Part shown: positions 1 through 64,000 of the stretch, piece after piece
Layout: every line of letters begins with the position of its first letter
Position numbering within the stretch: position 1 is the first letter of the stretch
NCBI GenBank assembly: GCA_964057225.1
Contig: OZ059897.1
Location: 6,634,001 to 6,698,000 of the forward strand
Reading direction: 5' to 3'
DNA from: Auanema rhodensis
Taxonomy: Eukaryota; Animalia; Nematoda
Length of the DNA stretch: 64,000 nucleotides
Program-made: the position numbers and the translations under genes
The notes under the pieces: model-generated
What the model saw: the letters and a program-made list of their open reading frames with translations, nothing else
What the model was told of the DNA's origin: nothing
Databases searched by the model: none

Positions 1-2583
1 AAGAATCATTTTCCTAGATTTGTGTTATTTCTGTCAAAAGTTTGGAAACTGCAAAATTTGAGAGTTCATACTCTTTAGAAACATTTCTTCTACAAGTTTT
101 ATCTGTTAATCTTAAATGCTGAGCTTTTAGTTAATGAGAAAGATGACAGGAAAATCATAAGGAGCAGCATAATGAACTTACAGCATAAACTGATCCATAT
201 ACACTATTCAGCTGTTTCATACTATTACTCAAAAGATTAATATGTTTTTTCAGTGTTATATCTTTTCGTTCAATTAAAAATGCTAGTGAATGAAGCTTTC
301 GCTCAAATCGATATCGCCTAAAACGTTGTTTTTAAAACTTTTTCTCAGCATCTTCTTCGGAACCTAAACAAAAATGCTGAAATAGCCAAAAGGATAAGTG
401 CTGCTACAACAGCTGCACAGAGAATGAAGATGAGAATCTTATCAGATTCTGACATGCATAATTCTCCATGAAAACCACATGAAGGTGTATCCGATGGTTG
501 ACCATCTATCCAATTGATTTTCAACGGGTCATCGTAGTGTTCGGTTATCTGAAGATTCAGATGAGCTTATATCCGAAATCATGTGAATATCCAAACCCAT
601 GTGGTATTTTCCAGTGATCTCTGGCGTACACGTCCAACAGACCAAAGGTTATAATCAGAGTTCTTTTCAAAAAAGTAATAAAGCTGCAAAGCTGCTATCA
701 GATCTCCATCACTATCAATTAATTCTTCGAATCCAGTCACACCTAAGTTCAGAAATATCCAAATGAAAACCACGTTTTAGGGAGAAAAATCTTACTAGTT
801 ATGGATCTACTGAGTAAATATTCATAAAAGATTGATCCATCCATAATATTTGCAACCTATTGCGCTCTGTCTTATGTTCAAGAGCTATACAAGAAACTTA
901 CCTGATTAAGAGCATTTTCACCAGCCATAGCATAAAGCATTAATGAATCATAAGCACGTTGTACTCTACCCCAAGATTCTTTCGGAAGTTTCTTGAAAGA
1001 ATTTCATATTTAACTAAAGTTTTGAATAGGATTCTTACATTTGTTTTAGATTTTTTAGGTGGACATATAGGATCACAAGGTTTCTTATCAATTGTATATT
1101 TTTTGACCTTAAATCTTATAAAATTAGAAATATTTTAATTTGAAAAACAAAAACTTTTTGTTGAAATAATTGCCAATCCTTATTTGCATAAGTGGGTACG
1201 GGAGCATCTGATAGTATAACTAAGTTTTGATAAATAAGCTTTAAATCATTTTCTGTGCTATTGATAAACCAATCTTAATTGAGAAATATTATATTTAAGA
1301 ACCAGGACTTCTGAATATAACCGTCTGGGACTCCAAGTTTTAGATCATATACAGTGCTGGATGGTGAGTTAAGCCATCCTTCATTGTATTGATGAGGAAG
1401 AAATGAAATTACAAAATACTCTCCTTCGTCCATTGAGCCCGTTTCAATCATAGCCTATGTTATTAAAGTTCCAAATGTTCTTTTCAACCTGAATTTTGAT
1501 TTAACAACCTGATAATACTGACGGAAAAATGCTGCTTGACTTGAAGCATCATATATTATGAAAACTGAAAAAAAAAGTTGGAAAAACTTTGATAAAGTTC
1601 AAAGAAGCTTACTTCTAGCTTTTGACATATCAGATTTAACTTTTGCACGCAATACATCAAGACTGTTTGAATTAATTCGTGAATCAACCAAAACTTTAAA
1701 TTTTTCCAAGTTTAAAGTTTCTTAAAGTAAATTTTCAGTTTTATATATCTGAATAGTTTAAAAACTCTTATATTACCTACAAGATAACCTCTCACACTAG
1801 AATAGAATGGATCATCTATAGCTGAAGATGAAACAACAGCTACATTTCGCCATTCATATTGCCGAAGAATAGCCAAAATAGCCTAAAATTTCGAGAATAT
1901 TCTGAATATTCTTTTAAGCAATCCTTTCAAAAACCTTAGTAATTGACATTGGCGATGGATTAAATGAAATGAATTTTCTTGGAACTCCTTTATAATTATT
2001 TGGATCAACGTTACAGTACTTAAATTATAATTTTTGGAATAAGATATGAGAAAAAGAAAATAATCAAGTCTTACATCAGATGCTGAAACCTTATTTGCAA
2101 TAGAAAATATAATATTTTCCAGAAAACAGTCATTAGTTAAACCAAAAAAAGCCAAAATATCTTTTTCATATAGCACTTAAATAATAAAAAATATTTTCAG
2201 AAAATGCAAGAAAGAATGACTTGAATCAGCTATTTCACCACTTTTTCTATTTGAACTATCAACATATTGAATTTTGATATCATTAAAATATTCAACATAT
2301 GTATCATTTTTTAATTTTTCCATGGCAAAGTCTAAAGCTGCTGGTATGTAGTATGAACCTGAGAATAAGTTGGAATAAGTTGGAATAAATTGGAAATATT
2401 GAAGGTTAAGAAGAAAGAAAAGAAATAATTACCTTCATCATCACATGTATCAAATGAGCAAGAAAATGGAGCAATATAGTTAAGTTTCAATGGAGTTTGA
2501 ATTTCAAATTCTCCAAAACTTAAGTTTTTGCTGTTGATTACCGGAATGAGAAGCAGAGACAACAATAAGCATTGTTGTCTCAT
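1..2583 (-). CDS. gcy-21: Receptor-type guanylyl cyclase, N-terminal half (signal peptide, ANF-receptor-like extracellular domain, TM, juxtamembrane); multi-exon, continues beyond window start
   Basis: Spliced translation gives MRQQCLLLSLLLIPVINS (signal), IQTPLKLNYIAPFSC, AILRQYEWRNVAVV, RAYDSLMLYAMA, GVTGFEELIDSDGDL, PSDTPSCGFHGELC, TM ILIFILCAAVVAALILLAISAFLF, then RRYRFERKLHSLAFLIERKDITLKKH. These are hallmark motifs of nematode receptor GCY extracellular and juxtamembrane regions. The gcy-21 assignment is from recalled similarity and needs BLAST. Kinase-like and cyclase domains are not in the window. Confidence 0.8.
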
Positions 2584-2903
2584 TATTTTTTTCTAAAAAC
2601 TTGATATGATAGAAAAGATAAATTCTTATAAAAAAAAGAAAAAAAAGATAAAAAAGAAAAAAAAAGTTTTAACATTTCTCATATTCTATACTGAAATATC
2701 AAATATAATTCAGAAACAATGAGGACTATATCCTGAAATATGTGAATAGATTCCATGAACATCATATCCGTTTATGGAAAAATTCATTAACAAATCGGAA
2801 ATAGATAATATTCTTTTTAATTTCCTTTATAACAAATTACTTGAAACCTAAAACCTATTAATATCTCATATCTTTATTTCATTTTCTGTATTTTTTCATC
2901 AAA

Positions 2904-2957
2904 TCTCTCTCTCTCTCTCTCACTCTCTCTCTCTCTCTCCCTGTCTCTCTCTCTCTC
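2904..2957. repeat. (CT)n microsatellite in the 456-bp divergent intergenic region
   Basis: Direct read; lies between the ATGs at 2583(-) and 3040(+). Confidence 0.9.
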
Positions 2958-3039
2958 TTTATAATTATCGTTTCCTCCCACCACTTTCAAAGCTTCTGCC
3001 ACTATACTGTGTTAAACTAACGATTTACTTGATCTGAAA

Positions 3040-5869
3040 ATGATGAAGAATGTTTTCTATATCATCATATACTATTGTATTCTTCATATTCCGTAAGTCA
3101 AAAAAACAACTGTTTTTCATCTTCTCATTAAATTATTTTTCTTTTTTTTAATTTTTTTTTCAGAAATTCCTTAGCACATAATAAAGAAAGTGTTGAGATT
3201 GATATTCCATATTGTAATTCTGATAATAATCTGATGTATGGAGTCGGTACAACGTATGTAATGTGCAATTTGATAACGCATATTTCAACTTAATTCAGCT
3301 TGAGCTGTGCAAATCGTGAATTTCCAAAACCTCAGTTATCATTCGATCTGTCAACATCATCTACATGTAATATTCTGACAAGCAATACCTTTTTCAAAAA
3401 CTATAGATTAGGTTGATATCAATCATCTCAATATTCTATATCAAAATTTTCTCTTTAGGAATACTTAAACAAGGAAAATTCTTCAATAATTTCTGTAAAA
3501 GACGTTGTGCTCATTTCATTACTAGTAGCAGTTGAATTCATTTTAGTTGAAAGTAATCTGACTTGTTTTATCATATTTTCAGGTACTATACCATGTGGAG
3601 TACGACGTCCACCACCAACTTATTCGCCACTTACTGATTGGACTGTGAAAACGTATAACTGTTCAAACTTGAATTTGCCAATATCCAAGGATGATATGCT
3701 AAATGTTTTATAAAAATTTCATTTTTAAATTATAAAATTATAATTTTGAAAGGATAAATATCTTACAAAACTGCTTTCATCAAGAGATCCTGAAGCTGGT
3801 TTTGCTGATACTACATGGGAATATTTTCGAACACTTGATTTAAAAGGAATAAAAATAGTAAACTTTTAAAAATATAAATATAATTTTTTATTTTAATTTA
3901 TAGAAAAAAAATGAAAATAATGTCACTAAGACGACCGTAATGTCAACTATACGGCGTGCTTTTGATGTTGCTCCAAATATGACTGTGGTTTGTTCTCCTT
4001 CTCTTAGTAGTTCATTTTAATTATAATAATAATTATTATTATTTAGATAAGTTTACTATTATACAAACAAGATGGTATAAAACCAGTTGAAGTTCATGAC
4101 TTACCTGAAGTTCTTTCTCTCATTAAAAATATGAAAAAATTAGAAGAACTACTTCTGGCTGGAATAAATATTTCATCGTGGGATAGAGTATTAATTATAA
4201 ATTTTATTTATTATTATAAACATTTTGTGTTATAGCCCCATGATGATTTAACAAATTTACATGGAGTATATTTGGATTATGTTGGTATTAATGATCCACC
4301 ACATTGGCTATTGGAAATTCCAAATCTATCAGTATATTTGAAATATTATTTATTTACAATTACATATAAGCAATTATAGTTTCTTAACATTCGAAATATG
4401 CTTACTGATCAAACGAATTTTACAATTTTGAATTCTTTACCAACTTTGGAACATTTCATCTTAGAGCGGTCTGAGAAGCACATGCATATATGTGTTATTA
4501 CTTGTGATTTCAGATCAGAAATAACCAAATTGACTAAAGGATTTCTTGCAAAAAGTACCAATTTGATATCATTCAGCATGATATGTTCAATGGTATCAAG
4601 CATAGAGAAAGGTTAATATACTTCTACAGATGATATTTATGTGCAGAAAAATTTAGAATTTTTCGATAATATACCTAATCTTCAATTTTTAACTATACGT
4701 AATAATCGTATAACATCATTACCAACAGATGTTTTTTCAAGTTTAACTAATTTAATTGCATTTGATTTTTATGGGTTTGTTTGAATATTTTATATTCTAA
4801 TTAGGTTAATTAGCATATTATAAAACAAATAATTTTCATTTTTATTTTGAAATTAGATGAGAAACGGTTGTTGATTGATTTGTTTTGATATGATATCATG
4901 ATGATATCGATGATCAATGATTATCAATCATTTTTAAAATAATTATTTAAACTATTCATACGATTTATTTTATTTTTGAAAGTATTATAGTGATGGTCCG
5001 TCACCTACTGGAACAGAAAATAGTGTACCATTTACGTGTAACGATGGATTCTATTCAAAGCAATTTACTACAAACGATACTGTAAATTTGAAATTTAAAA
5101 TGAAATTCATCTAAATTTCCATAAAATATTTAAGATATGCATTGATAAATTGCCTACGTTTTCTAATCCGGAAAAGATATTGGGAATTGAATTTGAGCAG
5201 TGTCCTACTGTTGTAGATGAGCTACAAACAGGATATTTGAAACAATTTCCTAATCTTGAGGTTCATATACAATGATTTTTGAATATGTTTTAAAGAAAAT
5301 ATATTTGTTTTTACAGCATTTACGCCTATCTATCATGAATATAACAGGATTTTCGGGAATGGGCTTGGAAACGTTATGTCATTTACATTCTTTTGGATAT
5401 GGTATGAATCCATTATCTGATCCCCATTGGTTTCCTCAAGAATTATATTTGAATAATGTATTGGAAATAACATCAACACCAGCACCTGCATCAAAAATAA
5501 ACTTTGTATGAAGCTTAGCACATGAACTCATCGCTAATTTTATTATTTTAGCTTCAATTCACTTCACATTGTCCAGCTTTATTAGCTATGTTACGAGAAA
5601 ATTCTGTATTTACACTTGATTTATACTATAAACTGGATATAATTAATAATTATAAAAATGAAACACAAGGAAGATGTGAAATGGGTATGTATAATCATCT
5701 TCTAAACATATTTTCATTTCAAATTATAGAAATTGCTCGTATGGCTATCATGTATAACTATACTATAAGTGATCCAGAATGTGCAGCTATGGGTTCGACA
5801 CGATTGGCAAAAGTTAAGGAATTGGAAAGACAACGTGTTGAAGGAAATGCTAATTGTGCTTACGCTTAA
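3040..5869 (+). CDS. Secreted leucine-rich-repeat protein, multi-exon
   Basis: ATG at 3040 with hydrophobic N-terminus MMKNVFYIIIYYCILHIP|gtaagt. LRR-like exons: IKNMKKLEELLLAGINIS, LNSLPTLEHFILER, FDNIPNLQFLTIRNNRITSLPTDVFSSLTNLIAFDF, LKQFPNLEHLRLSIMNIT. Ends VEGNANCAYA* at 5869. No TM segment seen. Confidence 0.75.
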
Positions 5870-7876
5870 AAAACACAAAAAATACATTTTTTAATATAAT
5901 TTCAAATATAAATATTTGTATTGTATGGTTAAATCAAAATAAAAATTGTCAATGGTTACTATTCTTATTCTTTTTTTTTCGTTCTTTCTTATATTCCATT
6001 TATCAATTTAAGTGTTCAAAAGTTACACAAAAAAAAAAGTCAACAATTTGGATGACATAGTTGAAAGAGTAGATTCTCTTTTTGAACTTATAAGGTTAAG
6101 TTAAGTATAAGTTCATTCATTTTGTATATAAATAATAGTTTTATACATATACTATATATGTATAATATAGTTATCGATTGAATATATATGTAATGAAAAA
6201 CTTGACATACAAGTTTGTTGTACTATTAGAGTTCGACTCGTTTTTCATGATTATGATATCACTTAGTGTACGAACTCATCTATCTTCAATGAAATTCCAT
6301 GTAAACCTTAACGGATTCATTGAAGCATTATTTAAAAATCTGGTTAATATCAATAACAGGATTATCGTCAATATAAGAATCTTTCAATATCATATTTCTG
6401 CTTTATTACCTCTATCCAAATACAGTTGGACATTCATTTCTAGAAAGTGCTGTTATCATCAATCAGTGATTTTCAAAATTCATATTTGTATAATTTGTTT
6501 ATATTAATCTTCTATATATGTAGAAAAAGAGAAGAAGATCCTTCAATTCTATCTTAATTTTTGTTTTTTTGACTCGAAATATCTTAAAATTAACTTTTTA
6601 AAATTTTTTTAACCAGATTACTAATTCGATGACCAATTGAAAACCATATCACTTCCCTATTGACATGGTTTCTCTTTAAACTTTTTGTTTTTTAGAAATC
6701 AAAGATTTGTCGTTTTCTAATTCAAAAAATTCATTTGATTCCAAAACACTTTAATGATAGATAACGTTTAAGGAGTAATATCGAACATCACTTGTTGTAT
6801 TTCGTTTTCATTTTGAAACTTTTTTTTAACTGAAGATTACGTGGGTTTATCTATAAAACAAATCTTTTTTTTCTCTCTCTATTTCTAAGTATTTTCTCTC
6901 AATCTCTCTCTCTCTCTAAGCTCTTTTTTTCATTTTCTCTCTTTTTCTCTCGCAATCTCTCAATATCTTTTTTTATGAATTTTTATAAATCTTTTTTATT
7001 CTTTCTCATATAATTTCTTTTCTCTTTTAATCTTTTTAGTTAATTCATTTGTTCATCTTCTTTATCTTCTTGTTCTTGTAATGGCTAGATATCATTATTA
7101 TATTTAATTATCATATAAATGGATTATCAATTACTTCCTTTTTTATTTATAAAAAGAAAAAAAGTTCAGAAAAGTTTTAATAAGCTTGATTTTCGTTTTG
7201 TATAATCTCATATTTCGCTTTTTTTCTATTAAAATCTATATACTAACCTGAAATATACATATATACATATGTATTTCTAATAGTTTTTTCTATAATTCAG
7301 TAGTGATAAAACGTTTTTTTTTCTCATTTTGGGACACAGAACACATCAGAGACCAAGTTGTATGTTTAGAGAGGTGGGGGGCCCTGATGTCTGGGGTACG
7401 TGCCTAAGGTACAGACACTCACTATCAGCTAGAACGAAGTCTCCTTTTCTCCATCTAAAGAACTGCACAAAGAAAGCAGTTTTCAATATATTTTCCTTTC
7501 TTTTATGCTTTATTTATAAAATTTATTAATCTTTTATTCTACAATTTGGTGCCAAAAAAAGAAAAAGAATAGAATTGTCAACCTAGATGCATTTACACAG
7601 AGAATTGAGAGCAATAAAATTTTTTTTTGTAAATTTTCAATTTCTTTATTTCGCTCTCAAAATGAAAATAGCAAATTTTGGAACGTTGATTCATATTCTA
7701 TGATCGTCATCAAGATGTGGTCCCTTCTTCACCCTTAAGTGATTGAAAAGCACAATATGTTGTAATAGATCTTTGAAAAGTGCTTCTTCGAAAATATTTA
7801 TTTTCGTTTGTCTGATTTTTATGTCTTGATAAAAGTTATCTGCTGTTTTCTTAAAATTCATTGATGTTTATCGTAA

Positions 7877-7884
7877 TCTTTCAG
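7877..7884 (+). promoter_or_regulatory. Candidate trans-splice (SL) or 5'UTR intron acceptor
   Basis: TCTTTCAG 14 nt upstream of the transporter ATG at 7899; resembles the nematode TTTTCAG acceptor. Confidence 0.35.
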
Positions 7885-7898
7885 AATTATTCGCAGCA

Positions 7899-8004
7899 AT
7901 GTCAAACAAAGTTGCAGATTTCCAATCAAATTCTTTTAAAACCGAGGATCGGATATGGACTGTCGGTGAGTTCAATAAACCTTTAATCTTTTTGTATCTC
8001 TCTT

Positions 8005-8071
<67 letters not shown>

Positions 8072-11000
8072 CTCTCTCCCTCTTTACTTTTTGTATCTTG
8101 ACCGTATTGCCTGTTTTATATTATTTTGTATAATAAACCAAAAAAATGATTTTAAATTTATTCTTCATGTGCCATATAAAACGGAAATGAAATATCTGTT
8201 GATGGCAATGTATTGTGAGTTAGATAGTCGGATCAAATTTTCGTTATATTTTCAATATGTCAACATAGACGTTTTGAGTATTATTATCCTATTAACACAT
8301 ATTATCAAATCTGGAGTATACATTTTGGAAAATTTGATTATAAATGAGCACAAGGGAACGTTCAAATTTGAAAAGTTTAGATTAATACATATACATATAA
8401 AGGTATATGTTATATAATCTATTAACCTTTTCATGTAATATTAAATATAATTTTCAAAAATTAATAGATAATTTGGAATTTTAAAGATAAAAATTAAAGA
8501 CCTTATCAAAGGCAATATAATGAGAAAAAACCAAACCCCTTCTATCTCTCTCTATCTCTCTATCTCTCTTACTAGCTATTGTTCCTCCAATGTTTCAAAT
8601 AAGATCACAAGTCAAAAATATTTTTCATAAATTCATCAATTACATCATCATCATCATCATTAATTTTTAATAAGTTCAACAACAAAAACAAGATGATGCA
8701 CATGGGATTACAACAATAAAATTATTTTTTCCTAGGAAATAGGTTGAAATACATGATGAAATGAGGTTAATTTACATCATTTTAACTATTTTATCATCAG
8801 CAGCAAAACAAGTTTTTGTTTCAAATTTATTTTATTTTTTGTTTTTTAAAAAAAATATATTAAAAGCTATTATATTTCATTATATATTACTATATATGTA
8901 TATATAGTATATCTATATCATATTTTAGTTTTAAATAAACGTCATAAGCTTCATATTCATTAGAATAATGTTGTTTTGCATATATATGTATATCATATAT
9001 TCACGTGAAACTTACGTGAAAAGAATCATTTTTCATTTCAAATGCCTATGACATACACACTTGACTTGCATTTATATTTTATTAAATTACTTGTTATATT
9101 ATTATAATTAACTATATGCAGATAATTAAATATATATATATATATATGTACAGTAAATTGAGAAAAAACAAATAGTTTAGCAAGTAACATGTTTGACATG
9201 TACTAAAAACATACGAATACATTTTGTATTTGAAAGATAATGATGCATTACTTAACTATATATGAATATTAAATCAAAATATTTCTTAAAACCCAATAGC
9301 ATAAGGTGAATTAGTTTCAACATTTTGCAAGCATGTAAGTATGCTAAACACACATATAAATTCATTTATATACATACATGCATGTGTATATAATTATGAA
9401 AAAGATGTTAAAATGATTAATATATATAATACAATATACTATTATATAATTATAATAAAATTTAACTTATATTTAACTATATATATATATATGTATATAT
9501 AACTATACATATGCTTAACCCAGTAATTTTTTCTTTTTTTTTTTGGTTAAAAATGTTGAACATTGATCAACTTATACGTGAATAATATGAATTATACTTA
9601 TATGGAAATCTTTAAATATAACAATTTATATAAATATTGTTTCTGTTTCCTTTTTTGGATATATTCTTTTGCTAAAACCAGTGAAACCTGAGATGATAAT
9701 GCTGTTCTTATACTAATGCTTCTGCATGTGATGGTGATGATTATGATTTCCTCTCCATCTACATATCTACTGATCTGGATCTACACATAGATATGTATGT
9801 GAGTATGTGCATGTGTGTGTGTTAAAAAACACTTTATTATTATATAATTATATATTTTATTATATTTTCTTCTTACCAAATATTTTTTCGTTTACTCAGT
9901 TGAAGAAAAAAAACAATTAATTTAAGCTATGTCATATATTTAAATAAGAATGTTTAAATACACATTAGAAATACCTGATTATGTGTGTATGTGTGTGTGT
10001 TAACTTCTTCAATATCACATTGTAAGTGATGATCTCTCTCTCTATCTCTCTCTCCCTCTCTCTCTTCATTTTTACACTGACATCTATCACTATGCGTTAT
10101 CCAATGCTTTTCAGCTTTATCTACTCATATTCATTCAGTTTTTCAATCCATTTACTTCATATCCAGTTAGTACATCAAATAACAATAACAACCATATGGC
10201 TAACAAACAGTTCACCATTTTCTTCATTTTCCTGTGCTCATACTACTGTTGACCAGTAATCATCCTACTTCTTCCAAGTCTTTTATCCCATTTTGTTTTC
10301 TCGTTCTCTCTCTTTTCCGCTCTATCTCTTTCTCATTCCATTTCTATCTGTTTCTCCATCATTTTACATTCTCTCGTTGTGTTCTCTCTCCAAACTATAT
10401 TTCTACGCTGCAAGTTCAAAGAACCATGTTCTGAAAAAAGCTGTTCCCATGTGGACTTTGAGACTAAATATCAAATACATCATTAATTTTTTTCATTTTC
10501 GTCCATCATCTTTGGGTTATTGTTCTCTTAACTCTTTCTTGTTGCAACCCTCGAATCTCTTTTTCCAAAATATCTCTCATCATTAAAAATATATATAGAG
10601 TTCTCATTATATTCATATAGTAAATGAAAATTAGTTTCTTGAAACATATGGATGAAACTTGAAAAATTTTTGAATATTCACTTCAAAATTAATTTTTAAA
10701 ACTTATTTTATTAAAATTTTCTTTTTAACTTTTCTCACGAACTAATCATACATTTTGAAAGTTTGCTCAAAGATTCATGTTCATAAATTGTTTGACGTTG
10801 AGTCATGTTGTATCAGAAGTATGTTTATTCGAAACTACATATCTTCATTTCTACCTAATTATTTTCAATCTACTTCTATTGCTTTCTCTCTTAATTTTAC
10901 TAGATAGTTTATTATTTAATTTATCATAAATAAATCGAATTTCTATAAGCGTTATGTTTAGAACCGATGAGTCCTCGCAAGGGTGAATCCTCGCATTCAG

Positions 11001-13264
11001 CATCCTATCTGGATGTACAAGAAGCAAATGCTTTGGCAGATGCTAAAGTTAAAGAGCTTGAAGAAGGTAGTGTCACTACAAAAGAAGAGAAAATCTCGTA
11101 AGTTTTGGACATATATTGACATCTAACATCTAGTATCTTTAAAATTTTTACTAAATCTTATTTAGAACAAGTTATGCTCTCATAAATTTGCTGAAAGGAA
11201 TGGTTGGTCCTGGATGTTTTGCTTTACCTTTATCATTTAAACAAGCAGGCCTTTGGGTTTGTAAATTATTGGAAAAAAAATTAATTTAACATATGTTGAA
11301 GGCTGGTATGGTGATTGTCTTTCTATTAGGTATTATTTCATCCATATGTATGATTAAATTAGTAAGATGTTCACAATATTTGTGTAAAAGGTATGAAAAT
11401 CTAATTTAATTCTGAATTTTTCTAAAATTATGTGAGAAAAACTAATTTTTTTGACTTATAATTAAGTATATAACATGTAATTTATTAAGTTATCTTTGCA
11501 TATAATTATAACTTATTTTTAACAAAATGAAAGAATAATACTTTGATAAGAGTAGATAACTGATAAGCTTTGTTGTACCGGATGTACATACATTGCCGGA
11601 AGCTAAAATGATTTCATATTATCAACATGTTTTCTATCTCATAAATATTATGATAATTATAGAAATAATAAAAAAACTTTGGATTATGGTCAAATGGCAG
11701 AGGAAGCATTTCGCTCAAGTTTTCCAGTACTCAAAAAATTCAGTTTAACTATAAAGTATGAAATATTTCATCATTTGTACTATAAAGATTAAGATTTTTC
11801 CATTTTTTTTAGGCTCATAGTTAACAGCTGTTTGATTTTACTTCAAATTGGTATCTGCAGTGTTTTTTATATTTTCGTTGTTGAACATCTAATGGATGTA
11901 AGTTTAAAATGAGAAATCGATTGTCATGCTGTCTGAATGATATTCACATAGTCAATGACGTATTTCACGTATTTCACGTAGCATTCTATTCACGTGTACA
12001 TTTTTTGAATTTTACTGATTAACTGAACGGTTGCTCTTTGTTGACACAAAAATTTTTAAAGAAACAATCTGAAAAGCATACATGTCCTGAGCATTATTTG
12101 AAATTCCATATTGTTTCAGATTCAACAGCATATCTGGCCAAATGTACATATTACAAGAAATATATATTTCTTGCTTGTGTTGCCAGCATTTTTGCTACTT
12201 TGCACGATACGAACATTGAAAGTTATATCAATCGTTTGCTTAATGGGAAATATCTTAATGACATGCTCATTAACAATAATTCTTGAGGTATATATTTAAC
12301 TATATATTTACAAAATAGGATATAACTAACTTAAGGAATTAATTCGATCGCCACATATCAATACTAACGATCTTCCAGCAGTCACTGATTTGAACGGAGT
12401 AACCATGGCTGCTGGATCTATCTTATATGCTTTAGAAGGACAAGCATTGGTATTAGCAATTTGATAATTTTTCTCAAATATAACTATGTGATATAGGTAT
12501 TACCATTAGAAAATAAGATGAAACATCCAGCAGACATGAAAGGATATAACGGTGTGTTATCGACTGGAGTATCTCTTGTATCTCTCATTTATGCTGCTTG
12601 TGGGTAAGTGAAAATTAGTTTATTTAGGAAATTAATTGAAAATTTTAAAGATTTTATGGATATATCACATATGGAGATTCAGTTAAGGCAAGTATTACTT
12701 TAAATCTGACTGATAATCCGTAAGTTGAAGATCTATAAACCCTATTATGAGCATTGTTTGCGTTACAGGCTTGACTTCTCCGTTAAAATTATGCTTTTGA
12801 TCGTTGTTTTCTTTGGATTTCTTATCCAATCATTTCCTCTCGTTGAGATGATTTGGCCGCCCATCAAAAGAAGATTACGAGACAAAAGTTACAGTCGTAT
12901 TACAAGAATATCTTCTGAATATTTGTTCAGATACAGCATTGTATTTGCAGCTTGTAAGTTTACAAATTTTTTCAACTTCTTCACAGATATTCACTTTGCA
13001 GTAGCAATATCATATGCTGTACCTAACTTAGAAGAAATCATACCACTTGTTGGTGTTACCTCGGGCATGATGTTAGCTTTGGTATTACCACCTGTCATGG
13101 AAACAGCATGCTTTTTACCTATATGGCTAACGGAATTACCAAAATGGAAATTAATTTGGAATTTAACTTTTAATTCCATCTTCTTCTTGCTTGGTATCTT
13201 TTTTGTTATTACTGGATTACAAGCCAATATTAGAAGTTTAATATCTCCATCCTCAACTTCATAA
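7899..13264 (+). CDS. Proton-coupled amino acid transporter (SLC36/PAT, Aa_trans family), multi-exon with ~3-kb first intron
   Basis: Exon 1 MSNKVADFQ...WTV|gtgagt. Exons from ~10963 include ALINLLKGMVGPGCFALPLSFKQAGLW, LDYGQMAEEAF, AGSILYALEGQALVLPLENKMKHP, GFYGYITYGDSVKASITLNL and VPNLEEIIPLVGVTSGMMLALVLPP, ending ISPSSTS* at 13264. Linkage of exon 1 is inferred from compatible phase. Confidence 0.9.
7997..8068. repeat. (CT)n microsatellite in transporter intron 1
   Basis: Direct read. Confidence 0.9.
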
Positions 13265-13571
13265 ATGCGGCATTCTCATCATTTTTACTTTAAAATTAAT
13301 AAGTTATTTTGCTTTCATTGTTACAAACATGACATAACGGATTTCTAATTCGCCTTTATCATCACATTCAGTCATAAATTATATTTCACTTATACATATA
13401 TATATATAGATATATATGTATGTATTGATACAGGTTGTAAAGAAAATTGAAAATTTTTGATTTTCTTTTTTCTTTTCTTATTGTTCATTCAAAAAAAAAA
13501 AAGATTTTTCCGCTCAGAAAAATTTTCATTCAGTCATCTCTTAGTTAATAAATTAATATATATGTATTTAA

Positions 13572-13662
13572 AAAGAGAGAGCGAGAGAAAGAGAGAGAGA
13601 GAGAAAGCGAAATAGAAAGAGGTAGAGAGAGAGAAGGAGAGAGAGAGAGAGAGAGAGAGACA
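13572..13662. repeat. Imperfect (GA)n microsatellite between convergent 3' ends
   Basis: Direct read. Confidence 0.8.
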
Positions 13663-14544
13663 AAGAGTTTGATAACCTATTTCATCTAACACTTCCGTAC
13701 GGGTTTTCATATCATTGATATTCATATGGAAATGTAATATATTTGTATTTATCTCTATTTTTTTTATTAAAAAAATAAATTTTATTTGAATTTTTATTTA
13801 TTTTGTAAATCTAGAAATAATTTTTTTTTGCGAATTTCACATGTACAACGTAGTTATAATATAGTCAATCATAAGTAATATACATAGTTAAACGATAAAT
13901 CAATTTTACTATACTATATGGCTAAGAAAACAAATATAAAAAGCTGATGAACATGGAATATACACCGAGAACAAATCAGAATTATAACAAGACGAAATAG
14001 TAATTATTCATATGATTTCTTTAATTTTAAGTTAATTTGGAGTGGATGGATTTCTGTATTAAGATCATATCAAGATGAATAAATGAGAGAATTTAATATA
14101 AAATGATATGAATTATAAGAAAAAAAGAAGAAGAAGAAGAAAAAACAAATAGAAAAAAAGAAAAAGTCATAACAAGCTATATGATATAGAATAAAAATTG
14201 AAATTAACTGAATTGAGTAGTGAAAAAAAACATTTTTGAGGCAAAAGCTTAAGTGTTTTAAAGATTCAAATATTCTAAATAATATCGTCATTTATTATTT
14301 GGAGTTCCAGAAGGGAAAATTAAAAGTTTTTCTTTGATTTCAGCTGATAATATTGATTAATTAAGATAAGAAAACTAGATGTGAGAAATAGAAGACAAGA
14401 CACATCATCATATGTATCTCATTCTACAGGTAACTCCTTATAGTTGAAGATATTAAACAATAAAAATAGAATATCTAATATATAACTACATATAGCTCTT
14501 TGTTGTTGTTGTTTTTTGAAATAATGATGTTGTTGTTGATGTTG

Positions 14545-17500
14545 TTAGCAATTCCTTGAATGAATCAAATACTTACAACAATGAGTTAGAAGCTGCTTTC
14601 CATTAATCAATTGATCATTCTGTCTTGTATAGATATCTAAGCCATATTGACCATCTTCAGGAAAATCAATGTAAATTGAAATCTAAAAAAACATTTTGGT
14701 TTTTCAGTTTATAAAAGAATATCAATCGTCATACTTGATCTCCTTTGATTACAGATTTTGTACAATGTTGTAGTGCACGATCTTCTGTACGATTACGATG
14801 CAAAGCAGCGACAAATTCTGTTAAAGGACGTGTCATTCTATAAATAATATGAAGAGAATTTGAAACAATTCATGATAATCTTAGTACCTAAATCGTATTT
14901 CAGTATATCTACCAGCATTTATGATTGCATCTGGATGTGTAATAGGTAGTAAGCCGAATAGTCTTTCAGCTTTAGCTGGGCCCCATTCGCCGGATGCACA
15001 TTCGGGTAATGGAACCATTATGACTTGTAATGATTCACAGATAATCTAAAAATTTAAAATATATAGATGAGTCATAATGTCACAACTGAATTAGATATTA
15101 CCTTAAATTTACAAACACTTTTGAACTTAATAGGCTGTCCAGTGAGGTAATGACCAGATGAGACACTGTTGGCAAACACATCTAACAGCAATGGTCTTGT
15201 AGATGGAGCATGAACACGGAATGTAACAATCTGGAAAATTTATGGAACTATATACATATAGTTAAGAATATCTTCTTACGCCGTCATTGACTGATTGCAT
15301 TACAAATCGTTTTAACGATAAGCCATTTATGGTTGTATCATCCGAATCAAACATCTTTAAGTTATAATGGAATATTAATGAATCTCCTCCTTTATATGGT
15401 AATCGAATACCAACAGATGCAGCACCAGTACGATCAGTCTATATTCAATATCGATTATACCATATAGTTAACTAGTAACTTACAAATACAGTACTTTTCA
15501 ACTGTGGATCAACAAATGATAAGCCATATTTGAAGAAAAGACTTCTTACAAATGGAATTCGTTCAAATTCATCCAAACTAATTGGCCGAGACAGTAACTG
15601 CCATTCAGTGTCTTGAGGGAAAAACTCATAAATGAACTCCTGAAAACAGTTAGCATCAGATGAGAAAATAGATAGAGAAAGAGAGAAAGAGAGAGGGGAA
15701 GAGAGAGAGAGAGAGAGGAAGAGAGAGAGAGAGAGAAAAAGTAAAATATGTTTACCTCTGGATCAGTCATGAAGTAATGATCATCATATTCATAACGAAG
15801 ATTACCATCATTTCGAGGATCATTAGCAGTTTCTTTTGCATTTCTAAACAATTTTTAACTATATGATATTTGTTTTTAATATTAATATTTACACTAAATG
15901 TCTAGCACCCCAATTACATTGAACAAATCTCCATGATCCATCAAGATATACAGCATTCCAAGTATTTCTAAAAATAGTTTACATGTTAATGAAAGAACAA
16001 CAAAAAAAAACAAAGAAATTACCTAAACCGATGATCATCAAATGAATATCCAGGTTGATAACCGGCTGATTTTGAAAACCCTTTGATAACAACACAATGC
16101 AAACCAGCATAACTATAAATGAGTTATAATAAATAAATGAATTGGAATAAATTATTCGAAAATGCAACCGATTTTCAAAATTTTAAATTTGAAAATGAAA
16201 AATAAATTTCACGTAGTATCCCACGTAAAATGAGAAATGTTATGCACTACTTAACAAATGTATGTATGTGTATGTTGAAAATTTATATTGTTAAGAAATG
16301 TGAGAAAAGTAAATAATAAAAGAATTAAATCAAAATTGGAGAAAGTTGGAAAAAGTTGAAAAAAGTTGTAAAGCTGTATTACCTGCATAAACGTTTGAAT
16401 AATACATGATAGCTTTCAGTTCCATACTTAATACCACGAAGTAATCCCATTGGTGTATCGTTTTGAACATTCTCATCAAAAACCATTGTATTCAGATTTT
16501 TGATTGTTATCCAACGATAGATGGCTCGTGCTACATCTACATCGCTCCGAGCTCCTTGTGTCAAAGCTCTGATTAGATCGGTGAAGGACGTTACTTCACT
16601 TCGAGCACAGTACATAGCAACTTCATCAATTGACTAAATATATATGTATAGTTAATATAATTATAATTATAATATTACTGAAAAGAATTCCGTTGATGTA
16701 TAAATATCTCTTTTACTACAACTTGGTGGATAAGGAGGAGGTGGTGTAGGTGGATAATCACTTTGACTATATTCCTTAAAAAAATAAAATTTTGTATATG
16801 TTCATCCAAATAAATTAAACTAACCAATCGTTGTGTCTTAAATAAATCTAACATTTCCTTTGCTTGTTTGTCAACTAATTCAGCTGTCTTATGTCTTTCA
16901 CGTTCCTAAATGTTTAAAGTTTTGAACTATTAGAGCATTTTAAAACTTACTCTTCTCTTAGAATGAAGAGTTTCTAATTTTTTCTCTCTTTTGATTGTCA
17001 ATTGACGTATTAAATCATCTTTATTCTTATGATTTGCTTGTCCTTTTTCAAATTTACGAGCAAATTCAGCCAAAGCTTGTTCCCATTCTTCCTTAAATTA
17101 TATAATTTTATATATTTATAGAACAAAGTATAAATTAAGCATAAATATAAATAAATTTTATAAAGTTACCTTTGTTTCATGTTCAAACTGAGCGGATTCC
17201 TTTGTTCGTTGATCATGAAATTCTTCATATAGCCTATCTTCATCACTTCGGTGCAGTAATTCCAAACGTGTTTGAGCATCATAATCCTTCAAAATTTTAT
17301 AATATTTATATGTTAATATGTCAATCATATATATACATAATTATACTAATTATACTATAATTATAATCTATATAATTTTAGTATTTCACATAAGATTTTC
17401 AATGAACCCCGCACCAGAACATCAAACTAGCCTGTTCATCAATTAAAGAATTGTATTGTCGAAAGATCATTTTCTATTTGAAACGAAAGAAAAAACAAAA

Positions 17501-18108
17501 TCAAAACTAGTTACTTACAATCATATAGTTGGCTCCTTTGTGTTCAATTTTTGGATAAGGCTTAGCTACTTGTGTGGCTTTGATCGCGTGAGCTATCTTC
17601 ATGTCGGCTAGACCAGCATCTCTGAAAAACATGTGACCATATGAAGAAGGTATAACTCTTCATGGATTTTCAAAAAATGTTCAACAAAATGAAATGTTTT
17701 TAATTATAAAATAGAAGATATACCTTCTGTAATTCATTGAGCGATTTATATGAGTATTTTCTGGTGAACTAGCTTCAGCTTTTAATGGGGCAAGATCATG
17801 AGGTCCGGCAATCGGAACGTGATTAGAGCAATAAACTTCCTGAAATTTCAAAGTTATACTTTGATACATTGAAGTTTATGATGAAAGAAATACCTTGTCA
17901 TTAATATCATTACGGTTATTACAGTATGTTTTCAATGCTAGACGAGTTCCACAGATATAACATTTGAAACAACCTGAAGATATGATAAAGCTTGAAGCTT
18001 TTGACAAAAATTCAAACCTTGATGAAAGAAAGTGGAATCTTTCAATGGACCAACTTTATCAGTTGGATAAACTTGTTTATTACATCTATTACAGTTAAGT
18101 TTAGTCAT
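14545..18108 (-). CDS. ltd-1: LIM and transglutaminase-like domain protein (hillarin orthologue), multi-exon
   Basis: MTKLNCNRCNKQVYPTDKVGPLKDSTFFHQGCFKCYICGTRLALKTYCNNRNDINDKEVYCSNHVP (LIM domain). TGase-like region DVARAIYRWIT...TESYHVLFKRLC, GFSKSAGYQPG, RNTWNAVYLDGSWRFVQCNWGARH, YEYDDHYFMTDP. Ends LLTHCCKYLIHSRNC* (TAA at 14545-14547). Confidence 0.93.
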
Positions 18109-21100
18109 CCTAAATTCAAAAATAAATAAAAGTTTCACAAGAAAAAGCTTTAAGTTTACCTTTAGGATGTTCCAACTTATGCTTTTGGCTTTATCAATGT
18201 ATTGATTTCTTCCAAAGATTTCAGATTCTTCTGAAAAAATGAAAAAAGTTTATAAAAGAAGAAAAAAAACATAAAAATAATAAAAGGAAAAACATAAATC
18301 GGATATTGTTGTTGCTATATTGAATACATGAAATATTAGTTGTCACTAAACTGTATAGTAAAGGAAAATTTGAAAAAAGACCGGAACAATAAGGTTGTGA
18401 AAGGAAAGAAAAACGAAAAAATACAGTTCTAGCTATATAGTCAAGCTATAAGTAAGGAATAGGAAATAGCTTATTCATCATTTTCAACATAAAACGAGTT
18501 CAAATGCTATGAATCCGAATTAAAAGTTGTGTGTTAAGGTGATTCAATCCACAGAATTTTTTGTTGACACAGAAAGAAACTTTTTTCTGCAAAAAAAAGG
18601 TTGATTGAACGGAAAAAAACATTCGGAATTCTGGACAGAAAATGTAGAAAAATGCTTTCATAGGAAAATCAATGAGGCAATATGTTAAATGAGGTATTTG
18701 AATATGATAATGAGAGAAAAAAAGAAATTCGGTAAACTGACCGAAAGAGAAATTCAAATAAACATTGGAAGAACAGATGATTCTCTCTCTCTTTTATTAG
18801 CGAATGAGTCAGATTAGGTGATGATGATGCTGTTGATGATTACGATTACATGACATGCTTCTTAAGAAGAAATATGATAAAGTGGCTTTTATGAAAGAAA
18901 ATTGATATGAGTTCTCAGATGGACCATGCTGACTTGGCCCAGAGAACCGACAATTTGCGTGAAATAGATCCTTGCTTGTGTGGTTGGACTGTATGCGGTC
19001 CTATTGAATGAGTAAACATGAGAGAAGGAGATTGTAGAGAAAGAGATGTGAATGAGAGTTGTGCAAAAGCAAGAAGATGATAGATCAAAATAAGGAGAGA
19101 GGGAGAAAAGAGAGAAAAACACGAAAATAGCTTAGAGATCGGGATATCGTGTAGTGAAAATGAGGTGAAAAGAACAAGGTGAGAAATTTACAAGAGGAAA
19201 GATCGAAGCCTTAGCACATGGTTCAGCTAAAACGAAAAGAGACACACGATAACAAAAACTACAATTTTGGATTGTAGTCGAAAGTAGATTGGCTATTGCT
19301 GGATAGAAAGACATTGAATTCGATGACGATTGGATGTTCGTGCGTTCATCTGTTCATTCGGGATGAATAGTATCGTGGACTGTGGTAGTAGAGAGGAAGG
19401 AAGAGAGGAAGGAAAGCTTATAGCAATGTGTATAGGGGGCTGTCCGGAAGTTTCTTATAATAATAATAATAGTAATAATCAATATATTCATGCGAGTTAT
19501 AGATCTACGTTCACGGAACAAACACTTAAAACCTTTTATGTTCGAGCAAATAGTGAAGACGTTCCACCTGTCACAAATGATCTTATAAGGATATTCATGG
19601 TCAATTTCATGAATTTTTCGAGAGAAAAGAATAAAATACTCTCTCAAGAACAGTTAAATTGAGAACAATGAAAGCGAAAAAAGAGTTGTTTGGAAGTAAA
19701 ACCATAAAAGTTTCGAATAGAAATCTTTGACTTCTCTTGCTAAGGCGATACATGAATTGGATTGTTGAGGTGAGAGTAGGTCAACGTGATGTTAATAGAA
19801 GAGCCATATGTACATGGATAAGTAAATAAAACATCAATAATGTTGAAAAAAAGTTGTTTGTATAGCAGATGATGTTACGTTAATTCATGCAATTTCTGAT
19901 TTGCAGTATGATTGAACTCAATTTGATTGCAAGCTCCTGAATACAAGTAGTTTTCAGATATGAATGAAGATCAAGCTCAAACCCTTTAATCAAGAATAAA
20001 TAAACGGAATAGTCAGAAGGTGGATATTGGAAAAGAACATTTCTACTGAATTTGCAAAAGAATTCTGAAGAAGATGAGAGAAGATAGTTCATGTTCATTA
20101 AAGAGTATGAGTGTGCTTCTCTTTTAAAACTATCTTTTCAGATGAACATGCAGCGTAGAATAACATACAACATCATCATAATTATCATGATGTTCATTCT
20201 TCTATGAAGAATTGAATTTGCTTAGTTTATCTCTGTCTATTCTCATCTATTCATCTTTATATTCAAACTCTTTCTTTAACTTATTCTCTTCTTACAATCT
20301 TACATATCTTCTTGTCGTTCTCACTCATTCACTTCTTCACTCGCTCACTCACTTCATAACCCTTCGCTTCTGTGAATTCCGAACGGTTGAAGTCATCGTC
20401 ATCTTCTTTAATCTGACTTCTCCTTTTATCCTCATCATGCCTCAGAGCACAACGGTGGACAAACAACATCCGACGACATCATCGACAGATGAACCAATCG
20501 AATCTGTCAAATCGACACAAGGATTAAGAACGAGAGAAAATAGGTGATGAGAAGCTCAATAAACCGAAATTCTCATTCGATTTTACTATTTTTATAATAA
20601 TAAAAAAATTTTCAATAAAATCGGTTGGGATGTTGATTTAAATTGGTCAGAGCTTGAAAACATTTCCAACTTGATTCTGATTTCCTTCTGACGTGCCGAG
20701 AATGAAATTTTCAAAAAAAAAAAGAATTGCGGAATAATTATAAGAAATAGAAAAATAAAGATCGAAAAGAACATTGTATTGTCATGATGATCATGATGAT
20801 GTTCTGGAAAAAACAAGATCAATTCTAATCCAACATACAGTTCATGAAAATTCTATTGAAAATAACGAAAGAATATGAAGAATTTTTTTTTAGATGAAAT
20901 ACATGTATTTCCAAAATTAGTTCTTTTGAATTTTTTTTATTTGAACAACTAAAGCTTTATAGAAATTGAAAAAAAGAGAACAACTTCTATTACTAGTACT
21001 GAGTCACTCTGACTGACTATCACACAGACTTAGGGAGTCAGGTGAATCAAGTGCAAGAGCTTAGAACCATGTAGACAGAAAAATACATTTTTAAAGATTC

Positions 21101-24100
21101 ATAAACATATTTTTATATTTTATTTTTAGAAGAGATGAAAAAGAATGATTATGTATAGGTTAATAGATCAGATGAATCATCGAGAAAAACTAGAAATGGA
21201 GGTGGAATGTCAAATATCATTGTCCTTTTTTTTTCTGAAAATGATTGACAAACTTGTCCATGTAACAATCCATCTAATTGAACATTATCGGATATTTCAA
21301 ATATATATTTATACTATAAGATGCTATAAGAAGGTTATAGATAAATTAAATTTAAAAAGAAGAAATGTTTATAGGGTGAACATAAGGAAAATATGCTAAA
21401 CACATAGTATAGATAATGAAAATGAGACTATTATGTTTTCAAAATAGCTATTTTATTATCAATTATTATGATCCTAGTGTATATAAGCTTCTAATTTTGC
21501 TTATCTTGCTTGTATTGATCATAAAATTATTAATGGAACTACAGAAATGGATCAGAAATGAATAAAAGGGGGAGGGAGGGAAAGAGAAAAGAGAGACAAG
21601 ATGAACAGGAGAGTGGAAAATGAGACAAATAGAGAATATATATATATATATACATATATAAATAAAGATACTTAAAAGAGAATAGCAAAGAACCATAAAG
21701 AGAGAGAGAGAGAGAATGGATGGTCTCCAGATCTGTAATCCAAGTTTTGAGCTTCAGCTTCAACTTAATAAGCTTGATGTATGATGCTAACTAGCTAATG
21801 TTACGAATATAAAACGGAAGAAGAAGAAGAAGACGAAAAAAGAAGATGAGGAATATGAAGAAGTCAACGAAGACAAATTGACGACATGATGTTCCTTTTT
21901 CATATATGGACTATTCTACCTGTTTCTTCTAGTTGGAACATAATTGGACACGCTCCAGATTGCTACTCAGAATTCATGTATTGCTATTATACACCAAAAA
22001 TAGGGAAGTATCTTGGTTATATAAAAAGTCAATTGGTTTCAAAACGATCAAAAAAGTTTTTAAATCTTGATCTATGATATCTTAATGCAGCTTAACGCAT
22101 AACTAACTTGATAAATTTACAATTTTTTCATTTTTATTTGTTAGTTTAGGTTTAAATTTTTGGTGAAAAGTTCAATTAATTATAGTTTTTTCATTAAAAT
22201 TAAGAATGAAATAATAGTTTTTGAATATAATTATACTATGTTGCATACGAACATGAACATGGGATTGGAACAATTGGAACGTTTTCTTCAAATTTTATAA
22301 GAAAAAATAGAGAAAAAAACTGAAAATTTGAACAATTTCACAAAAAAAATGAGATGAAAAAAAAAATTTTTTCTTCGAAAGATTAACCTTCTAAACATTT
22401 TTTCCTTCAATGATTGAGTCATTTCGGTTGTTTGTATCGAATAAGAAGAACAGTCGAATTCTGAATTTAATACGGAAGAAAAGTGACAATAGACAAGGTC
22501 ACTACTATGATTTCAAGTATAAGATTCGTGAGAATCTCTAGCCATAGCATGTTTCAAATGATGATGCTGCCTGTTGTTGTTGTTTTGTTTTTGTTCTCAA
22601 AAAACAAAAAACTATTGAATGGGCCTAAAGATCACTTAGATGTGTACTTGATGTTTCATTTTTTTAATAAAAAATTTCAATTACTTGGAAAATAATTGTA
22701 AAGACGTTTGTAGATATTTGAAATAAAAAAAATATTTTTAAATAGAAAATAATAAAATGAGTTAATACCTTAAAGAGATATTGAATAGATTATGAATATG
22801 AAATATGAATGGAATTTTAATATTTCACATCAAATGGACACAAAGACTGAAACTGAAATCGAGATCATATCGGCTAAGGAGTTGTCTATTTGCGCATTCC
22901 AAGGCAAAAATTCAAAAAATATTTTTCGGTAAAGATCAGATAATCAACAATGTCATGATGTTCAATATACTATATGTATATAAATTATAATATATATATA
23001 GAATTCTAAATAGATATAGTGATGCATAGCATATATGAGTTGAAAGTTTGAAAGGAAAACAATATTAACAGAAACATTGTAAAATTTGAATTTTCAAATG
23101 ACAGGACGAACAAACACAACCGTTCACCTCAGTTAGAAATCTTAAAATAAATGAGATCAGAGAGAAAAAGAGAGAGAGAGAGGCGGACGAAGAGAGTGGG
23201 AAGAGATGAGAATGAGAGAGTATGCATACGTGAATCATTACGTGAAACATTTGAATGATGTCAAAATCATTTGAGCTTATTTGAAAAATGTTGAAAATTC
23301 ATTTTACAGTAAAACAATAAAAAACATTTTAATAACTCTTATGGGTTGAACAAAATATTTTTGTTGATGATGAGAAATATTTGGTATCAAGTTTTAAATA
23401 CAATCATAACAAAGATATTATATAAAAAAAGATAGAAAGAATGTTAAAATCTAAGTGAGAGAAAAAGAGAGAGGGAGGGAGAGAGAGGGAGGGAGAGAGA
23501 GGGAAGGAGAGAGAGGGAGGCAACTAAATTGAGAGGGAAAGTTCCAAATGTTATAAAGACAAATGAAAGGAACCAAAATATGAATTGAAATCATAATGTT
23601 TGGATAAATAAACAGAAATTTTCATTCAGAAGATTTTGGATTCAAGCTATAGGTTCAAGTAATGCAAATGGAATGTCCATCTGTCTCTAAATGGCCATAC
23701 TGTTGACCTAAAGCTGATGATGCTTTTCGATGGAAAGTGAACCGATTTCATTAGAAGGGAAAGGAAATTGAAGTGAATAAGAGATAGGGTAAGATGAAGA
23801 GATTTAGACATGAAAGGAGAGAATGAGGTAAGAAGAGGAAGAAAGAATGGGTAACTCTAAGAAAGATAAAGAGAGAATGAGAGAGAGAGAAGGAAAGATT
23901 ATCTTCTATTCGATAAGTAAACGAGATTCGCTATAATGAACGGTCTTATCTAAATAAAGTATACCTTTCATTTCCAATCAAAAGGACCATTTACGTGAGC
24001 ATAGCATACAGATATAGTTAAAGAGTTCAATAATATAATGATTTTACTATATATTTCATGTGATTGAATAAATGAAATTATAATAATCCCATAAAACAAC

Positions 24101-24430
24101 TGGAAAAGAAAACAAAAAACACTTAACCATCATTGTCCTCATTGTAATCCAAAATACATTATGTCGTAACTGTTGCCATATAATTAACTGGAAATCTGTA
24201 TAGATTCCTACTAAGATAGACAGGCACAGAGGTTTCATTATACGATTTAAGCAGATAAAGTGACTACTCTTTGAATAAGTTCAAAGTGAGGATATTTCAT
24301 TCATTTTCTTTCTCCAACAATATCTTAGAATGATCTCTTTATGCTTTATTTCCACTTTGCATACAAGTGTTGAAGAGTATTGTCTAGATGACTGTATTCT
24401 TGAAATTATTCGAAAATAGCTTACAATCTG

Positions 24431-24433
<3 letters not shown>

Positions 24434-24470
<37 letters not shown>
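24434..24470. repeat. (CT)n microsatellite
   Basis: Direct read; one of many CT/GA tracts in the 18-28 kb non-coding region. Confidence 0.85.
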
Positions 24471-24474
<4 letters not shown>

Positions 24475-27400
24475 CTCTTTTCTTGTATTTGACTTTTTAT
24501 GAATTTCATAAAGATATGAATGTAGTCCTCAATAAGTTTAGTTCCAAATTCGGAAAGCCTTATGACGATGACACTACCAATGAATCGCCGAAGCACACAA
24601 CTTAGAAGATCCAGTTTTGGGGAGTGATTTTTCGGTTGCAGCATTCCTCCATAAATGGACATATACATAGCTATGCAGAGATGTAGCAATATAAGAACAT
24701 GTAGACAATATAAAACAGGAAGAGACATGAAAACGAGAGAAAGGTAAAGAGAATAGATAGATAGATAGATAGAGAGAGACAGAGAGAGGGTAAGAGAAAT
24801 CAGAAAATCAAAAAACAGAATATGATGCAAGTAAAAAGTTCGAAAGTCTAGTTAAATGATCATAATATACTAATTGTTTTCAGTGAAAGTTATATAGTTT
24901 ACAAATACGTTTATATATTATAGTTTGAGAATAGATAGTTAAGCTGTATAAGGCATTTACTTTTATAAAGTTTATGTAAACCTGTTGCAACCTTAAAGAT
25001 TTTCATTGAACATATAGATATCTAGTTCAATTATGGGTGAACCCAAAAAAGAATTTAAAGAAATCTCGAGAACAATTAGCATATATTAGCATCGAAATAG
25101 AAGATTTACAATAGAAAATCGGGATAAGATGTTACCCCCTAGTGTGAATAGCCATTAACCTCTACAGATCTTTACTCGTTTCTTTATCGTTAAATCAAAA
25201 AGAAGTGTTGATTGATATATGTTATATGTAAAAGAAAATTGAAATAATATCAGAGATTACTTGAAAAGATTAACTATACACATATAATAAATAGAAAAAA
25301 AGAAGCAAATAATTATATAATATATGAATAAAACTTGAAAAATTAAAAATATTAGAGAGAATTTAAGTCAAGTTTTAAATTTCTTAGAATAATAATAAAC
25401 TTGTATAAATCTTTTCATTTTCTTTTTTTTATTAACTATATATTGAATGTATGTGTGTTCAAGTAAAATTTTAAATGTTCATTTTATTATGTAAATAGAT
25501 GTCAACAATAGACATAGAGAGAGAGAGAGAGAGAGAGAAAAAGAGAGAAAGAGAGGGAGGAAAAGAAGAAAAATATCAAAAACTGTCTATATATGAATGG
25601 AAAAGACAACTTGTTGAAATCTTTTCATCAAAAAGAAAAACTGAAAAGTAGATTTGCTTTTTCAATTATCGAATTATCAACTATCATTTCGATTTTCAAG
25701 CTTAAAAACGTTCACAATGAAGGATTGACAAGCATGTAAAGCATACATGTATTCGAAGAAAAAAAGTTTCTATAAAGCATATCAAGCAGATTATCTTTGA
25801 ACTTCAAGATAACGAAAAGAAATTTGAATCAAATCGAAAAAAAAAGGAATAAAAATGAAAATTTGAAGAAAACATGCCCATCGCAACCTAATTTCACAGT
25901 TTACTATTTTAAGATGTTGAACGACCATATATGCAAACATGATGATGATGATGATGAAGAAGAAGAAAAACGATATAAAACCTCATGAAAAGAAAACGAA
26001 TAACAACATTTACAGTTGAAAATGCTTGACAACTCATAAAAAGGAAAAGTTGATGAAAAAGGTGAAACACAAATGTGAGGATGGTGTTGAAAATTGAAAG
26101 AAAATCATATTTTACAATGGGCAGATGTGAGGAATGAAGTTTATTTTAGATATTCCAATGTAATTTTCACAATGAACAGTAGCATTTTGAAGTTAGCTGA
26201 AAGAGAGGGAAAATTAGAGTGAGAAAGAGATAGGAAGAGAAAGGAAAAAGAAATAGAAAGAAGGTTGAAAATGAGAGAAAATATTGAAATAGTTAGTATA
26301 GGTAAAAGAGGAGGAGGCCAACCAAAGCTAATTGAGACTGGATTTAGCCATCATCACAGATGCTCAATTATCCTTTAGTTCTGCCATTTGTCATTGATGC
26401 TGATGGAATATGTTTTGTTGCGGCTTTTCTATATCCGATTTCAACCTCAAAAAAGGCGCTTTGGAGATTTTTTTGACAAAAAAAAAATAAAACAAGTAGT
26501 ACTAGTTCAATTCATGTTCTTAGTCTCATTTCTGACTCACAATCCGAACAGACAAACTGAACCAGTCTATGATGTTACATGTTAGAACGGTAATCATGTC
26601 AAATGAACTTAACTATTACATACACAGTTTATAATAATATAAATAATATTTTTAAATGGCAGAAGTATGAGGTTAATAACAATTAGCTTCATAATTATTT
26701 TTTTTTTGTTCAAACAAAAAGTTCTTGACGTTCTTAAACAGTCGGAATAGGGAATAGTTAGTTGAAGCCAATAACAGCATCAGTATTGGTCAAGTGGCCC
26801 AAATATGGTAGATATTTGATCTTGACCATTAGAAGCACTCATCCATGAAGAGACAGGTGCAAATGAGGAATTCTGAGAAAGAAAGTCAGTCAATCGATGA
26901 GTTATAGATTAAGATTGGACTACGATGAGGAGGAAATGTAGATGAATGCGGATTAATTGAATTCAAGTGACTGTAACAACATGATATCATTTGAAAACAA
27001 AGCGAAAAGCAACAGACTGTCATCATAATGACAATGTCATGCAAGACTTTTTGACCTCACTTGTGGATAGGAGATGATGAGAGGTGACGCTGGCAGTCCG
27101 CAGCACCTGTTCTTCCTCATCTCCACGTGTGGCTCCAATCATCTCTACCAACCTTCTATGCAATATATGAGAAAGGCCAGGCCTTGTTCGATTGGTTGAA
27201 ATTGAAGGACACTGTTTGCCGGATGCCATTATCGATCGATGGAAATTAGATGGAGATGATGATGATGATGATGATGACGAGAAGGAGTAAAGAGGTAACG
27301 AAAGCGATGACGATGACGACGACGACGACGACGACGTTGTCGACGGAGTCATACAACAAGAAGAGAAAAAGACGAGGAAGGTAGTAAAGAGGATAAATTG

Positions 27401-28118
27401 AATGAAAAAGAACTATGAACACGTACATGGAAAGGACTTGAGAGAATGAATAAAGGTAAGGAGGACAATGGAAGCGTATAAGTAGGTAGAAGGGTTGTGA
27501 GGTGTGGAACTTGTGTCCCTAGAGGTTTAGTGAAACGGTCATCAGGAGGTACAATGAATGACAACAATCGCAAATGTAAAATGAAGAGAGATACAGAGAA
27601 CGAGAGATAGAAAGAGAAAGAAAGAGAGTGAGAAAGAGAGAGAGATGATTTGTTGAGGTAGATGACCGGTAATTGAGATTATTATGAGAATTTACTTCGT
27701 ATTTTCAATTTAATTTGTTCATTTCAATAGCATATTTGAATTAAAGTTGACAAAACGAAAGACGAGAAAGCAGATATGGACGTATTTGGGTGAAAACGGT
27801 AGATTGCTTGCTAGAAACAATGGGAAAGTGAGCTGACTTCTCCGCTTGTTTGGCTCACCGATTTAAGCTATTTCGATTCGAAATAGACAGTATTTAAACA
27901 AGAAAAACGTCAAAATGAGAACGTTATTCTCAAGCTCAATATGTATAAAACAAATTATTGATTTTTTTATTTTTTATATGTGCTTTTTGAAAATGTTTGA
28001 GAAAAAACAAGAATATTTGAGATCAAAATCAACAATATATATCGATATATCTAGGCTATGCTTGACTAACTAGCAACTAACAGCCAAAGCTTGTTAATAG
28101 ATTTATTGAATTTCTCAA

Positions 28119-29309
28119 TTAAACTTCGGTAATCTGTAAATATAAATATAATTTATATTATATTATAAATAAAATAAAATAAAAATATAATAAACTAAAC
28201 CCTTCTCATATTTTTATTTGTTTCATCCTCACTATCATTTCTATCTCCCTACAATTATACAAATTATTAAAATAACATAATGATCAAAGAATAAGAAGCA
28301 AAATTCAAATTACCACATAGTTATGAATAGATTGTGTTTTCTAAAATAATTTTATTGTCAATTAAAATAATAATAAATGACGAACCATTTCCTGATTATC
28401 CATATTATCCTCAAATGTATTTGCAAGTGTTGGTAACATATTCTGTTTTCTTATTGATAATGATTTTGACTGAAACAAAACAAAAAAATAAACATAAATA
28501 AATTATAAATGAAATAAACTTTTTTGTTGTTATCAATATTATCATTAGATTGTACTGAAATTATAAAATTATATGAAGTTTTTGAATTTTTGCTTTCTCA
28601 TCATACCCGAAGCAGATGGTTGTCTCTTTTGTATCTCACACATTGATACATCAATAGTAGAATTTCCATTTTCTGCTTCAACATTAGTTAAACTGTTATT
28701 ATTTTGTTTATTAGTTAAGATCTAAAATGAAATTTTATAAATTTAAAAAATTTAATGTTACTAGTTACCATATTATCTTTCACATTATGTGTTGCTTTGA
28801 TATCAATAGGAAAACTTATATTTTTTGTTGATTTTATAATTTCTTGTTCTCTGAAATGTTATAAACTATATACATATACAATATATGAATATATAATATT
28901 AACTTATTCTTTAAATGATTGTATGTTGTACAAGTTGTATGAGTTGGTGATGGTTTGATTATAACTGATGTTGGAATGTCCTTCAAATTATTATTATTCA
29001 TTATATAAATGATTTGGTAATAAACAACTTTGTGATTAAATGATTCCGTTTTGCATATAGTTTTGAATTGTAATATAAGAATTATTACTGCTATTACAGC
29101 TATAAACTATAAAAATTATATAAATATATATTTAATTATAGTTTTATATTTAAAAAAAAAATGATACCATAAGTATGAAATATAGCCTTTCTAATTCATG
29201 AGGTAATTTTGAATAATTTTCCAATAAACTTTCAAATTTTCGTTTACTAAATAAAGAAATCTAAGAAGTACAAAACAAAAACAAAAAAAAACCTTAAATT
29301 CTCTGACAT
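28119..29309 (-). CDS. Uncharacterised single-pass membrane protein (~240 aa, ~10 exons), Asn/Lys-rich tail ending ITEV
   Basis: Hand-built model with GT-AG introns in consistent phase: MSENLS/KRKFESLLENYSKLPHELERLYFILM/FIAVIAVIILILQFKTICK.../EQEIIKSTK.../ILTNKQNNN...PSAS/VQSNDNIDNNKK/SKSLSIRKQ...QEM/KTQSIHNYV/GDRNDSEDETNKNMRR/ITEV*. Confidence 0.6.
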
Positions 29310-30308
29310 AACTTATTTTAATTTAGTAAAAACAATATGCATATTAATGTCACGTAAACAGCCACGTGCAATCCACGTACATCACGCTGTATTACAAAAA
29401 TTGGAATAGAACATAATATGATGAATTATTTATAAAATTAATTATATAAAATTAATTTTATATATTATTATTAATATTATTTTTAATTTAAATATATTAT
29501 AAAATAATTTATATATGTATATGTGTATATATAATATATTTTATTTGAAAAACAAATGTGTATAGATATCACTAGACACATAAACCTTTAAAAGCTTATC
29601 ATCCTCCTATAAAGCTTTTTTTTTCTTCTTGTGAAATATGGTTAATAAAGATAAGTATTATTTGATATTTAATTATAAAAACAAATATTCATTTCAATCA
29701 CAATGTCTTCATGTAATTGATTTTTTTTTGAAATTTGAAAGCTTCATCAGTCTGCTTAAAAGATATTCAGAAGTGGATGTTCAGGAGCAATATTGAAACT
29801 GAGATATTCTTCTAAATCTAAGAAGTTTTTGCTTTAGTAAATATTTCTCAAAAATTTGAGTTTTTAGGATAAATTCAATCAATCAGTACTCATCAAATTT
29901 GTTCAATGAACACGTTTTTTTTTCAGTTTCTCATACTTTTTCGAAGAAGAACTGATGCAGCTGGTAGTACTTGCATGATAATCATTTTTGGAACAACACA
30001 TAAAATCTTAAAACATATTGATTGAATACCAAACTTTTGTATCAGGGAATCCCTGATAGTGATTTCGAAGTTGCTTCTCGCTAGACACATAAGTTAGCAT
30101 TTTGTTCACAAACTCTGAAAACGCATCGCTTGCAGCAGATTTTCTTCAAACGTATAGAAAAGCTTTTGATATGATTGTTATTTCTTGATATATAACATTA
30201 ATCCAAATACTCATTTAACAAAAAAAAAACGTTTTAAGAAGGAAAATTCTAAAAGATAAAGTCTGCATATTCCTTATTTCATCATTGATCTTTTGTCATT
30301 TCTCTCTA

Positions 30309-30346
<38 letters not shown>

Positions 30347-30487
30347 CTTTACTCTCTCTCTCTCTCACTCTCTAATGCTCTCTCCCTTTCTTTTTTTTCT
30401 TTTTTTATCGTTAAATTACTCAAAAATGAAAACATTTATTATTAAAAATCAGAAAATCAAAAAATTAATAATTGTCATGTGGAAATA

Positions 30488-31482
30488 TTAGAAATCTTTA
30501 TTACAGGTAATTCCACATACATTGGCATTCTTGGAATACTGTACGACAATAACATCGTTAGCTGACCATCCACCAAATGGCTTGAAACTATTCTTATTTT
30601 GAGGAGCTTCACCAGTAATTGGGGCATTAGCCCACCTGTAAGAATAGAAAACTGAATGTTAATTATGATGCAGAAGTTACCATAACTGAAGATTTTCTTG
30701 ATTAAAACGGGCTTTATCAGCGTTTCCGGTAATCTGACTCCAATCATTTTCATTGGTATAGATAGTGCAAGTAAAATATTGCTGTAAGACAAGAAATAGA
30801 AAGCTGAGTTGAAACATTAATAGAAGTATTTACATTTGCGTTAGCAGCACTTATGATTTGCTTGATGAATTTGATATTCTTAGAAGTATCTTGATTCCAA
30901 TCTTGAGGATTTGTAACCTATAGGATAAAATGTATAATAGAAATAAAGAGAATCATAATTTACCCAAATTAATATATGATTACCATATAAACCACAGTTT
31001 TTCAATCCAGTATTCATGTCAACAAACTGTTCAAAACCACTTTTAGTTCCTTTTGGAGATGGTATCATGTAAATATCTGGTTGTATATTAGAATCTAAAA
31101 CAATATGTTTCAATTCAAAATTTCAACTTGTGAGATCAGACGAAGATGAACAATTGTATCTCTTGGAAATAAGGCTTACATGTCTTAGCAGATTTGTATG
31201 TATTACAAACATTCTTATCAAACATTCCATTGTTCATATTCATGTAAGCTCTGAAAACATGCTGATTGAATATAATAATTTAATATTAGGATATGCCTAA
31301 TGTATATTCTACTAGAGTTGTAACTTGTCGATAGACAGTTCAATTGAGCATCAGATACCGGTTGTTGAAAATCTATGATCTGAGATATAGAAAAATAAAG
31401 TGAAATGATTAGAAGTTGATCAGAATACCTGTGCTGTGGTTATGCCAAACAGTGCAATTCCGAGAAAGATACACAGTTTCAT
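30488..31482 (-). CDS. Secreted lysozyme-like protein (GH25-related nematode lys family, lys-1/2/7/8-like type)
   Basis: Signal peptide MKLCIFLGIALFGITTAQ. Then IIDFQQPVSDAQLNCL, YIRAYMNMNNGMFDKNVC, DIYMIPSPKGTKSGFEQF, ILIWVTNPQDW, NIKFIKQIISAA, TIYTNENDWSQIT, FKPFGGW and VQYSKNANVCGITCNKDF*, colinear with nematode LYS motifs. The model needs one GC-AG intron (31251-31296). Confidence 0.82.
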
Positions 31483-31847
31483 GTTTACGTACGAAATAGA
31501 AAAAGAAATGAGAGTTGCTCTCAAAATGACTCCTTATATTCTTCCTTTGAACTATTTTTCAAAAGATAAGCATCAAAGTTATCAGTGCCTCTCACCATCT
31601 CGCAATCTTTTCCTCTCCTTTTTTTCTTTATATGTCTTTCTCTTTCATCTCGTTATTCTCAATCTCTCTTTCTTTATATTCTTTAAAAATCTTACTCTGA
31701 TGATAGATAAGTTGTCGATTAATTGAAATAATCAGGATCTATGATTTACGTATTTTGATTCTTTAAGCTTTTAGAAAAATTTCATATATTTCTAGAAAAC
31801 CGTCATTTGTGATCAATAGATGATCGTACCAAGTACAGATGAGCAAG

Positions 31848-31871
31848 AAAAAGTTGAAGAAAACCTTAAAA
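31848..31871 (-). terminator. Pol III oligo-T terminators (T4, T4, T5) just 3' of the tRNA, present in each unit
   Basis: Minus strand after the discriminator reads TACC TTTT AAGG TTTT CTTCAAC TTTTT. Confidence 0.8.
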
Positions 31872-31875
31872 GGTA

Positions 31876-31999
31876 TGCACGGAGTGGGATTTGAACCCAC
31901 GCCCTCATACGAGGACCAGAACACCCAACTCTATACACAGAGTAAGAGATGATGAACAACTCTTGAGTCTGGCGCCTTAGACCACTCGGCCATCCGTGC
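31876..31999 (-). tRNA. tRNA-Leu(CAA) with 40-nt intron (31922-31961); first of 141 near-identical copies
   Basis: Minus strand: GCACGGA TG GCCGAGTGGTCTAAGGC G CCAGA CT CAA G [intron] T TCTGG TCCTCGTATGAGGGC GTGGG TTCAAAT CCCAC TCCGTGC A. It has a 7-bp acceptor stem, A and B boxes, a long variable arm, discriminator A, and the intron at the canonical 37/38 position. Confidence 0.97.
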
Positions 32000-34900
32000 T
32001 TCGAACACCGTCATTTGTGATCAATAGATGATCGTACCAAGTACAGATGAGCAAGAAAAAGTTGAAGAAAACCTTAAAAGGTATGCACGGAGTGGGATTT
32101 GAACCCACGCCCTCATACGAGGACCAGAACACCCAACTCTATACACAGAGTAAGAGATGATGAACAACTCTTGAGTCTGGCGCCTTAGACCACTCGGCCA
32201 TCCGTGCTTCGAACACCGTCATTTGTGATCAATAGATGATCGTACCAAGTACAGATGAGCAAGAAAAAGTTGAAAAAAACCTTAAAAGGTATGCACGGAG
32301 TGGGATTTGAACCCACGCCCTCATACGAGGACCAGAACACCCAACTCTATACACAGAGTAAGAGATGATGAACAACTCTTGAGTCTGGCGCCTTAGACCA
32401 CTCGGCCATCCGTGCTTCGAACACCGTCATTTGTGATCAATAGATGATCGTACCAAGTACAGATGAGCAAGAAAAAGTTGAAGAAAACCTTAAAAGGTAT
32501 GCACGGAGTGGGATTTGAACCCACGCCCTCATACGAGGACCAGAACACCCAACTCTATACACAGAGTAAGAGATGATGAACAACTCTTGAGTCTGGCGCC
32601 TTAGACCACTCGGCCATCCGTGCTTCGAACACCGTCATTTGTGATCAATAGATGATCGTACCAAGTACAGATGAGCAAGAAAAAGTTGAAGAAAACCTTA
32701 AAAGGTATGCACGGAGTGGGATTTGAACCCACGCCCTCATACGAGGACCAGAACACCCAACTCTATACACAGAGTAAGAGATGATGAACAACTCTTGAGT
32801 CTGGCGCCTTAGACCACTCGGCCATCCGTGCTTCGAACACCGTCATTTGTGATCAATAGATGATCGTACCAAGTACAGATGAGCAAGAAAAAGTTGAAGA
32901 AAACCTTAAAGGGTATGCACGGAGTGGGATTTGAACCCACGCCCTCATACGAGGACCAGAACACCCAACTCTATACACAGAGTAAGAGATGATGAACAAC
33001 TCTTGAGTCTGGCGCCTTAGACCACTCGGCCATCCGTGCTTCGAACACCGTCATTTGTGATCAATAGATGATCGTACCAAGTACAGATGAGCAAGAAAAA
33101 GTTGAAAAAAACCTTAAAAGGTATGCACGGAGTGGGATTTGAACCCACGCCCTCATACGAGGACCAGAACACCCAACTCTATACACAGAGTAAGAGATGA
33201 TGAACAACTCTTGAGTCTGGCGCCTTAGACCACTCGGCCATCCGTGCTTCGAACACCGTCATTTGTGATCAATAGATGATCGTACCAAGTACAGATGAGC
33301 AAGAAAAAGTTGAAAAAAACCTTAAAAGGTATGCACGGAGTGGGATTTGAACCCACGCCCTCATACGAGGACCAGAACACCCAACTCTATACACAGAGTA
33401 AGAGATGATGAACAACTCTTGAGTCTGGCGCCTTAGACCACTCGGCCATCCGTGCTTCGAACACCGTCATTTGTGATCAATAGATGATCGTACCAAGTAC
33501 AGATGAGCAAGAAAAAGTTGAAGAAAACCTTAAAAGGTATGCACGGAGTGGGATTTGAACCCACGCCCTCATACGAGGACCAGAACACCCAACTCTATAC
33601 ACAGAGTAAGAGATGATGAACAACTCTTGAGTCTGGCGCCTTAGACCACTCGGCCATCCGTGCTTCGAACACCGTCATTTGTGATCAATAGATGATCGTA
33701 CCAAGTACAGATGAGCAAGAAAAAGTTGAAAAAAACCTTAAAAGGTATGCACGGAGTGGGATTTGAACCCACGCCCTCATACGAGGACCAGAACACCCAA
33801 CTCTATACACAGAGTAAGAGATGATGAACAACTCTTGAGTCTGGCGCCTTAGACCACTCGGCCATCCGTGCTTCGAACACCGTCATTTGTGATCAATAGA
33901 TGATCGTACCAAGTACAGATGAGCAAGAAAAAGTTGAAGAAAACCTTAAAAGGTATGCACGGAGTGGGATTTGAACCCACGCCCTCATACGAGGACCAGA
34001 ACACCCAACTCTATACACAGAGTAAGAGATGATGAACAACTCTTGAGTCTGGCGCCTTAGACCACTCGGCCATCCGTGCTTCGAACACCGTCATTTGTGA
34101 TCAATAGATGATCGTACCAAGTACAGATGAGCAAGAAAAAGTTGAAGAAAACCTTAAAAGGTATGCACGGAGTGGGATTTGAACCCACGCCCTCATACGA
34201 GGACCAGAACACCCAACTCTATACACAGAGTAAGAGATGATGAACAACTCTTGAGTCTGGCGCCTTAGACCACTCGGCCATCCGTGCTTCGAACACCGTC
34301 ATTTGTGATCAATAGATGATCGTACCAAGTACAGATGAGCAAGAAAAAGTTGAAGAAAACCTTAAAGGGTATGCACGGAGTGGGATTTGAACCCACGCCC
34401 TCATACGAGGACCAGAACACCCAACTCTATACACAGAGTAAGAGATGATGAACAACTCTTGAGTCTGGCGCCTTAGACCACTCGGCCATCCGTGCTTCGA
34501 ACACCGTCATTTGTGATCAATAGATGATCGTACCAAGTACAGATGAGCAAGAAAAAGTTGAAAAAAACCTTAAAAGGTATGCACGGAGTGGGATTTGAAC
34601 CCACGCCCTCATACGAGGACCAGAACACCCAACTCTATACACAGAGTAAGAGATGATGAACAACTCTTGAGTCTGGCGCCTTAGACCACTCGGCCATCCG
34701 TGCTTCGAACACCGTCATTTGTGATCAATAGATGATCGTACCAAGTACAGATGAGCAAGAAAAAGTTGAAAAAAACCTTAAAAGGTATGCACGGAGTGGG
34801 ATTTGAACCCACGCCCTCATACGAGGACCAGAACACCCAACTCTATACACAGAGTAAGAGATGATGAACAACTCTTGAGTCTGGCGCCTTAGACCACTCG

Positions 34901-36451
34901 GCCATCCGTGCTTCGAACACCGTCATTTGTGATCAATAGATGATCGTACCAAGTACAGATGAGCAAGAAAAAGTTGAAGAAAACCTTAAAAGGTATGCAC
35001 GGAGTGGGATTTGAACCCACGCCCTCATACGAGGACCAGAACACCCAACTCTATACACAGAGTAAGAGATGATGAACAACTCTTGAGTCTGGCGCCTTAG
35101 ACCACTCGGCCATCCGTGCTTCGAACACCGTCATTTGTGATCAATAGATGATCGTACCAAGTACAGATGAGCAAGAAAAAGTTGAAGAAAACCTTAAAAG
35201 GTATGCACGGAGTGGGATTTGAACCCACGCCCTCATACGAGGACCAGAACACCCAACTCTATACACAGAGTAAGAGATGATGAACAACTCTTGAGTCTGG
35301 CGCCTTAGACCACTCGGCCATCCGTGCTTCGAACACCGTCATTTGTGATCAATAGATGATCGTACCAAGTACAGATGAGCAAGAAAAAGTTGAAGAAAAC
35401 CTTAAAGGGTATGCACGGAGTGGGATTTGAACCCACGCCCTCATACGAGGACCAGAACACCCAACTCTATACACAGAGTAAGAGATGATGAACAACTCTT
35501 GAGTCTGGCGCCTTAGACCACTCGGCCATCCGTGCTTCGAACACCGTCATTTGTGATCAATAGATGATCGTACCAAGTACAGATGAGCAAGAAAAAGTTG
35601 AAAAAAACCTTAAAAGGTATGCACGGAGTGGGATTTGAACCCACGCCCTCATACGAGGACCAGAACACCCAACTCTATACACAGAGTAAGAGATGATGAA
35701 CAACTCTTGAGTCTGGCGCCTTAGACCACTCGGCCATCCGTGCTTCGAACACCGTCATTTGTGATCAATAGATGATCGTACCAAGTACAGATGAGCAAGA
35801 AAAAGTTGAAGAAAACCTTAAAAGGTATGCACGGAGTGGGATTTGAACCCACGCCCTCATACGAGGACCAGAACACCCAACTCTATACACAGAGTAAGAG
35901 ATGATGAACAACTCTTGAGTCTGGCGCCTTAGACCACTCGGCCATCCGTGCTTCGAACACCGTCATTTGTGATCAATAGATGATCGTACCAAGTACAGAT
36001 GAGCAAGAAAAAGTTGAAGAAAACCTTAAAAGGTATGCACGGAGTGGGATTTGAACCCACGCCCTCATACGAGGACCAGAACACCCAACTCTATACACAG
36101 AGTAAGAGATGATGAACAACTCTTGAGTCTGGCGCCTTAGACCACTCGGCCATCCGTGCTTCGAACACCGTCATTTGTGATCAATAGATGATCGTACCAA
36201 GTACAGATGAGCAAGAAAAAGTTGAAGAAAACCTTAAAAGGTATGCACGGAGTGGGATTTGAACCCACGCCCTCATACGAGGACCAGAACACCCAACTCT
36301 ATACACAGAGTAAGAGATGATGAACAACTCTTGAGTCTGGCGCCTTAGATCACTCGGCCATCCGTGCTTCGAACACCGTCATTTGTGATCAATAGATGAT
36401 CGTACCAAGTACAGATGAGCAAGAAAAAGTTGAAGAAAACCTTAAAAGGTA

Positions 36452-36575
36452 TGCACGGAGTGGGATTTGAACCCACGCCCTCATACGAGGACCAGAACAC
36501 CCAACTCTATACACAGAGTAAGAGATGATGAACAACTCTTGAGTCTGGCGCCTTAGACCACTCGGCCATCCGTGC
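36452..36575 (-). tRNA. tRNA-Leu(CAA), intron-containing, last (23rd) copy of array 1
   Basis: Identical to the consensus copy. Confidence 0.95.
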
Positions 36576-36609
36576 TTCGAACACCGTCATTTGTGATCAA
36601 TAGATGATC

Positions 36610-39468
36610 ATTTTGAAAAAAAAGTTTAGAAGTTAAAATATGATGATTTAATTTTTTATTTATATTTGTTCTTGTTCTACTGCTGATCTCATCTTTCTGT
36701 CTTCGAAAAAGGTAATTGGCTTCCAAGTTTCCGTAAATAGCATTGATATGATCTGCCTAGCACATTTCTGATAATCTTCCAAGAATATTAAAACAACGAG
36801 AGGATTAATGATTGTGAATATTGATGGTAAGACCATCAGATAAGCAGTAACTTCAATTGGAAATGGAATTTGTAACCAACTACAAGCAATTGCCAGAAAT
36901 TGAGGACAAAACACCAAGGAAAATGGTAGAATAGTCTGAGTATGAAGGTTATAAGTGTAAGGAAAGAACGGAAAAAATAACACCTGTATGATGAGTAGCT
37001 TTAGAATTTTCCAATTTCGTTTGACTGCTGATGCCACTCGATGTTGGTTAAGTGTTCTCATAATAGCACAAGACGATATAATCATCGTAATAGTTACCAG
37101 AATCGCCAAAATAAAAATTGAAAATAATAATGAAGCTTTAACAACATTTCCTTCTAAAGCCTTAATTCATTTTACATTACATTTTACCATAAAAACTTGA
37201 TATAGATTCCTTACGGTAACTGAAAATGAGAAGAAAAATCGATTTTTAAGTGAATGATTCAGATAAGTTAGTACTAGTGGCTCTGCTTGCTCCACAGCTT
37301 TTTCATTAGGATGAACAACCATGATTACTGCTGTCATCCACATTGACACAAAAATTATATTGATAGCTAAACTGAGGACTATTCCAACAGGACTACATAG
37401 AAAAACATTCAGTTTTGGCCTGAAACAAGTTATGATTATTTCTGTTCTCTACTTTTTTCACTGGTTTACCTGCATATCACAGCGTATCTCAAGAAAAAAA
37501 TAAATCCCAAAAGACTAACTGTTGCAGCTTCGACGGCACACATGATATACATACAAGTGGCGGCCAAGACATTATTTATCATGAACGGTCCCTCAAATAT
37601 AAGAAACACTCCATCATCTCCAAATATATATATCTAGATAATAATATTTAAAATTACAAGTTTTTTCTAAATATTGAGGACTTTTGTACTTTTCTCTAGT
37701 TATATTTGTCTTTGTTTATATAAATAGTATGTACAAGATATGAAACTTCATATCTGTAGTTTATGATTTGTATTGAGAACTCTATATCGTCACATTTTGA
37801 TGAAACAACATACAATATCAATCAATATAATCGTTATTTTATTAAATAAATTCAAATAATAAATGAAAATACGAAACTTTCTCAATTGAACTATTTTTCT
37901 TAATTGTGTTATTAAATTATTTCATAAAAATTCGGAACTTCATTTAAGAATATTGAGGAATCATCTCGATCTTCCATTAATCTTTGTTGAATTTAACATA
38001 ATAATCTGTTATTTTTTATTTGAATTATGATTATTTGATTGAAAAATTCAAAATTTAGAATTAGGATTTATTTAATGAAGGTATACAAGCTAAAAATAGA
38101 CATGATATCAAAAATTCTGCCAATGATTTTGAGGTAGCTTGATGATAATAATACCTTTTGAAGTGATTTCTGGTTAATAGCAGTCACAAATATATATTAT
38201 TCATCAAATTCTTTAATTATTCATTTCAAAAAGTTAAATAATCTTATATGTTATAAATTGAAAAAGAATATATTTCATTTTAATCTATCTTATACTAATC
38301 CCTGGCTCTAGTTTCATATATAGATCAATTTATATTTCTATTTGATTAATATGAAATATAAAGAGAAAAAATGGTTGTTACTTGTTTTTTTTTGTTTTTT
38401 TTGTAATGGTTTTTGAGTCAAAAAAATTAAATCAATCACTGATATTAAATATAAAGAGCTACTTCAGAAGTTTTCAAAAGATTTGCTTTTACCGGTGTTT
38501 ACACATGTTTGCTAATTTTCAAAAATATTATTATTATCATTTCGGGCAAGGGCATATTCAACTATACATGTGTGCAATGACAATATTAAAATGAAAAATA
38601 TGAAGAAGATTGTGCAATAGGTTTCTGAAGTTTAAAAACTTACAACATTATCAAAACATAAGCCAAATACCAGAGTTATATCAAAGAAAGTATAGAAAAG
38701 TTGAAAAGCACGTTGTATTCTGTCGACAAAGTTTGATTTACATCTCAATTGTATAATAAATAAAAATATATTTAGTATAATAGAAATTATGAATAAAGCC
38801 AGTTGAACACGAAATACTTCGTCAGGATCGATCATGATCAGCCTTAAAACAGAATTAATTAGAAAAACAAAAAGAAATCAATTAACTAAAAGAGAAAATA
38901 TTTGAAATCATTCCTTAAAATTCAGCAACATGGCTTCATTAATTAATTTTCTAAATTAATTTCAATTTTTTTCAAACATTTCAAAGAAATAAAATAAAAT
39001 CTAAAAATGAAAGAATGTGCAGATTATTATCAAACTGGGAAAATATCAGAATCATTCCTTCCGCCTCTTCATGAAATATTTCAAAGTTTACATGATTAAC
39101 ATACATCATTCACACGTTTCGGTTCCTTTTTCTTTATTGGTGTGAACATTTGAAAGTCTATTTGAGAAAAAAACTTGGAGCTCAGTTAGCGGAAAATCAG
39201 GAAAATCTACGAAGACAACCACAATATGAAAGATTTTTCAAAAAGTTCAGAAATGTAAAGTTGGTTCTTCGAGAAACAAAACTGTTTAATTACAGTATAT
39301 ACGTGCATATAATACATATTATTTGACTATTTATATATTTATTAAATAATTTTTTAAATAAAATATGAGTATTAATTAACAATTCCATAGAATATCATGA
39401 ATATTTTTTCTCTAAAATGTAATTTTCGTTGAAATTTATGAACATTTTTTTCAATATTTTTTCTCGAA
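36610..39468. other. 2,859-bp unique insert interrupting the tRNA array, flanked by an 11-bp direct repeat
   Basis: AATAGATGATC occurs at 36599-36609 and 39469-39479. Removing the insert plus one copy of the 11-mer restores a perfect spacer. Confidence 0.85.
36660..38835 (-). CDS. Nematode 7TM chemoreceptor (Str/Srd/Srj superfamily), multi-exon with ~1-kb first intron
   Basis: Exon 1 MIDPDEVFRVQLALFIISIILNIFLFIIQ...FFDITLVFGLCFDNV|gtaagt. Exon 2 ...LIFEGPF...LLGFIFFLRYAVICR|P. Later motifs KILKLLIIQ/TILP and LPSIFTIINPLVVLIFLEDYQK. About seven hydrophobic segments. Confidence 0.85.
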
Positions 39469-39529
39469 AATAGATGATCGTACCAAGTACAGATGAGCAA
39501 GAAAAAGTTGAAGAAAACCTTAAAAGGTA

Positions 39530-39653
39530 TGCACGGAGTGGGATTTGAACCCACGCCCTCATACGAGGACCAGAACACCCAACTCTATACACAGAGTAAG
39601 AGATGATGAACAACTCTTGAGTCTGGCGCCTTAGACCACTCGGCCATCCGTGC
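39530..39653 (-). tRNA. tRNA-Leu(CAA), intron-containing, first copy of array 2
   Basis: Identical to the consensus copy. Confidence 0.95.
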
Positions 39654-40361
39654 TTCGAACACCGTCATTTGTGATCAATAGATAATCGTACCAAGTACAG
39701 ATGAGCAAGAAAAAGTTGAAGAAAACCTTAAAAGGTATGCACGGAGTGGGATTTGAACCCACGCCCTCATACGAGGACCAGAACACCCAACTCTATACAC
39801 AGAGTAAGAGATGATGAACAACTCTTGAGTCTGGCGCCTTAGACCACTCGGCCATCCGTGCTTCGAACACCGTCATTTGTGATCAATAGATGATCGTACC
39901 AAGTACAGATGAGCAAGAAAAAGTTGAAGAAAACCTTAAAAGGTATGCACGGAGTGGGATTTGAACCCACGCCCTCATACGAGGACCAGAACACCCAACT
40001 CTATACACAGAGTAAGAGATGATGAACAACTCTTGAGTCTGGCGCCTTAGACCACTCGGCCATCCCTGCTTCGAACACCGTCATTTGTGATCAATAGATG
40101 ATCGTACCAAGTACAGATGAGCAAGAAAAAGTTGAAGAAAACCTTAAAAGGTATGCACGGAGTGGGATTTGAACCCACGCCCTCATACGAGGACCAGAAC
40201 ACCCAACTCTATACACAGAGTAAGAGATGATGAACAACTCTTGAGTCTGGCGCCTTAGACCACTCGGCCATCCGTGCTTCGAACACCGTCATTTGTGATC
40301 AATAGATAATCGTACCAAGTACAGATGAGCAAGAAAAAGTTGAAGAAAACCTTAAAAGGTA

Positions 40362-40485
40362 TGCACGGAGTGGGATTTGAACCCACGCCCTCATACGAGG
40401 ACCAGAACACCCAACTCTATACACAGAGTAAGAGATGATGAACAACTCTTGAGTGTGGCGCCTTAGAGCACTCGGCCATCCATGC
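40362..40485 (-). pseudogene. Probable tRNA-Leu pseudogene copy (C4U, G19C, G30C); same haplotype at 41818-41941 and 42442-42565
   Basis: Plus strand gagtGtggcgccttagaGcactcggccatccAtgc. This breaks an anticodon-stem pair and the invariant D-loop GG. Confidence 0.65.
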
Positions 40486-43400
40486 TTCGAACACCGTCAT
40501 TTGTGATCAATAGATGATCGTACCAAGTACAGATGAGCAAGAAAAAGTTGAAGAAAACCTTAAAAGGTATGCACGGAGTGGGATTTGAACCCACGCCCTC
40601 ATACGAGGACCAGAACACCCAACTCTATACACAGAGTAAGAGATGATGAACAACTCTTGAGTCTGGGGCCTTAGACCACTCGGCCATCCGTGCTTCGAAC
40701 ACCGTCATTTGTGATCAATAGATAATCGTACCAAGTACAGATGAGCAAGAAAAAGTTGAAGAAAACCTTAAAAGGTATGCACGGAGTGGGATTTAAACCC
40801 ACGCCCTCATACGAGGACCAGAACACCCAACTCTATACACAGAGTAAGAGATGATGAACAACTCTTGAGTCTGGGGCCTTAGACCACTCGGCCATCCGTG
40901 CTTCGAACACCGTCATTTGTGATCAATAGATAATCGTACCAAGTACAGATGAGCAAGAAAAAGTTGAAGAAAACCTTAAAAGGTATGCACGGAGTGGGAT
41001 TTGAACCCACGCCCTCATACGAGGACCAGAACACCCAACTCTATGCACAGAGTAAGCGATGATGAACAACTCTTGAGTCTGGCGCCTTAGACCACTCGGC
41101 CATCCGTGCTTCGAACACCGTCATTTGTGATCACTAGATGATCGTACCAAGTACAGATGAGCAAGAAAAAGTTGAAGAAAACCTTAAAAGGTATGCACGG
41201 AGTGGGATTTGAACCCACGCCCTCATACGAGGACCAGAACACCCAACTCTATGCACAGAGTAAGAGATGATGAACAACTCTTGAGTCTGGCGCCTTAGAC
41301 CACTCGGCCATCCGTGCTTCGAACACCGTCATTTGTGATCACTAGATGATCGTACCAAGTACAGATGAGCAAGAAAAAGTTGAAGAAAACCTTAAAAGGT
41401 ATGCACGGAGTGGGATTTGAACCCACGCCCTCATACGAGGACCAGAACACCCAACTCTATACACAGAGTAAGAGATGATGAACAACTCTTGAGTCTGGCG
41501 CCTTAGACCACTCGGCCATCCGTGCTTCGAACACCGTCATTTGTGATCAATAGATGATCGTACCAAGTACAGATGAGCAAGAAAAAGTTGAAGAAAACCT
41601 TAAAAGGTATGCACGGAGTGGGATTTGAACCCACGCCCTCATACGAGGACCAGAACACCCAACTCTATGCACAGAGTAAGAGATGATGAACAACTCTTGA
41701 GTCTGGCGCCTTAGACCACTCGGCCATCCGTGCTTCGAACACCGTCATTTGTGATCACTAGATGATCGTACCAAGTACAGATGAGCAAGAAAAAGTTGAA
41801 GAAAACCTTAAAAGGTATGCACGGAGTGGGATTTGAACCCACGCCCTCATACGAGGACCAGAACACCCAACTCTATACACAGAGTAAGAGATGATGAACA
41901 ACTCTTGAGTGTGGCGCCTTAGAGCACTCGGCCATCCATGCTTCGAACACCGTCATTTGTGATCAATAGATGATCGTACCAAGTACAGATGAGCAAGAAA
42001 AAGTTGAAGAAAACCTTAAAAGGTATGCACGGAGTGGGATTTAAACCCACGCCCTCATACGAGGACCAGAACACCCAACTCTATACACAGAGTAAGAGAT
42101 GATGAACAACTCTTGAGTCTGGCGCCTTAGACCACTCGGCCATCCGTGCTTCGAACACCGTCATTTGTGATCAATAGATAATCGTACCAAGTACAGATGA
42201 GCAAGAAAAAGTTGAAGAAAACCTTAAAAGGTATGCACGGAGTGGGATTTGAACCCACGCCCTCATACGAGGACCAGAACACCCAACTCTATACACAGAG
42301 TAAGAGATGATGAACAACTCTTGAGTCTGGCGCCTTAGACCACTCGGCCCTCCGTGCTTCGAACACCGTCATTTGTGATCAATAGATAATCGTACCAAGT
42401 ACAGATGAGCAAGAAAAAGTTGAAGAAAACCTTAAAAGGTATGCACGGAGTGGGATTTGAACCCACGCCCTCATACGAGGACCAGAACACCCAACTCTAT
42501 ACACAGAGTAAGAGATGATGAACAACTCTTGAGTGTGGCGCCTTAGAGCACTCGGCCATCCATGCTTCGAACACCGTCATTTGTGATCAATAGATGATCG
42601 TACCAAGTACAGATGAGCAAGAAAAAGTTGAAGAAAACCTTAAAAGGTATGCACGGAGTGGGATTTAAACCCACGCCCTCATACGAGGACCAGAACACCC
42701 AACTCTATACACAGAGTAAGAGATGATGAACAACTCTTGAGTCTGGGGCCTTAGACCACTCGGCCATCCGTGCTTCGAACACCGTCATTTGTGATCAATA
42801 GATAATCGTACCAAGTACAGATGAGCAAGAAAAAGTTGAAGAAAACCTTAAAAGGTATGCACGGAGTGGGATTTGAACCCACGCCCTCATACGAGGACCA
42901 GAACACCCAACTCTATGCACAGAGTAAGAGATGATGAACAACTCTTGAGTCTGGCGCCTTAGACCACTCGGCCATCCGTGCTTCGAACACCGTCATTTGT
43001 GATCACTAGATGATCGTACCAAGTACAGATGAGCAAGAAAAAGTTGAAGAAAACCTTAAAAGGTATGCACGGAGTGGGATTTGAACCCACGCCCTCATAC
43101 GAGGACCAGAACACCCAACTCTATGCACAGAGTAAGAGATGATGAACAACTCTTGAGTCTGGCGCCTTAGACCACTCGGCCATCCGTGCTTCGAACACCG
43201 TCATTTGTGATCACTAGATGATCGAACCAAGTACAGATGAGCAAGAAAAAGTTGAAGAAAACCTTAAAAGGTATGCACGGAGTGGGATTTGAACCCACGC
43301 CCTCATACGAGGACCAGAACACCCAACTCTATGCACAGAGTAAGAGATGATGAACAACTCTTGAGTCTGGCGCCTTAGACCACTCGGCCATCCGTGCTTC

Positions 43401-46400
43401 GAACACCGTCATTTGTGATCACTAGATGATCGTACCAAGTACAGATGAGCAAGAAAAAGTTGAAGAAAACCTTAAAAGGTATGCACGGAGTGGGATTTGA
43501 ACCCACGCCCTCATACGAGGACCAGAACACCCAACTCTATACACAGAGTAAGAGATGATGAACAACTCTTGAGTCTGGCGCCTTAGACCACTCGGCCATC
43601 CGTGCTTCGAACACCGTCATTTGTGATCAATAGATGATCGTACCAAGTACAGATGAGCAAGAAAAAGTTGAAGAAAACCTTAAAAGGTATGCACGGAGTG
43701 GGATTTGAACCCACGCCCTCATACGAGGACCAGAACACCCAACTCTATACACAGAGTAAGAGATGATGAACAACTCTTGAGTCTGGCGCCTTAGACCACT
43801 CGGCCATCCGTGCTTCGAACACCGTCATTTGTGATCAATAGATGATCGTACCAAGTACAGATGAGCAAGAAAAAGTTGAAGAAAACCTTAAAAGGTATGC
43901 ACGGAGTGGGATTTGAACCCACGCCCTCATACGAGGACCAGAACACCCAACTCTATACACAGAGTAAGAGATGATGAACAACTCTTGAGTCTGGCGCCTT
44001 AGACCACTCGGCCATCCGTGCTTCGAACACCGTCATTTGTGATCAATAGATGATCGTACCAAGTACAGATGAGCAAGAAAAAGTTGAAGAAAACCTTAAA
44101 AGGTATGCACGGAGTGGGATTTGAACCCACGCCCTCATACGAGGACCAGAACACCCAACTCTATACACAGAGTAAGAGATGATGAACAACTCTTGAGTCT
44201 GGCGCCTTAGACCACTCGGCCATCCGTGCTTCGAACACCGTCATTTGTGATCAATAGATGATCGTACCAAGTACAGATGAGCAAGAAAAAGTTGAAGAAA
44301 ACCTTAAAAGGTATGCACGGAGTGGGATTTGAACCCACGCCCTCATACGAGGACCAGAACACCCAACTCTATACACAGAGTAAGAGATGATGAACAACTC
44401 TTGAGTCTGGCGCCTTAGAGCACTCGGCCATCCGTGCTTCGAACACCGTCATTTGTGATCAATAGATGATCGTACCAAGTACAGATGAGCAAGAAAAAGT
44501 TGAAGAAAACCTTAAAAGGTATGCACGGAGTGGGATTTGAACCCACGCCCTCATACGAGGACCAGAACACCCAACTCTATACACAGAGTAAGAGATGATG
44601 AACAACTCTTGAGTCTGGCGCCTTAGACCACTCGGCCATCCGTGCTTCGAACACCGTCATTTGTGATCAATAGATAATCGTACCAAGTACAGATGAGCAA
44701 GAAAAAGTTGAAGAAAACCTTAAAAGGTATGCACGGAGTGGGATTTGAACCCACGCCCTCATACGAGGACCAGAACACCCAACTCTATACACAGAGTAAG
44801 AGATGATGAACAACTCTTGAGTCTGGCGCCTTAGAGCACTCGGCCATCCGTGCTTCGAACACCGTCATTTGTGATCAATAGATGATCGTACCAAGTACAG
44901 ATGAGCAAGAAAAAGTTGAAGAAAACCTTAAAAGGTATGCACGGAGTGGGATTTGAACCCACGCCCTCATACGAGGACCAGAACACCCAACTCTATACAC
45001 AGAGTAAGAGATGATGAACAACTCTTGAGTCTGGCGCCTTAGACCACTCGGCCATCCGTGCTTCGAACACCGTCATTTGTGATCAATAGATGATCGTACC
45101 AAGTACAGATGAGCAAGAAAAAGTTGAAGAAAACCTTAAAAGGTATGCACGGAGTGGGATTTGAACCCACGCCCTCATACGAGGACCAGAACACCCAACT
45201 CTATACACAGAGTAAGAGATGATGAACAACTCTTGAGTCTGGCGCCTTAGACCACTCGGCCATCCGTGCTTCGAACACCGTCATTTGTGATCAATAGATG
45301 ATCGTACCAAGTACAGATGAGCAAGAAAAAGTTGAAGAAAACCTTAAAAGGTATGCACGGAGTGGGATTTGAACCCACGCCCTCATACGAGGACCAGAAC
45401 ACCCAACTCTATACACAGAGTAAGAGATGATGAACAACTCTTGAGTCTGGCGCCTTAGACCACTCGGCCATCCGTGCTTCGAACACCGTCATTTGTGATC
45501 AATAGATGATCGTACCAAGTACAGATGAGCAAGAAAAAGTTGAAGAAAACCTTAAAAGGTATGCACGGAGTGGGATTTGAACCCACGCCCTCATACGAGG
45601 ACCAGAACACCCAACTCTATACACAGAGTAAGAGATGATGAACAACTCTTGAGTCTGGCGCCTTAGACCACTCGGCCATCCGTGCTTCGAACACCGTCAT
45701 TTGTGATCAATAGATGATCGTACCAAGTACAGATGAGCAAGAAAAAGTTGAAGAAAACCTTAAAAGGTATGCACGGAGTGGGATTTGAACCCACGCCCTC
45801 ATACGAGGACCAGAACACCCAACTCTATACACAGAGTAAGAGATGATGAACAACTCTTGAGTCTGGCGCCTTAGACCACTCGGCCATCCGTGCTTCGAAC
45901 ACCGTCATTTGTGATCAATAGATAATCGTACCAAGTACAGATGAGCAAGAAAAAGTTGAAGAAAACCTTAAAAGGTATGCACGGAGTGGGATTTAAACCC
46001 ACGCCCTCATACGAGGACCAGAACACCCAACTCTATACACAGAGTAAGAGATGATGAACAACTCTTGAGTCTGGCGCCTTAGACCACTCGGCCATCCGTG
46101 CTTCGAACACCGTCATTTGTGATCAATAGATAATCGTACCAAGTACAGATGAGCAAGAAAAAGTTGAAAAAAACCTTAAAAGGTATGCACGGAGTGGGAT
46201 TTGAACCCACGCCCTCATACGAGGACCAGAACACCCAACTCTATGCACAGAGTAAGAGATGATGAACAACTCTTGAGTCTGGCGCCTTAGACCACTCGGC
46301 CATCCGTGCTTCGAACACCGTCATTTGTGATCACTAGATGATCGTACCAAGTACAGATGAGCAAGAAAAAGTTGAAGAAAACCTTAAAAGGTATGCACGG

Positions 46401-49400
46401 AGTGGGATTTGAACCCACGCCCTCATACGAGGACCAGAACACCCAACTCTATACACAGAGTAAGAGATGATGAACAACTCTTGAGTCTGGCGCCTTAGAC
46501 CACTCGGCCATCCGTGCTTCGAACACCGTCATTTGTGATCAATAGATAATCGTACCAAGTACAGATGAGCAAGAAAAAGTTGAAGAAAACCTTAAAAGGT
46601 ATGCACGGAGTGGGATTTGAACCCACGCCCTCATACGAGGACCAGAACACCCAACTCTATGCACAGAGTAAGAGATGATGAACAACTCTTGAGTCTGGCG
46701 CCTTAGACCACTCGGCCATCCGTGCTTCGAACACCGTCATTTGTGATCAATAGATGATCGTACCAAGTACAGATGAGCAAGAAAAAGTTGAAGAAAACCT
46801 TAAAAGGTATGCACGGAGTGGGATTTGAACCCACGCCCTCATACGAGGACCAGAACACCCAACTCTATGCACAGAGTAAGAGATGATGAACAACTCTTGA
46901 GTCTGGCGCCTTAGACCACTCGGCCATCCGTGCTTCGAACACCGTCATTTGTGATCACTAGATGATCGTACCAAGTACAGATGAGCAAGAAAAAGTTGAA
47001 GAAAACCTTAAAAGGTATGCACGGAGTGGGATTTGAACCCACGCCCTCATACGAGGACCAGAACACCCAACTCTATACACAGAGTAAGAGATGATGAACA
47101 ACTCTTGAGTCTGGCGCCTTAGACCACTCGGCCATCCGTGCTTCGAACACCGTCATTTGTGATCAATAGATGATCGTACCAAGTACAGATGAGCAAGAAA
47201 AAGTTGAAGAAAACCTTAAAAGGTATGCACGGAGTGGGATTTGAACCCACGCCCTCATACGAGGACCAGAACACCCAACTCTATACACAGAGTAAGAGAT
47301 GATGAACAACTCTTGAGTCTGGCGCCTTAGACCACTCGGCCATCCGTGCTTCGAACACCGTCATTTGTGATCAATAGATAATCGTACCAAGTACAGATGA
47401 GCAAGAAAAAGTTGAAGAAAACCTTAAAAGGTATGCACGGAGTGGGATTTAAACCCACGCCCTCATACGAGGACCAGAACACCCAACTCTATACACAGAG
47501 TAAGAGATGATGAACAACTCTTGAGTCTGGCGCCTTAGACCACTCGGCCATCCGTGCTTCGAACACCGTCATTTGTGATCAATAGATAATCGTACCAAGT
47601 ACAGATGAGCAAGAAAAAGTTGAAGAAAACCTTAAAAGGTATGCACGGAGTGGGATTTGAACCCACGCCCTCATACGAGGACCAGAACACCCAACTCTAT
47701 GCACAGAGTAAGAGATGATGAACAACTCTTGAGTCTGGCGCCTTAGACCACTCGGCCATCCGTGCTTCGAACACCGTCATTTGTGATCAATAGATGATCG
47801 TACCAAGTACAGATGAGCAAGAAAAAGTTGAAGAAAACCTTAAAAGGTATGCACGGAGTGGGATTTGAACCCACGCCCTCATACGAGGACCAGAACACCC
47901 AACTCTATGCACAGAGTAAGAGATGATGAACAACTCTTGAGTCTGGCGCCTTAGACCACTCGGCCATCCGTGCTTCGAACACCGTCATTTGTGATCACTA
48001 GATGATCGTACCAAGTACAGATGAGCAAGAAAAAGTTGAAGAAAACCTTAAAAGGTATGCACGGAGTGGGATTTGAACCCACGCCCTCATACGAGGACCA
48101 GAACACCCAACTCTATACACAGAGTAAGAGATGATGAACAACTCTTGAGTCTGGCGCCTTAGACCACTCGGCCATCCGTGCTTCGAACACCGTCATTTGT
48201 GATCAATAGATAATCGTACCAAGTACAGATGAGCAAGAAAAAGTTGAAGAAAACCTTAAAAGGTATGCACGGAGTGGGATTTAAACCCACGCCCTCATAC
48301 GAGGACCAGAACACCCAACTCTATACACAGAGTAAGAGATGATGAACAACTCTTGAGTCTGGCGCCTTAGACCACTCGGCCATCCGTGCTTCGAACACCG
48401 TCATTTGTGATCAATAGATAATCGTACCAAGTACAGATGAGCAAGAAAAAGTTGAAAAAAACCTTAAAAGGTATGCACGGAGTGGGATTTGAACCCACAC
48501 CCTCATACGAGGACCAGAACACCCAACTCTATGCACAGAGTAAGAGATGATGAACAACTCTTGAGTCTGGCGCCTTAGACCACTCGGCCATCCGTGCTTC
48601 GAACACCGTCATTTGTGATCACTAGATGATCGTACCAAGTACAGATGAGCAAGAAAAAGTTGAAGAAAACCTTAAAAGGTATGCACGGAGTGGGATTTGA
48701 ACCCACGCCCTCATACGAGGACCAGAACACCCAACTCTATACACAGAGTAAGAGATGATGAACAACTCTTGAGTCTGGCGCCTTAGACCACTCGGCCATC
48801 CGTGCTTCGAACACCGTCATTTGTGATCAATAGATGATCGTACCAAGTACAGATGAGCAAGAAAAAGTTGAAGAAAACCTTAAAAGGTATGCACGGAGTG
48901 GGATTTGAACCCACGCCCTCATACGAGGACCAGAACACCCAACTCTATACACAGAGTAAGAGATGATGAACAACTCTTGAGTCTGGCGCCTTAGACCACT
49001 CGGCCATCCGTGCTTCGAACACCGTCATTTGTGATCAATAGATGATCGTACCAAGTACAGATGAGCAAGAAAAAGTTGAAGAAAACCTTAAAAGGTATGC
49101 ACGGAGTGGGATTTGAACCCACGCCCTCATACGAGGACCAGAACACCCAACTCTATACACAGAGTAAGAGATGATGAACAACTCTTGAGTCTGGCGCCTT
49201 AGACCACTCGGCCATCCGTGCTTCGAACACCGTCATTTGTGATCAATAGATGATCGTACCAAGTACAGATGAGCAAGAAAAAGTTGAAGAAAACCTTAAA
49301 AGGTGTGCACGGAGTGGGATTTGAACCCACGCCCTCATACGAGGACCAGAACACCCAACTCTAAACACAGAGTAAGAGATGATGAACAACTCTTGAGTCT

Positions 49401-52400
49401 GGCGCCTTAGACCATTCGGCCATCCGTGCTTCGAACACCGTCATTTGTGATCAATAGATAATCGTACCAAGTACAGATGAGCAAGAAAAAGTTGAAAAAA
49501 ACCTTAAAAGGTATGCACGGAGTGGGATTTGAACCCACGCCCTCATACGAGGACCAGAACACCCAACTCTATACACAGAGTAAGAGATGATGAACAACTC
49601 TTGAGTCTGGCGCCTTAGACCACTCGGCCATCCGTGCTTCGAACACGTCATTTGTGATCAATAGATAATCGTACCAAGTACAGATGAGCAAGAAAAAGTT
49701 GAAGAAAACCTTAAAAGGTATGCACGGAGTGGGATTTGAACCCACGCCCTCATACGAGGACCAGAACACCCAACTCTATACACAGAGTAAGAGATGATGA
49801 ACAACTCTTGAGTCTGGCGCCTTAGACCACTCGGCCATCCGTGCTTCGAACACCGTCATTTGTGATCAATAGATGATCGTACCAAGTACAGATGAGCAAG
49901 AAAAAGTTGAAGAAAACCTTAAAAGGTATGCACGGAGTGGGATTTGAACCCACGCCCTCATACGAGGACCAGAACACCCAACTCTATACACAGAATAAGA
50001 GATGATGAACAACTCTTGAGTCTGGCGCCTTAGAGCACTCGGCCATCCGTGTTTCAAACACCTTCATTTGTGATCAATAGATGATCGTACCAAGTACAGA
50101 TGAGCAAGAAAAAGTTGAAGAAAACCTTAAAAGGTATGCACGGAGTGGGATTTGAACCCACGCCCTCATACGAGGACCAGAACACCCAACTCTATGCACA
50201 GAGTAAGAGATGATGAACAACTCTTGAGTCTGGCGCCTTAGACCACTCGGCCATCCGTGCTTCGAACACCGTCATTTGTGATCAATAGATGATCGTACCA
50301 AGTACAGATGAGCAAGAAAAAGTTGAAGAAAACCTTAAAAGGTATGCACGGAGTGGGATTTGAACCCACGCCCTCATACGAGGACCAGAACACCCAACTC
50401 TATACACAGAGTAAGAGATGATGAACAACTCTTGAGTCTGGCGCCTTAGACCACTCGGCCATCCGTGCTTCGAACACCGTCATTTGTGATCAATAGATGA
50501 TCGTACCAAGTACAGATGAGCAAGAAAAAGTTGAAGAAAACCTTAAAAGGTATGCACGGAGTGGGATTTGAACCCACGCCCTCATACGAGGACCAGAACA
50601 CCCAACTCTATACACAGAGTAAGAGATGATGAACAACTCTTGAGTCTGGCGCCTTAGACCACTCGGCCATCCGTGCTTCGAACACCGTCATTTGTGATCA
50701 ATAGATGATCGTACCAAGTACAGATGAGCAAGAAAAAGTTGAAGAAAACCTTAAAAGGTATGCACGGAGTGGCATTTGAACCCACGCCCTCATACGAGGA
50801 CCAGAACACCCAACTCTATACACAGAGTAAGAGATGATGAACAACTCTTGAGTCTGGCGCCTTAGACCACTCGGCCATCCGTGCTTCGAACACCGTCATT
50901 TGTGATCAATAGATGATCGTACCAAGTACAGATGAGCAAGAAAAAGTTGAAGAAAACCTTAAAAGGTATGCACGGAGTGGGATTTGAACCCACGCCCTCA
51001 TACGAGGACCAGAACACCCAACTCTATACACAGAGTAAGAGATGATGAACAACTCTTGAGTCTGGCGCCTTAGACCACTCGGCCATCCGTGCTTCGAACA
51101 CCGTCATTTGTGATCAATAGATGATCGTACCAAGTACAGATGAGCAAGAAAAAGTTGAAGAAAACCTTAAAAGGTATGCACGGAGTGGGATTTGAACCCA
51201 CGCCCTCATACGAGGACCAGAACACCCAACTCTATACACAGAGTAAGAGATGATGAACAACTCTTGAGTCTGGCGCCTTAGACCACTCGGCCATCCGTGC
51301 TTCGAACACCGTCATTTGTGATCAATAGATGATCGTACCAAGTACAGATGAGCAAGAAAAAGTTGAAGAAAACCTTAAAAGTTATGCACGGAGTGGGATT
51401 TGAACCCACGCCCTCATACGAGGACCAGAACACCCAACTCTATACACAGAGTAAGAGATGATGAACAACTCTTGAGTCTGGCGCCTTAGACCACTCGGCC
51501 ATCCGTGCTTCGAACACCGTCATTTGTGATCAATAGATGATCGTACGAAGTACAGATGAGCAAGAAAAAGTTGAAGAAAACCTTAAAAGGTATGCACGGA
51601 GTGGGATTTGAACCCACGCCCTCATACGAGTACCAGAACACCCAACTCTATACACAGAGTAAGAGATGATGAACAACTCTTGAGTCTGGCGCCTTAGAGC
51701 ACTCGGCCATCCGTGTTTCGAACACCTTCATTTGTGATCAATAGATGATCGTACCAAGTACAGATGAGCAAGAAAAAGTTGAAGAAAACCTTAAAAGGTA
51801 TGCACGGAGTGGGATTTGAACCCACGCCCTCATACGAGGACCAGAACACCCAACTCTATACACAGAGTAAGAGATGATGAACAACTCTTGAGTCTGGCGC
51901 CTTAGACCACTCGGCCATCCGTGCTTCGAACACCGTCATTTGTGATCACTAGATGATCGTACCAAGTACAGATGAGCAAGAAAAAGTTGAAGAAAACCTT
52001 AAAAGGTATGCACGGAGTGGGATTTGAACCCACGCCCTCATACGAGGACCAGAACACCCAACTCTATACACAGAGTAAGAGATGATGAACAACTCTTGAG
52101 TCTGGCGCCTTAGACCACTCGGCCATCCGTGCTTCGAACACCTTCATTTGTGATCAATAGATGATCGTACCAAGTACAGATGAGCAAGAAAAAGTTGAAG
52201 AAAACCTTAAAAGTTATGCACGGAGTGGGATTTGAACCCACGCCCTCATACGAGGACCAGAACACCCAACTCTATACACAGAGTAAGAGATGATGAACAA
52301 CTCTTGAGTCTGGCGCCTTAGAGCACTCGGCCATCCGTGCTTCGAACACCGTCATTTGTGATCAATAGATGATCGTACCAAGTACAGATGAGCAAGAAAA

Positions 52401-55400
52401 AGTTGAAGAAAACCTTAAAAGGTATGCACGGAGTGGGATTTGAACCCACGCCCTCATACGAGGACCAGAACACCCAACTCTATACACAGAGTAAGAGATG
52501 ATGAACAACTCTTGAGTCTGGCGCCTTAGAGCACTCGGCCATCCGTGCTTCGAACACCGTCATTTGTGATCACTAGATGATCGTACCAAGTACAGATGAG
52601 CAAGAAAAAGTTGAAGAAAACCTTAAAAGGTATGCACGGAGTGGGATTTGAACCCACGCCCTCATACGAGGACCAGAACACCCAACTCTATACACAGAGT
52701 AAGAGATGATGAACAACTCTTGAGTCTGGCGCCTTAGACCACTCGGCCATCCGTGCTTCGAACACCGTCATTTGTGATCAATAGATGATCGTACCAAGTA
52801 CAGATGAGCAAGAAAAAGTTGAAGAAAACCTTAAAAGGTATGCACGGAGTGGGATTTGAACCCACGCCCTCATACGAGGACCAGAACACCCAACTCTATA
52901 CACAGAGTAAGAGATGATGAACAACTCTTGAGTCTGGCGCCTTAGAGCACTCGGCCATCCGTGCTTCGAACACCGTCATTTGTGATCAATAGATGATCGT
53001 ACCAAGTACAGATGAGCAAGAAAAAGTTGAAGAAAACCTTAAAAGGTATGCACGGAGTGGGATTTGAACCCACGCCCTCATACGAGGACCAGAACACCCA
53101 ACTCTATACACAGAGTAAGAGATGATGAACAACTCTTGAGTCTGGCGCCTTAGAGCACTCGGCCATCCGTGCTTCGAACACCGTCATTTGTGATCACTAG
53201 ATGATCGTACCAAGTACAGATGAGCAAGAAAAAGTTGAAGAAAACCTTAAAAGGTATGCACGGAGTGGGATTTGAACCCACGCCCTCATACGAGGACCAG
53301 AACACCCAACTCTATACACAGAGTAAGAGATGATGAACAACTCTTGAGTCTGGCGCCTTAGAGCACTCGGCCATCCGTGCTTCGAACACCGTCATTTGTG
53401 ATCAATAGATGATCGTACCAAGTACAGATGAGCAAGAAAAAGTTGAAGAAAACCTTAAAAGGTATGCACGGAGTGGGATTTGAACCCACGCCCTCATACG
53501 AGGACCAGAACACCCAACTCTATACACAGAGTAAGAGATGATGAACAACTCTTGAGTCTGGCGCCTTAGAGCACTCGGCCATCCGTGCTTCGAACACCGT
53601 CATTTGTGATCACTAGATGATCGTACCAAGTACAGATGAGCAAGAAAAAGTTGAAGAAAACCTTAAAAGGTATGCACGGAGTGGGATTTGAACCCACGCC
53701 CTCATACGAGGACCAGAACACCCAACTCTATACACAGAGTAAGAGATGATGAACAACTCTTGAGTCTGGCGCCTTAGACCACTCGGCCATCCGTGCTTCG
53801 AACACCGTCATTTGTGATCAATAGATGATCGTACCAAGTACAGATGAGCAAGAAAAAGTTGAAGAAAACCTTAAAAGGTATGCACGGAGTGGGATTTGAA
53901 CCCACGCCCTCATACGAGGACCAGAACACCCAACTCTATACACAGAGTAAGAGATGATGAACAACTCTTGAGTCTGGCGCCTTAGAGCACTCGGCCATCC
54001 GTGCTTCGAACACCGTCATTTGTGATCAATAGATGATCGTACCAAGTACAGATGAGCAAGAAAAAGTTGAAGAAAACCTTAAAAGGTATGCACGGAGTGG
54101 GATTTGAACCCACGCCCTCATACGAGGACCAGAACACCCAACTCTATACACAGAGTAAGAGATGATGAACAACTCTTGAGTCTGGCGCCTTAGAGCACTC
54201 GGCCATCCGTGCTTCGAACACCGTCATTTGTGATCACTAGATGATCGTACCAAGTACAGATGAGCAAGAAAAAGTTGAAGAAAACCTTAAAAGGTATGCA
54301 CGGAGTGGGATTTGAACCCACGCCCTCATACGAGGACCAGAACACCCAACTCTATACACAGAGTAAGAGATGATGAACAACTCTTGAGTCTGGCGCCTTA
54401 GACCACTCGGCCATCCGTGCTTCGAACACCGTCATTTGTGATCAATAGATGATCGTACCAAGTACAGATGAGCAAGAAAAAGTTGAAGAAAACCTTAAAA
54501 GGTATGCACGGAGTGGGATTTGAACCCACGCCCTCATACGAGGACCAGAACACCCAACTCTATACACAGAGTAAGAGATGATGAACAACTCTTGAGTCTG
54601 GCGCCTTAGACCACTCGGCCATCCGTGCTTCGAACACCGTCATTTGTGATCAATAGATGATCGTACCAAGTACAGATGAGCAAGAAAAAGTTGAAGAAAA
54701 CCTTAAAAGGTATGCACGGAGTGGGATTTGAACCCACGCCCTCATACGAGGACCAGAACACCCAACTCTATACACAGAGTAAGAGATGATGAACAACTCT
54801 TGAGTCTGGCGCCTTAGACCACTCGGCCATCCGTGCTTCGAACACCGTCATTTGTGATCAATAGATGATCGTACCAAGTACAGATGAGCAAGAAAAAGTT
54901 GAAGAAAACCTTAAAAGGTATGCACGGAGTGGGATTTGAACCCACGCCCTCATACGAGGACCAGAACACCCAACTCTATACACAGAGTAAGAGATGATGA
55001 ACAACTCTTGAGTCTGGCGCCTTAGACCACTCGGCCATCCGTGCTTCGAACACCGTCATTTGTGATCAATAGATGATCGTACCAAGTACAGATGAGCAAG
55101 AAAAAGTTGAAGAAAACCTTAAAAGGTATGCACGGAGTGGGATTTGAACCCACGCCCTCATACGAGGACCAGAACACCCAACTCTATACACAGAGTAAGA
55201 GATGATGAACAACTCTTGAGTCTGGCGCCTTAGACCACTCGGCCATCCGTGCTTCGAACACCGTCATTTGTGATCAATAGATGATCGTACCAAGTACAGA
55301 TGAGCAAGAAAAAGTTGAAGAAAACCTTAAAAGGTGTGCACGGAGTGGGATTTGAACCCACGCCCTCATACGAGGACCAGAACACCCAACTCTATACACA

Positions 55401-58400
55401 GAGTAAGAGATGATGAACAACTCTTGAGTCTGGCGCCTTAGACCACTCGGCCATCCGTGCTTCGAACACCGTCATTTGTGATCAATAGATGATCGTACCA
55501 AGTACAGATGAGCAAGAAAAAGTTGAAGAAAACCTTAAAAGGTATGCACGGAGTGGGATTTGAACCCACGCCCTCATACGAGGACCAGAACACCCAACTC
55601 TATACACAGAATAAGAGATGATGAACAACTCTTGAGTCTGGCGCCTTAGAGCACTCGGCCATCCGTGTTTCGAACACCTTCATTTGTGATCAATAGATGA
55701 TCGTACCAAGTACAGATGAGCAAGAAAAAGTTGAAGAAAACCTTAAAAGGTATGCACGGAGTGGGATTTGAACCCACGCCCTCATACGAGGACCAGAACA
55801 CCCAACTCTATGCACAGAGTAAGAGATGATGAACAACTCTTGAGTCTGGCGCCTTAGACCACTCGGCCATCCGTGCTTCGAACACCGTCATTTGTGATCA
55901 CTAGATGATCGTACCAAGTACAGATGAGCAAGAAAAAGTTGAAGAAAACCTTAAAATGTATGCACGGAGTGGGATTTGAACCCACGCCCTCATACGAGGA
56001 CCAGAACACCCAACTCTATACACAGAGTAAGAGATGATGAACAACTCTTGAGTCTGGCGCCTTAGACCACTCGGCCATCCGTGCTTCGAACACCGTCATT
56101 TGTGATCAATAGATGATCGTACCAAGTACAGATGAGCAAGAAAAAGTTGAAGAAAACCTTAAAAGGTATGCACGGAGTGGGATTTGAACCCACGCCCTCA
56201 TACGAGGACCAGAACACCCAACTCTATACACAGAGTAAGAGATGATGAACAACTCTTGAGTCTGGCGCCTTAGACCACTCGGCCATCCGTGCTTCGAACA
56301 CCGTCATTTGTGATCAATAGATGATCGTACCAAGTACAGATGAGCAAGAAAAAGTTGAAGAAAACCTTAAAAGGTATGCACGGAGTGGGATTTGAACCCA
56401 CGCCCTCATACGAGGACCAGAACACCCAACTCTATACACAGAGTAAGAGATGATGAACAACTCTTGAGTCTGGCGCCTTAGACCACTCGGCCATCCGTGC
56501 TTCGAACACCGTCATTTGTGATCAATAGATGATCGTACCAAGTACAGATGAGCAAGAAAAAGTTGAAGAAAACCTTAAAAGGTATGCACGGAGTGGGATT
56601 TGAACCCACGCCCTCATACGAGGACCAGAACACCCAACTCTATACACAGAGTAAGAGATGATGAACAACTCTTGAGTCTGGCGCCTTAGACCACTCGGCC
56701 ATCCGTGCTTCGAACACCGTCATTTGTGATCAATAGATGATCGTACCAAGTACAGATGAGCAAGAAAAAGTTGAAGAAAACCTTAAAGGGTATGCACGGA
56801 GTGGGATTTGAACCCACGCCCTCATACGAGGACCAGAACACCCAACTCTATACACAGAGTAAGAGATGATGAACAACTCTTGAGTCTGGCGCCTTAGACC
56901 ACTCGGCCATCCGTGCTTCGAACACCGTCATTTGTGATCAATAGATGATCGTACCAAGTACAGATGAGCAAGAAAAAGTTGAAAAAAACCTTAAAAGGTA
57001 TGCACGGAGTGGGATTTGAACCCACGCCCTCATACGAGGACCAGAACACCCAACTCTATACACAGAGTAAGAGATGATGAACAACTCTTGAGTCTGGCGC
57101 CTTAGAGCACTCGGCCATCCGTGCTTCGAACACCGTCATTTGTGATCACTAGATGATCGTACCAAGTACAGATGAGCAAGAAAAAATTGAAGAAAATCTT
57201 AAAAGGTATGCACGGAGTGGGATTTGAACCCACGCCCTCATACGAGGACCAGAACACCCAACTCTATACACAGAGTAAGAGATGATGAACAACTCTTGAG
57301 TCTGGCGCCTTAGACCACTCGGCCATCCGTGCTTCGAACACCGTCATTTGTGATCAATAGATGATCGTACCAAGTACAGATGAGCAAGAAAAAGTTGAAG
57401 AAAACCTTAAAAGGTATGCACGGAGTGGGATTTGAACCCACGCCCTCATACGAGGACCAGAACACCCAACTCTATACACAGAGTAAGAGATGATGAACAA
57501 CTCTTGAGTCTGGCGCCTTAGACCACTCGGCCATCCGTGCTTCGAACACCGTCATTTGTGATCAATAGATGATCGTACCAAGTACAGATGAGCAAGAAAA
57601 AGTTGAAGAAAACCTTAAAAGGTATGCACGGAGTGGGATTTGAACCCACGCCCTCATACGAGGACCAGAACACCCAACTCTATACACAGAGTAAGAGATG
57701 ATGAACAACTCTTGAGTCTGGCGCCTTAGACCACTCGGCCATCCGTGCTTCGAACACCGTCATTTGTGATCAATAGATGATCGTACCAAGTACAGATGAG
57801 CAAGAAAAAGTTGAAGAAAACCTTAAAAGGTATGCACGGAGTGGGATTTGAACCCACGCCCTCATACGAGGACCAGAACACCCAACTCTATACACAGAGT
57901 AAGAGATGATGAACAACTCTTGAGTCTGGCGCCTTAGACCACTCGGCCATCCGTGCTTCGAACACCGTCATTTGTGATCAATAGATGATCGTACCAAGTA
58001 CAGATGAGCAAGAAAAAGTTGAAGAAAACCTTAAAAGGTATGCACGGAGTGGGATTTGAACCCACGCCCTCATACGAGGACCAGAACACCCAACTCTATA
58101 CACAGAGTAAGAGATGATGAACAACTCTTGAGTCTGGCGCCTTAGACCACTCGGCCATCCGTGCTTCGAACACCGTCATTTGTGATCAATAGATGATCGT
58201 ACCAAGTACAGATGAGCAAGAAAAAGTTGAAGAAAACCTTAAAAGGTGTGCACGGAGTGGGATTTGAACCCACGCCCTCATACGAGGACCAGAACACCCA
58301 ACTCTATACACAGAGTAAGAGATGATGAACAACTCTTGAGTCTGGCGCCTTAGACCACTCGGCCATCCGTGCTTCGAACACCGTCATTTGTGATCAATAG

Positions 58401-61400
58401 ATGATCGTACCAAGTACAGATGAGCAAGAAAAAGTTGAAGAAAACCTTAAAAGGTATGCACGGAGTGGGATTTGAACCCACGCCCTCATACGAGGACCAG
58501 AACACCCAACTCTATACACAGAATAAGAGATGATGAACAACTCTTGAGTCTGGCGCCTTAGAGCACTCGGCCATCCGTGTTTCGAACACCTTCATTTGTG
58601 ATCAATAGATGATCGTACCAAGTACAGATGAGCAAGAAAAAGTTGAAGAAAACCTTAAAAGGTATGCACGGAGTGGGATTTGAACCCACGCCCTCATACG
58701 AGGACCAGAACACCCAACTCTATGCACAGAGTAAGAGATGATGAACAACTCTTGAGTCTGGCGCCTTAGACCACTCGGCCATCCGTGCTTCGAACACCGT
58801 CATTTGTGATCACTAGATGATCGTACCAAGTACAGATGAGCAAGAAAAAGTTGAAGAAAACCTTAAAATGTATGCACGGAGTGGGATTTGAACCCACGCC
58901 CTCATACGAGGACCAGAACACCCAACTCTATACACAGAGTAAGAGATGATGAACAACTCTTGAGTCTGGCGCCTTAGACCACTCGGCCATCCGTGCTTCG
59001 AACACCGTCATTTGTGATCAATAGATGATCGTACCAAGTACAGATGAGCAAGAAAAAGTTGAAGAAAACCTTAAAAGGTATGCACGGAGTGGGATTTGAA
59101 CCCACGCCCTCATACGAGGACCAGAACACCCAACTCTATACACAGAGTAAGAGATGATGAACAACTCTTGAGTCTGGCGCCTTAGACCACTCGGCCATCC
59201 GTGCTTCGAACACCGTCATTTGTGATCAATAGATGATCGTACCAAGTACAGATGAGCAAGAAAAAGTTGAAGAAAACCTTAAAAGGTGTGCACGGAGTGG
59301 GATTTGAACCCACGCCCTCATACGAGGACCAGAACACCCAACTCTATACACAGAGTAAGAGATGATGAACAACTCTTGAGTCTGGCGCCTTAGACCACTC
59401 GGCCATCCGTGCTTCGAACACCGTCATTTGTGATCAATAGATGATCGTACCAAGTACAGATGAGCAAGAAAAAGTTGAAGAAAACCTTAAAAGGTATGCA
59501 CGGAGTGGGATTTGAACCCACGCCCTCATACGAGGACCAGAACACCCAACTCTATACACAGAATAAGAGATGATGAACAACTCTTGAGTCTGGCGCCTTA
59601 GAGCACTCGGCCATCCGTGTTTCGAACACCTTCATTTGTGATCAATAGATGATCGTACCAAGTACAGATGAGCAAGAAAAAGTTGAAGAAAACCTTAAAA
59701 GGTATGCACGGAGTGGGATTTGAACCCACGCCCTCATACGAGGACCAGAACACCCAACTCTATGCACAGAGTAAGAGATGATGAACAACTCTTGAGTCTG
59801 GCGCCTTAGACCACTCGGCCATCCGTGCTTCGAACACCGTCATTTGTGATCACTAGATGATCGTACCAAGTACAGATGAGCAAGAAAAAGTTGAAGAAAA
59901 CCTTAAAATGTATGCACGGAGTGGGATTTGAACCCACGCCCTCATACGAGGACCAGAACACCCAACTCTATACACAGAGTAAGAGATGATGAACAACTCT
60001 TGAGTCTGGCGCCTTAGACCACTCGGCCATCCGTGCTTCGAACACCGTCATTTGTGATCAATAGATGATCGTACCAAGTACAGATGAGCAAGAAAAAGTT
60101 GAAGAAAACCTTAAAAGGTATGCACGGAGTGGGATTTGAACCCACGCCCTCATACGAGGACCAGAACACCCAACTCTATACACAGAGTAAGAGATGATGA
60201 ACAACTCTTGAGTCTGGCGCCTTAGACCACTCGGCCATCCGTGCTTCGAACACCGTCATTTGTGATCAATAGATGATCGTACCAAGTACAGATGAGCAAG
60301 AAAAAGTTGAAGAAAACCTTAAAAGGTATGCACGGAGTGGGATTTGAACCCACGCCCTCATACGAGGACCAGAACACCCAACTCTATACACAGAGTAAGA
60401 GATGATGAACAACTCTTGAGTCTGGCGCCTTAGACCACTCGGCCATCCGTGCTTCGAACACCGTCATTTGTGATCAATAGATGATCGTACCAAGTACAGA
60501 TGAGCAAGAAAAAGTTGAAGAAAACCTTAAAAGGTATGCACGGAGTGGGATTTGAACCCACGCCCTCATACGAGGACCAGAACACCCAACTCTATACACA
60601 GAGTAAGAGATGATGAACAACTCTTGAGTCTGGCGCCTTAGACCACTCGGCCATCCGTGCTTCGAACACCGTCATTTGTGATCAATAGATGATCGTACCA
60701 AGTACAGATGAGCAAGAAAAAGTTGAAGAAAACCTTAAAAGTTATGCACGGAGTGGGATTTGAACCCACGCCCTCATACGAGGACCAGAACACCCAACTC
60801 TATACACAGAGTAAGAGATGATGAACAACTCTTGAGTCTGGCGCCTTAGACCACTCGGCCATCCGTGCTTCGAACACCGTCATTTGTGATCAATAGATGA
60901 TCGTACGAAGTACAGATGAGCAAGAAAAAGTTGAAGAAAACCTTAAAAGGTATGCACGGAGTGGGATTTGAACCCACGCCCTCATACGAGGACCAGAACA
61001 CCCAACTCTATACACAGAGTAAGAGATGATGAACAACTCTTGAGTCTGGCGCCTTAGACCACTCGGCCATCCGTGCTTCGAACACCGTCATTTGTGATCA
61101 ATAGATGATCGTACCAAGTACAGATGAGCAAGAAAAAGTTGAAGAAAACCTTAAAAGGTATGCACGGAGTGGGATTTGAACCCACGCCCTCATACGAGGA
61201 CCAGAACACCCAACTCTATACACAGAGTAAGAGATGATGAACAACTCTTGAGTCTGGCGCCTTAGACCACTCGGCCATCCGTGCTTCGAACACCGTCATT
61301 TGTGATCAATAGATGATCGTACCAAGTACAGATGAGCAAGAAAAAGTTGAAGAAAACCTTAAAAGGTATGCACGGAGTGGGATTTGAACCCACGCCCTCA

Positions 61401-63864
61401 TACGAGGACCAGAACACCCAACTCTATACACAGAGTAAGAGATGATGAACAACTCTTGAGTCTGGCGCCTTAGACCACTCGGCCATCCGTGCTTCGAACA
61501 CCGTCATTTGTGATCAATAGATGATCGTACCAAGTACAGATGAGCAAGAAAAAGTTGAAGAAAACCTTAAAAGTTATGCACGGAGTGGGATTTGAACCCA
61601 CGCCCTCATACGAGGACCAGAACACCCAACTCTATACACAGAGTAAGAGATGATGAACAACTCTTGAGTCTGGCGCCTTAGACCACTCGGCCATCCGTGC
61701 TTCGAACACCGTCATTTGTGATCAATAGATGATCGTACGAAGTACAGATGAGCAAGAAAAAGTTGAAGAAAACCTTAAAAGGTATGCACGGAGTGGGATT
61801 TGAACCCACGCCCTCATACGAGGACCAGAACACCCAACTCTATACACAGAGTAAGAGATGATGAACAACTCTTGAGTCTGGCGCCTTAGACCACTCGGCC
61901 ATCCGTGCTTCGAACACCGTTATTTGTGATCAATAGATGATCGTACCAAGTACAGATGAGCAAGAAAAAGTTGAAGAAAACCTTAAAAGGTATGCACGGA
62001 GTGGGATTTGAACCCACGCCCTCATACGAGGACCAGAACACCCAACTCTATACACAGAGTAAGAGATGATGAACAACTCTTGAGTCTGGCGCCTTAGACC
62101 ACTCGGCCATCCGTGCTTCGAACACCGTCATTTGTGATCAATAGATGATCGTACCAAGTACAGATGAGCAAGAAAAAGTTGAAGAAAACCTTAAAAGGTA
62201 TGCACGGAGTGGGATTTGAACCCACGCCCTCATACGAGGACCAGAACACCCAACTCTATACACAGAGTAAGAGATGATGAACAACTCTTGAGTCTGGCGC
62301 CTTAGACCACTCGGCCATCCGTGCTTCGAACACCGTCATTTGTGATCAATAGATGATCGTACCAAGTACAGATGAGCAAGAAAAAGTTGAAGAAAACCTT
62401 AAAAGGTATGCACGGAGTGGGATTTGAACCCACGCCCTCATACGAGGACCAGAACACCCAACTCTATACACAGAGTAAGAGATGATGAACAACTCTTGAG
62501 TCTGGCGCCTTAGACCACTCGGCCATCCGTGCTTCGAACACCGTCATTTGTGATCAATAGATGATCGTACCAAGTACAGATGAGCAAGAAAAAGTTGAAG
62601 AAAACCTTAAAAGGTATGCACGGAGTGGGATTTGAACCCACGCCCTCATACGAGGACCAGAACACCCAACTCTATACACAGAGTAAGAGATGATGAACAA
62701 CTCTTGAGTCTGGCGCCTTAGAGCACTCGGCCATCCGTGCTTCGAACACCGTCATTTGTGATCAATAGATGATCGTACCAAGTACAGATGAGCAAGAAAA
62801 AGTTGAAGAAAACCTTAAAAGGTATGCACGGAGTGGGATTTGAACCCACGCCCTCATACGAGGACCAGAACACCCAACTCTATACACAGAGTAAGAGATG
62901 ATGAACAACTCTTGAGTCTGGCGCCTTAGACCACTCGGCCATCCGTGCTTCGAACACCGTCATTTGTGATCACTAGATGATCGTACCAAGTACAGATGAG
63001 CAAGAAAAAGTTGAAGAAAACCTTAAAAGGTATGCACGGAGTGGGATTTGAACCCACGCCCTCATACGAGGACCAGAACACCCAACTCTATACACAGAGT
63101 AAGAGATGATGAACAACTCTTGAGTCTGGCGCCTTAGAGCACTCGGCCATCCGTGCTTCGAACACCGTCATTTGTGATCAATAGATGATCGTACCAAGTA
63201 CAGATGAGCAAGAAAAAGTTGAAGAAAACCTTAAAAGATATGCACGAAGTGGGATTTGAACCCACGCCCTCATACGAGGACCAGAACACCCAACTCTATA
63301 CACAGAGTAAGAGATGATGAACAACTCTTGAGTCTGGCGCCTTAGACCACTCGGCCATCCGTGCTTCGAACACCGTCATTTGTGATCACTAGATGATCGT
63401 ACCAAGTACAGATGAGCAAGAAAAAGTTGAAGAAAACCTTAAAAGGTATGCACGGAGTGGGATTTGAACCCACGCCCTCATACGAGGACCAGAACACCCA
63501 ACTCTATACACAGAGTAAGAGATGATGAACAACTCTTGAGTCTGGCGCCTTAGAGCACTCGGCCATCCGTGCTTCGAACACCGTCATTTGTGATCAATAG
63601 ATGATCGTACCAAGTACAGATGAGCAAGAAAAAGTTGAAGAAAACCTTAAAAGATATGCACGGAGTGGGATTTGAACCCACGCCCTCATACGAGGACCAG
63701 AACACCCAACTCTATACACAGAGTAAGAGATGATGAACAACTCTTGAGTCTGGCGCCTTAGACCACTCGGCCATCCGTGCTTCGAACACCGTCATTTGTG
63801 ATCAATAGATGATCGTACCAAGTACAGATGAGCAAGAAAAAGTTGAAGAAAACCTTAAAAGGTA

Positions 63865-63988
63865 TGCACGGAGTGGGATTTGAACCCACGCCCTCATACG
63901 AGGACCAGAACACCCAACTCTATACACAGAGTAAGAGATGATGAACAACTCTTGAGTCTGGCGCCTTAGACCACTCGGCCATCCGTGC
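63865..63988 (-). tRNA. tRNA-Leu(CAA), intron-containing, last complete copy in window
   Basis: Identical to the consensus copy. Confidence 0.95.
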
Positions 63989-64000
63989 TTCGAACACCGT

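What the first reader, a model, noticed from the sequence alone, without database searches (positions are those of the whole stretch)
31799..64000. Satellite-like array of at least 141 intact, intron-containing tRNA-Leu(CAA) genes with a 208-bp period
Seen: half the window is one tRNA gene repeated head-to-tail with an 84-bp spacer and its own terminators. Most copies are perfect, and the array is embedded directly in a gene-dense region, starting ~320 bp from a lysozyme ATG. Known: Leu(CAA) reads only UUG and usually needs a handful of genes; large tRNA tandem arrays are best known from Entamoeba, where a structural role has been proposed. Inference: the copy number far exceeds translational need in this AT-rich genome. 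The array may act as a chromosomal structural element (TFIIIC/condensin platform, boundary, satellite), a source of tRNA fragments or intron RNAs, or a germline/embryo tRNA stockpile.
Basis: partly seen in the sequence, partly recalled or inferred. Interest (0 to 1): 0.88.

Follow-up and report, generated by a model that had tools for sequence, protein, structure and literature searches.

The report
Tandem array of tRNA-Leu(CAA) genes
Half of this window really is one leucine-tRNA gene repeated 141 times head to tail, but it is one of many such tRNA-gene arrays in a nematode genome (probably Auanema rhodense) already reported to hold about 19,500 tRNA genes, and about a quarter of the copies carry damaging changes.

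Summary
There are 141 head-to-tail copies of a 208-bp unit on the minus strand, and the array runs off the window end. Each unit is an 84-bp spacer plus a 124-bp tRNA-Leu(CAA) gene with a 40-nt intron at the canonical position. A 2,859-bp insert carrying a chemoreceptor-like gene, flanked by an 11-bp duplication, splits the array into 23 and 118 copies.

"Intact" is overstated. Only 105 copies have the consensus mature sequence. The other 36 carry exon substitutions, mostly at universally conserved positions (G19C in 22 copies, C56U in 6). Both Pol III promoter boxes fit the consensus in 109 of 141 copies. Exons vary as much as spacers (12/84 against 14/84 variable sites, p=0.83).

Repeated multi-unit variant motifs point to growth by local unequal exchange or slippage. 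Intron retention rules out retroposition.

The scan has already noted many other tRNA arrays in this genome (Phe, Trp, Glu, Arg, Ala, Tyr, Pro, three other Leu anticodons) and this array's continuation in the next window. An August 2026 preprint on Auanema rhodense reports 19,554 tRNA genes and tRNA arrays.

Best reading: a young, homogenised tDNA array with weak selection on single copies, not a Leu(CAA)-specific device.

The parts
31795..36609 (-). Block A of the array: 23 units of 208 bp. tRNA genes run from 31876-31999 to 36452-36575. This is the most homogeneous part, with only one exon variant.
   Evidence: mean 0.79 differences per unit pair within block A
31876..31999 (-). Reference tRNA-Leu(CAA) gene. 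5' exon 31962-31999, 40-nt intron 31922-31961, 3' exon 31876-31921. It has a long variable arm and an A at the discriminator position. The A box is at gene positions 8-18 and the B box at 103-113.
   Evidence: Rfam 51.9 bits. ARAGORN calls (caa) with intron (39,40). The spliced 84-nt form folds as a cloverleaf with a variable arm, and in the precursor the intron pairs with the anticodon loop. Box positions.
32000..32083 (-). 84-bp spacer. Its first 30 nt on the minus strand hold T4, T4 and T5 runs, which look like Pol III terminators for the upstream copy. It also holds a small palindrome (5-nt arms, 5-nt loop), which is where the 2.86-kb insert entered.
36599..36609 (.). Left copy of the 11-bp duplication (AATAGATGATC) at the insert junction.
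   Evidence: Read from the sequence. The unit phase continues across the insert.
36610..39468 (-). 2,859-bp non-repeat insert. It carries a probable complete Str-like serpentine chemoreceptor gene with introns. Exons lie at about 38835-38632, 37609-37466 and 37109-36660.
   Evidence: Two exons give weak but collinear Pfam 7TM_GPCR_Str hits (E=0.071 at profile positions 66-113; E=0.0046 at 244-305). No terminal inverted repeats.
39469..39479 (.). Right copy of the 11-bp duplication.
39469..64000 (-). Block B of the array: 118 tRNA copies from 39530-39653 to 63865-63988. It runs off the window end and holds one 207-bp unit at 49514-49720.
   Evidence: A note on the next window says the array continues for about 15 kb more (not tested).
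31429..31482 (-). It is transcribed away from the array.
   Evidence: Family not confirmed.

Best explanation
This is a real, young tandem array of a nuclear tRNA-Leu(CAA) gene. It was made and kept uniform by DNA-level unequal exchange or replication slippage, not by retroposition.

By sequence, each unit is a self-contained RNA polymerase III gene. It has internal A and B boxes, a canonical intron, and T-run terminators in the spacer. Most copies are therefore probably transcribable and add to the Leu-tRNA pool.

The copy number is about 141 here and probably about 215 in all. It is set mainly by a genome-wide tendency of this nematode (probably Auanema rhodense) to amplify small Pol III/snRNA-type genes into arrays. 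It is not set by a particular need for UUG decoding.

Selection on any single copy is negligible, so damaging variants arise and spread by local duplication. The array behaves like a concertedly evolving multigene family on its way to being a satellite.

Shown: anatomy, copy count in the assembly, variant spectrum, local duplications, insertion into a pre-existing array.

Inferred: transcription, mechanism of amplification, species, somatic retention.
For: Structure and identity of the unit.

DNA-level amplification:
- Every copy keeps the 40-nt intron and the same unit boundaries.
- Multi-unit variant motifs recur locally. A 7-unit motif occurs twice in block A. In block B a 4-unit motif occurs three times, and 2-3-unit motifs three to four times.

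Youth and homogenisation:
- Mean of 2.0 differences per 208 bp between units, about 1%.

Weak per-copy selection:
- Variable sites are 12/84 in exons, 4/40 in the intron and 14/84 in the spacer (Fisher p=0.83).
- 36 of 141 copies carry exon changes. These include G19C in 22 copies, which is also the last base of the A box, and C56U in 6 copies, the key B-box base. Others are G1A in 5 copies, G30C in 3, and single U8G and C61G.

One former array:
- Blocks A and B share spacer variants.
- Their phase is continuous across an 11-bp duplication.

Genome-wide habit:
- Scan notes list arrays for many other anticodons in this genome.
- Preprint 10.64898/2026.08.27.747507 reports 19,554 tRNA loci, of which 215 are pseudogenes, and tandem blocks of 5S, tRNA and U2 genes in A. 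rhodense.

Independent presence:
- 9 public runs hold at least half of the sampled 31-mers of 31100-37000; all 18 listed runs come from 7 studies.
Against: No read-level evidence: copy number, transcription and Pol III occupancy are untested.

The lack of exon constraint rests on only 33 variant types. It excludes strong constraint, not mild constraint. With about 1% divergence the array may simply be too young to show selection.

The consensus is still a perfect tRNA, and 105 of 141 copies are unchanged in the mature sequence. This is also what array-level purifying selection would give.

The species assignment rests on earlier agents' notes and on fit with the preprint, not on a test of mine.
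Confidence: 0.6

Rival explanations
1. Selected dosage or stockpile. The array and its sister arrays are kept large because the animal needs a very high tRNA output, for example in oogenesis or early embryos. Homogenisation plus array-level selection keeps the genes functional.
For: The consensus is a flawless tRNA, and 105 of 141 copies have the consensus mature sequence. All copies keep terminators. The preprint reports only 215 pseudogenes among 19,554 tRNA loci. Unchecked scan notes suggest the rare-codon Leu(CAG) array is much smaller (at least 21 copies) than the Leu AAG, TAA and CAA arrays (about 175-225). UUG is a common Leu codon in a small exon sample.
Against: There is no excess conservation of exons over spacer. 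A variant that breaks a universal tertiary pair and the A box has spread to 16% of copies, and a B-box C56 change to 4%. From my own knowledge, related nematodes such as C. elegans manage with several hundred tRNA genes in all.
Confidence: 0.2
2. Silent tDNA satellite. The copies look intact but are packed in repressive chromatin and hardly transcribed, as in the clustered tRNA genes of Arabidopsis. Dispersed genes supply the tRNA.
For: The relaxed variant pattern. Precedent: the titles and abstracts of PMC7544208 and PMC12308677 describe tandem tDNA clusters that are epigenetically silenced in most tissues.
Against: No chromatin or expression data are available. The promoter boxes and terminators are intact in most copies. 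By gene density the array lies among ordinary genes, not in a satellite block.
Confidence: 0.15
3. Chromosomal structural element (TFIIIC/condensin platform, boundary, pairing or nucleosome-phasing satellite), with the tRNA product secondary.
For: B boxes are dense, one per 208 bp and intact in 134 of 141 copies. Precedents by title and abstract only: the human 1q23.3 tRNA tandem repeat proposed as a boundary element (PMC4041453) and a proposed structural role for Entamoeba arrays.
Against: Many arrays of different tRNAs, periods (160-264 bp) and positions, including inside introns, occur in this genome. That pattern does not suggest a position-specific structural device.
Confidence: 0.07
4. 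Assembly inflation. A real but much shorter array was expanded by the assembler.
For: Copy number was not checked with reads. Units are about 99% identical.
Against: The copies are not clones of one another. Variants form an ordered, non-periodic series of more than 30 haplotypes with local motifs, which is what a long-read assembler needs in order to place reads. A unique 2.86-kb insert anchors both blocks. The preprint's assembly is based on PacBio HiFi reads and counts 19,554 tRNA loci.
Confidence: 0.07

Closest known systems
tRNA gene arrays of Auanema rhodense (preprint 10.64898/2026.08.27.747507, Aug 2026)
   Same: Probably the same genome. The preprint reports 19,554 tRNA loci and tandemly repeated blocks of tRNA, 5S and U2 genes. 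GC content (32.2% reported; non-array half here 24-36%) and gene density fit.
   Different: The preprint gives the arrays one sentence, and only in the context of germline-restricted repeats. It states RNA-gene density is always below 20% per 10 kb. Here tRNA genes fill about 60% of the sequence, and the array sits among ordinary genes. It gives no anatomy, variant analysis or per-anticodon description.
Entamoeba histolytica/invadens tRNA gene arrays
   Same: Head-to-tail tandem units built around tRNA genes, making up a visible share of the genome (mentioned in PMC2888827 and PMC4053983).
   Different: From my own knowledge, Entamoeba units usually hold one to five different tRNA genes with short tandem repeats in the spacers. 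Nearly all of its tRNA genes are in arrays, and a chromosome-end role has been proposed. Here the unit holds a single gene, has a plain spacer, and is internal among genes.
Arabidopsis clustered tDNAs (Ser/Tyr SYY cluster, Pro and Cys clusters)
   Same: Tandem repeats of intact-looking tRNA genes, redundant with dispersed genes and variable between accessions (PMC7544208, PMC12308677, PMC10701932; titles and abstracts).
   Different: Tens of copies rather than hundreds. They are silenced by DNA methylation, which rhabditid nematodes are not known to use (my own knowledge).
Human 1q23.3 tRNA variable-number tandem repeat, and vertebrate oocyte-type arrays (Xenopus 3.18-kb tDNA repeat, zebrafish chromosome 4)
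   Same: Copy-number-variable tandem repeats carrying tRNA genes (PMC4041453 abstract; the Xenopus and zebrafish cases are from my own knowledge).
   Different: Their units are kilobases long and hold several different tRNA genes. Here the unit is a minimal 208 bp with one gene.
Concertedly evolving multigene arrays (5S rDNA, histone, U2 arrays)
   Same: Short units each holding one small gene, homogenised by unequal exchange, with local higher-order variant blocks and weak selection on single copies.
   Different: For tRNAs this layout is unusual in animals. Here it applies to many anticodon families at once.

Membership tests
Eukaryotic nuclear tRNA-Leu(CAA) gene (class II tRNA with canonical intron) | Cloverleaf that matches the tRNA covariance model | tested here: met
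   Rfam RF00005 at 41.5-51.9 bits against a gathering score of 29 for all 28 copies scanned. The spliced form folds as a cloverleaf.
Eukaryotic nuclear tRNA-Leu(CAA) gene (class II tRNA with canonical intron) | Anticodon CAA at positions 34-36, long variable arm, A at the discriminator position | tested here: met
   ARAGORN calls tRNA-Leu (caa) in 118 genes. The variable-arm hairpin appears in the fold. The terminal A is seen in the Rfam alignment.
Eukaryotic nuclear tRNA-Leu(CAA) gene (class II tRNA with canonical intron) | Intron directly 3' of position 37, pairing with the anticodon loop | tested here: met
   ARAGORN reports intron (39,40), a 40-nt intron starting at gene position 39. The precursor fold pairs the anticodon region with the intron.
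Eukaryotic nuclear tRNA-Leu(CAA) gene (class II tRNA with canonical intron) | Internal Pol III promoter (A box TRGCNNAGTGG, B box GGTTCRANNCC) and a downstream T-run terminator | tested here: met
   The consensus unit matches both boxes. A box fits in 116 copies, B box in 134 and both in 109 of 141. Every copy has at least two T4 or longer runs within 30 nt.
Eukaryotic nuclear tRNA-Leu(CAA) gene (class II tRNA with canonical intron) | Transcribed, spliced and aminoacylated | not testable with these tools
No listed run is on record as RNA.
Tandem tDNA array / tDNA satellite | Many head-to-tail copies of a unit holding a tRNA gene, with a constant period | tested here: met
   141 copies. The period is 208 bp in 136 of 137 in-block steps, and one unit is 207 bp.
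Tandem tDNA array / tDNA satellite | Homogenisation with local higher-order variant structure (unequal exchange) | tested here: met
   About 1% mean divergence. Multi-unit haplotype motifs recur.
Tandem tDNA array / tDNA satellite | Copy number confirmed by reads independent of the assembly | not testable with these tools
Germline-restricted (eliminated) tandem repeat of A. rhodense | Lies on the eliminated side of a break site, in repeat-rich, gene-poor, low-coverage DNA | tested here: inconclusive
   No break-site-like palindrome or telomere repeat in the window. The flank holds about one gene per 6 kb, including Aa_trans, KY-like, lysozyme-like and Str-like genes. That matches gene-rich DNA, reported at one gene per 5.3-5.8 kb. 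Only 360 genes lie in about 110 Mb of eliminated DNA. Retention is therefore likely, but coverage was not measured.
tRNA-derived SINE / retroposed copies | RNA-mediated copies: no intron, A-rich or other 3' tail, dispersed with variable target duplications | tested here: not met
   All copies keep the intron and a fixed 84-bp spacer in strict tandem.

The most novel reading that the evidence does not exclude
The array lies in somatically retained, gene-rich DNA. Together with its sister arrays it is actively used, so this nematode runs on roughly thirty times more tRNA genes than its relatives. Array sizes are tuned to codon usage by array-level selection. The tDNA arrays would then be a second phenomenon, distinct from the eliminated satellites, and could not be explained as junk tolerated because the soma discards it.
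Probability: 0.15. Interest if true: 0.7.

Novelty: new member of a known kind. Interest (0 to 1): 0.35.

Why it matters
Taken alone, this array is one more example of a layout already noted for this genome and known from Entamoeba, plants and vertebrates.

What this look adds:
- Copies are not individually protected. Exons vary as much as spacers, and changes that break the promoter or the tertiary structure have spread.
- Growth is by local multi-unit duplication.
- A whole intron-bearing gene has been inserted into the array with an 11-bp target duplication.
- The array probably sits in gene-rich DNA that body cells keep.

The last point matters most. The published explanation for repeat build-up in this species is weak selection in DNA that the soma throws away. 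That explanation would not cover tRNA arrays in retained DNA.

Tried and rejected
**Tool runs that gave nothing**
- Default ARAGORN found no tRNA, because of the intron. Rerun with introns allowed, it called 118.
- A fuzzy regex scan timed out.
I worked on flanks, the spacer and the insert, and ran only local scripts on the window file.

**Lysozyme identity**
- Pfam on five exon-sized pieces, PDB on two and Atlas on one all gave nothing.
- Only a motif-level resemblance to nematode GH25-type lysozymes, from memory, remains.

**Nature of the insert**
- A transposon with terminal inverted repeats is rejected: there are no convincing arms.
- A processed retrocopy is rejected: the gene has introns and there is no A-tail.

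**Other checks**
- No break-site palindrome or telomere repeat in the window.
- No other Rfam family in 1-31790.
- SINE or retroposition origin is rejected (see the membership test).
- The preprint's supplementary tables were not available.
- I did not test species identity. The run organisms are coded, and the protein tools give no taxonomy for exon-sized queries.

Full report
**Observation**

Tandem Repeats Finder reports a 208-bp period at 31795-36609 (23.1 copies, 99% matches) and at 39469-64000 (117.9 copies, 98%). The repeated gene is on the minus strand. Default ARAGORN found nothing. The Rfam tRNA model matches each copy in 31000-40500 over its full length, at 41.5-51.9 bits against a gathering score of 29.

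An in-register walk gives 141 copies: 23 before and 118 after a 2,859-bp interruption. The last copy is at 63865-63988, and the array runs off the window. A first-reader note on the next window says the array goes on for about 15 kb more. That would make about 215 copies, but I could not check it.

**Anatomy of the unit**

The unit is an 84-bp spacer plus a 124-bp gene. The gene is a 38-nt 5' exon, a 40-nt intron and a 46-nt 3' exon.

- The spliced 84-nt sequence folds into a cloverleaf with the long variable arm of a class II tRNA.
- In the precursor, the intron pairs with the anticodon loop, as in other eukaryotic pre-tRNAs.
- The consensus matches the Pol III A-box and B-box patterns.
- The first 30 nt after each gene hold T4, T4 and T5 runs.

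By sequence, each unit is a complete Pol III gene.

**How intact the copies are**

- The gene with its intron is identical to the consensus in 90 copies.
- The mature sequence is the consensus in 105 copies.
- 36 copies carry exon substitutions.

Most of these substitutions hit positions that established tRNA knowledge treats as universal.

| Variant | Copies | What it affects |
|---|---|---|
| G19C | 22 | Partner of C56 in the elbow; last base of the A box |
| C56U | 6 | Core of the B box |
| G1A | 5 | First pair of the acceptor stem |
| G30C | 3 | Anticodon stem pair |
| U8G, G15A, C61G | 1 each | Conserved core positions |

Both promoter boxes fit the consensus in 109 of 141 copies. ARAGORN fails to variant copies. 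"141 intact" is therefore too strong. About three quarters look fully sound.

**Constraint**

Counting distinct variable sites over the array gives 12 of 84 in exons, 4 of 40 in the intron and 14 of 84 in the spacer. Fisher's test of exon against spacer gives p=0.83. Of 33 variant types, 14 fall in exons, against 13.3 expected from length.

There is no sign that the RNA-coding part is better protected than the spacer. With so few events, only strong constraint is excluded. Mean divergence between units is about 1% (2.0 differences per 208 bp), so the array is young or is homogenised quickly.

**Mode of growth**

I wrote each unit as a haplotype letter and read them in order. Block A contains a 7-unit motif twice. 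Block B contains a 4-unit motif three times, and 2-3-unit motifs three to four times. This is the signature of local unequal exchange or slippage that duplicates several units at a time.

All copies keep the intron and the same boundaries. That excludes RNA-mediated copying.

The G19C lineage has diversified into at least eight haplotypes with further exon changes. So a damaging variant has spread unhindered.

**The interruption**

The sequence at 36610-39468 is AT-rich and non-repeat. It is flanked on both sides by the same 11 bases of the spacer (36599-36609 and 39469-39479), and the unit phase continues across it. The target is a small palindrome in the spacer.

The insert carries a minus-strand gene with introns. 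Two of its exons give weak but collinear hits to the nematode serpentine chemoreceptor family Str, at profile positions 66-113 and 244-305. A likely first exon lies at 38835-38632. There are no terminal inverted repeats and no A-tail.

Blocks A and B share spacer variants. A gene-bearing DNA segment therefore entered an existing array with an 11-bp target duplication. The agent is unknown.

**Surroundings**

The left half of the window is 24-36% GC and rich in (TC)n and (AG)n runs. It holds:

- an amino-acid transporter exon (Pfam Aa_trans, E=5.9e-9);
- a KY-like gene exon (Ig-like_KY, E=9.3e-8);
- further exon-like ORFs;
- a secreted-protein gene whose ATG lies 313-317 bp from the array.

I see motif-level resemblance to nematode GH25-type lysozymes from memory, but Pfam, PDB and Atlas searches on single exons gave nothing.

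No other Rfam family occurs in 1-31790. No break-site-like palindrome or telomere repeat occurs in the window.

**Context in the genome and the literature**

Notes of this scan on the same genome list tandem arrays of tRNA-Phe, Ala, Trp, Arg, Glu, Pro, Tyr and Leu(AAG), Leu(TAA) and Leu(CAG). They also list several chromosome-break sites that earlier agents assigned to Auanema rhodense. These are leads, not evidence.

I read the preprint they point to, 10.64898/2026.08.27.747507. It describes:

- a 180.9-Mb HiFi assembly of A. rhodense;
- 19,554 tRNA loci, of which 215 are pseudogenes;
- elimination of about 61% of the germline genome from the soma;
- a passing mention of tandem blocks of 5S, "several" tRNA and U2 genes among germline-restricted repeats.

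The 2019 short-read assembly had about 500 tRNA loci and 32.2% GC. The window fits this species in GC content, gene density and nematode gene families. I did not test the assignment directly.

Leu(CAA) is thus not special. The amplification affects many tRNA families.

**Retained or eliminated?**

The preprint places only 360 of 11,943 genes in the roughly 110 Mb of eliminated DNA. It describes gene-rich regions as retained. The window's flank holds about one gene per 6 kb, which is like the reported 5.3-5.8 kb per gene.

I therefore infer, at roughly 85%, that this array is in somatically retained DNA. If so, the preprint's explanation for repeat accumulation, weak surveillance in DNA that the soma discards, does not cover it.

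The preprint also states that RNA-gene density is always under 20% per 10 kb. That does not match this array, where genes fill about 60% of the sequence.

**Reads**

One search found 18 public runs from 7 studies holding part of 31100-37000. Nine hold at least half of its sampled words, under three organism labels. All are kept as contigs only.

Copy number, somatic depth and expression are therefore untested.

Later work on the array used only local scripts.

**Verdict**

The best explanation is a young, concertedly evolving array of Pol III-competent tRNA-Leu(CAA) genes. It is produced by a genome-wide tendency to amplify small RNA genes, with negligible selection on single copies (confidence 0.6).

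Selected dosage (0.2), a silent satellite (0.15), a structural role (0.07) and assembly inflation (0.07) remain open.

It is a new member of a known kind. The phenomenon is reported in outline for what is probably this species, and the scan has met it repeatedly on other pieces of this genome.

Noticed in passing
window 36599-39479: A 2,859-bp segment carrying a probable complete, intron-bearing Str-like chemoreceptor gene was inserted into the array. It has an 11-bp target duplication at a small palindrome in the spacer. It has no terminal inverted repeats and no A-tail, so the mobilising mechanism is unexplained.
   Followed up: partly
window 39946-52000 and 57000-63500 (block B): The 22 copies with G19C fall into at least eight haplotypes and carry extra exon changes: G1A in 5 copies, C4U in 3, G30C in 3 and C86A in 1. 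That is about 0.55 further changes per copy, against about 0.13 in the other 119 copies. It may be a decaying sub-lineage, but the events are few and not independent.
   Followed up: partly
window 31876-36575 against 39530-63988: Block A, next to the lysozyme-like gene, is much more uniform than block B (0.79 against 2.18 mean differences per unit pair). It has only one exon variant in 23 copies, against 35 of 118 in block B.
   Followed up: no
window 15265-15438 and 16382-16633 (minus strand); 12725-13264 (plus strand); 348-566 (minus strand): Exons of a KY-like (transglutaminase-like) gene and of an amino-acid transporter, and a piece that looks like the junction before the membrane span of a receptor. 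Together they show that the flank is ordinary gene-rich DNA.
   Followed up: partly
window 2904-30391: Many (TC)n and (AG)n microsatellites of 30-90 bp, at least twelve, scattered through the non-array half.
   Followed up: no
window 49514-49720: The single 207-bp unit has a one-base deletion near the 3' end of the spacer, eleven bases upstream of the tRNA start, plus one substitution.
   Followed up: yes
public runs for window 31100-37000: Runs under two further organism labels hold 0.81-0.89 of the exact 31-mers, so they are probably the same species under other names. Three other labels hold 0.08-0.12, about what the conserved tRNA exons alone would give. Four possible RNA runs hold 0.13-0.20. 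None could be laid.
   Followed up: no
preprint 10.64898/2026.08.27.747507, section on tandem repeats: The statement that non-coding RNA loci always cover less than 20% of a 10-kb window does not fit this array, where tRNA genes cover about 60%. Either the figure was computed differently or arrays like this one were not considered.
   Followed up: no

What the first reader, a model, noticed from the sequence alone, without database searches (positions are those of the whole stretch)
36599..39479. A whole chemoreceptor gene sits inside the tRNA array, flanked by an 11-bp target-site-like duplication
Seen: array 1 ends ...TGTGATC-AATAGATGATC|ATTTTG and array 2 resumes TTCTCGAA|AATAGATGATC-GTACC. 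The 2,859-bp segment therefore interrupts a single spacer in perfect register. It holds exactly one gene: the stop codon is 50 bp from the left junction with an overlapping AATAAA, and there are 633 bp upstream of the ATG. Introns are retained, so it is not a retrocopy. No transposase or convincing TIRs are visible. Known: 9-11 bp TSDs typify Mutator-like elements, which can capture host genes. Inference: either DNA-level gene capture or insertion at a staggered cut, or integration of a circular gene+tRNA intermediate whose 11-bp microhomology also defined the 208-bp unit. Either would be a route for chemoreceptor mobility or insulation via tRNA arrays.
Basis: partly seen in the sequence, partly recalled or inferred. 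Interest (0 to 1): 0.85.

Follow-up and report, generated by a model that had tools for sequence, protein, structure and literature searches.

The report
Chemoreceptor gene trapped inside tRNA array
An intact worm chemoreceptor gene really does sit in the middle of a long string of identical leucine-tRNA genes, but it is more likely an old resident that the string grew out of and around than a gene that jumped in, and the sequence alone cannot settle which.

Summary
Observation confirmed. A 2,859-bp unique segment holding one intact four-exon Str/Srd-type chemoreceptor gene (353 aa) splits a 208-bp tRNA-Leu(CAA) array (23 units left, 118+ right), in register, between two exact copies of AATAGATGATC. 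The genome is probably Auanema rhodense.

The 11-bp repeat does not give direction. Insertion with a target-site duplication and deletion of the gene between two pre-existing 11-mers leave identical sequence. A model in which a 3,078-bp gene+tRNA block was duplicated, lost the gene between the 11-mers and left the 208-bp unit rebuilds 8.8 kb with only 13 unit-level mismatches. The left array has none of the four variants carried by 49% of right-array units, so the split is about as old as the array. Such 11-bp repeats arise by chance in about 12% of comparable stretches.

A weak 25-bp subterminal inverted repeat (P about 0.008, post hoc) keeps a Pack-MULE-like insertion alive (about 0.3). I obtained no paralogue, outgroup or reads; the run finder was closed. 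Unchecked scan notes report a similar chemoreceptor inside a 5S array on other DNA of this genome.

The parts
31799..36609 (-). Array 1: 23 tRNA-Leu(CAA) units of 208 bp plus 27 bp; low diversity (pi 0.37%), private variants 34G>A, 46A>G, 157C>T
31795..31825 (+). Outer left edge of array 1: GAA.A match to the tRNA 5' flank, then the 27-bp segment 's' ending in the 11-mer
31876..31999 (-). First tRNA-Leu(CAA) gene with intron (one per unit)
   Evidence: (RF00005, 51.9 bits)
36599..36609 (+). Left copy of AATAGATGATC, 24-34 bp upstream of the tRNA 5' end
36610..39468 (.). Unique 2,859-bp segment (G)
36610..36634 (+). Left arm of a 25-bp imperfect inverted repeat (20/25), flush with the segment start
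   Evidence: (I7)
36655..36660 (-). AATAAA overlapping the last base of the stop codon
36660..37160 (-). Chemoreceptor exon 4 (with stop)
37215..37419 (-). Chemoreceptor exon 3
   Evidence: frame only; no informative family hit
37470..37633 (-). Chemoreceptor exon 2
38644..38835 (-). Chemoreceptor exon 1 (ATG at 38835); 1,010-bp intron 1 follows
38836..39468 (-). 633-bp upstream (promoter) region
39433..39457 (-). Right arm of the 25-bp imperfect inverted repeat, ending 11 bp inside the segment
39400..39471 (+). 19-bp local direct repeat (39400-39418 and 39453-39471, 18/19) whose second copy runs 3 bases into the right 11-mer
   Evidence: (D14)
39469..39479 (+). Right copy of AATAGATGATC, 50-61 bp downstream of the next tRNA's 3' end
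39469..64000 (-). Array 2: at least 118 units, pi 1.0%, common variants 110A>G, 157C>G, 199A>C, 205G>A; runs off the window
30491..31481 (-). Neighbouring lysozyme-like gene; its start is 316 bp from the array edge

Best explanation
The chemoreceptor is a resident gene, and the array was born from it. Inferred ancestor: lysozyme promoter side (X) - 27-bp segment s ending in AATAGATGATC - chemoreceptor (G) - a second AATAGATGATC (m) - one tRNA-Leu gene with its trailer (t). Step 1 (inferred): tandem duplication of the 3,078-bp block s-G-m-t, joined at a 3-4-bp GAA.A microhomology that is still visible at the array's left edge. Step 2 (inferred): homology-mediated deletion between the two 11-mers in one copy removes G and leaves the 208-bp unit t+s. 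Step 3 (inferred, routine): unequal exchange amplifies the 208-bp unit on both sides of the one surviving G. Shown: the present structure X-s-(t-s)x23-G-m-(t-s)n follows exactly from these pieces. Consequence: the gene now lies between 99%-identical direct repeats and should be lost or duplicated often by unequal exchange, so it should vary in copy number or be held by selection.
For: Reconstruction from window pieces gives 13 mismatches in 8,803 bp, in line with unit-level variants. Array 1 has 0 of 23 units with any of the four variants found in 49% of array-2 units; every 23-unit window of array 2 has at least 4 such units, and the longest clean run is 13. Differentiation across the gene (Fst 0.16-0.17) exceeds every cut inside array 2 for 15- and 23-unit blocks. 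So the split predates most array-2 variation, which fits presence from the start. Exact repeats of 11 bp or more are common in this AT-rich DNA: 8 inside the segment, a median of 7 per 3,078 bp, and 12% of windows hold one spanning 2.5 kb or more. Removing array 1 leaves an ordinary 393-bp gap between chemoreceptor stop and lysozyme start. A whole gene with promoter and polyA site is what a resident gene looks like. A 19-bp local repeat runs 3 bases into the right 11-mer, as expected if there is no junction there (weak, about 5% by chance). Microhomology-joined tandem duplications and deletions guided by extended microhomology are documented in C. elegans (PMC8654963; tested repeats there were about 20-30 bp). 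Unchecked scan notes describe both steps elsewhere in this genome: protein-gene + Pol III amplicons (s1-401420, s1-407083) and array units shrinking between short direct repeats (s1-401452).
Against: Direction is not proven, because insertion with an 11-bp duplication gives the same sequence and passes the same reconstruction. No outgroup or paralogue was obtained. The model needs a suitable pre-existing 11-bp repeat (about 12%). The variant pattern also fits an insertion into a very young array, and for 10-unit blocks the Fst test is not exceptional (13% of cuts reach it). The subterminal inverted repeat (P about 0.008) is unexplained by this model.
Confidence: 0.45

Rival explanations
1. True insertion with a target-site duplication into the young array. 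A non-autonomous DNA element (Pack-MULE-like, with short decayed inverted ends) or a repair patch at a staggered break carried the whole gene in, upstream of a tRNA gene. The duplication could be 11 bp, or 8 bp (AGATGATC) plus 3 bp of shared sequence.
For: Crisp exact 11-bp repeat with no extended homology beyond it. A 20/25 inverted match starts exactly at the segment's first base, P about 0.008 against composition-matched windows, and it is the only such match in the window. With an 8-bp duplication the ends become ATTTT...AAAAT, 14/20. The site lies at -24 to -34 of a tRNA, where Pol III initiation factors bind (own knowledge). Nematode Mutator/Foldback elements make 8-10-bp duplications (PMC3169594), and an animal Pack-MULE exists (Ssk-FB4, PMC8277862). 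Unchecked scan notes report a Pol III-seeking Mutator family in this genome (s1-401422, s1-387507) and a second chemoreceptor in a 5S array (s1-419479).
Against: No flush TIR (9/15). The right arm ends 11 bp inside, and both arms are low-complexity A-runs found post hoc among 242 inverted pairs. No transposase remnant. Known Pack-MULEs have long TIRs (about 700 bp in Ssk-FB4). The insertion must have hit the array when it was still nearly uniform, a small target. No donor was found, but the genome could not be searched.
Confidence: 0.3
2. A 3,078-bp circle (gene + one tRNA unit), excised here or at another locus, integrated into the array by homologous recombination in the tRNA unit.
For: The interrupted unit is exactly gene + 208 + 11 = 3,078 bp and in register; homologous integration leaves no scar.
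Against: It needs the same gene-tRNA linkage as the best model plus an extra step. No donor locus is known. A late integration would leave shared variants on both sides, which is not seen.
Confidence: 0.12
3. Two pieces of array landed or grew independently on either side of a resident gene, and the 11-bp overlap is a coincidence.
For: Different variant spectra on the two sides; unchecked notes of arrays landing inside genes (s1-378766).
Against: The chance of same strand and 0-15 bp overlap is about 4%, although a genome-wide scan selects such cases.
Confidence: 0.08
4. Assembly error joining unique DNA into a collapsed array.
For: Near-identical 208-bp repeats; no reads could be examined.
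Against: Array 1 is only 4.8 kb and has its own ordered variants. The probable source assembly is PacBio HiFi with a 16.4-Mb contig N50. An exact 11-bp duplication is not a usual misjoin scar.
Confidence: 0.05

Closest known systems
Tandem tRNA gene arrays of Auanema rhodense (bioRxiv 10.64898/2026.08.27.747507)
   Same: Head-to-tail arrays of Pol III genes; 19,554 tRNA loci are reported.
   Different: The preprint does not mention GPCRs or chemoreceptors and describes no protein gene inside an array and no route of array birth.
Pack-MULE / Pack-TIR elements (Ssk-FB4; PMC8277862) and nematode Tm1 Mutator/Foldback elements (PMC3169594)
   Same: Intron-containing host DNA between 8-11-bp direct repeats, with no coding transposase.
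   Different: No long or flush TIRs; a whole gene with promoter fills the entire segment; no second copy with a different duplication is shown.
Microhomology-joined tandem duplication and deletion (TMEJ, HELQ-dependent eMMEJ and SSA in C. elegans; PMC8654963)
   Same: A junction with 3-4 bp of shared sequence and a deletion between short direct repeats explain all three junctions.
   Different: Inferred from sequence only; the tested repeats in that paper were about 20-30 bp, longer than 11 bp.
Dada transposons and tRNA-targeting retroelements (Ty3, TRE5; own knowledge)
   Same: Insertion site at a fixed place near a tRNA gene.
   Different: Dada makes 6-7-bp duplications inside the gene and codes a transposase. 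Retroelements carry LTRs or polyA tails and lose introns. None of this is seen here.
Str/Srd superfamily nematode chemoreceptors
   Same: About 350 aa, seven or so hydrophobic segments, colinear Str profile matches.
   Different: Very diverged: no relative at E<=0.001 among 1.84 billion representatives for exon 4; family within the superfamily unresolved.

Membership tests
Pack-MULE | 8-11-bp target-site duplication | tested here: inconclusive
   Exact 11-bp direct repeat present, but whether it arose by duplication or pre-existed cannot be told without an outgroup
Pack-MULE | Terminal inverted repeats flush with the duplication, usually long | tested here: not met
   9/15 and 14/25 flush identity; only a 20/25 match offset by 11 bp; best alternative is 5 flush bases with an 8-bp duplication
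Pack-MULE | Ends shared with a MULE family in the genome | not testable with these tools
   Genome beyond the window not searchable; one match only in the window
Pack-MULE | Parental copy of the captured gene elsewhere | not testable with these tools
   None in the window; database searches blank
Retrocopy / TPRT insertion | Intron loss and polyA tail | tested here: not met
   Three introns and 633 bp of upstream DNA retained; no tail at either junction
Helitron capture | 5' TC, 3' CTRR, no duplication | tested here: not met
   Ends read ATTTTG...CTCGAA with an 11-bp repeat
Dada transposon | Transposase, 6-7-bp duplication inside the small-RNA gene | tested here: not met
   Site is 24-34 bp upstream of the tRNA, no transposase frame; family features from own knowledge
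Str/Srd superfamily chemoreceptor | Profile match to a serpentine 7TM family | tested here: met
   Exon 2 to Str 62-112 and exon 4 to Str 241-305 at the same offset (14.3 and 16.2 bits, each below the 22.4 cut-off alone); Atlas 0.93 and 0.89
Str/Srd superfamily chemoreceptor | Expression and splicing as modelled | not testable with these tools
Tandem tRNA gene array | Head-to-tail units each with a complete tRNA gene | tested here: met
Amplicon relic (resident gene) | Same gene order without the array in a relative | tested here: inconclusive
   Tried through the neighbouring hillarin gene; no Auanema locus or protein was identified among the hits

The most novel reading that the evidence does not exclude
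A Pol III-seeking Mutator-type transposase moved a complete, working chemoreceptor gene, with promoter and introns and only short decayed inverted ends, into a tRNA array. The same route also put a chemoreceptor into a 5S array, so Pol III arrays act as landing pads for receptor genes in this nematode.
Probability: 0.18. Interest if true: 0.75.

Novelty: new variant of a known kind. Interest (0 to 1): 0.42.

Why it matters
If the best reading holds, this locus records how a tRNA satellite is born: duplicate a protein gene with its neighbouring tRNA, lose the protein gene between short repeats, then amplify what is left. That is a testable route for the origin of the very large tRNA arrays of Auanema. 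It also predicts a chemoreceptor with unstable copy number, because it lies between 99%-identical direct repeats. If the insertion reading holds instead, it would be whole-gene movement of a chemoreceptor into Pol III arrays, for which my paper searches found no report. It is one locus, direction is unresolved, and no effect on the worm is shown.

Tried and rejected
ARAGORN found no tRNA (intron-containing genes); Rfam did. Homologue searches with exon 4 were blank, both length-limited and against 1.84 billion representatives. The last lysozyme exon was blank. The array spacer is absent from metagenome contigs. The spliced model was searched exon by exon, by reference. The exons were joined only inside a script, to check frame, hydropathy and composition and for one local comparison with the window's own left half; the joined protein was sent to no database search or fold. 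Homology between the lysozyme-side edge and the gene's upstream edge was considered and not supported (P 0.03-0.05 at about 40 bp, absent at 100-400 bp). Retrocopy, Helitron and Dada were rejected on defining features. A late insertion into the mature array was rejected on variant sharing. The preprint's supplements are not held, so soma-retained status was not checked.

Full report
What is there. The window holds two arrays of a 208-bp unit, 31795-36609 (23 copies) and 39469 to the window end (118 copies). Each unit carries one intron-containing tRNA gene on the minus strand (Rfam RF00005, 51.9 bits) with anticodon CAA. Cutting the arrays at a fixed anchor gives 138 units of 208 bp, one of 207 and one of 3,078. 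The long unit is 208 + 2,859 + 11 bp: the unique segment 36610-39468 lies between two exact copies of AATAGATGATC. The segment holds one gene on the minus strand, with four exons, GT-AG introns of 1,010, 50 and 54 bp, and 353 codons without a stop. The stop lies 50 bp from the left junction with an overlapping AATAAA, and 633 bp lie upstream of the ATG. Exons 2 and 4 match the Pfam Str profile at the same offset, and exons 4 and 1 fall nearest Str/Srd/Srh clusters in the Atlas. It is a diverged Str-superfamily chemoreceptor; exon 4 finds no relative among 1.84 billion representatives. The third intron's acceptor (ATTAAG) was chosen to keep the frame and is not read-supported.

Organism. Earlier scan notes name Auanema rhodense. 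The 2026 preprint on that species reports 19,554 tRNA loci, tandem tRNA and 5S arrays, and a HiFi assembly with a 16.4-Mb contig N50 (10.64898/2026.08.27.747507). It does not mention chemoreceptors. I did not confirm the species independently. The array lies in gene-rich DNA: a lysozyme-like gene starts 316 bp to the left, hillarin lies at 14.5-18.2 kb, and a note places a unique gene about 17.5 kb beyond the window.

The two sides are linked, but direction is open. Two independent landings in the same orientation with 0-15 bp of overlap have a chance of about 4%, so one linked history is likely. The same sequence results if the two 11-mers pre-existed and the gene was deleted between them. 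The left edge of array 1 helps define the pieces: it reads ...CTAGAAA|ACCGTC against the unit's ...TTCGAAC|ACCGTC, a GAA.A match just upstream of the tRNA, followed by a 27-bp segment s that ends in the 11-mer. An ancestor X-s-G-m-t (G the gene, m the right 11-mer, t the 181-bp trailer + tRNA), duplicated as the 3,078-bp block s-G-m-t and then losing G between the 11-mers, gives the 208-bp unit t+s. Rebuilding X-(s-t)x23-s-G-m-t-(s-t)x3 from these pieces matches the window with 13 mismatches in 8,803 bp. This shows that the model is sufficient, not that it happened; the insertion model passes the same test.

Internal evidence on timing. Array 1 has pi 0.37% and three variant sites; array 2 has pi 1.0% and 32 variants. 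Four variants (110A>G, 157C>G, 199A>C, 205G>A) mark 49% of array-2 units and none of the 23 array-1 units. Every 23-unit window of array 2 has at least four such units. Differentiation across the gene exceeds all cuts within array 2 for 15- and 23-unit blocks, though not for 10-unit blocks. A late insertion into a mature array would leave shared variants on both sides. The gene was therefore in place at or near the array's birth, or array 1 grew from a single consensus-type unit beside it. That is expected of a resident gene and demands a small target of an insertion.

How surprising is the 11-mer? Exact repeats of 11 bp or more number 8 inside the segment and a median of 7 per 3,078 bp of unique DNA here; 12% of such windows hold one spanning 2.5 kb or more. 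Removing array 1 leaves 393 bp between the receptor's stop and the lysozyme start, an ordinary gap. A 19-bp local repeat in the promoter region runs three bases into the right 11-mer, a weak sign that no junction lies there, or that any duplication is 8 bp. Duplications joined at tiny microhomologies and deletions guided by longer ones are documented in C. elegans (PMC8654963), though with repeats of about 20-30 bp.

Evidence for insertion. The first 25 bp of the segment match, inverted, a stretch that ends 11 bp inside the right end (20/25). Against composition-matched windows this has P about 0.008, and it is the only such match in the window. It was found post hoc in A-rich DNA, and flush ends match poorly (9/15). 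With an 8-bp duplication the ends read ATTTT...AAAAT. Nematode Mutator/Foldback elements make 8-10-bp duplications (PMC3169594), and the Drosophila Pack-MULE Ssk-FB4 has 9-10-bp duplications but TIRs of about 700 bp (PMC8277862). Unchecked notes report a Mutator family that lands in Pol III genes in this genome. The segment fails Pack-MULE membership on TIRs, but a decayed or atypical element is not excluded.

Parallels in the scan, all unchecked by me: a chemoreceptor in a 5S array between 30-bp repeats (s1-419479), 5S units that shrink between 29-bp repeats (s1-401452), and protein-gene amplicons carrying Pol III passengers (s1-401420, s1-407083). They give precedent for both steps of the resident model and prompted me to weigh it more; they are leads, not support.

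What could not be done. No paralogue or Auanema outgroup was reached. The spliced model was searched exon by exon by reference, and the joined search step was left out. The joined sequence was used only inside scripts, for frame, hydropathy, composition and a local comparison with the window. Insulation by tRNA genes was not tested.

Verdict. The structure is real and neat. I put the resident-gene, pop-out origin at 0.45, insertion with a true duplication at 0.30, circle integration at 0.12, independent landings at 0.08 and misassembly at 0.05. It is a new variant of known things (tRNA arrays, microhomology-driven rearrangement), useful as a possible record of how these arrays begin. Interest 0.42.

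Noticed in passing
window 31826-36401: Array 1 shows a short higher-order pattern (46A>G followed by 34G>A in units 5-6, 12-13 and 17-18). The same pair recurs once in array 2 (units at 56743 and 56951), hinting at exchange across the gene or a shared ancestor.
   Followed up: partly
window 55079-60070: Array 2 has repeated 4-5-unit blocks (50A>G; 117/157/174/185; 110/199; 47G>T) at about 55.3, 58.2 and 59.2 kb.
   Followed up: no
window 31790-31799, 39461-39470 and unit phase 175-180: The two unique flanks on the left of each array end in TTCnnGAA (TTCTAGAA, TTCTCGAA; heat-shock-element-like), and the tRNA 5' flank has TTCGAA; the flank similarity is only borderline (P 0.03-0.05).
   Followed up: partly
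window 14500-18250, minus strand: Hillarin gene (LIM + transglutaminase-like), exons 40-84% identical to animal relatives.
   Followed up: partly
window 345-2583, minus strand: Exons resembling a receptor guanylyl cyclase (from the translation only).
   Followed up: no
window 12725-13264, plus strand: Exons resembling an amino-acid transporter (from the translation only).
   Followed up: no
window 29900-30200: A short stretch with coding-like composition and 45-55-codon stop-free frames on both strands; not identified.
   Followed up: no
window 40312-63800: Many array-2 variants (144C>G, 148C>G, 157C>G, 171G>A, 174C>T, 68G>A) fall inside the mature tRNA, so a share of copies may be impaired, whereas array 1 has only one such change.
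   Followed up: no
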